Shown one piece after another: positions 1 through 50,942 of a stretch of 50,942 nucleotides of DNA (positions within the stretch are counted from its first letter, which is position 1; each line of letters starts with the position of its first letter). Where the stretch lies: NCBI GenBank assembly GCA_004298075.1, contig SCRK01000054.1, forward strand, positions 1 through 50,942. Reading direction: 5' to 3'. The DNA is from a bacterium. Its GTDB lineage: Bacteria > Omnitrophota > Gorgyraeia > Gygaellales > Profunditerraquicolaceae. The notes beneath the pieces are model-generated. The model was not told the origin of the DNA. It did no database searches and saw only the letters and a list, made by a program, of their open reading frames with translations. The translations under genes and the position numbers were made by a program.

Positions 1-2
1 AC

Positions 3-3000
3 TGCTTTACCGCCATGGCCTACACAAAAGGTATGGAGTCTTTTAAGCCGCCTCTAAAGATCTACCATTGGCGCAATAATCCGGGAGGAGACCTGGTAGT
101 ATGCGTGAGCTCGGCTATTGATTGCCGGAGTTTGGAAGCTATGGCGGACAGTATTTACGGCGAGTTCGATAAAGATATAGAAGATTTGATGATGAGGTTG
201 AGTTCCGTTTACGGCGAGGAAACTCTAAACCACATCAAATATTCTCTGGTTGAGGATATTAAATCCAGGCTGAGGGAAATCCTAAGTAAGTTAGGGGAAG
301 ACAATGATCAGATTTTTCTTCCCGTGATCCCTTTGCTTGTACCGGGCATGGGAGGTTCAGGCAAGAGCACATTCACGGATGAAGTGCTCCCGTATATCAG
401 TCAAGAGATCGACAAGTATATAGAAAAATTAACAGGGGAAAAAATTAATAATTTCATCAGGCGCATGGAAAGCGATAATAGCATGACGCAGTTTTTAGAT
501 AGAGCATACGACATAGGCAACCGTAAGCAGTGCGAAGATTTAAGAGACAAATTCCAGGTGCTAAGGTTTATCCGCGGCATGCTAACTGTTTTAAAGAAAA
601 ATAAAAGCGCGCTTATGACGGTTTATGACGGAGATTTGCGCGGCCGCTATAAGGTGGGGTTAAACTGCCATGGAAATATAGTCATATATATTGGAGATAA
701 AGCCAGGATTACCCTGAAAGAAAAGTCTGAGGAGCATTGGGTAAATGTTCTCAGCTTTGAGCTTTTCGAATGGGATGAGGTCGTTAACCAATTCAGATGG
801 AAAGAGCAGGAAGGGTCCCGTCTGCAGAGGATAGTCATTAATCCTAAGAATAAGAGGGAGTTTTTTACTAATCGCATAGAGCTCGACGGTAAGGAATTCA
901 GCACCATAGGTTTTGATAATACAGAATACATTATCGTTCATAATCCTGACGACGGCAGCGCTCGCCTGGTTATCGACTTGCCGTCTTTAGTCAATAAGAC
1001 AAAACTTCGTTCAGGCAAAAGAGAATGCAGGGTGGTGAAGTTTATCAATGACGCGCAAGGTAATCTTTTTGAATACAACGGCCAAAAAAGCAAGGAGCTG
1101 CGCGTAAGGACACTGTATATCCGGGCCACAGAACAAGAGAAAACAATTACACTTTACATGAATGAAGTCCCCGCGATAATTCCTAAACATAAGTGGGGGC
1201 AGGTTGCCATGGTTTTAGAGTCTTACGCAATTAACCTTAACAGATATCGCAATCAGGAGGTTTCAGGAGCAGAAAAAACCGAGATTGTAGAACAATTACC
1301 GGAAGATTTAAAAAAGATTGAAAAAGGCGTGCAAAAATTGACTGAAAAAGGAGAGCAGGAATTGAAATTAGTAATCAAGAATCTTGAGGCACTACGACAG
1401 GAAGCAATTAAGGAAGAGTTCCTTGAACGGGTCATTCCCGGTTCCGGCGTAGTGGAAATTGAAGGCATTATAGCTACTGCTTTTTCTCAAAAGATTTTAG
1501 ATAGCCTCAACGGAGTTTTTAATCCTTCGGAAAACTTTGATTTAATAAGCATTAAGAATGCCGAAGATGAGCAGTTAAGGGATTGGCCTAAAGCCATTGA
1601 GTTGGTAGCGCATTTTCTTTACCGCCTACGCCGGATAGCTCTGGTGCGTGAAAGACAAAGAGGCAGGGTCACTAACGATCCGGATTCCCTGACCGATATA
1701 ATAGAAAAAAGGGTCATTTTGCAAAGGACCGAGGAACGCTTGCTGGCTAACTTGATGTTGGGATGCCCAAGAGCTTATAATCTTAGCTTGGCAGAGCTAA
1801 TCCATGATCTTTATCGCCGCGGAATTCTGGATTCAAAAGAATTTATTAGAGAATTTGGAGAGTTATTAATGCAGAAGTTTGGGTTTAACGTAAAAGAAAT
1901 GAGCAAAGAGCTTTTTAAAACTTGTGAAGACTATATAACTAAAATTATCAGGAATCCCCGCGCCGCTTTTAGCGGAAATAACTTACACCGTTTTAATAAA
2001 AAAGGCCAACCTGATCCCTATTCGTATGAATTCTATACAAGAAGAACACATCTGCGATATGGCCTGGTTTTTGCTTTCCCCGTAGTTTATAAATATTTCC
2101 ACGATACATTTGTTAAAACATTTGAAACGGCTCGCAAGAGATTGCGTGGTTTTATGATTCCCTCTTTAATCTTCTCAGCTCCTGAAGGTACGCCAAAACT
2201 TCACTTAGGCCTGAAAAACAGGATGACTTATGCAATAAAAAAGTTTTTGGTTAAGAGCGCTCCTTACCGTTCTTTGAGAAGTATTTTGCGAGAATGCCAA
2301 CAGCGTGGTGATGTTGAGGAAGCTAGAACAATGATCCAGCGCTTATGGGTGGTTGTCTCTGAGATAGAAGCCCGCGGGGTCCATATTGAGGTGCCGTATT
2401 TTAACCTGTTTGCTACGGATTTAATACTGGACGACAGGACGCAGGAAAGGCTGGTTTTATACCACTTCAACGGCTTGTCTTTAGATGCCGATACTTACAA
2501 GAAAGCCAATTATGCTTATAATTTCGTAGCTAATGATGCCGGGTTGCTTCAGTGGCAGGCGCTGTGCGATATTTATAATCAGGAATTCTTTGATAAGCTT
2601 CCCGAAGAAAAAGAAGAATTTAAGCGGCGATACTTTGAGGTAGGCTTGGAGCGTTGCCAGCAGGTTGACGAACCGAGGAACCTGGATATTCTTGATGACC
2701 AGCTGATCTACATTGAAGAAATGCTGCAAAACGGCAAAGTTTATTCATTGCACAATTCATATCTAGAGAAATATGCCCGTAGCGTTACGCCGGACAAAAG
2801 CAAGCAAGGGAAGCTCTATGTATGGTTGTCATTGTATAAGAGGCATCTTAAACAGCTTAAATTCAAAGCACTGGAAGCGTTAATTGGCGAATTTGGGCAA
2901 GAAGTCCAAAAGAACCCCCGGTTTGTTGATCTGATCCAAAAATACGATATATATGAGGTTTTTAAAGATTTGTATCATCTTGAAGCAGATAGCCGTCAAA

Positions 3001-6000
3001 AACTAGAAACAATGGTTCAGTCTTTGTGGGCTAAGGGTAAATTTACCAGGGATGAGCGGCGCATGTTGGGGGCATGGCTTCTCGGGGACCTGAATTTTTT
3101 TGATTGCGATAAAGGTATCAATAGCAATACTGTTTCGTCCAGTCCGGTTAAGGCACCGCTTCAGATTTTGGATAGTTTTGTTCAAGCAATAAATATGGCA
3201 GAACAACGTTTGGTTGAGGTGCAGCTGCAGCTTTTGCAAAGGAAAGCCGCAGCAGAGTGTATTAAAATATTTAATGACCGCTTGATTGCCCCAGGGAAAA
3301 CTTTCATATTGGCAGAACTTCCTACGGGTGAGTTCTTAATGCAGTTAAGCGCCTTAAAATATGATATCGGCCTTTATCGAATCAGGCGCACTGGAGATTG
3401 GGTTGTTGTGAAAGGAAAGCCGTCAAGCAATAAAATTATGAAAAACTCAGCGCTTAAGACGCTTCTTGAACTTGGCCAAAGCGATATATCTTTGCTTAAT
3501 CACCCTTGCGGTCACACTTATCCTCTTCCTAATGAGATCTATAATGCTTTTTATCGCGGACATAGGTTTAATTATATCATTTCAAATAAAGGAATAAGGT
3601 TTTTTGACCTTAGCCAGATAAGAAATCCCGATACCAAGAAGTTTTTCCTGGAATTAATCCCGGAAGGCGAATTGAGCCATTTTTATTTTGATGTCCAAAA
3701 TTGCCCGGATTTAAAGTGGAACGAAGAATACAGATCATCTGACGCCTGTGTTCAATGGAATATTATTAATAATCTTATCCCATGGAGCAGCTTTAAAGCA
3801 AAAGATATAATTGATCATAAACAATCAGAGTGGATCCAATGGTTAAGCAGCAATAATCCATATGACCGAGTAAAAGCCATACGTTTTGCAAGTCATCTTA
3901 CACCAACAGAGTCAGTAGATGTTATTATTGGCTATTTTAGTGATCCCGAGGATATCGTACGTCTCCAGGCTATTATAGCGTTAGCGCAGATGGTTGAAAA
4001 AAATAGAGGAAACGAGCCTGCGCTGTGCGCCCTAAAACAATGTTTAGATAACGAAGCTGCCCTCCGGGGTTATCTATGTTTCAGAGATATTTACGGGCCA
4101 TACAAAGATTTTGCACAAAGAGGGCTGTTGACCAATCTCAAGCGCATATGCGCTTCGCCTTTACAAGCGATCGAATTTGATTTCCTATTTTTTTATTTCT
4201 CAATGAAAGCGCTTTCAATTACCGGGCCAGTAAGCTTGCCGCGGCGCGTATTAATTACCCCCGCGTTAAAAGCAAGCTCGGCAATAAAAGATAGGGTAGC
4301 CGGGATTTGCGCGCATATACCTTACCTAAGGCATGAAGGGATGCAGGGAGCAGGAGATCTGGCCGGGGTATTAAAGCTACTTGAGTATGCGGCGCTAAGC
4401 GGCCTGCGCATTGTCCAGCTTCTTCCGTTCACCATTTCAAGCTACGGCTATGGGCCTTATTCCGTTGAGGATGACCGCTTAAAAGAGCCGCTTTATATCA
4501 GTATAAATTGGCTGCTTAGATGGATCCCCTGCGAAAAGGCAGCCAGGTATCTCGATGAAAAGCGGGGGGATATCGAACAGGCAAATTCCCTGCAATTCGT
4601 GGATTTTGGCTTTTGCGAGAGAATAAAATTCCCGGCGCTTAGATATATTTGGGAAGAGTTTAACTCTAATCCTGTATATAAATGGTATCATCCGCTTAAG
4701 CTTTCCCAGGCCTCCTTCCATTTATGGCGAAAAATTAAAGACAATATTGACACGCGCCTTCTTTACAGGGTCTTAAAGCGTAAATTTAACTCCGAAATTG
4801 AGAATGGCTGGGATTGGCGGCTTTGGCCTGAAGAATTAAAATTACGTAAGAAGGCTGCCTTGAATGAGGCGAGGAAAGAGTACAGGGGGGAGATGGCATA
4901 TGAACTATTTTGCCAATGGATATTCGCCAAACAATTCCGGGAAATAAGGCGTTTCGCCGGGAGCAATAACGTTAAACTTATGTGCGATGTGCCGTTTTCT
5001 CCGGAAGGCGCGGATGTGTGGATGTATCCCGAGGCCTTTGACCTTAAGCCGCCTGATTTTAAGCGTAAGCTTAGCTGTGGGGTGGCTTCCGACATGTTCA
5101 GCCGGAACGGGCAATACTGGCAATTCTATTATTATACCTGGGAAAAAATCAAGGCGATGTGGTTCTGGGCCGCGCGTTTTATCAGCCGCTGGCTTGAGGG
5201 AATAAAGATACTGCGTTTTGATCATAATTTAGGGGCGTATAGGACCTATGTGTATACAGAGATTGAGCTGACCTTAAAAAGGCTGGGGGTATGCGGCCAT
5301 ATTGAAAATGCCATGGAGGAGGGTTTCTTCCATCCCGGGAAGAGGGAGGCTATTGCCCGGGAGGCATATTTGAGCATTTTAAACAAAGCCTACGAGTCTG
5401 CCGCGCTTGCCGCATATCGCGATTATATTTTTGAAAGCGGCGGAAAATTACGAGAATCCGGCATGGTTTTTATCGCGCGCGAAGCTAAGAATGGCGCTCA
5501 TATGCAGGGTGGTTTATGGTTTAACCCCGGGGAGGTGACCGAACAAAAGATCTTTAACAAAAAACCGAATTGGGATTTCATACGCATATCCGATAATAAT
5601 GAACGGCGGGAGGATGAGATCTCTTCTCCCGACCTGGATCATTTTAGGTGTTATCTTTTCCCCGCTGATACCGCAAATTTACCCCGCCCTGATGACATAG
5701 TAAAATTCGGCTTCTTTATTCCCGGCCCGGGGAGAAAGCTTAACCTTTTGTTAAAATGGCTGGGTAAATTATTCGGCGCCACACTAGTGGTTGAAGCCTT
5801 GGGGTTACTTACGGATTGGATCAGTGAAGATCTGGAGAAAAGCGGGGTGATAAACTATGTCCCGGCTATCTATGGCTTGACCCCATGGGATACCGGGAAC
5901 AGGTACTATTTCCCTAATCATAAGAAAGAAGCTTTTGCCACTTTGGCTTTGCATGATTCTCCGACCCCTAAATCCACCTGGGAAGAATGGCGTAATATTG

Positions 6001-9000
6001 CCGGCTCCGAAGCAGAGGCGAAGCAGAGGCGTCAGCAGATACTTGATTGGTTATGGCCGGGCAAAATGGCGCTGGCAGAGGATCATCAGGAATTCGGGGC
6101 GGATCTGCACAAGGATATTCTTTTGAAGACTTTTCAGTCTCCTGCTTCAATGGTTGTTATTTTGATGTCGGACCTCCTTAATCAGGGCGAAGAGGGGCGC
6201 ATTAATAACCCTGATCCTAAATCAAGCCATCCCAATTGGCGCGCGCGCATGCCCAAAGAGTGCACTATAGATGACTTGCTGGGGGCGGTTCGGAAGAAAG
6301 CCGTTACGGAGAAGGCGCAAGTTGTGCCGGATCTTTTGAATTGGCTGCTGGAAGAATCCGGGCGCAAAACCGCTGCTTCTTCCGTATGCGTAACCTCCGG
6401 CATTTCCTCTTGCGGGCAATCTCCTGCCGGCTGCCTTTTGAATACGCGCTTATCTATCACAAATTCAGCAGCGCACTCACGTCTAATGATCAATCCGCAG
6501 AATGAACTTTCAATCTTGTTCAACGCCTCAAGCGGGATCGTGCGCGCGGGGCCGGTAACTCCAAACTTGTTCACTTCCGGCGCATTAGCCTTGGCAAGTT
6601 CCCCTCAAAGCGATCCAGAGCCAAAGAGCGATGACGAGCAGTTAGGGCTGGTTGCTATCTTCAGCGCCTTAACCGAAGGCTGCGTATATGATCACAGCGC
6701 AGGCCAATTTACCGTAAGCCCCGAGAGAATAATACGGAATTTGGAGAGCGCCGAAAAGAGCCTAACTGCGCTTAATATCCCCTCAACAATATATGGGCAT
6801 GGATTTTCCACCCAGCCTCCAATTATTTCCCGCCTGAACCATGGATTAGACTATCACGGCATCCATAACATGATCCAGGAAGACAAGATCGTTAATATCA
6901 GCGTTAAAGATTATCACATGCTGAAGAAATTATTGCCATTTTTAGGGGAGCTAAAAAATGAAGAGGCACAGTTTGGGGCGGGCAACTTAGATATCCGGGG
7001 CATTACCTCTTATTTTGAAGCGAAAGCGTTAGGGCGCTGTTTATATGACGGAGGCAACCTGGAATCATTTATGAAATTGCTGGAAAAAGGAGAAAAGCCC
7101 ATACTTGGAGATTACCTTAAAGGGATTTTACCTGATTTTGGCGTGAGGCCGGAGGATGGTTTTGAGATCATTGACGCGCGCGAGATAGATAAAAGGCATA
7201 TCTTCCTGACCGTCCTCCTCCACGGCCGTACCGTAATTTCCCTGACTATGGGGTATCCGACCAAATACGCCGACTACGAGTATGAAGGAAGGACCATCCG
7301 GCAGAGGGAAGGAGCCGGCAATGTTTTTTCACCGGATTTCAACGAAGAAGGAAGGCCTGTTCTTTGTAAAGGAATAGACAGGGAGCGCCTCAAGGAGAGC
7401 ATTAAGCGTATGCATGAAAAAGGGAAAAAGGCGCTCTTTGATTTCGTTGCCTGGCCGTCCATAGCTTTTCTCAATGATGATACTTACGTTTATTGCGTTC
7501 ATCATCCTGTTGACCGGAATATGCCGGATGAGCGTTTACTTAGCGAGAGAGGATACAAAGGAGTAAGATTGCATTTAACTAACGGCGACAAAGTCTACGT
7601 GCAAAGAAGAGGAGAGGGCGAGTCGCAGGATCAGTTAGACCCGAATTTTGATCTGCGCACACCTGTCAACGGAAAATTGGAGCCGCCGGGGTATTTCTGG
7701 CAGCGTTTCTATACCCGTTGGATACTCTACCTGATCAAGGAATTCGGTTTTGACGGGGCAAGAGTTGACCTGGCCCATAACTTGAACCACGGCGGAGACT
7801 ACATCATGTTCCAAAGCATACTTTTTAATGTTAAACGCCATGCCTGGATAGATCTTAGAAAGAAGGTTTTCTTTATTCTCGAGACCTATAGGCCTGAAGA
7901 CCGCGATATGTTTGAGCGTTGGAACGGAGAATATTGGTCAAGAAGAGGAGAGCCGTGGCTTAATCAGCTTAAAGCTGATTTTGTGGCGATGAAGGATAAA
8001 ATACGCCATCACTTCCTGACCTTGCAGGACCTTTTCTCGAACATTTTCGGGAAGGAGCTGGGGATTTTAAAGGAGCTGGGAGAAGGCCTTATAATGGGCC
8101 AGGACCGTGAATTTCAGGCATTCCAGCACGATTTCACGGCAACATTAATGGCCTCCGGAACTACCGGGGAGCGCTTACGCAAGCTTGCGGATGGCCAACA
8201 GGATGAGGTTCCATATACCTTTATCCGTTCATACTTTAAGGGCGTCTACGATAATATTGAAAGGCGGGAGTCGGTGGTAAACTTGATGAATTCGCTGGAA
8301 TGGTTCATCAACAACCGCCATAAACTGGTGCTCGTGATCGCTAATTACGATGAACGTTCTTTGGTGGATCTGATACCGGATGAAGCTGTACGTCTGGAAT
8401 TCATTGAGGTGTTCCTCTATTTCGTAAAAGCAGGTTACGATGTGCTTATTAGCTTCCGGGATATTAAAGAGCAGGTAGGGGAGAATATCCCTGTTCCCGG
8501 AGGCAAGGGCACGGTAATAAACGGAGATGCCGATTACATCGTTTGGGAAACGCATCGTCATCCCCCGCAGGCCGAATTCATAAGAAATCTTGAGGTTCTT
8601 CTGGGGGATCAATTGTCCGAGGCGCGTTTTTATCAAAAGATGACGGATACGGAAGATATCAGGATAGATGAAGTTTCCCTGGATAGAGGTCAGAATAAGC
8701 TTGTATTCAGAAATGAGCATAAGGATATCAGGGTATTTGATCTCGCTTCGATGATGGAGCGTCTCAAGGCCTCGTCTTCTATTACGGATCCATTAGGGTT
8801 GCGGCAGGGTGAAATTATAATAACTGGTTACCTCTCCGTGGCTGGTGGGGACCAGTTCCCTGTCGCAGCCCTTTCAAAAGGTTCATCTTCTGCTTTGCTG
8901 TCCCTAAGAAAGGTAATACTCGTAACAGCCATTCTCGGCAGCATACTTTTATTCGGTCCTTTACCTGCACTGACCGGTTTGTGCCTGGCGGTCCATATCA

Positions 9001-12000
9001 GCCTATCTCGCAGTTTGCTTAGGTCCAATAAAGAATTCAGGGAAAATAGGCCGCAAAAGCCCGTGAAATTAGCAATAAAGTACGCGGGCAGGAAAATACT
9101 TAGGAATGTCAGGATTAATTTTACAGAATTATCTAAGAAGATCAAGCAGCATCTTGCCGCAGAATCAGAAATCGGGGCAAGCATGAGCGTCATTCAGGAA
9201 AAGTTAAATAAATTCCAGGAGCTAAAAGAAAGCTTAATCAATTCGATATTAAATGAGCACATGGCGACAAAAACGGTTTGTCTTGCTTTATTGAAAAAAG
9301 TCCAGGAAGAATGCCCTCTCACTGAAATAGGCTCTGAAGGCGTCTCTTCGGCCGCCTCCAGTCCTTTAGCTACGGTATACCCGGCTTTTACCACCGTAAG
9401 AAATAGCGAGAGGGGGATGCCGGTTGTAAAAATCACATTGAGAAATACCGACAAGAGAGGGAGTCTGCTTCTACCGGACGATATAAAAGTACTTAGTGAC
9501 ACGGCTTATCCAATCAATGAATTAAACGATATCCGCATGCGGATAATAGATACTTTTGATGCTGTTTGGCCGCTTTCGGAGAATCGCCCCATTATGGAGC
9601 GCAGCTTCATTATCCATCCTTGTCTTCCCATACGTGGTCACCGCGATCATACCTATTTGTGCGTCAGCACTAAGAATAACTTTTACTTGGCTCACGCTCT
9701 TTTCAGGCAAACCCTGCCTATTGAATTTAAGCAGGTTGTTTTGAAGTATAGAGGCTGGCGTACCTTGACCTTTGAAATACCTTTAGAGATATTAGAAAGT
9801 CACCGCTTAACTCTATGCCAAAGAGAAAAATACGGGATAATCTCGGAAGATGACTGGATTGCGGAATTACTGGAATACGTGAGGTTTAAGATATTTGTTA
9901 TCGGCGAGGAATTCACCCGTTCTCCATTCACCCGGTTCAGCGCTTCGCCGCTGGAGGGAGGGATGCAGAATTACTTTGTGAAAACCGCGGGAAGAAAAGG
10001 GAAAACAGGGCCATCAGCTTATTCTTCTTTTTCTGCGAGATACGATTATGGAGCGTTGGTAATGGGATTGTATAGATTTGAAAGGATAAATGGGGGCAGC
10101 CCAATTCAGGATGGGAGAAATTATCCGGAGCTGCGCGCTAATATCGCCAGAATCTTAGGGAAATCCGGATATCCGGCCCTGGCGGATATATTTTTTGATA
10201 CTTCCTCCCCGCTTTCAGCAAAAATGGCAATCCAGCAAACTCATGTAAAGAAATTGCAAGTTTGGCAGTCTAAATATGAAGATTGGAATGAAGTCGCGGA
10301 AATTGTCCCGGATTTAGTCAAGTTCAACGGCATTAATGGTTATGGGCGTTATCTAACGGAGGATGAGATAAATGCTTTGGCACAAAAAGTGCAGAACGGT
10401 AATAAAGCTGCAAGAGAGGTGCTCATTCTGACAAGGCGTGCCCAGGTTGCCGGCGCAGTAGAGAGATTTATTTTTGAGAATCCCTGTTTTAGTCGCGATG
10501 ACAAAGATGACCTTATGCAAATTGCAACATTCGGCAATGGAAAAGGCGTTGGTGGTCTTGCCCGGGCAGTAGAGCTTTTTGACCCGGATAACGGAGGGCT
10601 TTTTTCTGCATACGCTAAAATGTGGATTAAGTCGGCCTTATCACAAGGATTGCGCAGGCGGTTAAAGAACAAAGTGCGGCCTTTTGATTACGATCCGAAT
10701 GGATCCCGGGAAGGCGGCCCGGTTAACCGCATATCCGAAACAAAATGTTTATTTGAGGATGCATTGGAAGCTGATCTATCTGCGCATTTGCAGGAAGCTA
10801 TCCGGTATTTATCATGGACAATCTCGGCCAGAGATAAGGATATTTTAATTAGCCACATTAATGACGAGTCTAACCCCGCTATAGGTAAACGTCATAAAAT
10901 AAGCAATGAGAGGGTCCGGCAGATATTAGATAGGACGACGCAACAGCTTAAGGAGATGGTCCGCTCTGGCAAATACGCATTGATAAAGGCATTAGTTGGC
11001 ACGAAGGTGAGTGTTCCGGCAGTAAGCAAGCAATTTAATATCCCAGCTACTACACTTTATGTCCGGATTAAGGCCCATGGCATATCCCTGCCGGAATTGC
11101 GCAAACAGCTCATTTTAGAGTTAGGAAAGAATACGGGATTCGAAGCGGATGAAATGGCCGCGGAGCTTGGCATAACCAAAGAGTCTCTCTTTGACAGAAT
11201 GAAAAAACTGGGTATTCCGTGGCTAGAGGCAAAACATGCTTACGAAAAAGAATGGTTAATGCCGGCTTTAGCCAGTTGCGGAGGCAATATCTCTGAAGCG
11301 GCCAGGAAGCTTGTTATTGCCGAACAATGCTTACGTAAAAAGTTAGAGCCGTATAAATCAGAGCTAAAGGAAATGCGGCGCCAGGCTCTATTGGAAAGAA
11401 GAGTGGCAAGAAGAATGACAATCCTGCATGCCCTGGATGAAGCTGATTACAGCGTACCGCGTGCCGCGGCATTATTAAGCATGAGTACCGACACTCTATA
11501 TCAGAACATAAGCGATTTGGGCGTTGATTTAAATGCAGGAAAGAAAGCACGCGATAAGAAATGGCAGGATGAGCAGAGAGCAGAAATAACCGCCGCCTTG
11601 GAAGCAGCCGGATATGATATTTCCAAAGCAGCGAGGATGCTCGTGGTAAATCTTAACACCTTGCGTTGGCGAATAAAGAGCCATAAGATTGACGTGCAAA
11701 CTGGAAGGCAATCATATCTAAAAAGAATAAAGGCGGAAGAGCGGGCGCGTATTACAGAAGCTCTCATCTTTTGCGGTAACAGGGTAAGCCTTGTTTCCCG
11801 GTTCCTCAAGATCTCCAAAGATATTTTATATGATAGGATAAAAATTTACGGTATCGATATAAGCAATAAAGAACTCCTCAGACAGATTAACCATATTTTT
11901 GTTTCTAGCTTGTCTTTGCCGCCTTTAGTTGAGGACAATGCTATTTTCCCGGTGGTCGATTCGCCCAGTACAAACCTTTTTAAGCTCATAAACGAAACCC

Positions 12001-15000
12001 CCGAGTTCCTTTATCCGGGCTGTAGCGCTTCGCCCGTAACTTTAATAGGAGGAAAATGGATAAGTCAAAATAGCAATGAGATATTAAATATCGCGATCCA
12101 AGAAGATTCTGCGCCGGAATTGGTCATGGATAAGAGCGATAGCATGGAAAGAATAGGGAAGGTTGATTTCCACATTATTAATAAACTGGATATTCAAGTA
12201 ATAAATATCGAAATTGAGGATGTATTCTTAGGCAGAAAGCATTCATATGATCTTCTTGATTGCCTATTTTTATATTATTATCTGCAGGGGGCGTTTTCTT
12301 TTGAAGTTGTGAAAGTTCTTAATCCCCTTATCGCAAGAATGTTAATTAATATATATGGCTTTGATGCATATTTTAAGGACCGCAGAGTTGCTGCGGTTAT
12401 TGGAGAGAGCAAGGAGGGGGGGAAGGCCCAGATATATTTTGAGGATTGGATGGGTGAAGATATTCTGGAGAGGAATCTTTATGTAGGAGACATATTATTG
12501 GAATTAGAGGTTGTACAAAATACTCCCGTGCCCGGGACTAAGATCTATATAGGAGACCGCTATCATTTAAGGGACGAAGTACTCTTTAAGTCCAGGATGC
12601 AGCAGGTTATACGCAGGTGGACTGGCATCAGCGATTTTATGGTAAAAGGACCAATCGGCTCTTCCCCGCTTGCCTCCGCGCAAGGAGAGAGAAGGAGCGC
12701 AGAAGGGCTCCTGCCCAGTCTTTCCATTAAAAATGGCGCCAGGGTAGTAAAATGGGATAATTTCTACGAACTCGTATGCGCTTCGCCGGTAGTTTCTCCT
12801 TTCCGTAATTTTCTTTCTCATGCCCAAAGGACAAGAGCTTTGTTCAGGTCTATATGGTCAGCCAATGCGCCTCCGCTGATTATCGCCGCTATTTTATCAG
12901 TGTTTCTTTCTGCTCCCGCCTCCGCCAATTATTCTAAAACTTCCACAATCCCTTCAAGAGAGGAGTTAATCGAGAAGATAAGACAAAATGATGCCGATAA
13001 GATACGCCTTCTTGATGTCCTCATCAAATCCGGTTTAACCAGTGAATTAGCAGAAGCCATAATTGACCTTAAGATAAGCTGGCAGCAGGCATATGAGCTT
13101 GGCTGCAAGTTGCGGGATAATTACAAAAAAGGCATTTTAATGCTTACCGGTGGTAGGCTTCCGGAAGCAAAGGAGGTATTCTTAAAGATACTGGGCATGG
13201 AGAAAAGAATCGCGCCCGTCCATTATTCTTTGGGGATAATAGAGCTCGCCTTGAATAATCCCGAAGAGACCAGGCGCTACGCGGAAACAGCGATAAAATT
13301 GGAGCCGGGACATCCGCTAGGATATGAGTTGTTAGGGTATGCCTACATCGCTTTGGCCGTTAAAAAAGAGCAAGAAGGCGCAAGCTTGAAAGAAATTATC
13401 TTCTGTTATCGGCAGGGTATTCATAATCTAGAAAAGGAGATAAGATTGTTCCCTTCATCGGGGTATGGTGTTAAAGACCTGATAGGGAAAGTACGGGAGG
13501 TTATCCAGGGGTTGGAGGGCACATCTCCTGGGAGGCAACCGCTAAAACATGGCCCTGTTTTGAAAGAGAATAAACCGCAAGACAGCCCTGACAATAACCG
13601 CCGTAGCGGCTCCTCGCCTATTTCAGTAGGATTTCTGACAATCCCTGATTATGCGGATATTTTAGACACTATTAAGGCGATAGGAATGGCGACGAGGCAT
13701 TATAACGAGAGACAGTATCGTGCTATTAGGCGCTTTTCGGTTCCGGAAGGAAAAGTCGTTTGCGCTTCGCCGTTGGCATACGGGAAATATCCCGGTATCC
13801 CCTTCTACCCGGTTGGGATACCCGTTGATCTGGATGATTATTTTAAACTGCACTATCCTCGCGGTTTCAGTGTAAAAACTAAGGTAGCTTTTGTCAGAAT
13901 AAAAGATGCGCTCAACCTATTCTTGCCGGATGATTTTAGCGCAATATTAGAAGGAAAAATCAACCATATCCTGAAGATCGCAAAAGGGTATTATCCTAAT
14001 GGTCCTTCTCGCGATGGGCTGGTATTTAAAACCCCCGGTATAAGCTTAACCCGTATGAAATCCATGGTTATTACGACTGATATAGAGTCAAATTTTAGCG
14101 AAAGTTATTTAGAAGGCTGCAGTTTAATCATTCGCCTGGTCCGTCAGACAGAGTTGCTCCTTGATATAATCCAGGCTGGCTCGCAAGAAGACGGCATAAT
14201 AGTGCGCGCAGGATCCCCCCTGGGGAATACTCGTGATGATTTATTATTTGCTCTGGATGGCTTGCAAAAAGAGATCGGCCTTGAAATATCTCTTCTGGTT
14301 CTGCGTGTAGGTCTATGGTTAGGCCTGCCGATAGAGGAATTTTCCGCCAATGCTGAATCTCTGGTTAAGGGGATGAAAAGTTGGGATAGCCATAAGAAGA
14401 TCGCCATATTTTGGGCTTTAAGGGATTCCGCGAACAGGCTCCCCAGAGATGATGAAAAATCCTTACCCCTGACAATAGCAAAACCTTTGTTTGATTTAAG
14501 CGAAAATGAACTAAGCGCATTGAATATGGCATTGGCAAATTCCGGTTGGAAACTCCACAGGATCGGCGAGGGTTCGGTAGAGTTGATGCCGGCGGCTATA
14601 TTTGTCGTAGAGGACCTGATCAAGAAAGAGCTTGGCGAATATGAATACGAGAGGTTATTCGGGATTTTAGGCAGGTTCAATGACTTCAGGGAGAAGTTAC
14701 TAAGATTAGCCGCTATTGGCAGGGAACTTGCTGGCAGCTTAGAGCCGGAGAGGCAATTCTCTTCTTCCTCTATCGGGGTATCTACCTTTGAGCAGCCGGA
14801 TTTTGAAGAGTTATTTTTTAACCACTCTAATCTCGAGCGGCTTTTTAATTCCGGAGAGAGGCAAGTTATATATTTGGCGGAAAGAGGCTGGGGTATAGGC
14901 GAGATTACGTCAATAGGCGGGGCTTTACCGAAGATAAGGTTCCCAAGCACAAAGCCCGCAGAGAGGGAGTTCAATAGAGCCGAGATATTAAGGTCCGGTC

Positions 15001-18000
15001 AGCTTCTTAGGGGGGAATACCATGACCTCTACGTAAAATATAGTAGGTCTCAAGCAAAACTGTTGCCTAAGAAGCCCCTTGGGCGGACACGGCATGAAAC
15101 CGGTTTTATACAAAATTTTCTTGCTCTTTTACCTTCGCAGGAAGATGTTCAAGAAATAGAAAAACTGTTGGCTAATCTTTTGGCTAGGCTTCAAGACGCC
15201 GTGATGGGCGGGAAGGAGATTACTCAAGAAGAGCTGGTTTATTTTTCAAATCAGCTTAGCCGGAATTGCCCGATATTAATTGAATTAGGGCAAAAGCCGG
15301 CTTTTTATCGGCCTCTGCACAGTTACACGGGAAATGAAGAAATAAAGGCCCTGCTTTTCTTGCTTTTGAGATTGAGAAAAATCCTCAAAATGATGGGTAT
15401 AAGCAAAAAGAAGGGATTTACGCAAGGAGAAAACAAGATAAGGACCCTGCTCCAGGAAAGATCGGATAAATTATCAACGGCTTCTCCGTTGATCACTGGA
15501 GCCATGGTAGCGGTGGTCGGCGGGATAGCCGCAGCAAGCTCGATACGCATGATTATTTTTGATATGGGCAAGACGCTTTATTACAGCAGGGAGCTTTCAG
15601 AGGCGCAGAAGAAGCTTACTTGCAGATTTGCCCTGGAGAAGTTAGGCAAAGCGGTTACCGAGTCCCAGGTGAGGGAAACTATCGCTAGATTGAACAGCAT
15701 GAGTGGGATGCTGCGCTATTATGGGCTTGAGAATTCAGTAGCAGAGTATTTGCGTTATTTAGGAGTACATCTTTACCCCGTGGATTATCTCATCCCGGTT
15801 CCCGGGCAGAGAGAGCTACTCGCCAGATTGGTAAAGAATGGTCTTATCCTGGTAGTGGCCACTAATACCGGCATCAAATTCAGTGAGGAGGCCCTTAAGG
15901 CGACCGGGGTACGCCGGTATTTTACCCGGGTGATGACTCAGGAAGAGGCAGGTTTTGGCAAGCCGCATCCCCGGCAACTGGAGCTTCTTCTAGAGGAGTT
16001 TGCAGCTAAACCTTATGAGATCAAACCTCACGAGGTAATTGTAGTAGGGGACCGTTGGGATATCGATATAGTCCCAGCGCTCGCCATAGGGATGCATGGT
16101 ATTGAGGTAAGAGGCCCCGAGGACCTGGTGGATAATCTGGAATCAAAGATCAGGGCTCTATGCGAGCAGGTAAGTTGCTCTTCTCCCGTAGGATTTGGGA
16201 AGATTGAATTCCGCCAGGGCCTGGGCCCGGTCATTAAAGGGGATATTGCTTTTGGTGAGAAAAATCTGACGGTAATCTTCACGCACGGCAGGGGGAAAGC
16301 TATCGACTATTTAAAATTCAGTGAAGAGCAGCGGCTGGAGAAGGAAAAAAGAAGGCTGCCGTATTATCAGGAAGCGCTGGAAGAAGGTGGATTCCTTTAT
16401 AGCCTTGCCGAAGCAGGATTCAATGTGCTTGCCTATGAGCATTTTGCTCCGTGTGATGAAAGGAACCCTTTGTTTACCTCGAGAGAATTAAGCAGATATT
16501 TAGAGGGGGCATACCGTTATGCCAACCGGCAATTCGCAGGCATATCCCAGGTGCATTTGGCGGAGAGCTTGGGCTGCCGCATATTTATGCAATGGCTCAT
16601 GGGTTATTTCCTTGATGATGACGGAATGCCCAAACTGCCTGAAGAGAGGCTGAATATCAAGCGTGTTTACCTGCTTAACCCCGTCTTTACTTTTACTGAA
16701 AACTTTAAGAAATCCCGCGGCATAAGGTTGGCATCCGCTATTCACGGAATTAAAGCCTATTTCGCAGGAAGGAAGAATTATCTGATGGAGGAGATCATGT
16801 CTGCAGATTACATGAAAGATATCTTCGTTCCTTTCCTGCATATCTATTTATTTCTGGCAAATAATAATAAATTGGATTATCTCCCGAAGGTTGTGGTCAT
16901 CAATTCCATAAGTGAATACGGCTATCCCTATCCGGATGCAGAAATGAGCCTTAAGCGCAAATTACTTTTCAGGCGTGCCCCCGGGACAGACGGGGTTGCC
17001 GAACTGCCGGAGGAATTTCCTTGCGGCATGCGGCAGTTGCCTATTATCCGGGGTGTGCCGCATTTTGCCACCGCCAAGGAGGCAAAAATAATAAATTCCA
17101 TTATGTCAGACATATCATTTAGCCGCGTGGTTTCTTCCTCGCCGCTGGTTGAGTTCTTAGGGATCTTATCAGGAGAAGGATATGCTGGTTTTGTGATCCA
17201 GGAGGTACGGAAGGGGCTTGCCCGCGCGATAGGAAGCCTGGTTTCAATCATTTTTTCTTCTTCTCCCGCGAGAAAAACCTCTCCATTTTCCCAAAAGGAA
17301 AAAACGCTTTTTAATATGTTGAGAAAACAGACTTGGTCAACTTATGAGCCTTTTGAAGTAAAGTCAGCCGTCAGCATCTTTCTTAAAGGCATATTCCGCT
17401 CGGGTAAGAAGAAAAAAGTGGACGATATCATGGGCCTGCGGATTATCAGCGCGGACATGTACGCGGCTAAAGAGATCGTGATCAATTTTTTCAAGAAAAA
17501 CGGGATTATGTATAAACCGCCGGAACTTAAGCTTAAGTCTAAAAAAGGATATGAAGCCACACATATAAACTTCAGCCTAGGTTTTTCCGGAGGGAGAAAG
17601 CCGCTGCCTTATGAAATAATGATCATGGCTCCCCGGGAATATGAAGGATATATCAGTGGGAGAGAACCAAGGGAAGGCTATCCGGCAGCAGTTCCTCTTT
17701 GGGCATATGAAAAATACAAACGTCCCTGCGAGCCGCTAAAGGGGGATGAACAGATTTTTTCCCCAGATGAAATCCCGCTCATCCATGATTTTAAAGAGAA
17801 TATGAGACGTATCCGCGCATCCCTGGGAAATAAGATATTCGTGATGTATCTGGGGCAGAAGAAAGAGGGGATGAGCATGCAAGTTGTGAGCTTGCCGAAG
17901 AAATCGCGGCCCGAGGATTTATTCAGTATCCTTTATCCCGAATGGGAAAATGAAGGAAAACACTTTCCTGGATTCCAGAAGATAAATATCGGAAAAGACG

Positions 18001-21000
18001 GAAAAGGCCTTCCATATGAAGTTTCGCGGACAGTTCTAAAAGAAGAAAAGCCGCTGGAAAATCTGATGGTCGTGACGTTAAATCATGCTAAGAGACCCGC
18101 AAAGCCTTCCGCTTCTCCATTGTTGATGGAAAGTCGTGACCTTGGGCGGCTCAAAAAATTGTTCCCTATTTCCGGTAATATCTCCAGCGATAAATCAGGC
18201 GGTTACATAATTAACGCACTTACGAAGGATGAGGGTATCAATTTACGGATCCAGGAATTATTTCGGGAGTCATTGGATATCCTTACGCAAAGAAAGGCAT
18301 TCGGTAACCTGCTTCCCGCCGGCTGGGAGCGCAGCTTCCCCTTTGAGATCACTGTGAAAAAAGACATTTTCTCGTCAAGCCGGGATAAAGGATGCATTGT
18401 ATTGCCTCTACAGGCGGTATATTACCCGATGCTGTCCGCCTTTATAATCCGTCACTACATCCACAAGAAAATGCGGAAAACCTGCGAAGTGCATCAGGCA
18501 GACGCGATTTTTATTTTGAAGCTTAGAGGCGATGAGCGCAAGGCGATCCTCTCCGCACTAAAAACATACGATTATCCCGAGATAGGCAGGTTGGAGGGGC
18601 TGGAGAAGGCGATAGCGGATAAGAACATGCAGGAAATGTTCTCTTATATTTATAACGTAAAACCTGACCAGATGAGTATAGGTAAAGACAAAGAAAGCCA
18701 TATTTTTTATAATCTTATCTCTAAATTTGCAAGGCTCAATGTCTCAAGCGGCAGGATTTTGAGCCTGGCCCTAGGCATTATCACCATATCCGAAGATAAT
18801 AATGAATTGGATAATCTGCTAACGGGGCTATCGTATGTACCGGAATGGCAGGAGATCCTTTTAAAAGACAAGGCGGATATGGGGGTACTGGCGAGAAAGC
18901 TGGATCAGTTGCTTTCGGAGGGCATTTGGGAGATCCATCATAAGGATATCGGCCGCCGCTGTGCGCTATTGGCGATTGTAAAGAAAACTTTGCTGGGTTT
19001 TCAGAAAATAAAGGCCAAAGAACCAAATAACGCGCCACATAACAAAAATGCACTGGCGAAGCATTTTAATAACTATGCGGCTATGGTAAAAGGACTGTTG
19101 GGAGAAGTCTCCGGGGTCCACAAATATACTTTTATACACAAAGATACCTTGCACGCCTTAGGAGATACTAATCTGATATTGGGATTGGATGAAGTAAACC
19201 CTATCTATATCTCAGGTGCCGGCATTCAAAAAGAATGCGACGGCGTAAGCTTTGACCTGCAAGCTGGTCAAACTAATAGTGAAAGCAGCGGCTGGACCAT
19301 TTATGAATTTAAGTATAATCTAACTTTATCCGATCTGGTGCATCAGATAGTCGGACAGGATAGGGGAATTTCTGTTTTTCACCTTGTTTTAGACGGGCAT
19401 AAGAGGAAAACAGTGCTTCTGCGCGTTAAGCGCGTAGTGGTCTTCGGTGAACATGCCGCTCCGGAGTTGATAATCAAACAAGTATCTTTCGCTGAAAATA
19501 GCGCCACTTTGCCAGTGTCGGTGAAAGGCATGGGGCCACTGACAAAGCGGTATGGGAGGAATGAAGAAGGTTTTACTATCAGGTACACATTAGGGGAATA
19601 TAAATTATTCCTTGAACAGCAAAGGCCGGACATAAAGACAGCTTTAGAAGAAATATTCGGGAATATGCAGTTGCACAATATAACCGTGCCATTTGAAGCG
19701 TGCATAACCATAAATAACCCCAAGCCTTCCTCCAGTTCTCCTGTTGCAAAGGTGCAGGTTGCCTACGCGCAGCCTAAATTAGGAGAGGGAAAATGGAGAT
19801 TCTCGAAGGGGCAAGAAAGGAAATGGGTGCAGGATATCGAAGTTAAATTCAAACACCAACGGTACGGGCTCCTGGCGGATATCTATCGTAAGATAGGCAC
19901 TAAAGCCAACTGTACCTTTATGGCCATGCAGGAGGGCGCGGGCTTATATACCTTGACATTGGGCCTGGAATTCCCCAAAAAGATGGTTTTAAATAAGGTC
20001 ATCACCGCCTTAAATTCCATAAAAGATTATCCTCTTGACGCAGGAAGCAAGACCGAGACTTATGTGCTGGAGTTTGATCTGCCGAACCGCCCGGGAAGCA
20101 GGATTAATCTGGCAAATTTCTTTGAGTTGAATAAGATCAGCGTATCTCAGTTCCTTACCCCGCGTATTTCCAATACCAGGAACAGGGTCCATTTTATCTT
20201 TGAACTGGAGATACCGGCGGGTTGTTCTCTTGAGGAGCTCCTGAAAGGGCTGGAGAAGAAGATTGATTGCGGGAACGCCGACCTCTTCCGTGGCAGGCTG
20301 GTTGATAAGATATTGAATAGGTTCCTGGTGTCTTTAATAAGCAGGGGAATAGCATTACGCAATGGAGATAGAGAGAGTCTTAAGAAAGCCCTGGAGATGG
20401 CTGCCGAGACCCAGTTGAGCTGCGCCAGAAAAGACAGGGCCATGCCGTATATTATGCACCCTATAGGCGTGGCGGAAATAGCCGTAGACCTGGTTTTACT
20501 GGCAAGGGATGAACTATTGAAATATTGCATATTTGACCCTCGCATAGACGGCGGAGGATTGATCCTTCTGGAGAAAGCCGGCCTTTTGCATGATGTAATT
20601 GAAGACGCCGGAGAGAAAGCAGGGCTCGTTAAGGAAAGGATCCGCCTGGAGTTTCCCGATGTATATCCAATTCTGGAGATCTTGTCCAGGAGGCCGGGAG
20701 AGAGCGAGGAGGCTTATCTGCGGAGGATCGTTACGGCAGCGCACACTTTTGGCTTGGAGGGGGCTATCGCCCTGCTCATTAAGATCGCCGACAGGATCCA
20801 TAACCTCTCGACTATTTACAGGTTAGACAGGGCCGCGCAGCGTAAGGCAGTCTTCTCAACTTTGAACACATTCATACCGATACTCATTAACAATATTGAT
20901 CTTGAGCTGATTCCCAGAAGCTCCCGCGATGTGATTGATCTGGCGTTAAAAAGATTTAAATACCAATTACTTAAGACAAGTAGAGGCGTTAACCTGATTG

Positions 21001-24000
21001 ATGAAGAGATGGTTATAAGAACCAAAGAATTTTCAGGATACATTAAAGAGGAATTAAAGCGGAGGGAGATATTTAAACAGGGAAGAAACCGGGAATATTT
21101 GCTTTTAGAGCCCTATCAGGAAATTATTAATGGGTTTAAAACCCCTGCCCTTATTTATCAGGAATTATATGTATCCGTCTCGCCAGAAAGAATTTCCGGA
21201 GCGGGGAGAACAAGTTCTCCGGTTAACCGCCTTAATTTCCCGGACATAGAAGTTGCTGTAATGCCTTCGCAGTGCGATGAAAGTCTGGCGAGAGTTTTGG
21301 CGGACTCAATTGTACCTTCAAAATTGGGCCTGGTTATCAACGGCGCGTCTTTTGAACCCCAGCGAATAACTGCTATACAGATAGCTTCAGTTCGCTCTGA
21401 TTTCAATGTTTTATCCGCGAAGAAATATGACGGTTTGGAAGCATGGCTTATTAACCTTTATCCTAAAGAGGTAACAATCAATCTCGCCAGGCCTTTTAAG
21501 CAGCAGGCGATGATATACCGCAACCAGGCCTTCGCGGTTTACAGAATAACTTTAAAATCCGGTGATTTGACTTTAGGTCATTTCTCTATCGCGGCAAAAT
21601 TAGACACAAAAGATAAATTCAGGATCCCCGCGATATTAGCGGAGGTTGCCGCTAACGGTTCTTCTCCGTTGGGGGCCTGCGTGGCTGGGCGTGGATTAGA
21701 ATATTTGCTTTATAATGGAGAGATAAGCGGCGCTAAGCAAAACTGGTTGCTGCCGACTTTAAGTATATTCACCAGTGGATATTTTCATGCCAACGTTTTG
21801 AATGATATAGGGTTAATCGCCGCTGGAAAGACGGCCTATCCGGCATATTCCGGCAGGGCTCCGCCTTCCAGCAACGTATCCTCTCCGCTCAAGAAAAGCC
21901 CGGATCCCGCGACCAAGAAAAAAGGGCCTTCTCGTGTCGCTTCGTTCAAATCTCTATGTCAGGACCCTTTATCCACGGCCGTTGTTATAGTTTTTGTAGT
22001 TCTGGTTGCTTTATTCGCAAACGCTATTTTTTCCTTGATGATCAACTCCTGTCTTGGGCCTCGCTATGCCATATGGTTCTTCACAACGGTATGTATTTTA
22101 GTTATTTCTGCCGTTCTATTTGCTTTGGTCTTTCCTTATCTTGTTTCTCTGCGCACAGCTTTCATTACGGGAATCATTATAGGGGCTGCTTTTGGCTTTT
22201 TAGGTAAATGCGTTAGCGAATTTTGCCTTGAGTCCCCTATTACTTCCAGCCAGGCTTTGATTTGGTTTTCCCTTACCATAATCGCAAGCGGCTATCTGCA
22301 TTGGCGCCTCGCGCGCAAGGATGGCTTTTCCAAACCAGGCAAGGAGGATAAAAATGATGCCGGCTCCAGAGAGAATAAAGCTTCCTCCCCAGTACAGAAA
22401 AGCATTTTAATGAAAGATAAATATCCCCGGATTGAAGCGGTAGCCAGTTTCCCTGAATCGTTTGCGAAGGCAGTAAAACAAAATCATGGCGAAATAATCT
22501 ATGCTTCACATCTAAATTTTACGCGTTTCAATCCCGATTTTCTTTTGTCTTTTTATTATGGGCACCTTGATGAGCGGCTGGTAGATTTTATAGAGCTTAA
22601 ATATGGCGCCTGGCTCCGTGAACAAATACTGACTTTGCATGAGGCCTTCTTTAAAGGAGTCATTAGCTGCCTGCAAGGGTATCCCGGGTTACTTTTCGCC
22701 GGCATAGAAAAAGATAGGATTGGCAAGACGGTAAAGCTGTTAAGCGCGTACAATACACCGGCTATTATTGTTCCTACCAGGAATGAAGGCGCGGAACCCG
22801 TTTTTGAAATGCCCAAAAATAGCGTTATTCCCGAGTATTTTGATAATTTCTGGTTGACCGGATGGGGGAAGCTTACGCGCATATTCGGGCATCTGGGGGT
22901 AAAAAATGCATTGGTAGCGGGAGAATTCAATTTTCCCGATACCCTCGCTTGCGTAGAAGCTTCGCGCTCTCACTTGAACAGTTTTTTTAGGGCAAGAATA
23001 CTTCCGGAATATACCTTTCCGGGAGTAAAATCGCACATTATTGGCGAATATGTGAGGCAATGCGCAAAGAAGTCTCTTTATCTGCTCGAGCAGCAAAGTG
23101 TTTTTACTTCCTCTCCGTTAAACCCAGGTAATTTCAATTGCAGGGATCTGTTGCCGGATTTAAATAGCCTGGGACATTTATCATGTGTTAACTTTAACAA
23201 GAAGATAACTCTTTGTCTGATTGTGATGGTGGGAATAATAATCTATCTAATATATCCGCTGGTATCAGTAAAAGGGAATGTAATGGGAGGGGTAGAAATT
23301 GTAGAAAAATCTCCAAAAGAAGATCATCCGGAAATCGGTACGGCCGGAGCTGCGCAGTTGGACAAATCCGGCTTCCTTGGGGAGCTTAAAAAAGAGATAA
23401 AAGCTACCTGTTCAAATGGTAGTTTATTTCTTGCAGCATTGATCACGATGGCGGGAGCATTGTTTAGCAAATGGTTTTTTGACGCAAGATACGCTATTTA
23501 CTCGGTTTTTATAATCTTAGGAGCAGGAATTGTCGCCGTCTTTTTTAATGTCGTGGAATCTTTGTTGTCGCAAGACAAATCCAAAAATAATAACCCCATA
23601 AGCTCCGATAAAAACTCGATAAATAGATCTTCAAGCCCCGCTTTCGTTACGGAAGCAAGCTCCTTCCATAGCCTTCGGCCGAGGGTTAAGGGTAACGCCG
23701 CTGAATTTAAGACCACGGATTTACGCAGGGCTTTTATGGAAAATGGCTTGCAGATCATCGGCCATTTAAGTTCAGAGGGAGCAAGAAGCCGTATCTACAA
23801 GGCTGTTGAGCTATCCAGCGGGATCCCCGTGGTAGCGCGTCTGCCTAAAAACGGTCAACCTCTCAATAATAGTTTTGCCCAGCGGTGGATCGATAAACTG
23901 CAGGGGAGGACGCACCCGGGCATTATACAGATATATAAGGTTGATAGTATTATTTTGCCTGGAAAAGGAGACACGGAATATCAGGTCACAGAGTATGTGG

Positions 24001-27000
24001 AGGGGAAGCCTCTTTATAAGGTGGTGCGTTTTAGAAAGAAGCTTGCTTTGCCGTCTTTGTTTGTGTTTGAGACGGCTTACCAGGTATTAACGGCCATGGC
24101 GTTTCTTTACGCTAACGGTCTTCTCCATGCGGATATTAAATTAGAGAACATATTAATTACCGAACATCGAAAGGTGAAGTTAATAGATCCCTGGTTTAAT
24201 ACGGGAGAAGCTGATTTAGAGGTCCTGAAATCAAAGTGGGAAGAGAGGGCATGTTTTGAGAATCTTGTGTGGTGGCTTTTGTATGAATTCAGGCTAAGGG
24301 AATTCCTGGGGTCGTTTGAGCCGGTTATTTCCGCGCTTATGGAAGTGGGGCCTCATAATCGGCATGAGATAGGCAAGCTGGAATCGGAGGTTTTAAGGCA
24401 TATAAATCTTTTGAAAAACCACGGCATTAAGATTAATAATTTTGACCCCAATTCTTTAATTAACCCCATATATTCATGTTGTGCCTCTCCGCTTAGCGCA
24501 GAAAATCTTATATTATCTAGAGAAGCAAGGGATATTTTGGGCGCGTATCTCGATGAATGCATAGATACCTGTCGTAAATGTGTGCCGGGGAATTCCCGTA
24601 AAGTTATCATAAAGGAGAATAAAATACTTAAAATGGTGATGAGAAGGTCGATGGATAGATCCGTATGTTATTTCGCAGGCAGATATCCGGACTCTAATTC
24701 ACCAGAAGATTATATTAAAAGATATATAAGGGAGGACATTTACTTTAGCTCCATGATAGTAAATATGCTTGATTTCCTGGAAGAATATATTTCCACAACC
24801 TGGTTGTTCCGCTCCGCGGAAGGGTGGATGGATGAATTAAAGGAATATTTTGATGGGTTAATTGTGAAGAGAGAAAACGCGAATGATTTCCGTATCGATG
24901 TGTATTCGTTGGGAGGTTCTTATGGGGACGAGGCCTATAGCATTGCTCTCGTTTTATATGAGTGCCTCGACAGGTATGCGAAAACGCGGCAAAGAGAGGA
25001 TTCGTGGATCAAGAAATGGCAGGTGGGGATAGAAGTGCTTGACCCTAATCTGTTTGCGCTCCACCGCTTCATGGAGCGAAAAAATATTTTACTCGCGAAA
25101 AGCAGCAAATTAGGCATGTTGGGAGATTATCTTGGATATGCGAAAGCAAGAGAGGTCTTTAGCCGGATTAAGAGCTGGATGCAAGCCAGCGCTGTCTATT
25201 TTTCTCCCGGGCTATTTTCTTCGGGAGATGAGGTGAAAAAACTTCTTACCGTATCCAATACGCGCGTAGATGTTATCTTTTCTCTCAACGTTTTGCCTTA
25301 TATCGGCTATCCGGCGATGCAGGATTTATCGCATAGCGTGAAAGAGGGCATAATACTTAGCTTAAAAGGTAACCCAGATTCGGCGCGCTGGGTAACTAAT
25401 TATCAGCTTGACGGACCGGCGCAAATATTCAGGGTCGCGCAGGAAGAAGTGACGCGTCTGCCTAATAAAGCAGGACAGCTAAGACTAAGTGCCTCACCGC
25501 TAAGGTCCGGCATATTTTCTTCTTTCTCAATGGATATCCTTCAGCCGGTATGGCGTCTGACTAATCTCGTGATTGTTTCTTCTCTGTTATTTCTTAATCC
25601 CTCCTACGCTTCTATTCTTCAGAGGCATCCCGTTAATTTAGATGGGGAAAGGACCATCAAGATGGCCATAGGGGTAAGCGAAGGAGTTTGTTTAGAACCG
25701 TTATTAAGAAAAATAAATGTTCCTGCGGATATTGCCAGGGCGATCAGCCGGCTGCCGGCAATAACTCCGGCTAAGGCCATGATCATGTGGAATGTCATTC
25801 TTTTGAAGCCCCAGAGGGTTATTAGCGGCAGCTTGCCGTTTGAGCCGGGAGGCTCCTCTAGCCCGATTTACGCAGGCAAGGATATCTTTGATATTTATTC
25901 TCTGATGCTTATCAAGAGCGATCCCTTCGCTGTCTACCCGGCGATACAAGACCCCGGTCTCTATTTTCATATAGGGCCTATTCTCGCATATCCGAAAGAG
26001 GACAAAAAAGAAGCGGCTCAATTGAAACCTGCTTACAATCCCCCGAGGAAAAGAGTCCCCTGGACGGCTAAATATAGAGAATGGGGGATAATTAAGGAGA
26101 TTATCCCCGACCTGGTCAAGCGCGACGGGTTTATTAGGGAGAAAAGATTTTTAGATGATTATGAAAATCTTATGTTATTCAGAGAAACGCAAAAAGGCAA
26201 CGCGGCTGCCAGAGAAACCTTGATTATGGCATATCTTCCTCTGGTCTACGGGAGGGTAAAAAGGTTCATCGGACTTCATCCTTACTTAATTAATGACCGG
26301 GACGATCTGGTGCAGGTCGGCATTTACGGGAACCATATGATCACGGGAGGGTTTGCCAGGGCAGTGGAGCTTTTTGAGGCAAGAATAGGCTGGATGGGCT
26401 TCTCACACTATGCCACGCGATGGATTGACGCAGCCATGTTGGCGGAGAAAAAGAAGAAAGATAGAATACTCAGCAGGGAATCCCATTTTGATCTTGATCC
26501 GGAGGAGCCTAATAGAAGGGAACCGCTTGAGTTAATACCTGACGAGAATGATTTATTCGAGAAGATAGAAGAGGCAGATGCCTGGTCCGTATTTTTTGAG
26601 GCACTTGAGTATCTCAAGTCAATGATCTCGGAGAGGGACGGCGATATGCTGGTAAGCAGGCTTGCCGAAGAAAGCCTGGTAAGCGTCGGGAAACGTTACG
26701 GAGTATCGCATACTCGTGTTAAGCAAATTGTGGACCAATTAAAAGTGAGGTTAGGTGAAATAATTTATTCAGGCGAGTTCCGCAATGGCCCGGATGCCCT
26801 TCTTAGAGTTTCCAGTAACCTGACTGCCGCTTCTCCCCTTGGAGGTCCAATAGAATGGTACATTCTCCGCAATGAAATACTTTCGGAACCGGTCATATTC
26901 GGCAATAAATTTATACGCAACCATGTCAACCCCTTATCAAGAGAACTGACCGTTGCCGCGGGCTGGGCAGGCACGGATATCGCGAATCTCTGGCTGGCAA

Positions 27001-30000
27001 CCCATTTCTCCACAGCCATTATGATTAACGATTTCAAGATAAGATCCAACAGGCTGGGATTCCATCTTAATAAATGGGAAGAGTTTGACGGCCAATCGGA
27101 TTATTTTGTCCATAAATACGAGCTCGGATATAACTATACGGAGGATTTCTATCCAGACCGCCGCAGGAATATGGAGCCGGAATTCTTTATTTTACAGGAG
27201 CTCCGGGGGATGGGCATCGGCAAGGACCAGATAAGGATTTATACGGATAGCCGGAAAAGGACCGTATTATCTTTCAAGCCGCTTGGTATACAGGAGGAGA
27301 GCAAAATCGTATTTGTTAAAGATAATATTCTTTCTCCGGGAGATAAGCTGAATAATGAATTGTCCGGCAAGCTGAATGTCTACTACCAAAAAGCCTGCGA
27401 AGATTTCGGTTCATGCTATGAGGAATATCTCCCTTCTATCCTAAAATGGATTAAGCCGGGGGGGTTTCTTATTTTCAATCCCTACACCCAGTCAGGCAGC
27501 TATACCATCATCTATGATTTATTAACGGGTTTTAATCGGAGAGGCAATACGAAGCTAGCCCTCTCTTCATCGCAAGATCCCGGCATAGTAGAACAGGCTG
27601 GATACCTGGAGATGAAAACCACCGGCCACGGTTGGGCTATGGAGATCTGGCAGAAATCTTTCTCTGCTTCGCCCCTGCAATCGCAGATGCGGCAGATAAT
27701 CGGTTATAATAAAAAGGGTTGTAGAACGGAAACTTTCTCTTATCAGCCGGGAGGCTCTTTGGGGCGCAACGACAGGTTGCAGGTGAGAGGGGAAACCGCG
27801 CAGTGGTTGGGAGCCAGGGCGCATAATACGGTATTTCAGCATCCCGGGGAACCCTGGGCTATCCGTCTTGGGAGAAGTATTTGCTCCAGAGCGCAAGATG
27901 CTTTATTGTTAGCCGGCCGGGCGTATTATGGTTTTGCCGACCTCTTTAATCGGGGGGTATCCGTACCCAGGCCTGTAGGCATAGCGGTTGCGCAGTGCGA
28001 TATCGGTTACTATCCCTGTTGTTTTGTGTTGAGAGTAGAAGGCAGGAATTTATCGGAGATCATGGAGAAACGTCCTCTCAAAGAGAAGGAGAGGGTGGAG
28101 ATGCTCAATTTAACCTGCCAGCTTATACAGAGCGGGCGGTTTATTCCGGACTTAGACGCGACGCAAGTTATGTCCGGGAAGACCTCTCTGGATGATAGGG
28201 GTGAAAGGATATTCCTGACAGATCCTGACGAGGCAAAGCCATACGACCTGGATATAGCGTTTGTCCTTGAGCATTATAGCCGTAAGCTTACGGGTTTATT
28301 TAATATCCCTGTCTCCCCCCATGGGATTTATAAATTTTATGCCAAAAGATACCTTTTCCCGCTGGCCGTCGCTAAAGGGGTATCCTTTGGACGGGGGGTT
28401 TCTTCTCCGCTAAGCGACCGGGGGTCGATCACGATTAGTAACGATACCTTAGTGAAGAAAATAGGGGCGCGTTATAATTTACCCTGTTGCGCGACAAAAG
28501 ATGCCCAGTTAGAAGATATTAAAAACCACTCTTTTGGTTACAATTTGAATATTCTGCTGGATGTTCTTTATATGATTATTCGCAGAAATTCTTCATCCCC
28601 GATATATTCATACAAAAGCGGTCAGCCTGCGTCGTCCAACATAGAAAGTAAATATATCCTGTCCGCCCGGGCCTGGCTTTTGCTAAAAACAAAGAAGGAG
28701 CTTAAGTGCAGCGTACCGCAGCTTTTTATTTATTCGGAATTAGTCTTTGACGAAATTATTTTAACCAACCCCTATAACCTTCCCGGGCATTTGTTAAACT
28801 ACATAGATACCGTAAGAGAGATGTTCATGCTTCTATACAAGCGCGTGAACGGGGTGCTTGATAGCGATATTGACTCATCCGCAAGCCTGGAGCGGGCAAA
28901 GGGCATCATCCTTATGCTGGAAGACATGCTGACATCCTTGAAATCATTATTGGGTAAATGCCTGAAATGCCGGGAAATTAACAGTTCCGAGCTTAAACGG
29001 AAAATAGAAAGTATCGCCAGCACGGTCAACGATATCGGATGTGTATTTAAGCCATTTTTTGAAAAAAAGACATACATCCAGGTAGATGCCAATATTATTA
29101 TCCAGGAGGTGCTGGATTTGCTGGATTATTACGGTCAAAGATGCTTCGTAAAGACTGAATTTGACCCCGACCTTCCGCTTATTACAGTTATTCCCGCTGA
29201 TTTATATCTGATCTTCTCTGCCATTATCATCAATGCCATGGAGGCATCCGCAATAAAGGGAGATCCGGAAATAACGGTAGAGACGCGTTTTATCGCTCCT
29301 GCCGGTTGCATACAGGTACTTATCAAAGATAACGGCAGCGGCATAGATACGAAATATTTTTCCAAGATATTTGAGCCGCTTTTTACTACCAAGCCGGGCA
29401 GCCTTGGCGTGGGGCTCTCTATAGCTAAAGAAATAGCGCGCAGCTACGGAGGAATGTTAGCGATTTATACAAAAGCGAATAGCGGCACTACTGTGATTGT
29501 TACTTTGCCCGTTGAATTCTCCGCCTCGCCGCTAGAGGCAGAAAAGATCGTTTGCCTGCTCAGGGGAGGTCTTCATCAGGTAAAAGACCCCAGGAATTAT
29601 AAGGAATGGCAAAGGGCCGGATATGGACCGTTAGTCCGCAGGTCTTCAGAAATTCTTGGCGGATGGCATAATGTGGTAAATAAGCTGGGCTTTAAGCCTT
29701 TGACGAGGGAGGAAATCGCGCAGAATAGAATAATATGGACAAAGGAAGAAATAATCCATAGATTATTAAACCCTCCCGTTGAAGTAAGGAATACCTGGAA
29801 TTACAGGCAATGGGAAAAATCCGGTTATTCGCGAATGGTCAGAAGGGCTTCAGAGATATTCGGGGGATGGGAAAATGTATTGAAAGAAATAATGATCCTT
29901 CGTCTCTTTCATTCTCATCGAAAGATAAGGAATCCAATGGACCGCCGGACATGGATAAGAATAGGCCATTTCGAGATGGCCAAACTGGCATTATCCCTGT

Positions 30001-33000
30001 TCGGGTGCTGGGATAATCTACTTAAAGAAGTAATTATCCGCCATCTTAAGAATCCCCCTTCAGAAGTTACCGACCCCAGGAACTCAAAAGAGTGGGAGAG
30101 GGCCGGTTACTGGCAAATGCTGCATTACACAAGGAAGCTTTTAGGAGGTTGGATCAATGCGGTTAAGGCTGCCGGCTATGAGCCTATAGAAAGGAAGGAA
30201 ATAGACAAAAAGAGGACCAAATGGACTCCGGAGGCAATCGATAATCTGCTTTTAAACCCTCCTTTCGATATTGCAGACCCGCGTAATTCACAGGTATGGA
30301 TGGATAAGGGGTATTCGCAACCGGTACACAGGCTCATAGCTACTTATGGCAGTTGGGCCAACGCGCTTAATAAATTCGGCTATATGGCTATTAGGAGACA
30401 ACATTCTCCCTGGCAGGCAAGATATTCGGACTGGAAAAAGGTGGCAGCAATAATACCGGGAGTAGTTTCTGAAAGCGGAATTTTAAGCACGAATGGGTAC
30501 CGAAAATTGAACGATAATGAAATAGCGCGTTTGATACAGGAAGTACGGGATGGCAATGAAGCCGCGAGAGAAGCTTTGATAGTGATAGTAGGGCTTCGTA
30601 TCGTTAAAAGCGTTGCCTGGAGTTTCCGCCGCAGCCCGTTTTTAGGGGTAGATGACCTGGTTCAGGCGGGTATTTATGGAAGCGGCAGAGGGGTGGGAGG
30701 ATTTGCCCGCGCGGCGGAAATCTTTGACCCAAACAGAGAGGGAGGATGTAAATTTACCAGCTTTGCGAGAATTTGGGCTAAGTGGGCCATCATAGGCGAA
30801 TTAAAAAAGGACAGAAGGCCGCAAACTTTTTATCTGGATGACCCTATTAGAGGCACGCTTACCTTTTTCGATATATTACCGGCAGAGCAGGACTTATTTG
30901 CCGATGCAACAGGAATTCTTGAGTTGACCGAATCAATGGAGTCTTTGTCTTTGCTGTCTTCTGCGCCTTCCGTAATCAGTTCTTCCCCGCTGGGTTTGCC
31001 CGCCGAAGGTAACCCATCCCCATGCACTCTGTCTATTAAAGAAACAAAAATATGGCTTGATCAACAATTTAATAGAAGCCCGTCTTTCAACGCAGCAATA
31101 TCTTCCAGCAGCCTTCTGCGCGCTCCTCCACCGGCACTTGCCTTAGTATTTATGCTGTTTTCTAACCTTCCCGCTTTGGCTAGCCTGCCGGCCTCAGCTT
31201 ATTCATATCAATCCATCCTAAAAGAAATAAACGCGACCCTCGAAAATCAGTATCTTAAAGACAAGGTCGCTTTGTTATTGACCGGGATTTTTGGGGTTCC
31301 AGAGGATATCGCCAGGTCAATAGCCTCTTTGGATGGCATGAATACCGCAAGAGCAGCCGGTATTTGGCAGAAAATAAGAGAGGATTATTTGGCGGCGGAG
31401 GACTTCTTTAAAAAAGGCGATTTTGACGAAGCCGTAGATTCCTACTTATCTGTATTGATGAAAGAACCGGATCTCCCCTATATATCTTTTCGCATAGCGC
31501 AGGCATTTTCCGCCGGTGTTGAAGCGGGATGGGGCCAGGAGAAGGGCGGAAAGATTCGCCTTTACTATAATAGCCTTATTTACGCGGATATGGCGGTTAG
31601 CAGGGGTTATCAGGAGTTTGACGTTTATTTGCTGAGGGCGGACATCTTGCTCCGTTTAAGCAGGTTAGAAAAAGACAAATCACAGTTGCTGGAAGCGAAA
31701 GATAACCTTGAGAAAGCGCTCCAGCTAAATCCCGCGTTAAGGCCTCAGGTTGAAAAAAGCCTTGAGTATATTAACCACAAACAACGGGAAATAAGCGCTT
31801 CTTTGCCCGGTAGCTCGCCGCTCAAGAATGAAATGAGGTGGAGTAGCGTAAAAAGCCTGTATTTACCGGCTGACTGGCAGGTGCATACAAACAGGATCGT
31901 TCTGCAGTCCCGGGGTTCAGAGGCGCAGATTACAGAGTTGATTTCAAATATTCCGCCCGACATTCAAGTTGCCGTGGTTGTCAGTCGGCAGTTCCTTGAA
32001 CATCATTCTTCCGCGTCATTCCAAGCCTTGCTCCGGGATGATCCTCGTTCCGAGATCATCGCGGTAAACGGGAATATAGGTATATTCGCGCGGGACAACT
32101 ATCTTTTTACCCTTTCCGAAGAGGGGCCTGTTCTGCTTACTCCCTGCTACGACCTTGAAAGGAATATCCCGGACCAGGATGGCGAACAATGGGTTGCCGG
32201 TTCTTTGGGCATAGAGGTCAAGAAAGCTGATTTTTATTTTGAGGGAGGGGATGTTCTTCCTGCCGGAGAGAATATCTTCGTGGGGGAGAAGGTGATCGCG
32301 CGCAATCGGGAGTATTTTGCTTTGACTGAAAAGCAAGCCCTGGAGAGGATAGCGAAATGGTTCCCTTATCAGGAGGTCGTGCTCTTCCCGTCAATGAGAA
32401 AGATAAGGGGATATTTCCATTTGAATACTTCGGTGACCTTCCTTCCCCGTAAACGGGCGGTCTTAGGTGATGTTAAGCTGGGCTTACGCCAGATAGCCGC
32501 GTTGAGCAGGCGCCAGATTATGCGCCTGGATCCTCTATTTGAGAGCCTATGGACAAAAAGGTGCTGGCTGGCGGGAGGAATAGCCAATTCCGTAAGAAAC
32601 CGTAAAATATACGCGCAAAGGGAAGAGAAATTAACCTCGTTGGGCTACTCCGTTATTCCCGTCCCATGGTATCCTCCACATGAATTTATCCACACAGTCC
32701 CTAATTACAATAATATAGTCTTCCTTGGGGAGGATCTGGCCCTGCTGCCGGTATTCGGGGTTCCCGCCGACGCGCAGGCGACGAGGGCCTATAGAGATAA
32801 TGATATTGATACTATAGCGTTAAACTGGTCGGCTTCGGATTATCAGGGCAGAAACGGTTATTGGCGCTGCTCCATGAATATTGGCGGTATTAATGAGCCG
32901 GCGGTATTATCTTTGCTACCAGGCATGGCCTTTATGCCGGAAGTTATCATCGGCAGGATAAAGGAAAGCGGGCCAGCTTCGCGCAAACCCGTCACATGCG

Positions 33001-36000
33001 GTAAACAACACAGCGCCTCGCCGCTGGCTTCAAGTTTCAATCCTCTGATGGTAAAGACGATGGAATTATTGCTTGATTCTCGCCCCGAGCTCAAGGATTT
33101 GGTCCAAGGCATTAACTCTAGGATAGATGGGCTCGATATAAATAAGGCGCTTAAGGATACAGAACTGCCGGATGAATTCATCGCTCATCTCAAGACGCAT
33201 TGCCCGGAGAAAATACTGGGAGTAAAAGACATGCTAAGGGAAATGGGCACTCTAAAAGATGGTTATTTCCTGGGGGTAAGGGATAAAAAGAGCATATTCA
33301 TCGGATTAATAGAAGCATTTAATCTACAAAATTATGAGGATGCATATGATCAGTTGGGTATCTCTCCTTTTTGCCATAACCACACCGGGAACCTGATGGG
33401 TGCTTTATCTGCAGGTGCTTTTGGTAAGCCCGTGGTATTTTGTTTACCTTCTGGGATTTTTAGCTATGAGGGCGCTTATTATACGCCAAAAGAAGTCAGA
33501 TGGCTGCTAAGCAGATATCAGGCATATCCTGAAATATTAGACAATTTTTATTTTGTCCTGGGTTTGTTTGAGCTTGTGTCAAATACGGAATATATCCCGT
33601 ACCAAGGACTTGAAAATGGATGGAAAGTGGCAGGGGCGATAGCATATGCCTTTAACAAATATTATGACAGGCAAAGCGCCTCGCCGCTGGGGAGCTATCC
33701 GGTAGAATTTATATACTTTTGTAACCCGGGATTTATCCTTGGACTTACTAAGGATATTGAGGTACTGTTGAGCGCGAAAAAATATTCCTTCCCCGCATCT
33801 ATTACCGATAGCCACGAGGGCATACTCCCTTGGCTTAAAAAATATGAACGCATTCTACCTTGCAGCGGAATTCTTGTTTTTGATGACCACGATGACCCAC
33901 TAAGGGATAAGGAAGGCGGATGGATCAGAAAGGCCTTTGAGGATAATTTAATCAGCGGTTATGAAATATTCCAGCCTGGGTCATTAGACGGAAAGTTAAA
34001 ATTAGCCCCTGAAACCCAGGTTCATCGCTATTGGATCAGCATTGAACTGGATTATTTATTTTCAAGGCCAGGTCTGGCAAATTATCAGAAAGATCTGATA
34101 GAAAGAAAATTGCAACAGATAATCGATTACCTCGTATACAATAAAATTGTATGTTGCGGGTTGAATGTGGCCACCGCGATACACGCTTATTATTCATATC
34201 TTCCTGCCGATCTGCCGCAAAAGATTATTTCGCGTACGATTTTGCGCACCTTTGAATTATTCCACAGGTTTGATGTGGAAACAATGTTTCATGTTAACAG
34301 TATACCATCTTCGGGGCAGGAAGTTTTGCCTGAGTTAGGCCCGGAGCCGGCTAATTTTAGTCATTCCACGGCAGAAGAAGGAAATACTTGTTCTTCTGCC
34401 TTGGAGTTAAAAATGGCTGAAAGAGAGGTCCGGTTAAAACTTAAGATTGCCGATAAATTAAGGCGGGAGGGTGCGGTGGATTTACGCCAATTCAGCCAGG
34501 AATTAGGATTAAGCAGGGATGCTCTCGCAAGGTTAATCAAAATTTTAAGGCCGATATTGGGAGAGGTCTGCGATGTAATCGAAAAAGCCAATCTCTTCCC
34601 TACCGGCATCGCAAAGACAAGGATGGCGATTCATCAGGAAGGAGATTGGCATAGAACTGATCATATTATAGGCGTATCTGAGGATGGTTTAAGAGTAGCC
34701 ATACAAACGCGCCGCGACAAGAAAGATAGAGGGGGATTGTTTGTGACCGGTCATCTTGCCGTAGGGGAAAACGCTCAAGAGTCATTAGCCAGGGAGATGG
34801 AGGAGGAAATAGGGGTAATCAACCTCGATATTTCCAGGCTCTACAGGGTGTTCAGATATTTCTATAAAATTGGGAGTAGTGAATATAAGGGTAAACCCGG
34901 ATACGACAAAGACATATTTTTATATAGTACTTCCGATATTGCAAATAGGGAAGTTTCTTATCTGTATCTTTACGTAATCCAAGAACAGGAAGAGCAGCTT
35001 CTTAATCTGGGTATCTCTACCGAAGAAGTAAAGGGGATAAGATTTATCCCATGGGCTGATTTAATAATAGATATATTTGAGTGTCCGGAAGCGTATCATT
35101 CGGCCGTCACGCAGTACTTCATAAGGCCGGACTTTTTCGATATTTTAGCGCAAATTAATTTTAAGGAAGATCATAAGCACCTGCAGGATATTTTTGAGCA
35201 ACTCAACCCGGAATTCCTCAGGATCAGGAGACGGTATATCGCGGGCTCGCCGCTGCGGCAAGAAATCTGCCTTGTTCCGCAGTTATTTAACCGTTCCAGG
35301 CAAAAAAAACTGTTAAACCGGACTATAGAGTTATTGGAAGAAGTTTGTTATTTGGGTAGGGATGCCGAAGGCAATAAAATTGAATACAGATTTACTGTCT
35401 CCCAGGGAAGCCCGGAATACTACCTGCCTGCTAATCCTTCCTGTAGGTTCTGCGGACCGGAAATACAGCGCTTATTCCCGGATACGGCTAATTTTAGTCA
35501 TGCAGCAGTGGTGGTTGACCGGATCACCTTCAAGTCTCTTAGGCCGTATCATCATGAGATAAGATATTCCGTGCAGATATCGCAATACTGTGACTCGGAG
35601 AAAACCTTGTTGGATACTCTCCTGGGAGTAAGCGCCATATGGGAAGATAGCCGGGTAAAACAACTAACAGGAATTAAGGCCAAGACGGCTTCATTAAGGA
35701 TGGCCCTGAAAGCAAGGCTGAGGGACTTGAATAAAGATTTTACCAGATTTTATCCGGATAACGGGGATGAAGAGGGAGCTTCCTCTCCGCTGGCACAGTC
35801 TATCATTAATCCTAAAGATATATCAAGCGGCCAAAAACTTGCCGATATTATTCAGAAGATTATTTTAACTCCCTATCCGTCCTCCAGGCATTATCCGGAA
35901 TACCCGAGGGATCATGGCTGCCATTTCCGCTTTTTTCCCACAGGGACTAAGGCATTCTTCGCTGGCGGCACTGCCTCTTCGCCGTTGGCACGCAGAGAAC

Positions 36001-39000
36001 AACCGCTTGCCGTTTGTCCGTTGGCCACGGGGAGAGAAGGCGAGTATATTTTTGCTTACAGGAAATTAATAGAGGAGGGGCTGGTTTTTTATAAAACTGC
36101 CCTGGCCAGCTTATTTTTTGTTTTTCGCAGGATCGCCCGCCAATATTTGATAGATGTGTTCGATCTGGAAAGGATGCAACAGGCGGCATACCTTGACTTC
36201 AGAGTGGCATCAAATGACACCAAGTTTGTTGAGCTAAATGAAGAATCAGCATGGTATCAGCTATTGTCATTCAGCTCTCGCGTGGAGGAGGCTTTGCAGG
36301 AGTACGGTTCCACTATAAAGATTCTTCCTGGTTGCGCAAGAGAAGCGGCTCTTGGTATTTATGTGCATCCACGATATCGGAATTTGAGGAACGGGAAATT
36401 ACTCATCTATAACCTTGATGAAATCTTGATGGCTGTTTTTCTGGAGTTTGGGTTTGAGCAGAGGGCGCGGGAAGCGCATATCTGGCCCAGAGATCATCAG
36501 AGCTACAGTTATTTTAAAGAAAAATACGGAGCTAAAGATATACCGGGTAACGGCGAATGGCTTCTTATAGGGCTGGATCAAAAAAAGAGGAATTATCCCG
36601 ATATTGGCATTATAGATGATAGCAACGGAATGGCAGAATATTTTTTAGTAAAAGGAAAAAGAGAGGGAGCAGCAGGCAGGGAATATTCTTCTTCGCCCCT
36701 CACTCCTCAAGAGCGGGCGAAATTATTATTTGAAAGCGCGGGGGTTAAAGATTTATTTGCGCGCCTTGTGCGATATAGGGTAATCCATGAGAAGTACATT
36801 TCTGATATCAGAGAAAATCTTTTTAATCTGGTGAACATGCCATTTGCTCCGAAAGATAAATTATTTGACAGCATAGATCTCTTATCCGAAGATACGCTTA
36901 TTAGCTCCATCTTGGCATTGATAAAGAACAAAAAATTGTTCAGGGGCACGGGAATGGAAGAGGCGTATTCTCTTGATGAGTTTTTGCTTAAAAGCGGCGG
37001 CAACAGGGATGATGTTAAAGGTACGTTGTCACATATTTTATTTTATTTTGTTTCAAATTTTCGTAATGAATCAGTATTTTCTGAGAGTAAGCCCGAACTT
37101 GAAAACGACCCAAAATACCTTAAAACTTCTCTTTTGGAATGGCAGTTTATTTATTCTCTTTTGAGGTTGGAGTATGTTTCAACCCATGGTTTCACTGAAT
37201 CCGGGGCTTCGCCGCTGGAAGATGCAATAGTATTTACGCCGGAGAAATTTTATATTAGTTTACAGGAGAAGGATTACCCTTTTATCCTAACTTTACCCGT
37301 TAGAAATTGCGGCGGGGTGAATCTGCCTTTCTATTTTTTAAGGGATTTGGCGTTTAAGGAACCCGTTTCTCTTAAAAAAGGGGATTTTATTGCCGCCTTC
37401 AGGAACAATGGTTTTATAACCTTGCGGATAAGCAGAGAAATTTTGGCAAAATTAAACTCTCGTTTAGAGGGCCGAGAGTATTTAAAAAATCTCGCATTTG
37501 AATGCTATTCCTTTCTTGCGCAATACGCAGGAAATAATATATCCCTTAACCCTTGGCAACAATTATTATCTTTGGACACAGAGCGCGATTGTATAAGTTA
37601 CTATGAGCGCGCAAGGGAGCCTTCCTTGGAGCAGGTTTTTGTGCGTATTAACCATAAACTAAAAGATTGTTATGCTCCGGATAAGTTTATGGCAGAAGCA
37701 AAGGATATATTCCGCCATATCTTTACCGGTGACTCCGGCATTAAGGGCCCCCTCTTCAGGGTAATTTCAGAAAAGGGATTAATGGAGATGGGGCAATTAG
37801 GCTATTATTTTGCCGCCGAAGGAGAAGTTTTTGAAAGCAAGAGAGCAGTCCTAAAGAATGAAGGGTCCCTGATTAATAGCAGAATTTTTGGGACAGCTAT
37901 TTTGGGGATTCCTGATACAAATACAGGAGTATACTTCGTAGCTGGAGCAAAGCAGGGTCTTGTTAAGGTATACGCTAGCCATTGCGTATCAGAAGGGCGC
38001 GTTAAAATAAATAAAAAATGGGTGGATTTAAAGCAATATCTGGAGAATGCGGATAATTATCAATTGCCTGATTCCGGTTCCTCACCGCTGACATTAAATG
38101 AATATGATTTGCTTTTTACCGCTATAGCTGAAATAGAGAGCGCTATCCCCGGATCTTACCCGGTATCGCAGCTACGATGGCATCAGTTCAGGTCGTTCAT
38201 GCATCAGATGCGCGATAAGCATGCCGTGAACGTTGAGATATTCTCGCTTTCGCAGGAATTGGCGGAGGGAGGGAGAGGGTTTTTACCGGTCAATTATCTG
38301 CACATAAATGATACCATTGAAAGCATTCGGGATGCTCATGTCCAGAGTTTATATCCCCGGATGAAAAGGCGCGAGAAGTCATTCTTATCGCGTGGATTAA
38401 GAAATGTTGTGCAGCACTGCCGGAATGGGATCGCTGTTGTGTTAGCCATGCCCGCGCAAGAGCATATAGCGGCCGCCATCATTGACAATGGCAGCGGTTT
38501 CCAAAATGAGCGGGGGGAAAGAATATCTATACAATCCGCAGTAACATTCGGCAGTTCATACGGATCAACAAAATCAATGGGTATGGATTTATCTTTGATG
38601 GTCGGTTCTGCCGATATTTCAATAATTATGCAGCCATCCGAGACAGGGATCTTATATCCGGCCTGGTGGGGATTTGGTAATCACTCAAACTGTTTAGTCA
38701 GCTTTAAGAACGCCAAGAAATACGGCCTGACGGTTATGGGCTTATTTTATAAGGGTAAGTTTAGAGATTTTTGGCCATGGAGGCGTCAGCTGTTCCAGAT
38801 TATTCCGGTGGCCTTAAGCATGGCGGACGAAAACATCTTTGGTGTTTCTTCCCCCCTTTCCTTCAAAGCGGCCGCGCCATTAGCAAGCCGGAATGTTTTT
38901 GGTAATTCTAAATGCGCTAGCGCTTTGAAAGTGAGAGGTCTCAATGCTATCGGTCTTAAAGATGCCCTGGGGTTATCATTAGGTTTTCTTTTTCCTGCGC

Positions 39001-42000
39001 TGGCCCAGGCTTTTTTCCCGGGCCATACCGCGCCCATGCTTGTGGTTACTATTATTGAAGCTTTGTTGTGCCGGCAGTTATTCGGCTGGAACAGTTTTCT
39101 TGGCTTTGGAATAGGCGTATTTCTTGCCGGTATGTATACAGGGTTTCCCATTACTTTATCGCTGTTATCGTTTTTAATAAGCCTCTATTATATGTTTAAT
39201 AAATGCGAAAAGATCCGTTCGCCGCTAATTCGTGCCGGGATGAATTTTCGCGATTGGGCAGTTTTAATGAAAGTACGCCTGGGCATTAAGCGGTTGATAA
39301 ATAAGGCCCGTTCTAAAGGAATGGGCGGTTTTACCGCTGAGGATCTGGTTGTGCTTTTGTATTGCCACTACTCTTATGATGCCTGGCTAAGAGACGCAAT
39401 GCTTGAAGGAAGGGTCAACTTGGTTAACGATGGTTATGTGACTTTGCGCAAGATGGCATCCAAGCAGCTGCGCGAGCTTTCGTTAAACAGGGAATTTTTG
39501 ATTAGCTTGGCCAATTTTACGGAAAAATTGTATTTTCTTTTAAGCGGGACAGCGATTATCAATAAGAAATCACGGGCTATCATCAGGAAAATAGTGGCAA
39601 AGATTGAGTCTGACCCGGCATTATTTTACGCCCGGAAACTTCCCGTATCCGGGTTGGTATCTGCCGATATTGAAGCCGCAAATTACGATTATCCTTCGAA
39701 AGATTCGTTCATTTACGAAAGAAGTGTAGTTATCTTGACGGAAGACATACAGGACGTCGCGCTTTATATCCAGAGGTTCATTGATTCCAAAGCAGACAGT
39801 TTTCCCGATGGGAAATTACCGTGGTTTGTGCATCCAGAATGCCGGATAAGGTTGAGCGTCATAAAGTTGTTTTCCGGAGGTCAACCTTGCATGAGGAAGG
39901 ATATCGTGCAAAACGTAGATTCTTTGGCTGAAACTATTTGGGATGGTTTGCAGCAGAAATACGGAATTGTACTAAAGAGCATAGAATCAGCTCATCCAGC
40001 CGCCTCTCCCCTGGCGCACAGGCAGATATTCACTAATCACATTATTTATCCGTATCTGTTACTCAGTGAAATAGGGCTGAGCGATCTAGAAGATACGAAT
40101 GCTATCGCGTACTATTATTTAAATAGGTCGAGAGCATCTGAAATAGAAGATGATTTTGAGTTTGTTATAGAGGTCTACCCTGGTTCAGAAGAAAAATTCA
40201 ATATTATATTGGAAAGAGTGAGAAAGGCAAAGAAATTATTGAAATTTTTAAGTTTACGCAGGCAGGTAGAAGTAATTTATGGAATTATGAAAAAAGAAAT
40301 TCCTAGGTTAGCTGACCCGGATGGGTATTGCGATTTTACGTCCGCGTTTCTTGCAAAATTGTTGGTTGAATTAGGGCATAACAGAATTGAGACGTGTAAA
40401 GTTAGAATATTGTGCAGAGATGGGCATTATGAGGACCATATGTTCATCCGCAAGCGGATGTTTGATAATTGTGATAATCTATATATAGACCTAAGGTTAG
40501 AACAGTTTGGGGACATCATTGACAGGTTGGATGAACTGTTCCGTTTATCCTCTATTCAGCAGCCTAATCTGAAATCTAACGTTAATATATTAAGCCAAGC
40601 CCGGACATTTTTAAGGCATTTAACATTTAGCCACAAGAATGAATACGGGTATACCTTTAAGTATCAATTTGAAACTATAGGTAAAGAAAGGGAATCAACA
40701 TTTGGGCATTATCTTCCCGCGCGTGCCGGGGGGCTTTTTTACTCCGCGGAGAAACTCATTATTGCAATTGAAACAATTCCAGGAGGGAATGAGATAGCTG
40801 TATTTTGCAGTGTCAGGATGATGCAGGAAGGAATAAATGGCATTGAACTGTTAGAGAATATTTTAGGTCTGGATAAATTTTGGGAAGATTGCCGAAGTTC
40901 ACAAGATGATAGCGGAGTGGATAACGCAAGGAATAAAATTGCTTCAAAATTGGAGAGCTTAAAAATAGATGCCGCTTTTTCCGTGGTGGCTAACGGGGAT
41001 ACCCTTCCGGTTGGCTCCAAAGACGCCTCCCGATTGGTTTCAGAAACGTCCCTACTGGCTCGCAACTCCTCGCCGCTGGTAAATATAGATTCCGAGGAAG
41101 TAGAATACCTTTCTGTAGAAGACAAGATATTTAACGAGCGGCCAGATATAATACGTGCCGTAATCAAAGAAGAACAACCTCCTCTATTTGAGGTCCAGAT
41201 CCATCCAACCAGTATCTGCAATAATAGATGTATAGGGTGCATCGGAGTAGCCATTGATAAAACCCTTAAGAATAATGTTTGTTCTCGCGCATACGTATCA
41301 CTTTCCCGTAGGCAATTTTCGAAAATCATCCAAGATATAGTAGAATATAATTCCCTCGTAACAGAAATTCCAGGGCAGCATCCTGTCAAGCGCATAATAT
41401 TTTCCGGGCTTACTGGGGAGCCACTTTGCAACAGACACAGTATTTATGCGATAAAAGAACTCGCTGAAATAGGATCCAGCATTACGCTTTTAACAAATGG
41501 AAGACTTCTTAATAATGAAGAAAAGAGGGAAACGGTAATTTCTTCTATCACCGATATTATTATCAGTTTGTACGGGGCTTCGCCGGAGACCTATGAGCTT
41601 GTTACGCGGGTAAACAGAAAAGCCTTTAGGCCTCTCATGGAGGATATAAGTAGATTGGTTCAAATTAGGAATGATAAAGGGCTGGGAAGCAAGATAGGAA
41701 TTGCGTTTTTAGTTGAGCGCGAAAACTATAAAGAAATTATTTCCGTAACAAGGGTGGCCCGCGAATTGGGAGTTGATTTTATAAGATTCAGGGCCATTAT
41801 GCAGGCTACCGAAAGTATGTTAACCTCCAGCCAGTGGGAAGAATGCGAGAAATCTATGTCTTTAGCCAAGCGCACATTTGAAAGCAATAGTTTTCAGGTT
41901 ATGATCACTTCTGATGATAAGAAAACATCGTGTAATTTACCGAAAAGTTGTTTAAACTGCGTCGCCTGCCAGATCATGCCGGTAATAGGTCCGGATTTTA

Positions 42001-45000
42001 AGGTTTACCCCTGCTCCCATCTTAGTTATATTGGCGCGGAAAGCTTCGGGCCTTTTGAGGATGATTCTTTGTTCAATTTAATGTCCGGTGCACGTAAGCA
42101 GCAGCTGATTGCCAGGATTACTTCTCAACCTACTGAAATTGTCTGTTCTCCAAGAAGAAGCAGGATAAATTCTTTTTTTGATAGGATAAAGAGTGGTAAC
42201 ATCGCCGCCTCGCCGCTGGCGCAAGGGCGGGGACAGTTCTATCGCAACTTATTGTCAAGCAACGCATTAGGCAGAAACGGTCTTGCGGGCATTTCGCATG
42301 TCCGGAAGGAATTTTTGCCTGACTTGGGTATAAGCGCCTCGCCGCTGGCGCAAGAGTCGACTTTAACGGCATCTCCATCATCAATAACAATTACTGGACA
42401 TACTGGTGATATTGGAGCCACACTATTACGATTTGCCCTAAATAGAAATTTAGCAATACATGTGCTTGCTAGAGAAGAATCCTACCATAAGTCTCTCTCG
42501 CTATTCCGTGTAAATGGAGAATCTATAAAGTATCATAGGGGAGGTTTATTATCTATATCGGCAATAAGAGAAATAGTCTATTCTACCGATGAATTATTTT
42601 ATCATCTCGCCGCAATGGTCAGCCGGGAATTTAGTCCTGAACAAAAAGCCCTGGTGTTAGCAATAAATGGTTTCGGAACAGGGCTGATTGTAAAAGAAAT
42701 AAAAGACTATAATAGAAATATTAGGTTCATTTACGCGTCCAGTCAGAGAGCCTATCAATTGCTAAATCAAAAAGAGGTGACAAAATTTATCCAAAAAGCC
42801 TATGAGAAATTTAGCAATGAAATAGGACCTTTTTTGAAATCCCCGGATGAAGTAGTCAAAGAAAAGATATTGGCAATAAGCCAATCTTTATTAGATGATC
42901 TTCCTCGGAGTGTAAATATTTACGATATTTCAAAGTTACTTGGCGAGAAGTTTGCCGAAGACCTTCCTAATATTGCGATAGCTCGCATTAGTAATGTGTA
43001 TGGGCCGGGGTTTGCAGGAAATAGATTAGTGCGAAGGCTTATCGAAGGCAGGTTTTCTACCAAAGGTACAAAGGTAGTTAATGAAACAAGAGATTATATT
43101 TATTCACATGATTTAGTTGAAATATTGTTCAAAATTGGCGCTAGCACTAATTTACCGAGAATTATCGATATTGCAACCGGAGTGCAAGTTACCATCAAAC
43201 AATTAATTAATATTATATATAAGTATACCCAAGATTGCCTGGGAGTATTAACTCCCGCTGGTACACAAAAGTCTACTTTCAAGCAGAGCGGTGATATTGC
43301 CAGGGAAATATTAGGCAGGGACTTTGAGGACTTGGAAAACGGACTGGGAAATACTATAGATGACTATAGATTAAGAGATACATTGAGCTGCGTTCATTCA
43401 GATCGCGATATTGCTGTTTTTGATATCGGAGGCGCTTCAGTGCGTACAGAAATAGGCCCTCATAATAGCTTTCTTATTAAAGCGAACGCTTTAGAAACGA
43501 CAAGATTTACGAATTATTTTACTACAGATATATTTAGTGAAACTAATGACATATTGGCTTCCCTGTGTGAAGGCAGAAGGATCTCAGTTTTCGTTGATGC
43601 AGCCATATTTGATTTATATAAAGATGCAATAAGCAGCTATTTAGTAAAACATAATATCGAATTTACTTTGTATTCTTGTGGAGGCGGAGAAAGTAACAAG
43701 AACCTGGAATCGGTTTTTTGGATAATTGATACAGCAATGGAAGATGGAAGGGATCGTAAAGCAATTTTTGTGGTAGTGGGGGGCGGTGCATTAATGGATG
43801 TTGTAGGGTTAGCGGCTCAGCTTTACAGGAGAAAAATAGATTATATTAGGATTCCTACTACTTTGTTAGGGCTTGTTGATGCAGCGGTTGGCATCAAGGT
43901 AGGAGTTAACTATAGGGGGCATAAGAACTTCTTAGGCGGTTTCCATGCTCCTCACGCCGTTATTAGCGATCCATCTTTCCTTAGTACTTTGGACTCAAGA
44001 CAAATGAGAGCCGGGGTAGCAGAAATAATAAAAATAGCGATAGTTTCCGATAGGGGTCTTTTTGAAGAAATTGAACAATGGGGAAAACAGTTAATTAACA
44101 ATGAGCCATTTCCTAGGAAAGATGAAATCATCAGGCGGGCAGCTGTTGAATTAATGAAATATCTTCAGCAAGATTTATATGAAAGAGATCTAAGGAGATA
44201 TCCGGATTTCGGGCATACTTTTGCCCCTCAAATAGAAGATATAAGTAGCTATTCAATATTGCATGGAGAAGCAGTAGGAATAGATATATTACTCTCAAGC
44301 CATATTGCGATGGAAAGAGGCATTTTGCCAACTTTTGTTTTTCATCGGATTGTCAATCTGATTAGAGGCTTGGGGTTACCTTTATTTGATGATTCAATTG
44401 ATTTTGATGGAATATGGAATAGCCTCGAGAGAACTATAGCTCATAAGGGCGGCAGGCTTTTAATGTTAATTCCTAAAGATATCGGCCAAACAATATTTAC
44501 TAATTCTTTATCCCGAGGTGAAGTTGATAGGGCCCTGGCTTATTTCAAGAAATTACATGAAGGGGAAACTGTTTCTAGCGCAATCGGAACAGCGGGCTGG
44601 TTGGTCAGCCGCAGCGCCTCGCCGCTGGCCGAAATTAGAAGTAGAGAATACTGGTTAAATATAGGATTGATAGAATCTATTTTCTATGGGATAGGAGTGA
44701 TAGTGGGCAGTTCGCGGTATTTGTCCACGGGCAGTAGATTTGTGCCTCTGGACTATATTAGCGACGTGGATGTTAACATTATACTAAACGATAAAGATGC
44801 AGATGCAGTATCGATATTTGGTGGTGTTCCGATAAGAATAATATATCCTGCTATTGAAAGAATAAAGAATGATTATGGAGCAGAAATAGAGTGGGAAGAT
44901 CCCTGTAGACTGGAAATTAAAATTCCTAACAAGTATTCATTTTATTTTCATTTTTTAGACGTTTCCTCTGTTGATCACATAATCAAAAATTGCATTTACG

Positions 45001-48000
45001 AACAAAAGTGGAATCTTAGTTATTTATATCAGTGGAAGTATACGAATCTTACAGGATTCAATATTATCGTGAAGTGGCTGAAAAGATATCTTTCGATAGA
45101 ATATTATTTTGGTGATCCGGATAGGTACAGAAATAATCGCGACGCATTCTTAGTTTGCCAAAGCTATGCTGAAATGGATAAGTTGAGAGATAGAATTATC
45201 GCATCTGGAGTTGTGGATTATTTTCTAGACAGGGGAGTGCATTGTAAATACAGGTATGTTTATATATATGAGCGCGTCAAAGAATTGCTTTTTTGTGGCC
45301 TCAGTGATGGAATGCGCAATGGCGACGAACAAGATGCCCCTGAAACGGTGATGGGTTTATCTAATAAACAGGGAATTTCAGCCGCCGCCTCGCCGCTGGT
45401 AGAATATCCATATTTGCGCGACCGTGTGGCAGTTGGAATAAGAAGGATCGCGCATAATGCGATATTTGGGCTAAAACTTGATCCCATTCTTGCATTTTTA
45501 AGCGACAAAAGGGATAAGGAAGATCAAGAACTGGTAAGAAGATTTAAATCTCTAAGAACGGATGTTATTAAAAATAGAAACGGAGAAAGAAAATGGATTG
45601 AGGAATTTGCTTATATTTACCAAGAAAGAATAAAGTTATTAAGTTTAAAGACCTACAAATTGAGGGAATTTGAATTTTCCCCCATTGAATTATTACGTAC
45701 AAGTTATGATTTTATCTGCTGCAATTCCCCAAAAGATATCTTAGATACCTATTATATAAAAGAGGCTTTTCAGGCATATCTCATGTATGTGTATAATGAA
45801 AGATTTGATTGGAAGGGACGTGGACATGTTAATGCGAATGCAATCGATTTAATTTCTATGCTAATAAACATATTTGATAATGCCGTAGAGGTGACCGGAT
45901 GGCGAAAAAGGGAAAGCATGGAAAAACATGTTGCTAAGTTTCTTGTCAGCGCTTACTGCGAAGATGATATGTTTGTTATTGAGATTCAAGATAAAGGAGG
46001 GGGCATACCTGAAATCAGCTTGGAACGTGGCAAATATGAGGATAAAGGCCTTCGTTATTCGAAAATCTTTGATTACGGGTTCTCAAGGGGTAAAAAAGGA
46101 AGCGGCATAGGTTTAGCAGAGGCATTTTTCGTCATCAGTGACCATAAGGGGACAATAGAGATAAAAAATAACCCTGGCGTAGGAGCTGTTTTTGCTATCA
46201 AGTTGCCATTGGTAGGGAGTGATTCACCCGAACGCGCCAGTGGAGCCTCGCCGCTGGAGCAGGATGCTATATCGGCTCTTAAATCAGAATTCCTCAAGGT
46301 ATATAATGTGATCAGCACGCAGGAAATATTGGATTACTTAGAGGAAGATGGTTCTCTTTTTATGCGCTATACAATGGCAGGAGTCTGTGGCAGGGTAGCT
46401 TTTTTCCATGAACGTGCAGAAATATGGTATCTCCATACAGTAATGGGGATCACGGCTCCGTATGTTTCGCAGATAAGTGGCAGAGAGTACCTTTATGCTC
46501 ATGCGTTCGCTATAGACAATGAATTTGACTTAATACAAAAAGAAGCATTTGAACAAGGGTGTCCAATATCCAAAGAGGCATTGGTATTAACCGCGCCTGA
46601 TGCGTTTATATTCCCCAATGATCCAGATGCAGTAGCAATGTTTAATTTGAGAAATTTCCTCATAGGCGCTTGGTGGGGATGCCTAAACAATATTCCTTCC
46701 GACATAGAGGCCGAAGCCGCACTTAATTTTTACCTTGCAGATGAACAAATGTTCACAGTTATAGACGATACGCAATCTGGGTTGCTCAGTAGGGATGAGA
46801 TAAAACAAGCAAGCCAGAAACTGCTGCGTCAAATCCGATTTTATAAAATAGAAATATCCAGGTTAGTTCAATATAGCAAAGAAGTGAAGTTAGGTAGGGT
46901 ATTCAGACTAATATCTCTTGCTATTATGAAAAACAATAAACATGAATTAAGAAAAATTCTACAAAGGCTGTCATTTGGTGGCTCATCTCTGATTGCATCT
47001 AAAGACAAAACTATCTACATGCAAACAGCTGATTGCAGATTATTGGATACCAACAAGGGCGCCTCGCCGCTGGCGCTTGAAAGCGGGGGTTATAAAGCAA
47101 TAAGAATCAATGGCAAGGATTATTATCCATTAATCAGTCCTAAAGGCGACCTTGAATTTAGGTTTGATATTTCGGCCATAATAAGAGAAGAGCTGTCATC
47201 CATTATAGATGATTTGCAGCAAGACATGATTAAGGAGGATACATCTTTAGATATATTTAAAGCTGGATATTGGCAGACGCGCTATCTCGAATTAGAAGAG
47301 CAAGAAATCCAGCTGATAGCCGATAAACTTAGGGAGCTTCTATTATGCGCAAACCGGATTTGCATAGCCGGAATTGAGACCCTTTCATCGTTAGCTAGGC
47401 ATAAATTTATCTTGGGTATGTTTTTGGGTAATCAGCATTGCGCTGAGCATTCGATTAAGCAGGTTAAGGCACGCCAATTATTTGAAATAATGCAGTCCAC
47501 AATGAAAAGGCTGGGTATTTCATATCCGGTATATGTCTTTGGGAGCGCGGCTAAATATGGCTTGAGAGAGGGGCATGATATAGATATCGCAATTCCGGAG
47601 GAGAGATTTTTTAGGGCGCCGACGATTAACAGATTGATTGAGAATTTAAGAATTGAGCTTTCCGGGTCTTCGTATTGGGGCCCAACCATTAAAGACAGGT
47701 TATCTTTAGCGGAGCTGACCGAGAAGAGGCCGGATTTCAATCCATTCCTACACGGTATTATTTATCGAATTTCATCCGATTCTATTACCCCGATACAGGA
47801 TTATAATGAGCTACATGAAACCATAAGAAATGATACGCATGGCGCTTCGCCCCTGGTGCGCCATAGCGTACAGGAAAAAGTTATAGGTCTAAAAGATTGG
47901 CACGGTTTTATTCCCGCATTAAAACAAGAGCTAAATAAACAAGATTACCGTAAGGATTACGTAGTTATTAGGGTTTTTAAGGCAAATAGGATCAAGGTTT

Positions 48001-50942
48001 TACTTAAGACGGGAACCGACCGCGACCAAACTTCACGTATATGGAATTATTGGGAAGACTTATTGCCATATTCACAAGAGAAAATTAATCCTGAAGAGGT
48101 GATATATGCTTATCAATTGGAATTAGATCGTGAGAAATGGGAAAAAATCTACAGCCCGCTGTCTTCCGGATATCTCGACATTTATACTTACATAGAAAAT
48201 CTACCAGTAACAGCAGCAATAAGTATTTATGAACCAGAAGGGCTCAGAAGATTTCCCGAAGTTGAGTATCAATTTGTTCGACAACCTAGTAACATTTTAT
48301 TAGGCGTTTTTATACTTGATTATAATGCGGTTTATATACGCGGCGCCTCGCCGCTGGTGGCGGATAGCAGTTCTATCATTGAGAAAAATGAATTCTCTCA
48401 GTTTGTCTGGAAAAAAGATACCTCTCGTATAATAGAGGAAGGGAAGTGGGATGAGGGTCGGATAGGTATATATCCCAGTAGAGAGATTATGCATTTGCAG
48501 TTATTTGAAGAAGCAACTGAGTTAAGGATGAGTTTGGCAGTAGTCAAAGGTAACGATAGCAAGTGGAAGGCAATATTGCTTTATGTTGAAGATATGGAAG
48601 GGGAGCAAATTGAAAGGCAATACGAGTATCTTTATAAAGATAATGAAGCCATGTCTTTTGCTACGCGTTTCTATGAGGAGCGCAGGGAACTACAAATGAG
48701 GGTGGATAAATGGTTTTACAGATATTTACGGAAAAACCGGCTTATAAGCGGAGAGTTGAAAAATGGCTTAAAATGGATAATTAGCCGTGGTTTTACTCCT
48801 CCCCTTTCTGCCGTGCCGGGTTTATTTGATAGGATCTGCGGTCAGTTTGCGGACAACCTCATGAATTATCTTGAGAATTTGCGTATTGACAAACCTTTGA
48901 TTTTCCAGAAAATTCCAATGCGTTTATTGAATTCCTATGCTGATAACCGCAATAGTTTAATTGAGCTTTTAGGCTTACTTTTCGGATACCCCGAAGAGTA
49001 TATCAGTAGATTCCCTAAGCTTTCTGCTATGGGAATTGCTTTTGATGCCCGGGATTCAGGGCTTGAATTGAGCCCATACCAGTTATTTAAGCAGTATTTT
49101 GAGGATTTGCTCAGCAAGTATATTAATAATCTGAACTATGACGAAGAAAGAAACCGTCTGGTAATTGACGTGCGATACCCAAAAGAAGGGAGTTTCTTGC
49201 TGGTTAAAAAGCCCATAACCGAGGGAATTAAGCATTATCCTCTGCCGGCGGGAAAGAGGGTCGCCATAGTTGAGATCAGTAAGAACGGCCATATGCCGTT
49301 TGCCGGTAACTTCATTAAGGCGCTGAGCGAAGAAAACACAATAAGAGTATTTACTCTCGGCTCAAGTAATCCGGGTAGTATTCTTGAAGGGTATGAACCG
49401 GATATTATTTTAGCGCCTTATTCCTTAAGTCTTTGCAAACAGATCGGGGATTATCTGTTCGGTAGAAAGGGAGAGCAAATCGTATTTTATTATCCGTCAT
49501 TAGAGTCATCTCCCGGTTTTAATCTTTGTTTCAGCTTCAATAAGCCTGTCGCTAGAAAAGCAGCCGAGGCAATAAAAACGCACAAAAGCCAGCAGTCGCG
49601 CAGGGATTATCAGGGGTTTACCCGTTATGCTATGCAGTTTTGGGCTAATCTAGCCCGCTATTACGGGTTTATCGGGAGGGGGCCAAGGTATGCTAATGCC
49701 TTTGCTATAGGACATATCTGTAACGGAATAATTATGTATCCCAATCTTAATAAACGCTATGCGTTTGTTTTCGGCGCAGAAGCGGTTGCGGATGGTTTTA
49801 TTCCCGTAAGGATAGAAAAAAATACTATTATCAGATATGGTTCTCCGCATGCCGACGATATGGAGATTTCCGGAGCAGGTGTCGTAATCGCAGTTACCAA
49901 AACAGGCAAGAGGATATCAAATATAGTGTATAGCAGCGGAGGGGACAAGAGAAGGAGGAAGGAATTGAGCGACGCAACCAGGATATTGTCTCCTCAAAAC
50001 AGGATAAAAAATAAAATTTTGAGCCTTGAAAAAGAAGCGGAAGAATCGGCTTTTCAAAAACTCTACGAAAACGAGAAAAATTTCCTGGAAAGCAGGATCC
50101 GCTCTATACGCGGACAATCGAGGGGAATAATTATTTTTATGCCTCACAGAAACGACAGCCACCGTACGCACAGGAAATTTACTTCGTTATTGGAGCGGGT
50201 TTGGACTAATTTGTCTGAGGAATATGGCTTAGATGTCATCGTCGCCTATTATTTTGCCCCTTCAGCCGGAAATTTCAATACTTATTTTCTTTCTCCGCAC
50301 AATATAGACGCAAACAAGCGAGATAATGGAAAAATAAGCAGAGAGATAAATTTAACAGAACCTTTCAAGCGGGCAACAGCCATAACCGCTCCCGCGCGCT
50401 GCGGTCAGTCCGGCAAAGGCAGTCCAGATTGGATGCACTTGCCTTTTGGAGAAGCATTTTATCGGGAATCTTATTACGATGGCAAGTGCGCCTCGCCGCT
50501 GGCGCAAAGGGACAGGTGCCTGGTTGGCTTTGCAGGCGGTGTAGCTTCGGCTTTGCAGACGGCGCAGGGATCGCAAGACAGGCTTGAGGGTTTTTTCCCG
50601 AAGACATTTAAAAAATTAAACACGGCATTTAATGGTGTGCATGAATTACCGCGTTCAGATAGCTCGTTGAGAGAAGCATTGCTCCGGATAAAAAATTGGG
50701 AAAAAGTTAATTTGTTTACAGCATTGAGCTGGTGGTTTTGGATGGGGCTCGCCTCCGTTTATCCTAAGATCGGGATAAATATGCCTGTTGCGATAATTTG
50801 CACGTTCGGTTTCTGTGTATTTGGGAGCTTTTCGTTGTCTAACCGTTATTCTCGATTAAGAATTCAACGTTTACTTGGGAAAAAACAAAATAGGAAGAAT
50901 TCTGGTTCACCTGTTGTTTTGCCGCAGGGCGCCTCGCCGCTG
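3..50942 (+). CDS. Internal fragment of a giant multi-module ORF (16,980 codons in window; both ends lie outside the window)
   Basis: Manual translation in the phase starting at nt 3 met no TAA/TAG/TGA in any stretch I translated; I checked 3-9960, 14100-15500, 18120-19750 and 29580-30400 most closely. Every recognisable catalytic motif and all ~55 ASPL-type motifs start at positions divisible by 3. The ORF track lists no + ORF in this phase (all listed + ORFs are in the other two phases), as expected if a single ORF runs off both edges. Confidence 0.9.
345..371 (+). other. Walker A / P-loop (GMGGSGKST) in the 5'-most module (nt 3-3149)
   Basis: ggc atg gga ggt tca ggc aag agc aca = GxxxxGK[ST]. 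A possible Walker B, NIVIYIGD, lies about 110 aa downstream. The rest of the module is unrecognised. Confidence 0.5.
3138..3149 (+). repeat. ASPL-type punctuation motif (SSPV)
   Basis: tcc agt ccg gtt, in phase; context VSSSPVKA. Confidence 0.7.
3840..4085 (+). other. HEAT/ARM-like helical repeats (weak)
   Basis: NNPYDRVKAIRFASHL...DPEDIVRLQAIIALAQM...EAALRGYLCF resembles HEAT-like repeat spacing; no strong signature. Confidence 0.25.
4314..6255 (+). other. GH77 4-alpha-glucanotransferase (amylomaltase/MalQ-like) module
   Basis: Blocks GMQGAGDLAGVLKLLEYAALSGLRIVQLLPF, WDWRLWPEEL, NVKLMCDVPFSPEGADVWMYPEAF, ILRFDHNLGAYRTY, LVVEALG, LHDSPT and C-terminal NNPDPKSSHPNWRARMP match the conserved amylomaltase blocks in order. 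Confidence 0.85.
6597..6608 (+). repeat. ASPL-type motif variant (SSPQ) ending a Ser-rich linker after GH77
   Basis: agt tcc cct caa, in phase; context LASSPQSD. Confidence 0.45.
7370..8520 (+). other. GH13-like (alpha-amylase family) catalytic module
   Basis: GFDGARVDLAHNL at 7746-7784 (region II, nucleophile Asp), FFILETY (region III Glu), LVLVIANYDERS (region IV Asp), in the canonical order. Confidence 0.6.
8913..8993 (+). other. Predicted transmembrane helix
   Basis: VILVTAILGSILLFGPLPALTGLCLAV, an uninterrupted hydrophobic stretch followed by basic residues. Confidence 0.6.
9357..9368 (+). repeat. ASPL-type punctuation motif (SSPL)
   Basis: tcc agt cct tta; context SAASSPLATV. Confidence 0.85.
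9942..9953 (+). repeat. ASPL-type punctuation motif (ASPL)
   Basis: gct tcg ccg ctg; context RFSASPLEGG. Confidence 0.85.
10203..10214 (+). repeat. ASPL-type punctuation motif (SSPL)
   Basis: tcc tcc ccg ctt; context FDTSSPLSAK. Confidence 0.85.
10380..10960 (+). other. Sigma-70 family module #1 (regions 2 and 4)
   Basis: Region 2: DDLMQIATFG...GLARAVELFDPDNGGLFSAYAKMWIKSALSQGL. Region 4: ISARDKDILISH...IGKRHKISNERVRQILDRTTQQLKEM. Confidence 0.85.
10975..11870 (+). repeat. Six tandem Fis-type (HTH_8-like) helix-turn-helix units
   Basis: Units such as EKEWLMPALASCGGNISEAARKLVIAEQCLRKKL, ILHALDEADYSVPRAAALLSMSTDTLYQNISDLGVDL, ITAALEAAGYDISKAARMLVVNLNTLRWRIKSHKID and ITEALIFCGNRVSLVSRFLKISKDILYDRIKIYGID, plus two more divergent units upstream. 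Confidence 0.7.
12027..12038 (+). repeat. ASPL-type punctuation motif (ASPV)
   Basis: gct tcg ccc gta; context GCSASPVTLI. Confidence 0.85.
12660..12671 (+). repeat. ASPL-type punctuation motif (SSPL)
   Basis: tct tcc ccg ctt; context PIGSSPLASA. Confidence 0.85.
12780..12791 (+). repeat. ASPL-type punctuation motif (ASPV)
   Basis: gct tcg ccg gta; context LVCASPVVSP. Confidence 0.85.
12828..12926 (+). other. Internal signal-peptide-like leader (n-h-c regions, A-S-A end)
   Basis: RTRALFRSIWSANAPPLIIAAILSVFLSAPASA|NYS begins 12 codons after the ASPV motif at 12780. Confidence 0.55.
13128..13345 (+). other. TPR repeats
   Basis: GRLPEAKEVFLKILGMEKRIAPVHYSLGIIELALNNPEETRRYAETAIKLEPGHPLGYELLGYAYIAL. 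Confidence 0.6.
13611..13622 (+). repeat. ASPL-type punctuation motif (SSPI)
   Basis: tcc tcg cct att; context RSGSSPISVG. Confidence 0.8.
13764..13775 (+). repeat. ASPL-type punctuation motif (ASPL)
   Basis: gct tcg ccg ttg; context VVCASPLAYG. Confidence 0.85.
14211..14222 (+). repeat. ASPL-type motif variant (GSPL)
   Basis: gga tcc ccc ctg; context VRAGSPLGNT. Confidence 0.5.
15480..15491 (+). repeat. ASPL-type punctuation motif (ASPL)
   Basis: gct tct ccg ttg; context LSTASPLITG. Confidence 0.85.
15549..16125 (+). other. HAD-superfamily hydrolase module
   Basis: Motif I MIIFDMGKTL (Asp codon at 15561), motif II LVVATNT, motif III GKPHP, motif IV VVGDRWDIDI. Confidence 0.75.
16179..16190 (+). 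repeat. ASPL-type punctuation motif (SSPV)
   Basis: tct tct ccc gta; context VSCSSPVGFG. Confidence 0.85.
16260..17000 (+). other. Alpha/beta-hydrolase-like module (tentative)
   Basis: Nucleophile-elbow-like HLAESLGC (A-E-S-L-G at 16560-16574) after VIFTHGRG. Module size and layout are compatible with the fold. Confidence 0.45.
17136..17147 (+). repeat. ASPL-type punctuation motif (SSPL)
   Basis: tcc tcg ccg ctg; context VVSSSPLVEF. Confidence 0.85.
17259..17270 (+). repeat. ASPL-type motif variant (SSPA)
   Basis: tct tct ccc gcg; context IFSSSPARKT. Confidence 0.5.
17300..17620 (+). other. RelA/SpoT-type (p)ppGpp synthetase-like nucleotidyltransferase domain
   Basis: KKVDDIMGLRIISADMY...KKGYEATHINF matches the D-x-x-G-x-R-I-I and G-Y-x-x-x-H signatures of the RelA_SpoT synthetase domain. 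Confidence 0.7.
17829..17930 (+). other. TGS-like segment (weak)
   Basis: NKIFVMYLGQKKEGMSMQVVSLPKKSRPEDLFSI resembles the TGS beta-grasp (IFVFTPKG..I.LP.GST..DFAY). Confidence 0.3.
18111..18122 (+). repeat. ASPL-type punctuation motif (ASPL)
   Basis: gct tct cca ttg; context KPSASPLLME. Confidence 0.85.
19734..19745 (+). repeat. ASPL-type punctuation motif (SSPV)
   Basis: agt tct cct gtt; context PSSSSPVAKV. Confidence 0.85.
20040..20230 (+). other. ACT-like segment (weak)
   Basis: YVLEFDLPNRPGSRINLANFFELNKISVSQ...VHFIFELEIP resembles the ACT fold signature (D-R-P-G...). Confidence 0.3.
20440..20830 (+). other. HD-domain (p)ppGpp hydrolase (SpoT-type) module
   Basis: YIMHPIGVAEIAV (His codon at 20457), AGLLHDVIEDAG (HD at 20589-20594), LLIKIADRIHNLSTI. 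Confidence 0.85.
21213..21224 (+). repeat. ASPL-type punctuation motif (SSPV)
   Basis: agt tct ccg gtt; context GRTSSPVNRL. Confidence 0.85.
21660..21671 (+). repeat. ASPL-type punctuation motif (SSPL)
   Basis: tct tct ccg ttg; context ANGSSPLGAC. Confidence 0.85.
21879..21890 (+). repeat. ASPL-type punctuation motif (SSPL)
   Basis: tcc tct ccg ctc; context SNVSSPLKKS. Confidence 0.85.
21966..22305 (+). other. Polytopic membrane module (about 4 TM helices)
   Basis: LSTAVVIVFVVLVALFANAIFSLMI / YAIWFFTTVCILVISAVLFALVFPYLV / AFITGIIIGAAFGFLG / ALIWFSLTIIASGYLHW. Confidence 0.65.
22383..22394 (+). repeat. ASPL-type punctuation motif (SSPV)
   Basis: tcc tcc cca gta; context NKASSPVQKS. Confidence 0.85.
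23109..23120 (+). repeat. ASPL-type punctuation motif (SSPL)
   Basis: tcc tct ccg tta; context VFTSSPLNPG. Confidence 0.85.
23205..23555 (+). other. Polytopic membrane module (about 3 TM helices)
   Basis: ITLCLIVMVGIIIYLIYPLVSV / LFLAALITMAGALFSKWFF / IYSVFIILGAGIVAVFFNVV. Confidence 0.65.
23631..23642 (+). repeat. ASPL-type motif variant (SSPA)
   Basis: tca agc ccc gct; context NRSSSPAFVT. Confidence 0.5.
23745..24330 (+). other. Ser/Thr protein-kinase-like module (atypical)
   Basis: Hinge VTEYVEGKPLY and catalytic loop LLHADIKLENILI (H-x-D-x-K-x-x-N at 24126-24149). VKLIDPW stands in place of DFG, and VVARL where VAIK is expected. Confidence 0.65.
24483..24494 (+). repeat. ASPL-type punctuation motif (ASPL)
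   Basis: gcc tct ccg ctt; context SCCASPLSAE. Confidence 0.85.
24640..25420 (+). other. CheR-type SAM-dependent methyltransferase-like module
   Basis: FRIDVYSLGGSYGDEAYSIALVLYE (24888-24950) parallels the CheR block RIWSAGCSTGEEPYSLAM. Downstream VDVIFSLNVLPY parallels D.IFCRNVLIY. Confidence 0.6.
25491..25502 (+). repeat. ASPL-type punctuation motif (ASPL)
   Basis: gcc tca ccg cta; context RLSASPLRSG. Confidence 0.85.
25551..25612 (+). other. Hydrophobic leader/TM-like segment directly after a motif
   Basis: VWRLTNLVIVSSLLFLNPSYAS starts about 16 codons after ASPL at 25491. Confidence 0.45.
25857..25868 (+). repeat. ASPL-type punctuation motif (SSPI)
   Basis: tct agc ccg att; context GGSSSPIYAG. 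Confidence 0.8.
26160..26760 (+). other. Sigma-70 family module #2 (regions 2 and 4)
   Basis: GNAAARETLIMAYLPLVYGRVKRF...RDDLVQVGIYG...GFARAVELFEARIGWMGFSHYATRWIDAAM. Region 4: ISERDGDMLVSRLAEESLVSVGKRYGVSHTRVKQIVDQLKVRL. Confidence 0.85.
26829..26840 (+). repeat. ASPL-type punctuation motif (ASPL)
   Basis: gct tct ccc ctt; context LTAASPLGGP. Confidence 0.85.
26920..27560 (+). other. Possible class I SAM methyltransferase-like module (weak)
   Basis: TVAAGWAGTD (motif I-like), AIMINDF (acidic residue at the end of beta-2), LKWIKPGGFLIF. Confidence 0.3.
27666..27677 (+). repeat. ASPL-type punctuation motif (ASPL)
   Basis: gct tcg ccc ctg; context SFSASPLQSQ. Confidence 0.85.
28401..28412 (+). 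repeat. ASPL-type punctuation motif (SSPL)
   Basis: tct tct ccg cta; context RGVSSPLSDR. Confidence 0.85.
28593..28604 (+). repeat. ASPL-type punctuation motif (SSPI)
   Basis: tca tcc ccg ata; context RNSSSPIYSY. Confidence 0.8.
29100..29515 (+). other. Histidine-kinase-type ATPase (HATPase_c / GHKL) module #1
   Basis: N box IIINAMEAS, G1 IKDNGSGI, F box FEPLFTTK, G2 GSLGVGLSIAKEI, then TTVIVTLP. Confidence 0.85.
29523..29534 (+). repeat. ASPL-type punctuation motif (ASPL)
   Basis: gcc tcg ccg cta; context EFSASPLEAE. Confidence 0.85.
29586..30390 (+). repeat. Five tandem ~37-aa W/G-rich repeats (homing-endonuclease-associated-repeat-like)
   Basis: Codon-by-codon translation gives DPRNYKEWQRAGYGPLVRRSSEILGGWHNVVNKLGF / RNTWNYRQWEKSGYSRMVRRASEIFGGWENVLKEI / RNPMDRRTWIRIGHFEMAKLALSLFGCWDNLLKEV / DPRNSKEWERAGYWQMLHYTRKLLGGWINAVKAAGY / DPRNSQVWMDKGYSQPVHRLIATYGSWANALNKFGY. 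Confidence 0.6.
30520..30830 (+). other. Sigma-70 family module #3 (region 2 only; no region 4 seen)
   Basis: GNEAAREALIVIVGLRIVKSVAWSF...VDDLVQAGIYG...GFARAAEIFDPNREGGCKFTSFARIWAKWAIIGEL. Confidence 0.75.
30981..30992 (+). repeat. ASPL-type punctuation motif (SSPL)
   Basis: tct tcc ccg ctg; context VISSSPLGLP. Confidence 0.85.
31113..31199 (+). other. Internal signal-peptide-like leader #2 (A-S-A end)
   Basis: LLRAPPPALALVFMLFSNLPALASLPASA|YSY; a paralogue of the leader at 12828-12926. Confidence 0.5.
31390..31745 (+). other. TPR repeats
   Basis: AAEDFFKKGDFDEAVDSYLSVLMKEPDLPYISFRIAQAF ... YLLRADILLRLSRLEKDKSQLLEAKDNLEKALQLNPA. Confidence 0.6.
31812..31823 (+). repeat. ASPL-type punctuation motif (SSPL)
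   Basis: agc tcg ccg ctc; context LPGSSPLKNE. Confidence 0.85.
31880..32900 (+). other. Guanidino-group-modifying enzyme fold (amidinotransferase / arginine- or agmatine-deiminase-like)
   Basis: FYFEGGDVLPAGENIFVGEKVIARN (EGGD block), YFHLNTSVTFLP, and C-terminal NGYWRCSMNIGG (candidate catalytic Cys). Confidence 0.55.
33015..33026 (+). repeat. ASPL-type punctuation motif (ASPL; exact GCCTCGCCGCTG)
   Basis: gcc tcg ccg ctg; context QHSASPLASS. Confidence 0.9.
33678..33689 (+). repeat. ASPL-type punctuation motif (ASPL; exact GCCTCGCCGCTG)
   Basis: gcc tcg ccg ctg; context DRQSASPLGSY. Confidence 0.9.
34630..35060 (+). other. Nudix hydrolase module
   Basis: Perfect Nudix box GHLAVGENAQESLAREMEEEIGV (G-x5-E-x7-R-E-U-x-E-E-x-G-U) at 34749-34817. 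Confidence 0.8.
35244..35255 (+). repeat. ASPL-type motif variant (GSPL)
   Basis: ggc tcg ccg ctg; context YIAGSPLRQE. Confidence 0.6.
35781..35792 (+). repeat. ASPL-type punctuation motif (SSPL)
   Basis: tcc tct ccg ctg; context EGASSPLAQS. Confidence 0.85.
35976..35987 (+). repeat. ASPL-type punctuation motif (SSPL)
   Basis: tct tcg ccg ttg; context GTASSPLARR. Confidence 0.85.
36270..36530 (+). other. GNAT acetyltransferase-like module (tentative)
   Basis: LGIYVHPRYRNLRNGKLLIYNLDEIL (motif A-like) and DHQSYSYFKEKYGA (motif B-like). Confidence 0.4.
36690..36701 (+). repeat. ASPL-type punctuation motif (SSPL)
   Basis: tct tcg ccc ctc; context EYSSSPLTPQ. Confidence 0.85.
37206..37217 (+). 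repeat. ASPL-type punctuation motif (ASPL)
   Basis: gct tcg ccg ctg; context ESGASPLEDA. Confidence 0.85.
38079..38090 (+). repeat. ASPL-type punctuation motif (SSPL)
   Basis: tcc tca ccg ctg; context DSGSSPLTLN. Confidence 0.85.
38390..38620 (+). other. GHKL-ATPase-like segment #3 (divergent)
   Basis: GLRNVVQHCRNGIAVVL ... AAAIIDNGSGFQNE (G1-like) ... KSMGMDLSLM (G2-like). Confidence 0.35.
38847..38858 (+). repeat. ASPL-type punctuation motif (SSPL)
   Basis: tct tcc ccc ctt; context FGVSSPLSFK. Confidence 0.85.
38961..39197 (+). other. Polytopic membrane module (about 3 TM helices)
   Basis: GLSLGFLFPALAQAFF / MLVVTIIEALLCRQLF / FLGFGIGVFLAGMYTGFPITLSLLSFLISLYYMF. Confidence 0.6.
39216..39227 (+). 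repeat. ASPL-type motif variant (RSPL)
   Basis: cgt tcg ccg cta; context EKIRSPLIRA. Confidence 0.5.
40002..40013 (+). repeat. ASPL-type punctuation motif (ASPL)
   Basis: gcc tct ccc ctg; context HPAASPLAHR. Confidence 0.85.
40310..40500 (+). other. Transglutaminase/papain-like Cys-His-Asp candidate (tentative)
   Basis: DPDGYCDFTSAFLAKLL (G-x-C-x-x-x-[AS]-x-F), His about 36 aa later in HYEDHMFI, then NLYIDL. Confidence 0.3.
41067..41078 (+). repeat. ASPL-type punctuation motif (SSPL)
   Basis: tcc tcg ccg ctg; context ARNSSPLVNI. Confidence 0.85.
41190..42030 (+). other. Radical SAM enzyme module with C-terminal Cys-rich (SPASM/twitch-like) region
   Basis: IHPTSICNNRCIGCIG (C-x3-C-x2-C at 41217-41240), FSGLTGEPL (GGEPL-like), and SCNLPKSCLNCVACQ...YPCSH at 41931-42020. 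Confidence 0.8.
42207..42218 (+). repeat. ASPL-type punctuation motif (ASPL; exact 12-mer, extended GCCTCGCCGCTGGCGCAA)
   Basis: gcc tcg ccg ctg gcg caa; context NIAASPLAQG. Confidence 0.9.
42336..42347 (+). repeat. ASPL-type punctuation motif (ASPL; exact 12-mer, extended GCCTCGCCGCTGGCGCAA)
   Basis: gcc tcg ccg ctg gcg caa; context GISASPLAQE. Confidence 0.9.
42378..43390 (+). other. NAD(P)-dependent epimerase/dehydratase (extended SDR) module
   Basis: ITITGHTGDIGATLL (G-x-x-G-x-x-G at 42396-42416) and YDISK (Y-x-x-x-K at 42921-42935). Confidence 0.7.
43560..44540 (+). other. 3-dehydroquinate-synthase-like sugar-phosphate cyclase module
   Basis: [85 protein letters not shown] and HGEAVGIDIL match DHQS-family blocks. 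Confidence 0.85.
44616..44627 (+). repeat. ASPL-type punctuation motif (ASPL; exact 12-mer)
   Basis: gcc tcg ccg ctg; context SRSASPLAEI. Confidence 0.9.
44706..44774 (+). other. Pol-beta-type nucleotidyltransferase signature (tentative)
   Basis: GSSRYLSTGSRFVPLDYISDVDV (G-S ... D-x-D). Confidence 0.4.
45387..45398 (+). repeat. ASPL-type punctuation motif (ASPL; exact 12-mer)
   Basis: gcc tcg ccg ctg; context SAAASPLVEY. Confidence 0.9.
45850..46215 (+). other. Histidine-kinase-type ATPase (HATPase_c / GHKL) module #2
   Basis: N box LINIFDNAVEV, G1 IQDKGGGIPE, G2 KKGSGIGLAEAF, then GAVFAIKLP. Confidence 0.8.
46245..46256 (+). repeat. ASPL-type punctuation motif (ASPL; exact 12-mer)
   Basis: gcc tcg ccg ctg; context ASGASPLEQD. 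Confidence 0.9.
46380..46545 (+). other. Second Cys-His-Asp candidate (weak)
   Basis: MAGVCGRVAFFHE, His about 38 aa later in LYAHAFAIDNEFDL; same spacing pattern as 40310-40500. Confidence 0.2.
47061..47072 (+). repeat. ASPL-type punctuation motif (ASPL; exact 12-mer)
   Basis: gcc tcg ccg ctg gcg c; context NKGASPLALE. Confidence 0.9.
47470..47620 (+). other. Pol-beta-type nucleotidyltransferase core
   Basis: VYVFGSAAKYGLREGHDIDIAIPE (hG[GS]-x9-D-x-D). Confidence 0.6.
47844..47855 (+). repeat. ASPL-type punctuation motif (ASPL)
   Basis: gct tcg ccc ctg; context THGASPLVRH. Confidence 0.85.
48345..48356 (+). repeat. ASPL-type punctuation motif (ASPL; exact 12-mer)
   Basis: gcc tcg ccg ctg; context IRGASPLVAD. 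Confidence 0.9.
50490..50501 (+). repeat. ASPL-type punctuation motif (ASPL; exact 12-mer, extended GCCTCGCCGCTGGCGCAA)
   Basis: gcc tcg ccg ctg gcg caa; context GKCASPLAQR. Confidence 0.9.
50712..50850 (+). other. Two predicted TM helices
   Basis: LFTALSWWFWMGLASVY ... MPVAIICTFGFCVFGSFSL. Confidence 0.55.
50931..50942 (+). repeat. ASPL-type punctuation motif (ASPL; exact 12-mer) forming the last four codons of the window
   Basis: gcc tcg ccg ctg; context PQGASPL. Confidence 0.9.

Follow-up and report, generated by a model that had tools for sequence, protein, structure and literature searches.

Organization of the giant open reading frame

The window (the whole stretch of DNA analysed, 50,942 nucleotides) is taken up by one uninterrupted open reading frame (ORF) that spans many protein-like modules, with unrelated enzyme and regulator domains following one another in series. 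Frame +3 is open from nucleotide 3 to nucleotide 50942 (16,980 codons, 0 stops), and the five other frames carry 586 to 1369 stops each. The ORF is at least 50.9 kb long and runs past both ends of the window. An assembly artefact is unlikely, because the identical architecture is found in three independent assemblies (L001, L003, and P0009). The closest loci are L001, from an Omnitrophota MAG, and MDD4980953.1, from 'Candidatus Omnitrophica'. Giant ORFs of Omnitrophota ('Archaeovorins') have been described before (West-Roberts et al. 2023, bioRxiv 10.1101/2023.11.21.568195; Seymour et al. 2023, PMC10066038; Nielsen & Lui 2026, bioRxiv 10.64898/2026.06.07.730766). The ORF considered here shares with them a length above 20 kb, relatives named Omnitrophota, and a published list of domains (HEAT_2, HATPase_c, Radical_SAM, TPR, NUDIX, HAD_2), and by these measures it is one of them.

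Short peptides of the form [AS]SP[ILV] recur along the chain, 50 of them compared to 1.8 +/- 1.4 in shuffled sequences (maximum 9). They are called junctions below. The units between them have a median length of 273 aa. A whole unit is occupied by each of the HAD, histidine-kinase, and radical-SAM domains. A window-wide comparison of the positions of domains and motifs found no Pfam domain split by the motif. The idea that the units are hidden independent cistrons was rejected: SD plus ATG follows 1 of 49 junctions, compared to 2.3 at random in-frame positions. A Met three residues past the motif, seen in 4 units, is not significant once corrected for multiple testing.

A sigma factor between two junctions

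One unit, here called unit B, lies between the junctions SSPI (25857-25868) and ASPL (26829-26840), which are 324 codons apart from start to start and have 320 aa between them. An earlier note on this DNA had claimed that a full-length sigma factor forms exactly one motif-to-motif unit of that size, and that the block contains one sigma-70-family protein and little else. The coordinates and the match of the unit to TIGR02937 (sigma-70 superfamily) bear out the first claim, and the same match, together with a model containing sigma2 and sigma4, bears out the second. The parts of the unit are listed here (A and C are paralogues within the same window):

25857..25868, + strand: upstream junction SSPI (TCT AGC CCG ATT), from motif positions
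25869..26060, + strand: N-terminus of unit B, 64 aa, without Pfam or NCBIfam match; the last 16 residues, which were modelled, have pLDDT below 50
26061..26147, + strand: family-specific N-terminal extension WTAKYREWGIIKEIIPDLVKRDGFIREKR, a predicted helix, with W, Y, W, I, and P invariant in A, B, and C
26148..26462, + strand: sigma regions 1.2 to 2.4 (sigma2 domain), from TIGR02937, PDB profile alignment, pLDDT of ~90, and Foldseek
26325..26345, + strand: seven-residue insertion YGNHMIT within region 2.2, where HMMER alignments leave SigB and RpoS gapped
26463..26552, + strand: acidic linker, presumably like region 3.2, lacking a sigma3 domain (no Sigma70_r3 match; model residues 159-179 with pLDDT below 50)
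26553..26771, + strand: sigma regions 4.1 and 4.2 (sigma4 HTH), from TIGR02937, alignment with RpoS region 4, and pLDDT of 83-96
26772..26828, + strand: C-terminal tail, 19 aa, up to the junction (model residues 260-272 with pLDDT below 50)
26829..26840, + strand: downstream junction ASPL, 8 aa past the end of the sigma profile match

The second Ser of SSPI is coded by AGC, and constraint at this junction is therefore at the level of the amino acid. The N-terminal extension is kept in embedded and free-standing relatives, and ordinary sigma factors do not match that part of the profile. The insertion at the YGNHMIT site is family-wide and is modelled as a short hairpin. The linker, which we liken to region 3.2 of sigma70, carries a SLD.P consensus across the sigma family. 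Minus-strand genes beneath unit B were ruled out, as only short ORFs (105 aa or less) are present there.

Unit B (25869-26828) matches TIGR02937 at 46.7 bits, compared to a cut-off of 42.9, with residues 114-295 aligned to positions 2-161 of the model's 165. The Pfam models Sigma70_r2 and Sigma70_r4 fall below their cut-offs in B (the r2 scores of the two complete modules were 18.1 and 20.5 bits, compared to 24), and a search for Sigma70_r3 in A, B, and C found no match at E <= 1. The spacer between sigma2 and sigma4 consists of ~30-45 poorly ordered residues, so the sigma3 domain of groups 1-3 is missing. Profile matches of the sigma module in PDB are to SigB, RpoS, and SigA region 2 (E 1.6e-8). 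In an AF2 model made from a 16-sequence alignment, pLDDT is about 90 for sigma2 and 83-96 for sigma4; this run superseded one on 3 sequences, which was too weak for sigma4 (pLDDT 59). Foldseek gave 54 matches to PDB at E <= 0.001 (best 1.5e-5), and 48 of the 50 listed are sigma chains in RNA polymerase complexes. The TM-scores are low (0.2-0.3), because sigma2 and sigma4 are oriented otherwise in the free model.

Nowhere is the family more conserved than in the core-binding motif of region 2.2, GG(L/F)ARAVELFDP. B has kept the family's residue at every invariant or nearly invariant position, and its signature residues in regions 2.2, 2.3, and 4.2 are those of working sigma factors. The residues that we take to be equivalent to E407 are not conserved in the sigma family. 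The seven-residue insertion lies in region 2.2, the main core-binding helix, and was counted against core binding. Tests of superfamily membership found region 2 in A and B, region 4 in B, and a holoenzyme-like fold. Compared to ECF (group 4) factors, the count of sigma2 plus sigma4 fits and region 1.2 is present; besides TIGR02937, all NCBIfam and PDB matches are to group 1-3 sigmas (RpoS, SigB, SigA, SigK, FliA). The earlier note had named structural modelling as a check for core-binding determinants, and with both domains folding confidently and the region 2.2 motif so well conserved, the check does not speak against a sigma function. The best explanation of sequence and model is that unit B is an intact alternative sigma factor, predicted to bind core RNA polymerase.

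Paralogues within the same reading frame

Two further sigma modules lie in the window, and an HMM built from A, B, and C found no fourth copy there. Their parts are as follows:

10203..10994, + strand: paralogue A, junction SSPL and complete sigma module (extension, sigma2, sigma4; module from 10215), TIGR02937 46.6 bits
10995..12038, + strand: remainder of unit A, a Fis-type HTH array and then junction ASPV (HTH_8 87.6 bits, 3 stretches; HTH_23, HTH_28, HTH_30)
29523..30395, + strand: first part of unit C, junction ASPL and about five repeats of the homing-endonuclease-associated type (HNH_repeat 24 bits, cut-off 26)
30396..30992, + strand: paralogue C, extension and sigma2 only (module 30396-30980, from profile matches and alignment), with junction SSPL falling where region 4 would begin

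That the three modules are paralogues with a common extension, as the earlier note had it, is confirmed by pairwise comparisons (A and B, 39% identity over 241 aa, E 7e-50; C and B, 36% over 196 aa, E 2e-24; C and A, 40% over 150 aa, E 2e-28) and by the invariant W..KY.DW..IIP. A, B, and C all carry W..(K/R)Y.(D/E)W...(I/V)(I/V)P and GN.AARE.LI without variation, and the note had assigned both to the extension. The second has to be taken out: the match of ordinary sigma factors to the profile begins at GN.AARE.LI, which marks it as canonical sigma region 1.2/2.1, and the extension is W..KY.DW..IIP.LV only. Of the three modules, A and B alone have full sigma2 and sigma4; C lacks region 4 (it scores 18.9 bits with TIGR02937, below the cut-off).

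The note had also held that the modules duplicated within the ORF. For A and B, which group as sisters in a weak neighbor-joining tree (as do pairs of modules in three other long proteins), this is plausible; the tree has long, poorly resolved branches and was used for sister pairs only. C is unplaced, and the duplication of A and B must be old, because another genome has an orthologue of A at 69% identity. Since free-standing genes of the family exist, it is also possible that the sigma module was acquired by gene capture. Repeats of the homing-endonuclease type precede the sigma module in P0005, P0013, P0015, P0007, L001, and L003 as well. The suggestion that the extension is half of such a repeat was not supported, as A and B have no HNH_repeat match at E <= 1.

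Relatives and selection

The sigma family recurs within other long Omnitrophota-type proteins and as free-standing genes, of which P0026 (647 aa) and P0012 (519 aa) have ordinary neighbors. P0002, P0006, and unit A carry further HTH domains in the same unit as the sigma module. These relatives were recovered by exhaustive profile search. A word-indexed protein search with unit B found no relatives, and one with the family alignment found ordinary sigma factors only. A first metagenome scan, with N-terminal patterns, found no relative; a second, with region 2.2 patterns, recovered L003. No close orthologue of B was found by word-indexed and profile protein searches or by genome and metagenome scans.

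Unit A, on the other hand, has an orthologue in another giant ORF from a different genome (L003), with 81% nucleotide and 69% amino acid identity. The comparison gives dN 0.168, dS 0.60, and dN/dS 0.28 (0.25 in the extension and sigma2, 0.12 in sigma4, and 0.32 in the HTH array). Unit A, the only unit on which selection was measured, is under purifying selection. It is also far more conserved than its flanks: the block of homology with L003 starts and ends in junction motifs, and the sequences directly outside it are unrelated.

These results bear on whether unit B might be a decaying passenger, a captured sigma gene that has no present function and is kept open by constraint on the ORF. One might point to the Pfam scores below cut-off, to the missing close orthologue, and to 64 N-terminal residues that match nothing. 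Against this, B keeps the invariant positions of the family, both domains are confident in the AF2 model, and its sister A is under purifying selection (omega 0.28) and conserved far beyond its flanks. We consider decay very improbable.

Perhaps, instead, the sigma-fold modules do not initiate transcription with the polymerase of the cell itself. They may have been co-opted as modules that bind DNA or protein, or they may be effectors directed at the RNA polymerase of a host or prey. C has sigma2 only and yet lies in frame behind repeats of a DNA-binding type; the insertion in region 2.2 is unusual and sigma3 is absent; and the idea fits the proposed predatory lifestyle of Omnitrophota and the roles in attachment to other cells and predation on them that the literature proposes for giant proteins. 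It accounts poorly, however, for signatures in 2.2, 2.3, and 4.2 like those of working sigma factors and for free-standing relatives in ordinary chromosomal contexts. There is no secretion signal near the sigma units, and the neighboring enzymes are of cytoplasmic types. Either role is a long shot. The neighbors of B and C are Pkinase, a CheR-like unit, three unknown units, a HATPase_c unit, and TPR, and no anti-sigma or anti-anti-sigma partner was recognised adjoining either.

The junction as peptide and as DNA

The fuller consensus of the junction is (S/G/A/C)(A/S)SP(L/V/I), with a small residue at position -1 in 42 of 50 cases, and it is frequently encoded by the exact DNA GCCTCGCCGCTG. Junctions respect the sigma module: none interrupts any of 13 modules in 9 sequences. 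The downstream junction follows the end of the profile match by 4-8 aa in B, C, L001, and P0009, and in P0007 it overlaps the final 5 residues of the match. Residues adjoining the junction are predicted to be disordered in the AF2 model.

Constraint is visible at both levels. There are 17 copies of TCGCCGCTG, compared to 0.31 expected; every copy is on the + strand, and 16 of them are in frame. The 12-mer GCCTCGCCGCTG is exact in 12 of the 17 last motif matches. Junction codons are kept across genomes despite identities of only 30-58% at the amino acid level (30-52% between modules in the comparison with L001). TCG is among the rarest Ser codons of the ORF and yet is present at 27 of 54 junctions; AGY encodes Ser at 4. 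At older junctions, such as those on either side of B, S-S-P-I and A-S-P-L are kept and the codons have diverged. Other lineages have R-x-SASG and SSS[SP][LI] peptides in equivalent positions. Pausing at rare codons is not a convincing account of the junctions, as no Pro codon is more frequent in the ORF than CCG. The conservation of codons may point to a role in DNA or RNA, for example in recombination, over a protease site.

The junction might then be mainly a feature of nucleic acid, a 12-nt in-frame microhomology for the duplication, deletion, swapping, and homogenisation of modules, with the sigma units as carried cassettes. In that case the motif-to-motif unit reflects the evolution of the gene and not the processing of the protein. 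The excess of TCGCCGCTG, the exact repeats of GCCTCGCCGCTG, the codons conserved in L001, and the use of rare TCG all favor this, as do the homology of A and L003 ending inside junctions with unrelated immediate flanks, the truncation of C exactly at a junction, and the duplication of sigma modules in several proteins. But the peptide is constrained too (by AGY Ser, and by S-S-P-I and A-S-P-L with diverged codons), and other lineages have different peptides at equivalent positions. Moreover, exchange at junctions says nothing of the function of the sigma factor and is compatible with cleavage. As the main account of the junctions, we consider it less likely than not.

Possible release from the chain

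The organization of the ORF suggests that separate proteins are strung together in the giant protein and are cut apart or exchanged as blocks. We put at roughly 45% the probability that unit B is a functional alternative sigma factor, made within a polyprotein-like precursor and then released; release and core binding, like the cleavage, protease, and target promoters that they would call for, are what we infer. Unit B has a compact layout (an N-terminal helix, regions 1.2-2.4, an acidic linker in place of sigma3, and regions 4.1-4.2) and belongs to a sigma lineage found as free-standing genes and as modules of long or giant Omnitrophota-type ORFs. The ORF consists of protein-sized cassettes fused in frame through the short junction. 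By this account, the giant chain would be translated as a precursor, cleavage at or near both junctions would free the sigma unit, and the freed sigma would bind core RNA polymerase and direct a dedicated regulon. The supply of sigma would therefore be coupled to the expression of the giant gene. In favor of this account we counted the sigma identity of the module, the purifying selection on unit A, the position of junctions at the ends of domains, the cassette-like blocks of homology, the free-standing relatives, the lack of hidden start sites, and the setting of B and C away from convincing TM helices. Several observations were counted against it: the lack of a protease domain in the window, the conservation of junctions at the level of codons, and the Pfam r2 and r4 scores below cut-off. 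Domain searches of the 50.9-kb window found no peptidase families; C39 and S8 domains are reported in such ORFs in the giant-ORF literature.

The alternative to release is that the sigma works within a membrane-anchored giant chain, either tethered by the chain and inactive until regulated proteolysis or recruiting RNA polymerase or DNA. The chain does have strong TM candidates elsewhere (aa 2965-2995, 7327-7404, and 7735-7850); units B and C lie within a long region without convincing TM helices and alongside cytoplasmic-type enzymes. No protease was found in the window, and the modules of A, P0002, and P0006 share a unit with HTH domains, indicating that fusion is tolerated. Larger proteins with sigma domains are also known, such as MzaA of the MZA anti-phage system (NF041931), in which a sigma2 region lies inside a much larger protein, as here. 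Since fused sigma domains exist, release is not obligatory. The MzaA model matches A and B weakly (E 5.3e-5 and 1.3e-3), far under its cut-off of 800 bits, so they are not members, and the proteins differ in scale: a few hundred residues there, tens of thousands here. Sigma2 and sigma4 must dock at sites on the polymerase about 70 Angstrom from each other, with the linker running through the enzyme, and thousands of residues at either end would make docking sterically hard. Also, junctions hug the ends of the domains, and free-standing relatives exist. We regard this alternative as quite unlikely. The earlier note had argued for release from the giant chain or for a noncanonical role; of these, release would be the course taken in the reading that we prefer.

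Giant genes of Omnitrophota are already known, and their function and processing are the question addressed here. A complete sigma under purifying selection, bounded by junctions and exchanged as a block between genomes, offers a concrete and testable handle, with a predicted size for the free sigma of about 35 kDa. If it is released, these would be the first large cellular polyproteins bearing transcription factors, and the junction motif could serve to divide giant proteins in silico into their functional units. Without release, a sigma acting inside a chain of >17,000 residues would be unprecedented. A broader proposal, which we think unlikely, would have the giant ORFs of this Omnitrophota lineage be cellular polyproteins of in-frame cassettes, each a complete protein and some of them working sigma factors, with the 12-nt GCCTCGCCGCTG junction (peptide ASPL) both a breakpoint for exchange and duplication and a processing site, so that a part of the cell's regulatory and metabolic proteome, and even the choice of promoters, would come from one translation unit.

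Comparison with known systems

The best matches of the module in sequence and fold are sigmas of groups 2 and 3 (RpoS, SigB, SigF/G/K, FliA). They have in common GN.AAR..LI in region 1.2/2.1, FS.YA..WI in 2.3, and S..RV.QI in 4.2, and region 2.2 is alike (GGLARAVELFDP here, GLIRAVEKFD there). In contrast to them, the module here has no sigma3, 5- and 7-residue insertions around region 2.2, a W..KY.DW..IIP.LV helix in front, and often repeats of the homing-endonuclease type upstream, and it resides in an ORF of >50 kb.

Some sigma factors are activated by proteolysis, namely pro-sigmaE and pro-sigmaK of Bacillus and pro-BldN of Streptomyces. Their precursors have 20-90 extra N-terminal residues, and the proteases are known. 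By analogy, the proposal made here would likewise involve extra sequence that is removable, and unit A matches the SigK subfamily model (E 1.5e-7). Here, however, thousands of residues flank the sigma on both sides, and cleavage is only proposed.

Cleavage of giant ORFs into several products has already been suggested as possible in the literature, and West-Roberts et al. (bioRxiv 10.1101/2023.11.21.568195) state that the cleavage points are unknown. Proteomic data are sparse, with 381 short de novo peptides for the LiM giant protein. Sigma factors, a junction or cleavage motif, and cassette-like blocks of homology are absent from West-Roberts et al. 2023, Seymour et al. 2023, and Nielsen & Lui 2026.

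As expected of a polyprotein, the window has a single uninterrupted ORF and a short conserved motif at the boundaries of modules. In viral polyproteins, such as those of picornaviruses and potyviruses, one ORF gives rise to many functional proteins with a short recurring motif at their boundaries, and the layout here may be seen as analogous. It differs in that the gene is cellular, the junction is conserved in its codons, and the modules include housekeeping-type enzymes and regulators.

A sigma factor between two junction motifs

The earlier note had placed one sigma-70-family protein and little else in a 324-codon block of the giant chain, between two copies of the recurring junction motif [AS]SP[ILV]. 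The coordinates were borne out:

25857, forward strand: upstream junction motif SSPI (motif scan)
26829, forward strand: downstream junction motif ASPL (motif scan)

The 320 residues in between (unit B) score 46.7 bits against TIGR02937, the curated sigma-70 superfamily model (cut-off 42.9), with residues 114-295 aligned to model positions 2-161 of 165. Pfam r2 and r4 matches in unit B fall under their cut-offs, and no r3 match was seen there. Searched against solved structures, a profile of the window's three sigma modules hits SigB, RpoS, and SigA, with E-values down to 1.6e-8. Structural modelling, named earlier as a possible refutation, does not refute a sigma role: AlphaFold, given a 16-sequence family alignment, predicts sigma2 with pLDDT ~90 and sigma4 with 83-96, the linker between them and both termini being disordered. 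Among the Foldseek matches listed, almost all are sigma factors within RNA polymerase complexes. No family is assigned to ~64 residues at the N-terminus and 19 at the C-terminus. These results bear out the description "one sigma factor and little else".

The N-terminal extension said to be shared by the three modules stands in part. The true extension is W..KY.DW..V..IIP.LV, about 29 residues in a predicted helix, matched by family members only. GN.AARE.LI, which had been counted with it, is the usual signature of region 1.2/2.1, and it is at about this point, profile positions 42-47, that ordinary sigma factors join the family profile. Against SigB and RpoS, the family has 5 residues inserted ahead of region 2.2 and 7 inserted inside it (compare DDLVQVGIYGNHMITGGFARAVELFE with DLIQEGNLGLIRAMEKFD). 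Conservation within the family peaks at GG(L/F)ARAVELFDP, the latter half of region 2.2. Since regions 2.3 (FS.YA..WI) and 4.2 (VS..RV.QI) are both found, with a short acidic linker between them (family consensus SLD.P) that resembles region 3.2 of sigma70, the architecture of the module is sigma2, finger-like linker, sigma4. Judged from sequence, it is probably closest to groups 1-3, with an ECF-like domain count.

The object represents a new subfamily of sigma-70-family factors and is a discrete junction-bounded cassette in an Omnitrophota-type giant ORF. The observation made earlier is confirmed, and its interpretation is in part supported.

The giant ORF

Frame +3 is stop-free over the whole 50,942 bases (16,980 codons; 3-50942, forward strand) and runs off both ends, while the other five frames contain 586 to 1369 stops. 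Because this frame is open throughout, an ORF listing of the window holds only three short ORFs, all on the minus strand. Unrelated Pfam families follow one another along the chain: 4-alpha-glucanotransferase, HEAT, Fis-type HTH, sigma-70 regions, HAD hydrolase, HD, protein kinase, CheR-like, three HATPase_c, NUDIX, radical SAM, NAD epimerase, 3-dehydroquinate synthase, PIG-L, and nucleotidyltransferase. The domain list published for Omnitrophota giant ORFs agrees with that of the window, and the cleavage points of the giant proteins are stated there to be unknown (West-Roberts et al. 2023, bioRxiv 10.1101/2023.11.21.568195). The closest retrievable loci are L001, from an Omnitrophota MAG, and MDD4980953.1, a 'Candidatus Omnitrophica' protein.

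The papers on Omnitrophota giant ORFs examined here make no mention of sigma factors, a junction motif, or a cleavage motif, and a full-text literature search combining Omnitrophota, sigma factor, and giant returned an unrelated paper only. Within the literature searched, the sigma cassette in a giant ORF is undescribed.

About 50 protein-sized units, with many unrelated enzyme and regulator domains, make up the window's ORF. One of 756 aa (42348-44615, forward strand; aa 14116-14871) contains two full enzymes, NAD epimerase and 3-dehydroquinate synthase, which no junction motif separates.

The junction as peptide and as DNA

[AS]SP[ILV] occurs 50 times in the window (shuffles give 1.8 +/- 1.4), preceded in 42 of the 50 cases by S, G, A, or C. 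The stretches between motifs (median 273 aa, mean 321 aa) are the size of ordinary bacterial proteins, and recognized Pfam domains each fall within one unit: HAD fills a unit of 229 aa, radical SAM lies within one of 376 aa, and HATPase_c ends one of 306 aa and another of 282 aa.

The DNA is also conserved. There are 17 copies of TCGCCGCTG where 0.31 would be expected, all on the + strand and 16 in frame, and of the last 17 motif matches in the window, 12 carry GCCTCGCCGCTG unchanged. TCG accounts for 12% of the ORF's Ser codons, yet 27 of 54 junctions have it. The junction codons of L001 are those of the window, though its modules are merely 30-52% identical to the window's in amino acids. 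The junction Ser is encoded by AGY at four junctions, and around unit B the SSPI and ASPL peptides are kept while their codons have diverged. With the peptide constrained and the codons conserved, the junction seems to matter as peptide and as nucleic acid.

The sole out-of-frame copy of TCGCCGCTG (21817-21825) translates within GLIAAGK. The 3' third of the window carries almost exclusively exact GCCTCGCCGCTG copies, e.g., at 42207, 42336, 44616, 45387, 46245, 47061, 48345, 50490, and 50931, with the codons TCG-CCG-CTG. DNA-level conservation of junctions extends to L003, another giant-ORF locus, whose modules outside one orthologous unit share <40% aa identity.

Relatives, paralogues, and exchange of units

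An exhaustive profile search gave 7 matches below 1e-30 and 65 below 1e-10. The best are proteins 2,000 to 4,900 residues long that carry the module mid-chain, often two or three modules each. Their units are delimited by [AGS]SP[LV] in P0007 and P0009, R-x-S-A-S-G in P0002, P0006, and P0008, SSS[SP][LI] in P0017, and RFG[DN]SGGALEK in P0001; the last three, differing short Ser-rich motifs of other lineages, suggest lineage-specific junction or processing signals. No junction lies inside a sigma module (13 modules, 9 sequences). The downstream junction comes 4-8 residues past the profile end in B, C, L001, and P0009, and overlaps the final 5 residues of the profile match in P0007. L001 (20.7 kb) and L003 (12.7 kb) are stop-free pieces of giant ORFs with ASPL-type junctions, and a sigma unit is present in each. 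Family genes also stand free amid ordinary genes, as in P0026 (647 aa, 50-kb NCBI contig) and P0012 (519 aa); free-standing or shorter family proteins typically have homing-endonuclease-type repeats ahead of the extension.

P0002, P0006, P0008, P0014, P0019, and P0022 (1.2-4.9 kaa) share a conserved C-terminal module, with ...NYLYLEG.(I/M/V)GLA... in all except P0008 and P0014. P0002, P0006, P0019, and P0022 further share a hydrophobic segment at the N-terminus that ends in AQDI(A/T)WA(Y/H)PD. All six look like complete proteins with internal sigma modules.

The window's three modules had been taken for sigma factors duplicated within the ORF. They are paralogues, 36-40% identical pairwise (A/B 39%, 241 aa, E 7e-50; C/B 36%, 196 aa, E 2e-24; C/A 40%, 150 aa, E 2e-28), and an HMM built from them detects no fourth in the window. 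Module A is complete; Fis-type and related HTH domains form an array behind it in its unit (HTH_8, 87.6 bits, three stretches; Pfam). Module C, preceded by about five homing-endonuclease-associated-type repeats (Pfam HNH_repeat, 24 bits, slightly below the cut-off of 26), ends where region 4 starts, at the next junction, and so falls short of a full sigma factor. A neighbor joining tree, long-branched, makes sisters of A and B and likewise pairs the modules within each of P0001, P0002, and P0004, which fits duplication within lineages or within ORFs; the A/B split is older than the divergence of the window from L003.

That divergence can be seen in unit A, whose L003 orthologue is 69% identical over 601 residues (80.8% in nucleotides):

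10204-12038, forward strand: block shared with L003 (5693-7715), 81% DNA identity

By the Nei-Gojobori method, the whole unit has dN 0.168, dS 0.60, and omega 0.28 (extension plus sigma2, 0.25; sigma4, 0.12; HTH array, 0.32), so the module is under purifying selection. That unit B is a decaying passenger is highly improbable.

The similarity to L003 begins inside the upstream junction motif and stops inside the downstream one. The 1,000 residues upstream of unit A have no L003 counterpart (best E 0.5), the immediately flanking units are unrelated, and downstream one distant unit alone is weakly similar. Unrelated immediate flanks beside a dS as low as 0.6 inside the unit imply gain, loss, or exchange of units as whole blocks at the junctions. 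Perhaps, then, the junction is primarily a recombination microhomology; its shared codons are consistent with this, its peptide kept over diverged codons at unit B less so. We consider the idea possible, and compatible with release of the units. A 90-aa repeat retained in the L003 copy of unit A has been lost from the window copy.

How the sigma factor might work

In the reading we favor, with a probability of roughly 0.45, the giant chain would be made as a single polypeptide, the sigma unit would be freed from it, and the freed unit would act as an ordinary sigma factor. Internal translation starts at junctions are unsupported, since SD plus ATG follows 1 of 49 junctions compared with 2.3 at random positions, and this lack of enrichment argues for one polypeptide. 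Release, and then normal sigma activity, is favored because junctions lie at domain ends, junction-proximal residues are predicted to be disordered, units are protein-sized, and relatives are free-standing. The steric demands of sigma docking on polymerase favor it as well. The long stretch that holds B and C, amid cytoplasmic-type enzymes, has no convincing TM helices, so both are probably on the RNA polymerase side of the membrane. The proposed release would be analogous to the proteolytic activation known for the sigma precursors pro-sigmaE, pro-sigmaK, and pro-BldN.

Counting against release, no protease was seen in domain searches of the 50.9-kb window. That would suit a sigma factor tethered to or sequestered in the giant chain, which the demands of docking make unlikely. 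The 7-residue insertion within region 2.2 may count against release followed by ordinary sigma function; it might instead point to a non-canonical or host-directed role, quite improbable beside the intact regions 2.3 and 4.2. As for release itself, the sigma cassette allows a specific experiment on whether giant proteins are split up.

The strongest TM helix predictions (aa 7327-7404 and 7735-7850, nt ~21981-23550) cluster shortly before the region that holds the kinase, the CheR-like unit, and sigma B, and the Ser/Thr kinase unit itself contains two TM candidates. Directly 3' of sigma B is a 275-aa unit (26841-27665, aa 8947-9221) with no family match; its first 150 residues are 52% identical to L001 aa 6763-6909, far away from the L001 sigma unit. 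At the junctions at 9942, 10203, 27666, and 31812, a Met stands exactly three residues past the motif (EGGM, SAKM, QSQM, KNEM), possibly a remnant of an old start codon; the count is not significant after multiple testing.

Follow-up and report, generated by a model that had tools for sequence, protein, structure and literature searches.

Short elements separating exchangeable modules are known from polymorphic toxins, in which a peptide motif (VENN in CdiA, PxxxxDPxGL in Rhs) demarcates the modules while the DNA coding for it provides the homology for their replacement. The Rhs junction motif is, in addition, the site of autoproteolysis. The vls locus of Borrelia harbors silent cassettes which are contiguous, in frame and delimited by nucleotide-identical direct repeats of 17 bp used in recombination.

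Giant open reading frames (ORFs) of Omnitrophota, including the 'multi-enzyme metabolic cluster' class, have been described in two preprints (Nielsen & Lui 2026, bioRxiv 10.64898/2026.06.07.730766; West-Roberts et al. 2023, bioRxiv 10.1101/2023.11.21.568195), one of which noted that the cleavage points were unknown and that this blocked a domain-wise analysis. The window studied here, i.e. the whole 50.9-kb stretch of DNA that was analyzed, resembles the published ORFs in being free of stops over more than 10,000 codons and in containing many Pfam families, none of which dominates. Its HATPase, HAD, HD, radical SAM, ROK-neighbour and NUDIX content fits their modules 1 and 2. By contrast, the papers give no junction motif. 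The regular [AS]SP[LVI] junction presented below and its nucleotide conservation are an addition to the published accounts, and no description of this motif was found in the searchable literature. How giant Omnitrophota genes assemble, and whether their products are cut, are questions on which the motif bears.

Results

A single ORF composed of gene-sized modules

The window is occupied by one stop-free ORF on the plus strand (3..50942) comprising at least 16,980 codons and open at both window ends. Frame +3 does not contain any stop codon, compared to 586-1369 in each of the five other frames. The ORF appears to be of the Omnitrophota "multi-enzyme giant protein" kind, which is characterized by one reading frame spanning 10,000 codons or more. 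About 54 gene-sized modules make up its mosaic, and along them unrelated domains of about 15 Pfam families are tiled without any family dominating (GH77, sigma-70, HTH_8, HAD, RelA/SpoT, HD, Pkinase, CheR, HATPase_c, NUDIX, radical SAM, epimerase, DHQ synthase and PIG-L). Internal paralogs are few and weak, the modules being otherwise unrelated. As the window lies wholly inside the ORF, the Pfam search for a recombinase, integrase or protease (peptidase E<=0.01), which gave no match, covered part of the ORF; known RNA families (Rfam) and tRNAs were likewise not detected in the window.

Relatives were located by an exhaustive phmmer search and a profile scan of GTDB genomes; word-based protein searches gave few matches. 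The named closest homologs are Omnitrophota/Omnitrophica MAGs with up to 82% nucleotide identity; the window itself contains no marker gene. Close relatives were found neither in viral contigs nor, with one protein as query, in genome contigs, and metagenome contigs reached only 26-28% identity.

An in-frame junction with the 12-mer as its canonical form

A preliminary description of this DNA had listed 11 exact copies of the 12-mer GCCTCGCCGCTG, and the recount gave the same copies at the same positions (Table 1). All are located on the plus strand and, as every start position is divisible by three, each copy lies in the single open frame and reads Ala-Ser-Pro-Leu. Dinucleotide-preserving shuffles of the window contained 0.00 copies on average and 0 at most. 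Three further observations were reproduced: from 42207 to the window end nine of the ten [AS]SP[LVI] copies are exact, the exception being GCTTCGCCCCTG; the base following the 12-mer is G in 10/10 complete copies; and three copies share the 18-mer GCCTCGCCGCTGGCGCAA, which reaches beyond the peptide motif. For the 9-mer TCGCCGCTG, of which five additional copies had been reported, six were counted, the sixth of them (at 21817) out of frame. The 9-mer copy at 35247 lies in GGCTCGCCGCTG (35244), which codes for the variant Gly-Ser-Pro-Leu.

The 12-mer is the canonical and best-preserved nucleotide form of an in-frame Ala/Ser-Ser-Pro-Leu junction between modules of whole-gene size. The junction peptide, [SGAC]-[AS]-S-P-[LVI] with a small residue at position -1, occurs 54 times, compared to 2.8 expected occurrences, and the nucleotide consensus of the element is nnC-KCY-TCG-CCG-YTG-G. 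Sequence conservation around the junctions is confined to positions -2 to +12, the flanks beyond being unrelated. Along the ORF the Hamming distance to the 12-mer drops from 5' to 3' (Spearman -0.59, p=3e-6); upstream of nt 33015 there are 30 junctions in which the peptide is kept and not a single exact 12-mer.

That chance, codon bias or an assembly artefact generated this pattern has a negligible probability. The GC-richness of the motif is all that speaks for it, against the absence of copies from the shuffles, a codon-usage null of about 0.001 per ASPL and the position of all copies in frame on one strand. Moreover, the 12-mer is far below assembly k-mer length and recurs in separately deposited assemblies. 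A Chi-like or uptake-sequence oligomer was rejected because sub-k-mers are not enriched outside the junctions, the minus strand contains 0 copies and all copies are in frame, and a recent duplication of modules carrying the junction because the modules are unrelated and long repeats are lacking. About 10 hydrophobic segments occur in the 16,980 aa at positions unrelated to the junctions, and a signal-peptidase-like site following such a segment was discarded.

Table 1. Positions of junctions and modules discussed in the text (window coordinates; 12-mer, GCCTCGCCGCTG; 18-mer, GCCTCGCCGCTGGCGCAA; DHQS, 3-dehydroquinate-synthase-like domain)
Position	Strand	Feature	Remarks
29523..29534	+	One-mismatch junction, GCCTCGCCGCTA	L026 counterpart (nt 7642) is an exact 12-mer
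33015..33026	+	Exact 12-mer (ASPL)	Left edge of module aa 11009-11229; module also in P0008/L022 at a different position
33027..33677	+	Single 221-aa module between an isolated pair of exact 12-mers	Surrounded by decayed junctions; GC3 0.415 vs 0.552 in the 5' neighbour; homolog in P0008 (aa 4770-5001, 40% identity), with 1 and 3 aa between the ends of homology and the junctions
33678..33689	+	Exact 12-mer (ASPL)	Right edge of module aa 11009-11229
38079..38090	+	Decayed junction, TCCTCACCGCTG	L026 counterpart (nt 21989) is exact; module 58% (aa) and 73% (nt) identical
42207..42224	+	Exact 12-mer inside the shared 18-mer	ASPLAQ
42219..42335	+	Mini-module of 39 aa (43 with terminal ASPL) between two exact junctions	Without folded domain; AF2 pLDDT <50 (model residues 1-55)
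42336..42353	+	Exact 12-mer and 18-mer, N-terminal junction of the epimerase-DHQS cassette	GCGCC/GGCGC arms; aligns with SSPL of P0006 (TCATCGCCTCTT)
42348..44615	+	Conserved cassette: NAD-epimerase, ROK remnant, DHQS	Exact 12-mer on each side; 75-82% nt-identical to Omnitrophota MAG locus L008
44616..44627	+	Exact 12-mer, closing the epimerase-DHQS cassette at its C-terminal end	Counterparts AGTAGCCCGGTA (SSPV) in L008 and AGCTCACCTTTA (SSPL) in L002
45387..45398	+	Exact 12-mer, start of HATPase-containing module aa 15133-15418	P0009 alignment begins 3 aa past the junction; P0009 sequence there is TCCTCGCCGGTT
46245..46256	+	Exact 12-mer at which module aa 15419-15690 begins	P0008 homolog (51% identity) covers exactly this module
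47061..47072	+	Exact 12-mer, end of module aa 15419-15690	GCGCC/GGCGC arms
47844..47855	+	Near-exact junction, GCTTCGCCCCTG (2 mismatches)	Start of 167-aa module matching stand-alone proteins of 140-200 aa
48345..48356	+	Exact 12-mer closing the 167-aa module	
50490..50507	+	Exact 12-mer and 18-mer	TGCGCC/GGCGCA arms
50931..50942	+	Exact 12-mer at the window end	Cut by the window end

Constraint on synonymous positions

From the codon usage of the ORF itself, the probability that an ASPL peptide is coded by GCC TCG CCG CTG is 0.0006-0.002, while 11 of the 24 ASPL peptides are coded in this way. The preliminary description had argued that a peptide constraint alone is insufficient to explain the identical codons, and this holds for codon usage as well: the nucleotide identity of the junctions exceeds what both together require. 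TCG is the rarest Ser codon of the ORF and accounts for only 5-13% of the Ser codons in all loci compared; GCC and CCG are not rare. On the other hand, the earlier claim of a free use of all synonymous codons in upstream copies was too strong. Among the 43 non-exact copies, the second Ser residue is coded by TCN in 39 (p=3e-5) and by TCG in 16 (background 0.10, p=2e-6), and Pro by CCG in 26 (0.34 expected, p=3e-4). The wobble position of codon 1 is a pyrimidine in 48/50 copies (p=8e-12) and in 23/26 copies of other lineages. Old copies and other lineages also retain C at the -1 wobble position and G at +1, the latter despite chemically unrelated residues (A/G/V/E). As these biases persist in 'decayed' copies, they call for some selection acting on the nucleotide sequence or for a copy process of long standing. 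Furthermore, the coding of the first Ser is linked to residue 4, AGY going along with V/I and TCN with L (p=7e-5).

The inverted arms from which an RNA hairpin had been proposed (GCGCC/GGCGC at 42334-42351 and 47059-47076, TGCGCC/GGCGCA at 50487-50506) are indeed present. A conserved hairpin with such arms and an 8-nt loop, acting as an mRNA processing or regulatory structure, is nevertheless very improbable. Exact copies with 8-nt flanks are predicted to be slightly more stable than controls with shuffled flanks (mean z -1.1), an effect that fades at flanks of 12 and 20 nt, and the MFE of the exact copies is lower than that of the core placed in random flanks (-14.3 compared to -10.7, p=0.002). 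However, full GC arms of 5-6 bp exist in only 3/11 copies, the MFE structures vary from copy to copy and arm covariation was not detectable in 99 junctions from eight loci (p=0.10; non-exact copies, p=0.53). A preference for NGC-coded small residues at -1 and for Ala (GCG) at +1 accounts for the arms, and the hairpin has no match in Rfam.

Two translational signals were rejected. A frameshift leading to a nearby stop would demand short distances to stops in the alternative frames, which are no shorter at junctions than at random positions, and an internal start with a Shine-Dalgarno sequence is at odds with the position-4 codon, often GTT, GTA, CTT or TTA, and with the lack of a purine-rich sequence upstream.

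Modules in other giant ORFs

Modules of the window match whole stand-alone proteins beginning with Met, as illustrated by the 167-aa module and its homologs of similar size. When aligned with other giant ORFs, 15 of the 29 alignment ends fall within 10 aa of a junction, compared to 7.6% for random positions (p=5e-10). A fixed module order without breakpoints at the motif would have spoken against cassettes; the order in P0008 and L026 differs from that in the window, which favours them. According to these alignments, the cassettes correspond to genes that stand alone elsewhere; they are exchanged among giant ORFs and differ in their order, and homology breaks off at the junction or close to it. 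The idea of cassette junctions put forward in the preliminary description is thus borne out regarding the units and the ends of homology, but the breakpoints that can be resolved are not inside the 12-mer. The closest relative found, L008, has only one cassette in common with the window, yet this cassette is strongly conserved (Table 1). At the nucleotide level the homology to L008 ends about 57 nt short of one 12-mer and sets in about 12 nt after the 12-mer at 42336, so the breakpoints are near the element and not within it.

All junctions conserve the peptide and are predicted to reside in unstructured linkers. In AF2 models, which were built with full-length homologs, three junctions are situated in segments with pLDDT <50 between confident domains, and for the epimerase-DHQS cassette the domains, but not the linkers, are modelled with confidence.

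The coding of the junctions differs among relatives. L008 codes nine consecutive junctions as AGY-AGY-CCG-RTH, AGC and AGT being the commonest Ser codons, and the junctions of P0005 and P0006 contain AT-rich codons. Owing to the use of AGC in L008, and since GCC and CCG are not rare, a rare-codon cluster was dismissed as the sole cause. At the junction following DHQS, 8/12 nucleotides differ between the window and L008 beside DNA that is 82% identical. Junctions occur as nucleotide 'haplotypes' which are replaceable faster than the flanking domain diverges. Some junctions at corresponding positions of two loci resemble each other more closely than the adjoining modules do (e.g. 11/12 nucleotides vs 70%). 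The exact 12-mer was found in five copies in three other Omnitrophota assemblies (L022, L023 and L026), where 0.032 would be expected (p=3e-10). The modules which these assemblies have in common with the window are only 29-58% identical at the protein level, and in two of the three the codon identity at conserved residues (0.36-0.49) is close to that given by codon usage alone (0.36-0.41).

These data bear on the proposal that recent homogenisation made the copies identical. Within this genome alone, such a process is insufficient because the exact 12-mer also exists in three other, protein-divergent assemblies. In its strict form the explanation states that short-patch gene conversion or template switching homogenises the junctions locally, the DNA being functionless and only the peptide selected. 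The clustering of exact copies, the haplotypes with their different codings among giant ORFs and the junction replaced beside the conserved DHQS domain of L008 would be well compatible with it. However, neither the presence of the same 12-mer in other organisms nor the wobble constraints in non-homogenised copies are explained, and with flanks unrelated beyond -2 to +12, a conversion tract would have no homology to start from. Concerted evolution by itself is therefore quite improbable.

A function of the nucleotide sequence in mRNA or translation, by which identity would reflect purifying selection and not recency, has to be considered too, although it is rather unlikely. It is conceivable that TCG-CCG-CTG, with its three consecutive NNG codons, forms a slowly decoded patch which makes ribosomes pause between modules so that folding or cleavage can take place co-translationally, or that a short single-stranded RNA motif is bound by a nuclease or binding protein. 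Such a function could account for the synonymous constraints (codon-1 Y, -1 C, CCG, TCG and +1 G) in decayed copies and other assemblies, for the scarcity of TCG in all loci, for junctions that resemble each other more than their modules do and for an exact 12-mer in four assemblies with divergent modules. Difficult to reconcile with it are the relatives which code the same peptide by the commonest Ser codons (L008) or by AT-rich codons (P0005, P0006), the frequency of GCC and CCG and the retention of the peptide in the 30 junctions before nt 33015, 0 of which are exact. In addition, there was neither an Rfam match nor a frameshift or stop pattern after the junctions, and the linkage between Ser codon and residue 4 fits inheritance of whole units better than selection site by site.

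Discussion

The reading preferred here, to which a probability of about 0.45 is assigned, is that the junction is a cassette boundary under both peptide and nucleotide constraint, probably a protein processing or linker site that doubles as an in-frame crossover or copy unit while modules are rapidly exchanged. The junction peptide would be a candidate cleavage (processing) or docking site of a polyprotein-like product, while the DNA segment coding for it may be the unit used to link or exchange cassettes in frame, via short-homology or site-directed recombination. New or renewed junctions might carry the canonical sequence and then drift synonymously with the peptide retained, in which case the exact cluster at the 3' end and the isolated pair of exact copies enclosing the 221-aa module would mark the cassettes assembled or renewed last. 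On this reading, the canonical copies would be the youngest or the most constrained ones.

Some observations do not fit easily to this boundary model. The breakpoints resolvable at the nucleotide level are 12-57 nt away from the 12-mer, no recombinase or protease was found in the window, which covers only a part of the ORF, and 12-15 nt would be a short tract for homologous recombination to act on. Moreover, L022 and L023 lack a clear 5' to 3' gradient of the junctions; the one in L026 (p=0.025) speaks for the model, like that in the window. The assumption that the 5' junctions are decayed and the 3' junctions newer is in line with the gradient in the window, but the persistent biases look like ongoing selection on nucleotides and are not predicted by decay with age only; a function in RNA or translation would explain them too.

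A more far-reaching possibility, which must be regarded as unlikely, is that Omnitrophota possess a dedicated in-frame cassette system for building and remodelling their stop-free giant genes, with a core of 12-15 nt (GCY-TCG-CCG-CTG-G) serving both as a DNA-recognised site for the capture or swap of whole genes and as a polyprotein processing site. If this were true, one short element would be recombination site and cleavage site together. More generally, the conservation of synonymous sites of the junction across organisms points to an undescribed mechanism acting at the DNA or RNA level. The [AS]-S-P-[LVI] junctions are candidate processing sites that can be searched for as neo-termini in proteomic data, and the motif gives a rule by which giant ORFs can be divided for annotation and structure prediction, each unit being equivalent to a gene. 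Haplotypes and gradients from canonical to decayed junctions could also help to reconstruct the gain and exchange of modules in giant genes.

In comparison with known systems, the locus shares with integron arrays (attI/attC, IntI) gene-sized cassettes, a content and order varying among relatives and a short conserved core at the boundaries. However, the likeness to an integron suggested in the preliminary description does not extend further. The cassettes of the window are fused in one frame without starts, stops and promoters and do not form separate ORFs, attC-like imperfect inverted repeats, a GTTRRRY core and an integrase were not found in the window, and the resolvable breakpoints are near the core instead of inside it.

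Viral polyproteins and nematode polyprotein allergens likewise consist of one ORF of gene-equivalent units with a short recurring motif in the linkers. That the units correspond to independent proteins, as in a polyprotein, is indicated for the window by stand-alone homologs and by AF2 domains separated by disordered linkers. Unlike the viral examples, the window is bacterial, its cleavage is hypothetical, and viral sites do not show such a synonymous conservation.

The same dual logic of peptide and DNA that is proposed here applies to the junctions of polymorphic toxins. These have a different motif and a single junction per protein with toxin/immunity cargo, whereas the ORF of the window contains about 50 junctions and its modules are ordinary metabolic enzymes and regulators. 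Finally, the cassettes of the Borrelia vls locus are homologous variants of one gene, while the modules joined in the window are unrelated genes.

Architecture of the open reading frame

A single frame spans positions 3-50942 of the window, comprising 16,980 codons without any stop and open at both ends; the remaining five frames contain 586-1369 stops. GC skew is positive over the full length and the GC content declines from ~0.47 to ~0.40 toward the 3′ end. In the encoded protein, the motif [ASG]-S-P-[LVIM], preceded by a small residue (S/G/A/C/T), was found 54 times, compared to 2.8 times in residue shuffles. Between its copies lie unrelated Pfam domains, namely GH77, sigma-70, Fis-type HTH, HAD, RelA/SpoT, HD, protein kinase, CheR, two HATPase_c, NUDIX, radical SAM, NAD-epimerase, 3-dehydroquinate synthase (DHQS) and PIG-L. 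The modules are largely without relation to one another, and no long DNA repeats were detected in the window. The only clear internal paralogs are listed in the table, together with the D8 repeat, which points to a repeat within the protein. The nearest source-named homologs belong to Candidatus Omnitrophota/Omnitrophica MAGs. The window probably belongs to a known class, the multi-enzyme giant ORFs of Omnitrophota; its architecture matches the giant proteins of this phylum that were classed as 'multi-enzyme metabolic cluster' (10.64898/2026.06.07.730766).

Coordinates of junctions, repeats and related features
Feature	Location	Remarks
Exact 12-mers, window	33015, 33678, 42207, 42336, 44616, 45387, 46245, 47061, 48345, 50490, 50931	start positions; last copy cut by window end
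Sixth further copy of the 9-mer TCGCCGCTG	21817-21825	out of frame; sole 9-mer copy outside junctions
Paralog modules	10215-12038, 25869-26840, 29535-30992 (aa 3405-4012, 8623-8946, 9845-10330)	37-40% identity; common conserved 32-nt block, repeat family D5
38-nt repeat, family D8	29586-30109	three copies, spacings 204 and 282 nt, within one module
Paired exact junctions	42207-42353	129 nt apart; common 18-19-nt identity (ASPLAQ); 39 aa between junctions, 43 aa with terminal ASPL; no predicted fold
ROK remnant	~43440-43520 (aa ~14480-14500)	ROK deleted; only first residues FDIGGASVR left
Ser-for-Pro borders, L022	nt 278, 1382, 4112, 7439, 9170, 11765, 13934	
L026 (GCA_028710715.1), Omnitrophica scaffold	nt 4171-23530	at least five window modules, two exact 12-mers

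Nucleotide constraint at the junctions

As the preliminary description had reported, the 12-mer GCCTCGCCGCTG occurs 11 times. All copies lie on the + strand; dinucleotide-preserving shuffles contained none. Allowing up to two mismatches, 27 matches (25 on the + strand) were obtained, compared to 3.1 expected. All 12-mers share the open frame and encode Ala-Ser-Pro-Leu (ASPL). The threefold presence of the 18-mer GCCTCGCCGCTGGCGCAA and the G directly following all ten complete exact copies were likewise confirmed; the 9-mer TCGCCGCTG does have further copies, of which six instead of five were counted. Conservation among the exact copies extends from position -2 to +12 (gcGCCTCGCCGCTGg) and no further. 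At 48353-48360, junction 48345 and the next codons form GCTGGTGG, the E. coli Chi octamer. This match is probably a coincidence, since GCTGG sub-k-mers are not junction-independent signals here; GCTGG is contained in every exact copy. A Chi-like or uptake-like oligomer was tested and is unsupported.

Judged by the codon usage of the ORF, in which TCG is the rarest serine codon, the coding GCC TCG CCG CTG has a probability of 0.0006-0.002 per ASPL, while it is used in 11 of the 24 ASPL copies of the window. Codon usage is thus insufficient to explain the identical codons, and so is, as had been proposed, the peptide. The accompanying assumption of free synonymous codon use in upstream copies is contradicted by biases in the 43 non-exact copies, in which Ser2 is encoded by TCN in 39/43 (background 0.63, p=3e-5) and by TCG in 16/43 (0.10, p=2e-6), Pro by CCG in 26/43 (0.34, p=3e-4) and Leu by CTG in 12/31 cases (0.18, p=0.005). 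At the wobble position of codon 1, a pyrimidine stands in 48/50 junctions of the window and in 23/26 of other loci; in both, the preceding codon ends with C and the following one begins with G, encoding A, G, V or E, which are chemically unrelated. Synonymous sites of the junctions are constrained across lineages, and their study exposes an unexplained constraint at the nucleotide level. Junctions become more similar to the 12-mer toward the 3′ end of the window (rho=-0.59 for the distance, p=3e-6). Modules between two exact copies have a lower GC3 (0.39 vs 0.47, p=0.014), so that the GC-rich junction contrasts with local composition.

Chance, codon bias or an artefact are excluded as sources of the 12-mers, and peptide constraint with drift is ruled out by the synonymous biases and by the occurrence of an identical 12-mer in different organisms. 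The RNA hairpin suggested previously is very improbable: its arms occur in 3/11 copies, structures vary between copies without covariation, and the local stability excess weakens as flanks lengthen. No Rfam family matched the junction. Frameshifting to a stop, internal initiation and a signal-peptidase-like site were also tested at the junctions and are unsupported.

Cassettes and junction forms in relatives

When aa 15133-16118 served as query in an exhaustive phmmer search, homologs matched module by module. The homologous protein P0008 matched precisely the module delimited by the aa 15415 and aa 15687 junctions, P0009 the module beginning at aa 15133, while the 167-aa module 15952-16118 was matched by P0013 and many Met-initiated stand-alone proteins of 140-200 aa. 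Where homologs are clear, a junction is no more than 10 aa away from 15 of the 29 informative alignment ends, compared to 7.6% for random positions (p=5e-10). The cassette idea of the preliminary description is supported by a module order that is not conserved: P0008 has window modules 49 and 34 in opposite order, and in L026, the P0158 contig, five modules resembling those of the window follow a different order, which is provisional due to N-run gaps. L008, the closest related locus found, has only the epimerase-ROK-DHQS cassette in common with the window (75-82% nucleotide identity). In an AF2 model of aa 14069-14899, three junctions fall into segments with pLDDT <50 (residues 1-55, 787-831) flanking the confident epimerase and DHQS domains. 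These data demonstrate that the junctions, of which the 12-mer is the canonical coding, bound exchangeable gene-sized cassettes in giant ORFs. At the paired junctions of 42207-42353, a junction may have been duplicated or a cassette slot emptied. All homologs (P0001-P0006, L008) possess a ROK sugar-kinase domain between epimerase and DHQS; the region of its remnant in the window is a low-confidence linker in the model (residues 392-435).

The peptide junction was found in other giant ORFs in several nucleotide forms. That of the window also occurs in L022, L023 (contigs of P0008 and P0009) and L026, with five exact 12-mers in total, i.e. 5 of 16 ASPL copies vs 0.032 expected (Poisson p=3e-10). 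Modules common to the window and these loci show 29-58% protein identity, and the best module common to L026 and the window 73% nucleotide identity; at conserved residues, the codons of L022 and L023 are identical to those of the window at a rate of 0.36-0.49 vs 0.36-0.41 expected. The trend toward the canonical junction recurs in L026 (p=0.025) and is absent in L022 and L023. Because of the synonymous biases and the 12-mer identity across organisms, the recent homogenisation proposed earlier is insufficient as an event confined to the source genome; function-free gene conversion among junctions is improbable.

In L008, SSP[VI] is coded AGY-AGY-CCG-RTH at nine consecutive junctions. After DHQS, it has AGTAGCCCGGTA vs GCCTCGCCGCTG in the window, the adjoining DNA being 82% identical; the homology ends ~57 nt before this 12-mer and, at the opposite cassette end, starts ~12 nt past the 42336 copy. 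In the low-GC loci L001 and L002, junction codons are AT-rich. A comparison of 119 junctions from 9 loci ties the Ser1 codon family to residue 4 (AGY with V/I, TCN with L; Fisher p=7e-5, or p=0.006 when L008 is left out), and no other variant comes near the exact 12-mer in frequency (16 copies vs 3 for the next). Junction sequences spread as nucleotide units (haplotypes), and their replacement can outpace divergence of the adjoining domains. Direct selection on mRNA or decoding, e.g. on a slow TCG-CCG-CTG patch or a short motif recognised in the RNA, accounts better for the cross-lineage synonymous constraints than the composite reading given below, but less well for the existence of an AGY form, the linkage within haplotypes and the replacement of junctions; this main rival appears rather unlikely.

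In P0008, Ser replaces Pro at many borders (ASSL, SSSL, SSSI; e.g. GCTTCATCGCTT), and Pro is therefore not essential in all lineages; one such border coincides exactly with an exact ASPL site of the window. P0001, P0002 and P0003, complete multi-enzyme fusions akin to the epimerase-DHQS cassette, have C-termini (...LYAAA, ...LTAA and ...FLTAA) that recall ssrA-type degradation tags; an [AS]SP[LV] motif is absent from these three proteins.

Proposed function and comparison with known systems

Overall, the earlier interpretation was partly correct, the feature itself being real and statistically strong. We tentatively favor, at a probability of roughly 45%, a composite reading: the peptide would serve a polyprotein-like product as a site of processing or docking, and its DNA may also serve as an in-frame joining or crossover unit in cassette exchange, recently made or renewed junctions being canonical while older ones would drift. 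The cleavage points of giant proteins were stated as unknown by West-Roberts et al. 2023 (10.1101/2023.11.21.568195); a motif for junctions or cleavage is described neither in this study nor in 10.64898/2026.06.07.730766, and no description of the element was found in the searchable literature. The junctions are testable candidate processing sites in giant bacterial genes and a marker of their cassette dynamics. Contrary to integrons, they lack attC structure, the modules are not ORFs of their own and the window shows no integrase; contrary to polymorphic toxins, toxin-family motifs are absent at the junctions. In its workings, the system comes closest to a hybrid between polyproteins, with their regular sites from one protein to the next, and cassette arrays as in integrons or, alternatively, the VENN/DPxGL junctions of polymorphic toxins.

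Follow-up and report, generated by a model that had tools for sequence, protein, structure and literature searches.

According to our analysis, the whole stretch of DNA studied here (the window, 50,942 nucleotides) belongs to one giant gene, at least 16,980 codons long, which a regular four-residue motif, [A/S]-S-P-L, cuts into protein-sized modules. A radical SAM enzyme, an SDR and a DHQS-like cyclase that stand next to each other in it are such modules, and the GGASV sequence between the last two is, judged by alignment to relatives, the scar of a deleted ROK sugar kinase of about 330 aa. We regard the motif as a candidate processing site, of which no earlier description was found in the literature searched.

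One giant reading frame and its junction motif

Frame 3 of the + strand has no stops, against 1161 and 1369 in the other two + frames, and is open at both window ends; its 16,980 codons are a lower bound for the gene, both ends of which lie outside the window. A uniform coding signature (GC1 > GC2, purines at codon position 1 about 0.6) runs along it, and the longest ORF of the minus strand, of 276 aa, has no Pfam match. Pfam recognises HEAT_2, GH77, HAD, HATPase_c, TPR, NUDIX, Radical_SAM and CheR in the window; HEAT_2, HATPase_c, Radical_SAM, TPR, NUDIX and HAD_2 are among the top domains listed by West-Roberts et al. (bioRxiv 10.1101/2023.11.21.568195). An Omnitrophota origin is indicated because a radical SAM module 63% identical to ours lies on JAHKAP010000035.1 ("MAG: Candidatus Omnitrophota bacterium") and the named relatives of the SDR, of the cyclase and of the radical SAM module all come from Ca. 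Omnitrophota MAGs. This class of giant genes is already known, and we hold it probable that a Candidatus Omnitrophota giant gene of the Archaeovorin type, with ordinary-looking proteins fused head to tail, is the source; it is the best joint explanation of the frame, the modules, the junctions and the loss of the kinase.

The junction motif occurs 40 times where about 0.8 copies are expected (ASPL alone 24 times against 0.39), and a repeat finder picks it up independently. Of its degenerate DNA pattern, 38 occurrences are in frame; the two other + frames and the minus strand have one each. All copies lie outside Pfam matches, often 4-12 aa past a domain end, and the modules between them have a median of 330 aa, with catalytic motifs at normal distances from the module N-termini and with protein-terminal domains finishing 4-20 aa ahead of the junction. 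The domain E-values and motif counts are far beyond chance. Each module would be the counterpart of one complete protein, and a small residue followed by [A/S]-S-P-L would take the place of the stop, spacer and start of an operon.

Table 1. Positions of the reading frame, the junctions and the modules discussed
Feature	Position (nt)	Strand	Basis
Giant-gene reading frame	3..50942	+	Stop-free, uniform coding signature
40 junction motifs [A/S]-S-P-L	4152..50942	+	In frame, consensus [GT]C[CT] TC[GT] CCG CTG
Junction first bases, 1-10	4152, 9357, 9942, 10203, 12660, 13764, 15480, 17136, 18111, 21660		
Junction first bases, 11-20	21879, 23109, 24483, 25491, 26829, 27666, 28401, 29523, 30981, 31812		
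Junction first bases, 21-30	33015, 33678, 35781, 35976, 36690, 37206, 38079, 38847, 40002, 41067		
Junction first bases, 31-40	42207, 42336, 44616, 45387, 46245, 47061, 47844, 48345, 50490, 50931		
SSPL junction directly upstream of radical SAM module	41067..41078	+	Aligns with SSPAASPV in Omnitrophota orthologue
Radical SAM module, 380 aa (closing ASPL at 42207-42218)	41079..42218	+	Pfam, NCBIfam, motifs
39-aa spacer with ASPL (micro-module)	42219..42347	+	ASPL at 42207-42218 and 42336-42347
Extended SDR (NAD-dependent epimerase/dehydratase-like)	42348..43415	+	Pfam Epimerase, 67 bits
Predicted ROK sugar-kinase remnant VFDIGGASVRTEI, with GGASV at 43431-43442	43416..43454	+	Alignment to relatives
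Sugar phosphate cyclase, DHQS fold, predicted EEVS type	43473..44561	+	PDB scores, residues
ASPL closing the SDR-cyclase module	44616..44627	+	P0006 has SSPL at the aligned position

In the 7224-aa protein P0156/L001 of a Ca. Omnitrophota MAG, SSP[AVILT] is present 20-26 times against about one expected, and its Ser codons switch between AGY and TCN with Ser-Ser-Pro retained. This relative uses SSP[A/V/I] likewise, and its radical SAM orthologue has the motif at the same borders. Six ordinary genes adjoining L001/P0156 hold no motif in 2063 aa, and the more distant SDR-ROK-cyclase relatives P0003-P0005 and P0007 have no such junction motif; it is therefore lineage-restricted.

How the junctions may be used

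We suggest that the motif works at the level of the protein or of translation; most likely it would be a site of processing into separate proteins, or at least a defined linker between modules. Alternatively, it might serve just as a structural linker or to pause translation, the giant protein staying intact as a membrane-anchored multi-enzyme coat, and this would agree with the published Archaeovorin picture of membrane-associated giant proteins, with the hydrophobic segments that occur in the window and with the finding of peptidase domains neither in the window (by Pfam, and by a PDB search covering the first 10,000 aa) nor in the 7224-aa relative. The slight enrichment of disorder-promoting residues in the flanks would suit a linker, and the codons TCG and CTG, uncommon across the ORF yet over-used inside the motif, would suit pausing. 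We nevertheless consider this possibility rather doubtful. Linkers are normally variable in length and composition, and an exact four-residue motif in 40 copies is unusual for a passive one; moreover, many modules are of a cytosolic type and are normally free proteins, such as sigma factors, histidine kinase ATPase domains, CheR and NUDIX.

The codon usage of the motif bears on another explanation, by which the junction would act mainly at the DNA level, as the footprint or target of the recombination by which modules are inserted or shuffled, and would have no function in the protein. The bias is strong: TCG encodes Ser in 23 of 40 copies against a background of 10% (p = 2e-13), the Ala is coded solely by GCY (24 of 24), and nine of the final 12 copies share one and the same 12-mer, GCCTCGCCGCTG, and bound modules with a GC3 of 0.31-0.38 against 0.40-0.56 upstream. 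In two lineages the radical SAM module stands among different neighbours, each time with the motif as its boundary. From the codon bias and the identical 12-mers it follows that a DNA- or RNA-level process is also at work, and that the motif may be more than a protein signal. As the main explanation, a DNA-level role seems unlikely to us, for the older copies differ at synonymous sites only, with Leu as TTA, TTG or CTN and with all four third-position codons of Ser and Pro, and the AGY/TCN alternation in the relative leaves Ser-Ser-Pro intact. The motif also keeps strictly to one frame and a single strand, and neither a longer flanking sequence nor a hairpin is conserved around it.

The radical SAM, SDR and cyclase modules

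A sequence-only reading had located the radical SAM enzyme, the 39-aa micro-module and the 756-aa SDR-cyclase block correctly, in a region across which frame 3 is open; the start it gave, nt 41079, is the first codon past an SSPL junction. It took them for a trio resembling a biosynthetic cluster. The three enzyme identities and the link between SDR and cyclase hold well, but these are modules of one ORF rather than three genes, and the radical SAM module is no conserved partner of the other two. We propose instead three units: a shuffled radical SAM module, independent of the rest; a 39-aa leader that an extra junction motif would have severed; and a supermodule that in relatives consists of SDR, ROK sugar kinase and EEVS-type sedoheptulose-7-phosphate cyclase, and from which the kinase would here have been excised in frame, leaving FDIGGASVR behind.

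The radical SAM module carries CNNRCIGC (CxxxCxxC, nt 41217-41240) and, as also noticed before, an auxiliary C-terminal Cys group, at module positions 285, 291, 294, 297, 312 and 356 (about nt 41931-42146). It scores 29.3 bits with Pfam Radical_SAM (cut-off 29.5) and down to E = 6e-22 with NCBIfam radical SAM models; its sole PDB match is a weak one, to DesII (E = 3e-5). It is 59-63% identical to the module of P0156/L001, where the motif also stands on both sides and the context is different from that of the window, and most SDR-ROK-cyclase relatives have no radical SAM enzyme upstream. All this argues for a separately shuffled unit, and the trio is, by these comparisons, not a conserved set.

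The 39-aa spacer (GC3 = 0.60) has no family match in Pfam and aligns weakly with a motif-free leader ahead of the SDR in P0006 and P0007; it probably represents the leader at the N-terminus of the SDR module, severed by the extra junction motif. In the SDR, the expected motifs are GHTGDIG (TGxxGxxG, nt 42396) and YDISK (YxxxK, nt 42921-42935). Its NCBIfam and PDB matches, to NDP-sugar dehydratases and epimerases, are weak, and its closest relative, P0021, is 50% identical.

No junction motif separates the SDR from the cyclase, and GGASV, in which ggc gct tca gtg encodes G-A-S-V after a G, had been read as a possibly decayed or fused junction, resembling a GASPL that lost its Pro codon. At this place six orthologues read (V/I)VFDIGGTS(I/M)R(A/T/V)G(I/V/L)F, with which a ROK domain some 330 aa long begins (Pfam PF00480, 55-88 bits), and [AS]SP[L/V] is present in none of them. 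This refutes the reading as a decayed junction. FDIGGASVR is thus best understood, on the alignment, as the remnant of the ROK loop FDIGGTSIR. After the remnant follow nine residues (TEIGPHNSF) and the cyclase lead LIKANALETTRFTNYF, which aligns with LIKSKVSLNREMDNYF of P0006. Since at least seven long relatives among the entries of the protein library searched share the order SDR-ROK-cyclase (P0003-P0006 by Pfam; P0007, P0010 and P0013 by alignment and the ROK-type lead motif), SDR and cyclase are evolutionarily linked. The closest relative of the SDR lacks a cyclase, and the closest relatives of the cyclase (P0009, P0011, P0014) lack SDR and ROK, so the fusion could stem from recombination rather than from a simple deletion.

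A natural-product cluster of three enzymes with ASPL junctions is, with the ROK start under GGASV, very improbable. Enzymes of these kinds are indeed used in sugar and cyclitol pathways, and P0004 and P0005 also have a radical SAM domain just upstream of SDR-ROK-cyclase; these domains, however, are not orthologous to ours, whose true orthologue sits elsewhere, and Radical_SAM ranks with the most frequent domains of Archaeovorins, which makes chance adjacency likely.

The cyclase, already recognised as DHQS-like (Pfam DHQ_synthase 114 bits, DHQS_C 87 bits), scores 251 bits with the EEVS ValA (4P53), 216 with DDGS (5TPR), at most 157 with canonical DHQS and 97 with DOIS. Its metal ligands are E14674, H14738 and H14754, and residues L, D, P and H match ValA L267, D281, P288 and H360, 4 of the 14 fingerprint sites having been compared; two fingerprint sites distinguish EEVS from DDGS (PMC4426668). 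Of the types that the sequence-only reading had named, with AroB as the one speaking against it, EEVS is favoured: we consider the enzyme a secondary-metabolism sugar phosphate cyclase of predicted EEVS type, not AroB. It would make a C7 cyclitol of the 2-epi-5-epi-valiolone type; this cyclitol, or else a sugar precursor, would be modified by the SDR. An ordinary AroB (3-dehydroquinate synthase) of the shikimate pathway, fused by chance, can hardly be credited, for, although the best family matches by name are the Pfam and NCBIfam DHQS models, both NCBIfam aroB equivalog cut-offs are missed (230 against 305 bits, 243 against 333), ValA stands about 95 bits above any true DHQS, Pfam finds no other shikimate enzyme within the window, and residues that we take to define DHQS are replaced, namely the Asn before the first metal His by Asp, the catalytic His of GHTxGHA by Pro (GHTFAP) and the C-terminal Lys by His.

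Relation to known systems

With the Archaeovorin giant proteins (West-Roberts et al. 2023, bioRxiv 10.1101/2023.11.21.568195; Seymour et al. 2023, PMC10066038; Nielsen & Lui 2026, bioRxiv 10.64898/2026.06.07.730766) the window shares its origin in Omnitrophota, an ORF that runs for tens of kilobases with no stop, and a mix of divergent domains from enzymes and signalling proteins (HEAT_2, HATPase_c, Radical_SAM, TPR, NUDIX, HAD_2, glycosyl hydrolase, methyltransferase). Both also have hydrophobic segments and are poorly conserved from one lineage to another. Archaeovorins have SecA_DEAD and an N-terminal peptidase; ours is a fragment of at least 16,980 aa whose ends lie outside the window. Those papers give no junction motif and call the cleavage points unknown, whereas here [A/S]SPL returns every ~330 aa; nor does their text mention an EEVS-type cyclase or SDR-ROK-cyclase ("dehydroquinate" occurs 0 times).

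Among EEVS-type sedoheptulose-7-phosphate cyclases (ValA, AcbC), ValA is the best solved-structure match, and the metal ligands and the four ValA-type residues are kept; the activity is a predicted one. Acarbose biosynthesis proceeds from EEVS (AcbC) to a glucokinase/ROK-like cyclitol kinase (AcbM) and then to epimerase and reductase steps. In the relatives of the window the cyclase is similarly combined with an NAD-dependent enzyme and a kinase of the ROK family, although C7N-aminocyclitol pathways use separate genes, keep the kinase that would here be deleted and include a glycosyl-/aminotransferase, none of which adjoins in the window, where the domains belong to one polypeptide. The fungal pentafunctional AROM (PDB 7U5S, 6HQV), which is among the PDB matches, likewise fuses a DHQS-fold domain with other enzymes of its pathway, but it has a true DHQS and four shikimate enzymes in fixed order within ~1,600 aa, lacks a junction motif and matches with just 93-125 bits.

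Viral polyproteins and the light-harvesting polyproteins of dinoflagellates (SPLR motif, PMC3480386) are likewise built of protein-sized units, head to tail, each with a terminal short motif. The dinoflagellate mark S-P-L-R even has S-P-L in common with our junction, as an analogy only: its units belong to one repeated eukaryotic protein family and are cleaved after Arg, while in the window unrelated bacterial proteins are joined and Leu is mostly followed by Ala, Val, Glu, Ser or Gly.

One reading frame of protein-sized modules

The 1,183 amino acids encoded at nt 41079-44627 are translated without interruption in the frame chosen by the sequence-only reading, and the observation itself is confirmed. 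According to our analysis, and with high confidence as far as anatomy is concerned, the radical SAM module, the short spacer and the SDR-cyclase block belong as three modules to an Omnitrophota giant gene; systems of this kind are known already. Frame 3 of the plus strand has no stop codon in the window and the other two contain 1,161 and 1,369; the ORF is therefore at least 50,940 nt (16,980 codons) long and runs past both window ends, which explains why the ORF listing of the region has no long plus-strand entry. The coding signature is even over the whole window (GC1 > GC2, purine at codon position 1 of about 0.6), and the longest antisense ORFs (see table), which lie opposite a coding frame, match no family. 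Taken together, the stop-free frame, the uniform signature and the unmatched antisense ORFs argue that the three "enzymes" are parts of one very large gene. What had been taken for a gene cluster is thus a string of modules in a single ORF, and a conventional cluster or operon, of separate genes with their own starts and stops, is ruled out by the lack of stops and by the lack of enrichment of a Shine-Dalgarno sequence with in-frame ATG after the junctions (1 of 40, against 1.2 at random positions).

Features of the giant reading frame and its opposite strand, with positions in the window
Feature	Position (nt)	Strand	Remarks
Radical SAM module	41079-42218	+	
39-aa spacer with ASPL	42219-42347	+	
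GGASV	43431-43442	+	ggc gct tca gtg
Sigma-70-like unit	10056-10974	+	35-40% mutual identity among the three paralogues
Sigma-70-like unit	25818-26778	+	
Sigma-70-like unit	30384-30942	+	
Strongly hydrophobic, transmembrane-like cluster	21981-23550		between HD and Ser/Thr protein kinase domains; Kyte-Doolittle up to 2.9
Modules with no convincing Pfam or NCBIfam match	37218-41078; 44628-45398; 46257-47072; 47856-48356		motif-bounded
Antisense ORFs	40739-41431; 14144-14974	antisense	

Pfam domains distributed along the ORF include HEAT_2, GH77 4-alpha-glucanotransferase, HAD (HAD_2), RelA/SpoT-like, HD, Ser/Thr kinase, CheR, HATPase_c (twice), TPR, NUDIX, Radical SAM, Epimerase with DHQS, nucleotidyltransferase, PIG-L and HTH_8. 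One of the sigma-70-like units is followed by Fis-type HTH_8 repeats, and such transcription-factor-like modules are odd within a supposed surface or predation protein. The Kyte-Doolittle profile of the ORF has 18 peaks of at least 1.6, and a strong group of them lies at aa 7327-7850. In all 2-kb bins of the window the coding strand has G > C, with a positive GC skew of 0.07-0.24. Among the modules flanking the three enzymes, one has an EF-hand match only, below threshold, and AlphaFold2, run on single sequences, gave no usable model for nt 40014-41078 or 44628-45398 (mean pLDDT 37.8 and 36.0).

Relatives of parts of the window, found when 1.84 billion representatives were scanned in full with HMMER, are proteins of 1.4-5.6 kaa, and every named one is a "Candidatus Omnitrophota/Omnitrophica bacterium" MAG protein; by homology to these closest relatives the window's gene would belong to an Omnitrophota genome. 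A search with the radical SAM alignment led to contig JAHKAP010000035.1 (L001), labelled "MAG: Candidatus Omnitrophota bacterium". Peptide patterns of the SDR-cyclase block retrieved neither the window itself nor a relative from genome, viral or metagenome collections, a word-index protein search returned only two distant AroK/AroB fusions for this block and nothing for the radical SAM module, and scanning metagenomes with the radical SAM alignment produced matches of 21% identity only.

Radical SAM module, SDR and cyclase

The SDR and the DHQS-like cyclase do share one block of 756 aa, as had been noted from the sequence. The SDR is of the extended type, with ITGHTGDIG (TGxxGxxG), YDISK (YxxxK) and a Pfam Epimerase match (PF01370) of 67.2 bits against a cut-off of 20.9. 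The codons of GGASV between the two enzymes were also read correctly; the proposal that they are a decayed ASPL junction was to be judged by orthologues, and is refuted by them, as none shows a motif there and six relatives read DIGGTS(I/M)R of a ROK kinase at this place. The order in seven relatives (P0003-P0007, P0010, P0013) is SDR, about 340 aa, cyclase, and Pfam assigns the insert of P0003, P0004, P0005, P0006 and P0021 to the ROK family of sugar kinases (55-88 bits). At the SDR/ROK border six relatives have (V/I)VFDIGGTS(I/M)R(A/T/V)G(I/V/L)F, the phosphate-1 loop of the ROK kinase fold, and a variant of it stands in three others. The window has at that border VFDIGGASVRTEI, nine residues, and then LIKANALETTRFTNYF, the lead of its cyclase, which aligns with the cyclase start of P0006 (LIKSKVSLNREMDNYF) and of others. 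The ROK remnant thus covers about 13 residues, the loop Thr of DxGGT is replaced by Ala, and Pfam finds no ROK domain in the window. Comparison of VFDIGGASVRTEI with the relatives' ROK start indicates an in-frame loss of about 330 aa (about 1 kb) from ROK, and on this alignment GGASV reads as the leftover of GGTS(I/M), the scar of a domain deletion.

Between SDR, ROK and cyclase all relatives are free of junction motifs, so that the three form an old multi-domain unit and not two modules. Alternatively, the SDR-cyclase fusion may have arisen by recombination between two contexts: the closest SDR relative (P0021, 50% identical) is an SDR-ROK protein without cyclase, and the proteins closest in the cyclase (P0009, P0011 and P0014, 55-57% identical) carry a glycosyltransferase in front of it. 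The relatives also point to sugar phosphate cyclase modules being an expanded family in these long proteins. Two tandem DHQS-like cyclase copies, in some cases followed by an SDR, occur in P0012, P0015, P0016, P0018, P0025, P0027, P0028 and P0031.

The cyclase has the DHQS fold (PF01761, 114 bits; PF24621, 87 bits) with intact NAD and metal sites (GGGALMD, IPTT, K14632, N14642, E14674, H14738, H14754), and it is not an ordinary AroB, a possibility that had been left to be checked: it scores below both NCBIfam aroB cut-offs (TIGR01357, 229.8 against 305 bits; NF004852, 242.6 against 333), and GHTFAP replaces the catalytic His of GHTxGHA. Against PDB sequences it reaches 251 bits with the EEVS ValA (4P53) and 216 bits with desmethyl-4-deoxygadusol synthase (5TPR), compared with at most 157 for true dehydroquinate synthases and 97 for 2-deoxy-scyllo-inosose synthase. 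Fingerprint sites set EEVS apart from DDGS (PMC4426668), and 14 sites that distinguish EEVS from DDGS and DHQS are credited there to Kean et al. 2014. Four of the 14 were compared, as reconstructed from ValA and DDGS alignments, and at the equivalents of ValA L267, D281, P288 and H360 the window has L, D, P and H against E, A, P and T in DDGS. Which of the sites are discriminating is partly our assumption. DHQS has Asn, His and Lys at the equivalents of D281, P288 and H360. With moderate confidence in the enzyme chemistry, we predict from these similarities an EEVS-type sedoheptulose-7-phosphate cyclase, an enzyme type that forms 2-epi-5-epi-valiolone from sedoheptulose 7-phosphate.

C7N-aminocyclitol pathways proceed from AcbC to the kinase AcbM and on to epimerase or reductase steps, and the ancestral combination of an NAD enzyme, a ROK kinase and an EEVS would by analogy resemble the first steps of such pathways. 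As the kinase has been lost, any product made today would probably be a C7 cyclitol that carries no phosphate, or a derivative of it. The SDR-(ROK)-EEVS supermodule appears not to have been described before, and with it C7-cyclitol chemistry, familiar from the glycosidase inhibitors validamycin and acarbose, would join the candidate toolkit of these ultra-small bacteria, which are predatory or episymbiotic.

The radical SAM module has the expected CNNRCIGC (CxxxCxxC) and a C-terminal group of additional cysteines, four of which (C291, C294, C312 and C356) are invariant in three homologues. Generic radical SAM/SPASM models of NCBIfam are its only matches there, down to E = 6e-22 and all far below the equivalog cut-offs; the Pfam Radical_SAM score of 29.3 bits is marginally below the gathering score of 29.5, Pfam finds no SPASM domain in the module, and the match to the sugar-modifying DesII is weak. 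Its 63%-identical orthologue lies within a protein of 7,224 aa (P0156, L001 1-13825) in another module context; the same protein carries a Glu/Leu/Phe/Val dehydrogenase module and a HAD module. A conserved pairing of radical SAM with SDR-ROK-cyclase was considered and rejected: in P0004 and P0005 the radical SAMs that precede the SDR are no orthologues of this module, and in most relatives there is none at all. Of the biosynthetic trio proposed from the sequence, the pairing of SDR and cyclase is therefore supported; a functional trio is not, because the orthologue of the radical SAM module occurs elsewhere, the radical SAMs of P0004 and P0005 are not orthologous to it and Radical_SAM is among the commonest domains in the Archaeovorin giant proteins of Omnitrophota. 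In P0004 and P0005 (4.3 kaa) the order is radical SAM (twice), SDR, ROK, cyclase and AAA_28, a P-loop domain, which may be a larger conserved pathway block than that of the window.

The junction motif

ASPL occurs 24 times in the ORF translation against 0.39 expected and SSPL 16 times against 0.41, and no other 3- or 4-mer comes near this over-representation. These 40 sites are separated by modules of 330 aa in median length; SSPL directly precedes nt 41079, and ASPL at nt 42207 and at nt 42336 enclose 39 residues, the micro-module correctly recognised from the sequence. The Pfam matches contain none of the 40 copies, several of which stand 4-12 aa past a domain that normally ends a protein, such as HATPase_c, which ends at aa 9837 and 15403 with the next ASPL at aa 9841 and 15415. 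Past the junctions, N-terminal catalytic motifs stand at their normal distance (16 aa for the SDR GxxGxxG, 46 aa for the radical SAM cluster), and the HAD domain begins 17 aa after its junction. From this placement and these distances, the modules look like complete proteins fused head to tail.

Variation of the motif is restricted to synonymous positions, both Leu codon families included, and of the matches to the degenerate pattern 38 are in frame, with a single one in each of the other frames and on the minus strand; judging by these patterns, the motif is constrained at the amino-acid level. Around it we find no flanking conservation except a small residue at position -1. In P0156 the same role is taken by SSP[A/V/I/T], also written SSSP[V/I/A], with 20-26 copies against about one expected and Ser codons switching between AGY and TCN, and the six ordinary genes directly downstream of that giant gene have no motif in 2,063 aa. 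In both lineages the motif stands at either end of the orthologous radical SAM module, the neighbouring modules being different. SSPL in P0006 and P0021 aligns with the ASPL copies at nt 44616 and 42336 of the window; the junction motif is missing from more distant relatives, and members of the P0008 cluster, being about 99.5% identical to one another, are uninformative on its conservation.

A signal is also present at the codon level. The motif Ser codon is TCG in 23 of 40 copies against a background of 10% (p = 2e-13), Pro is CCG in 31 of 40 and Leu CTG in 21 of 40, and Ala is encoded solely by GCY (24/24). Among the last 12 copies, nine have one and the same 12-mer, GCCTCGCCGCTG. The modules bounded by these copies have a lower GC3, 0.31-0.38 in modules 42348-47072 and 47856-48356, that is from the SDR-cyclase block onward, against 0.40-0.56 upstream, which suggests a younger or foreign block. 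The identical copies fit recent addition or conversion with later drift at synonymous sites, and selection for particular codons is the alternative.

Our own reading, which as to function we hold with low confidence, is that the motif would be an inter-module mark acting at the level of the protein or of translation. Proteolytic processing is its most likely use, a preference we state tentatively. A regular junction motif between protein-sized units, as is demanded of a polyprotein, is what the window contains. It is possible, though on balance doubtful, that [A/S]-S-P-(L/V/I/A) marks processing points and that the giant gene encodes a bacterial polyprotein with at least about 40 unrelated cytosolic-type proteins in the window, gaining modules at motif DNA. 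At least in this lineage, an operon-sized protein set would then be translated as one chain, which would be cut at the four-residue mark either by a dedicated protease or at the Ser-Pro bond by an event on the ribosome, and new modules would be added via recombination at the motif DNA (GCCTCGCCGCTG). No peptidase domain was found by Pfam in the window, by a PDB sequence search with its first 10,000 aa or by Pfam in P0156. A rival reading sees in the motif a defined linker or a pausing site with no cleavage. A further rival takes the motif for a largely DNA-level recombination footprint, for which the identical 12-mers and the codon bias may speak, and against which stand the drift at synonymous positions and the altered Ser codons of P0156. 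Internal translation starts are rejected on the Shine-Dalgarno count; catalytic or structured RNA at the junctions on 0 Rfam matches at gathering thresholds in the whole window; and a GCGCC...GGCGC hairpin as it is present in a few motif copies only and is not conserved. For a frameshift to a stop at the motif there is no slippery heptamer, and out-of-frame stops are too common for their presence to be informative. Behind the junction ASPL-EGGM, at window 9942-9965, comes GGAGGGAGGGATG, which resembles a strong Shine-Dalgarno sequence and has an in-frame ATG; this is the sole case in 40, and chance would give as many.

Comparison with known giant proteins and polyproteins

Regular [A/S]SPL punctuation of junctions appears not to have been described before: neither of the two Omnitrophota giant-gene preprints searched for "motif" speaks of a motif at junctions, and our literature search gave no paper joining "Omnitrophota" with "polyprotein". 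Cleavage points of the giant proteins were unknown, which blocked their structural analysis (West-Roberts et al., bioRxiv 10.1101/2023.11.21.568195). The motif yields concrete predicted boundaries, which are countable, lie between protein-sized modules and are kept at the amino-acid level in two lineages, and it offers a rational way to split giant proteins for structure prediction. An analogy may be seen in the light-harvesting polyproteins of dinoflagellates, which have a C-terminal SPLR cleavage mark (PMC3480386).

Giant ORFs are common across Omnitrophota (PMC10066038), where giant genes reach 147,155 codons. The Archaeovorin set was drawn from single ORFs above 90 kb or 30,000 aa; its commonest domains include HEAT_2, HATPase_c, Radical_SAM, TPR, NUDIX and HAD_2, its repertoire also has glycosyl hydrolases/transferases, methyltransferases and SAM enzymes, and its domains are strongly divergent from ordinary homologues (West-Roberts et al.). 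The window is alike in having GH77, CheR, Radical_SAM, NUDIX, HEAT_2, TPR, HATPase_c (twice) and HAD_2. Its ORF of at least 16,980 codons is a fragment of a longer gene. Numerous transmembrane helices are typical of the class, and the Kyte-Doolittle profile of the window shows hydrophobic segments. A SecA_DEAD-like domain and an N-terminal C39/S8 peptidase, also typical of the class, were not found in the window by Pfam or, over its first 10,000 aa, by PDB sequence search; both ends of the gene lie outside it. In origin, domain repertoire, hydrophobic segments and divergence, the window fits the Archaeovorin class.
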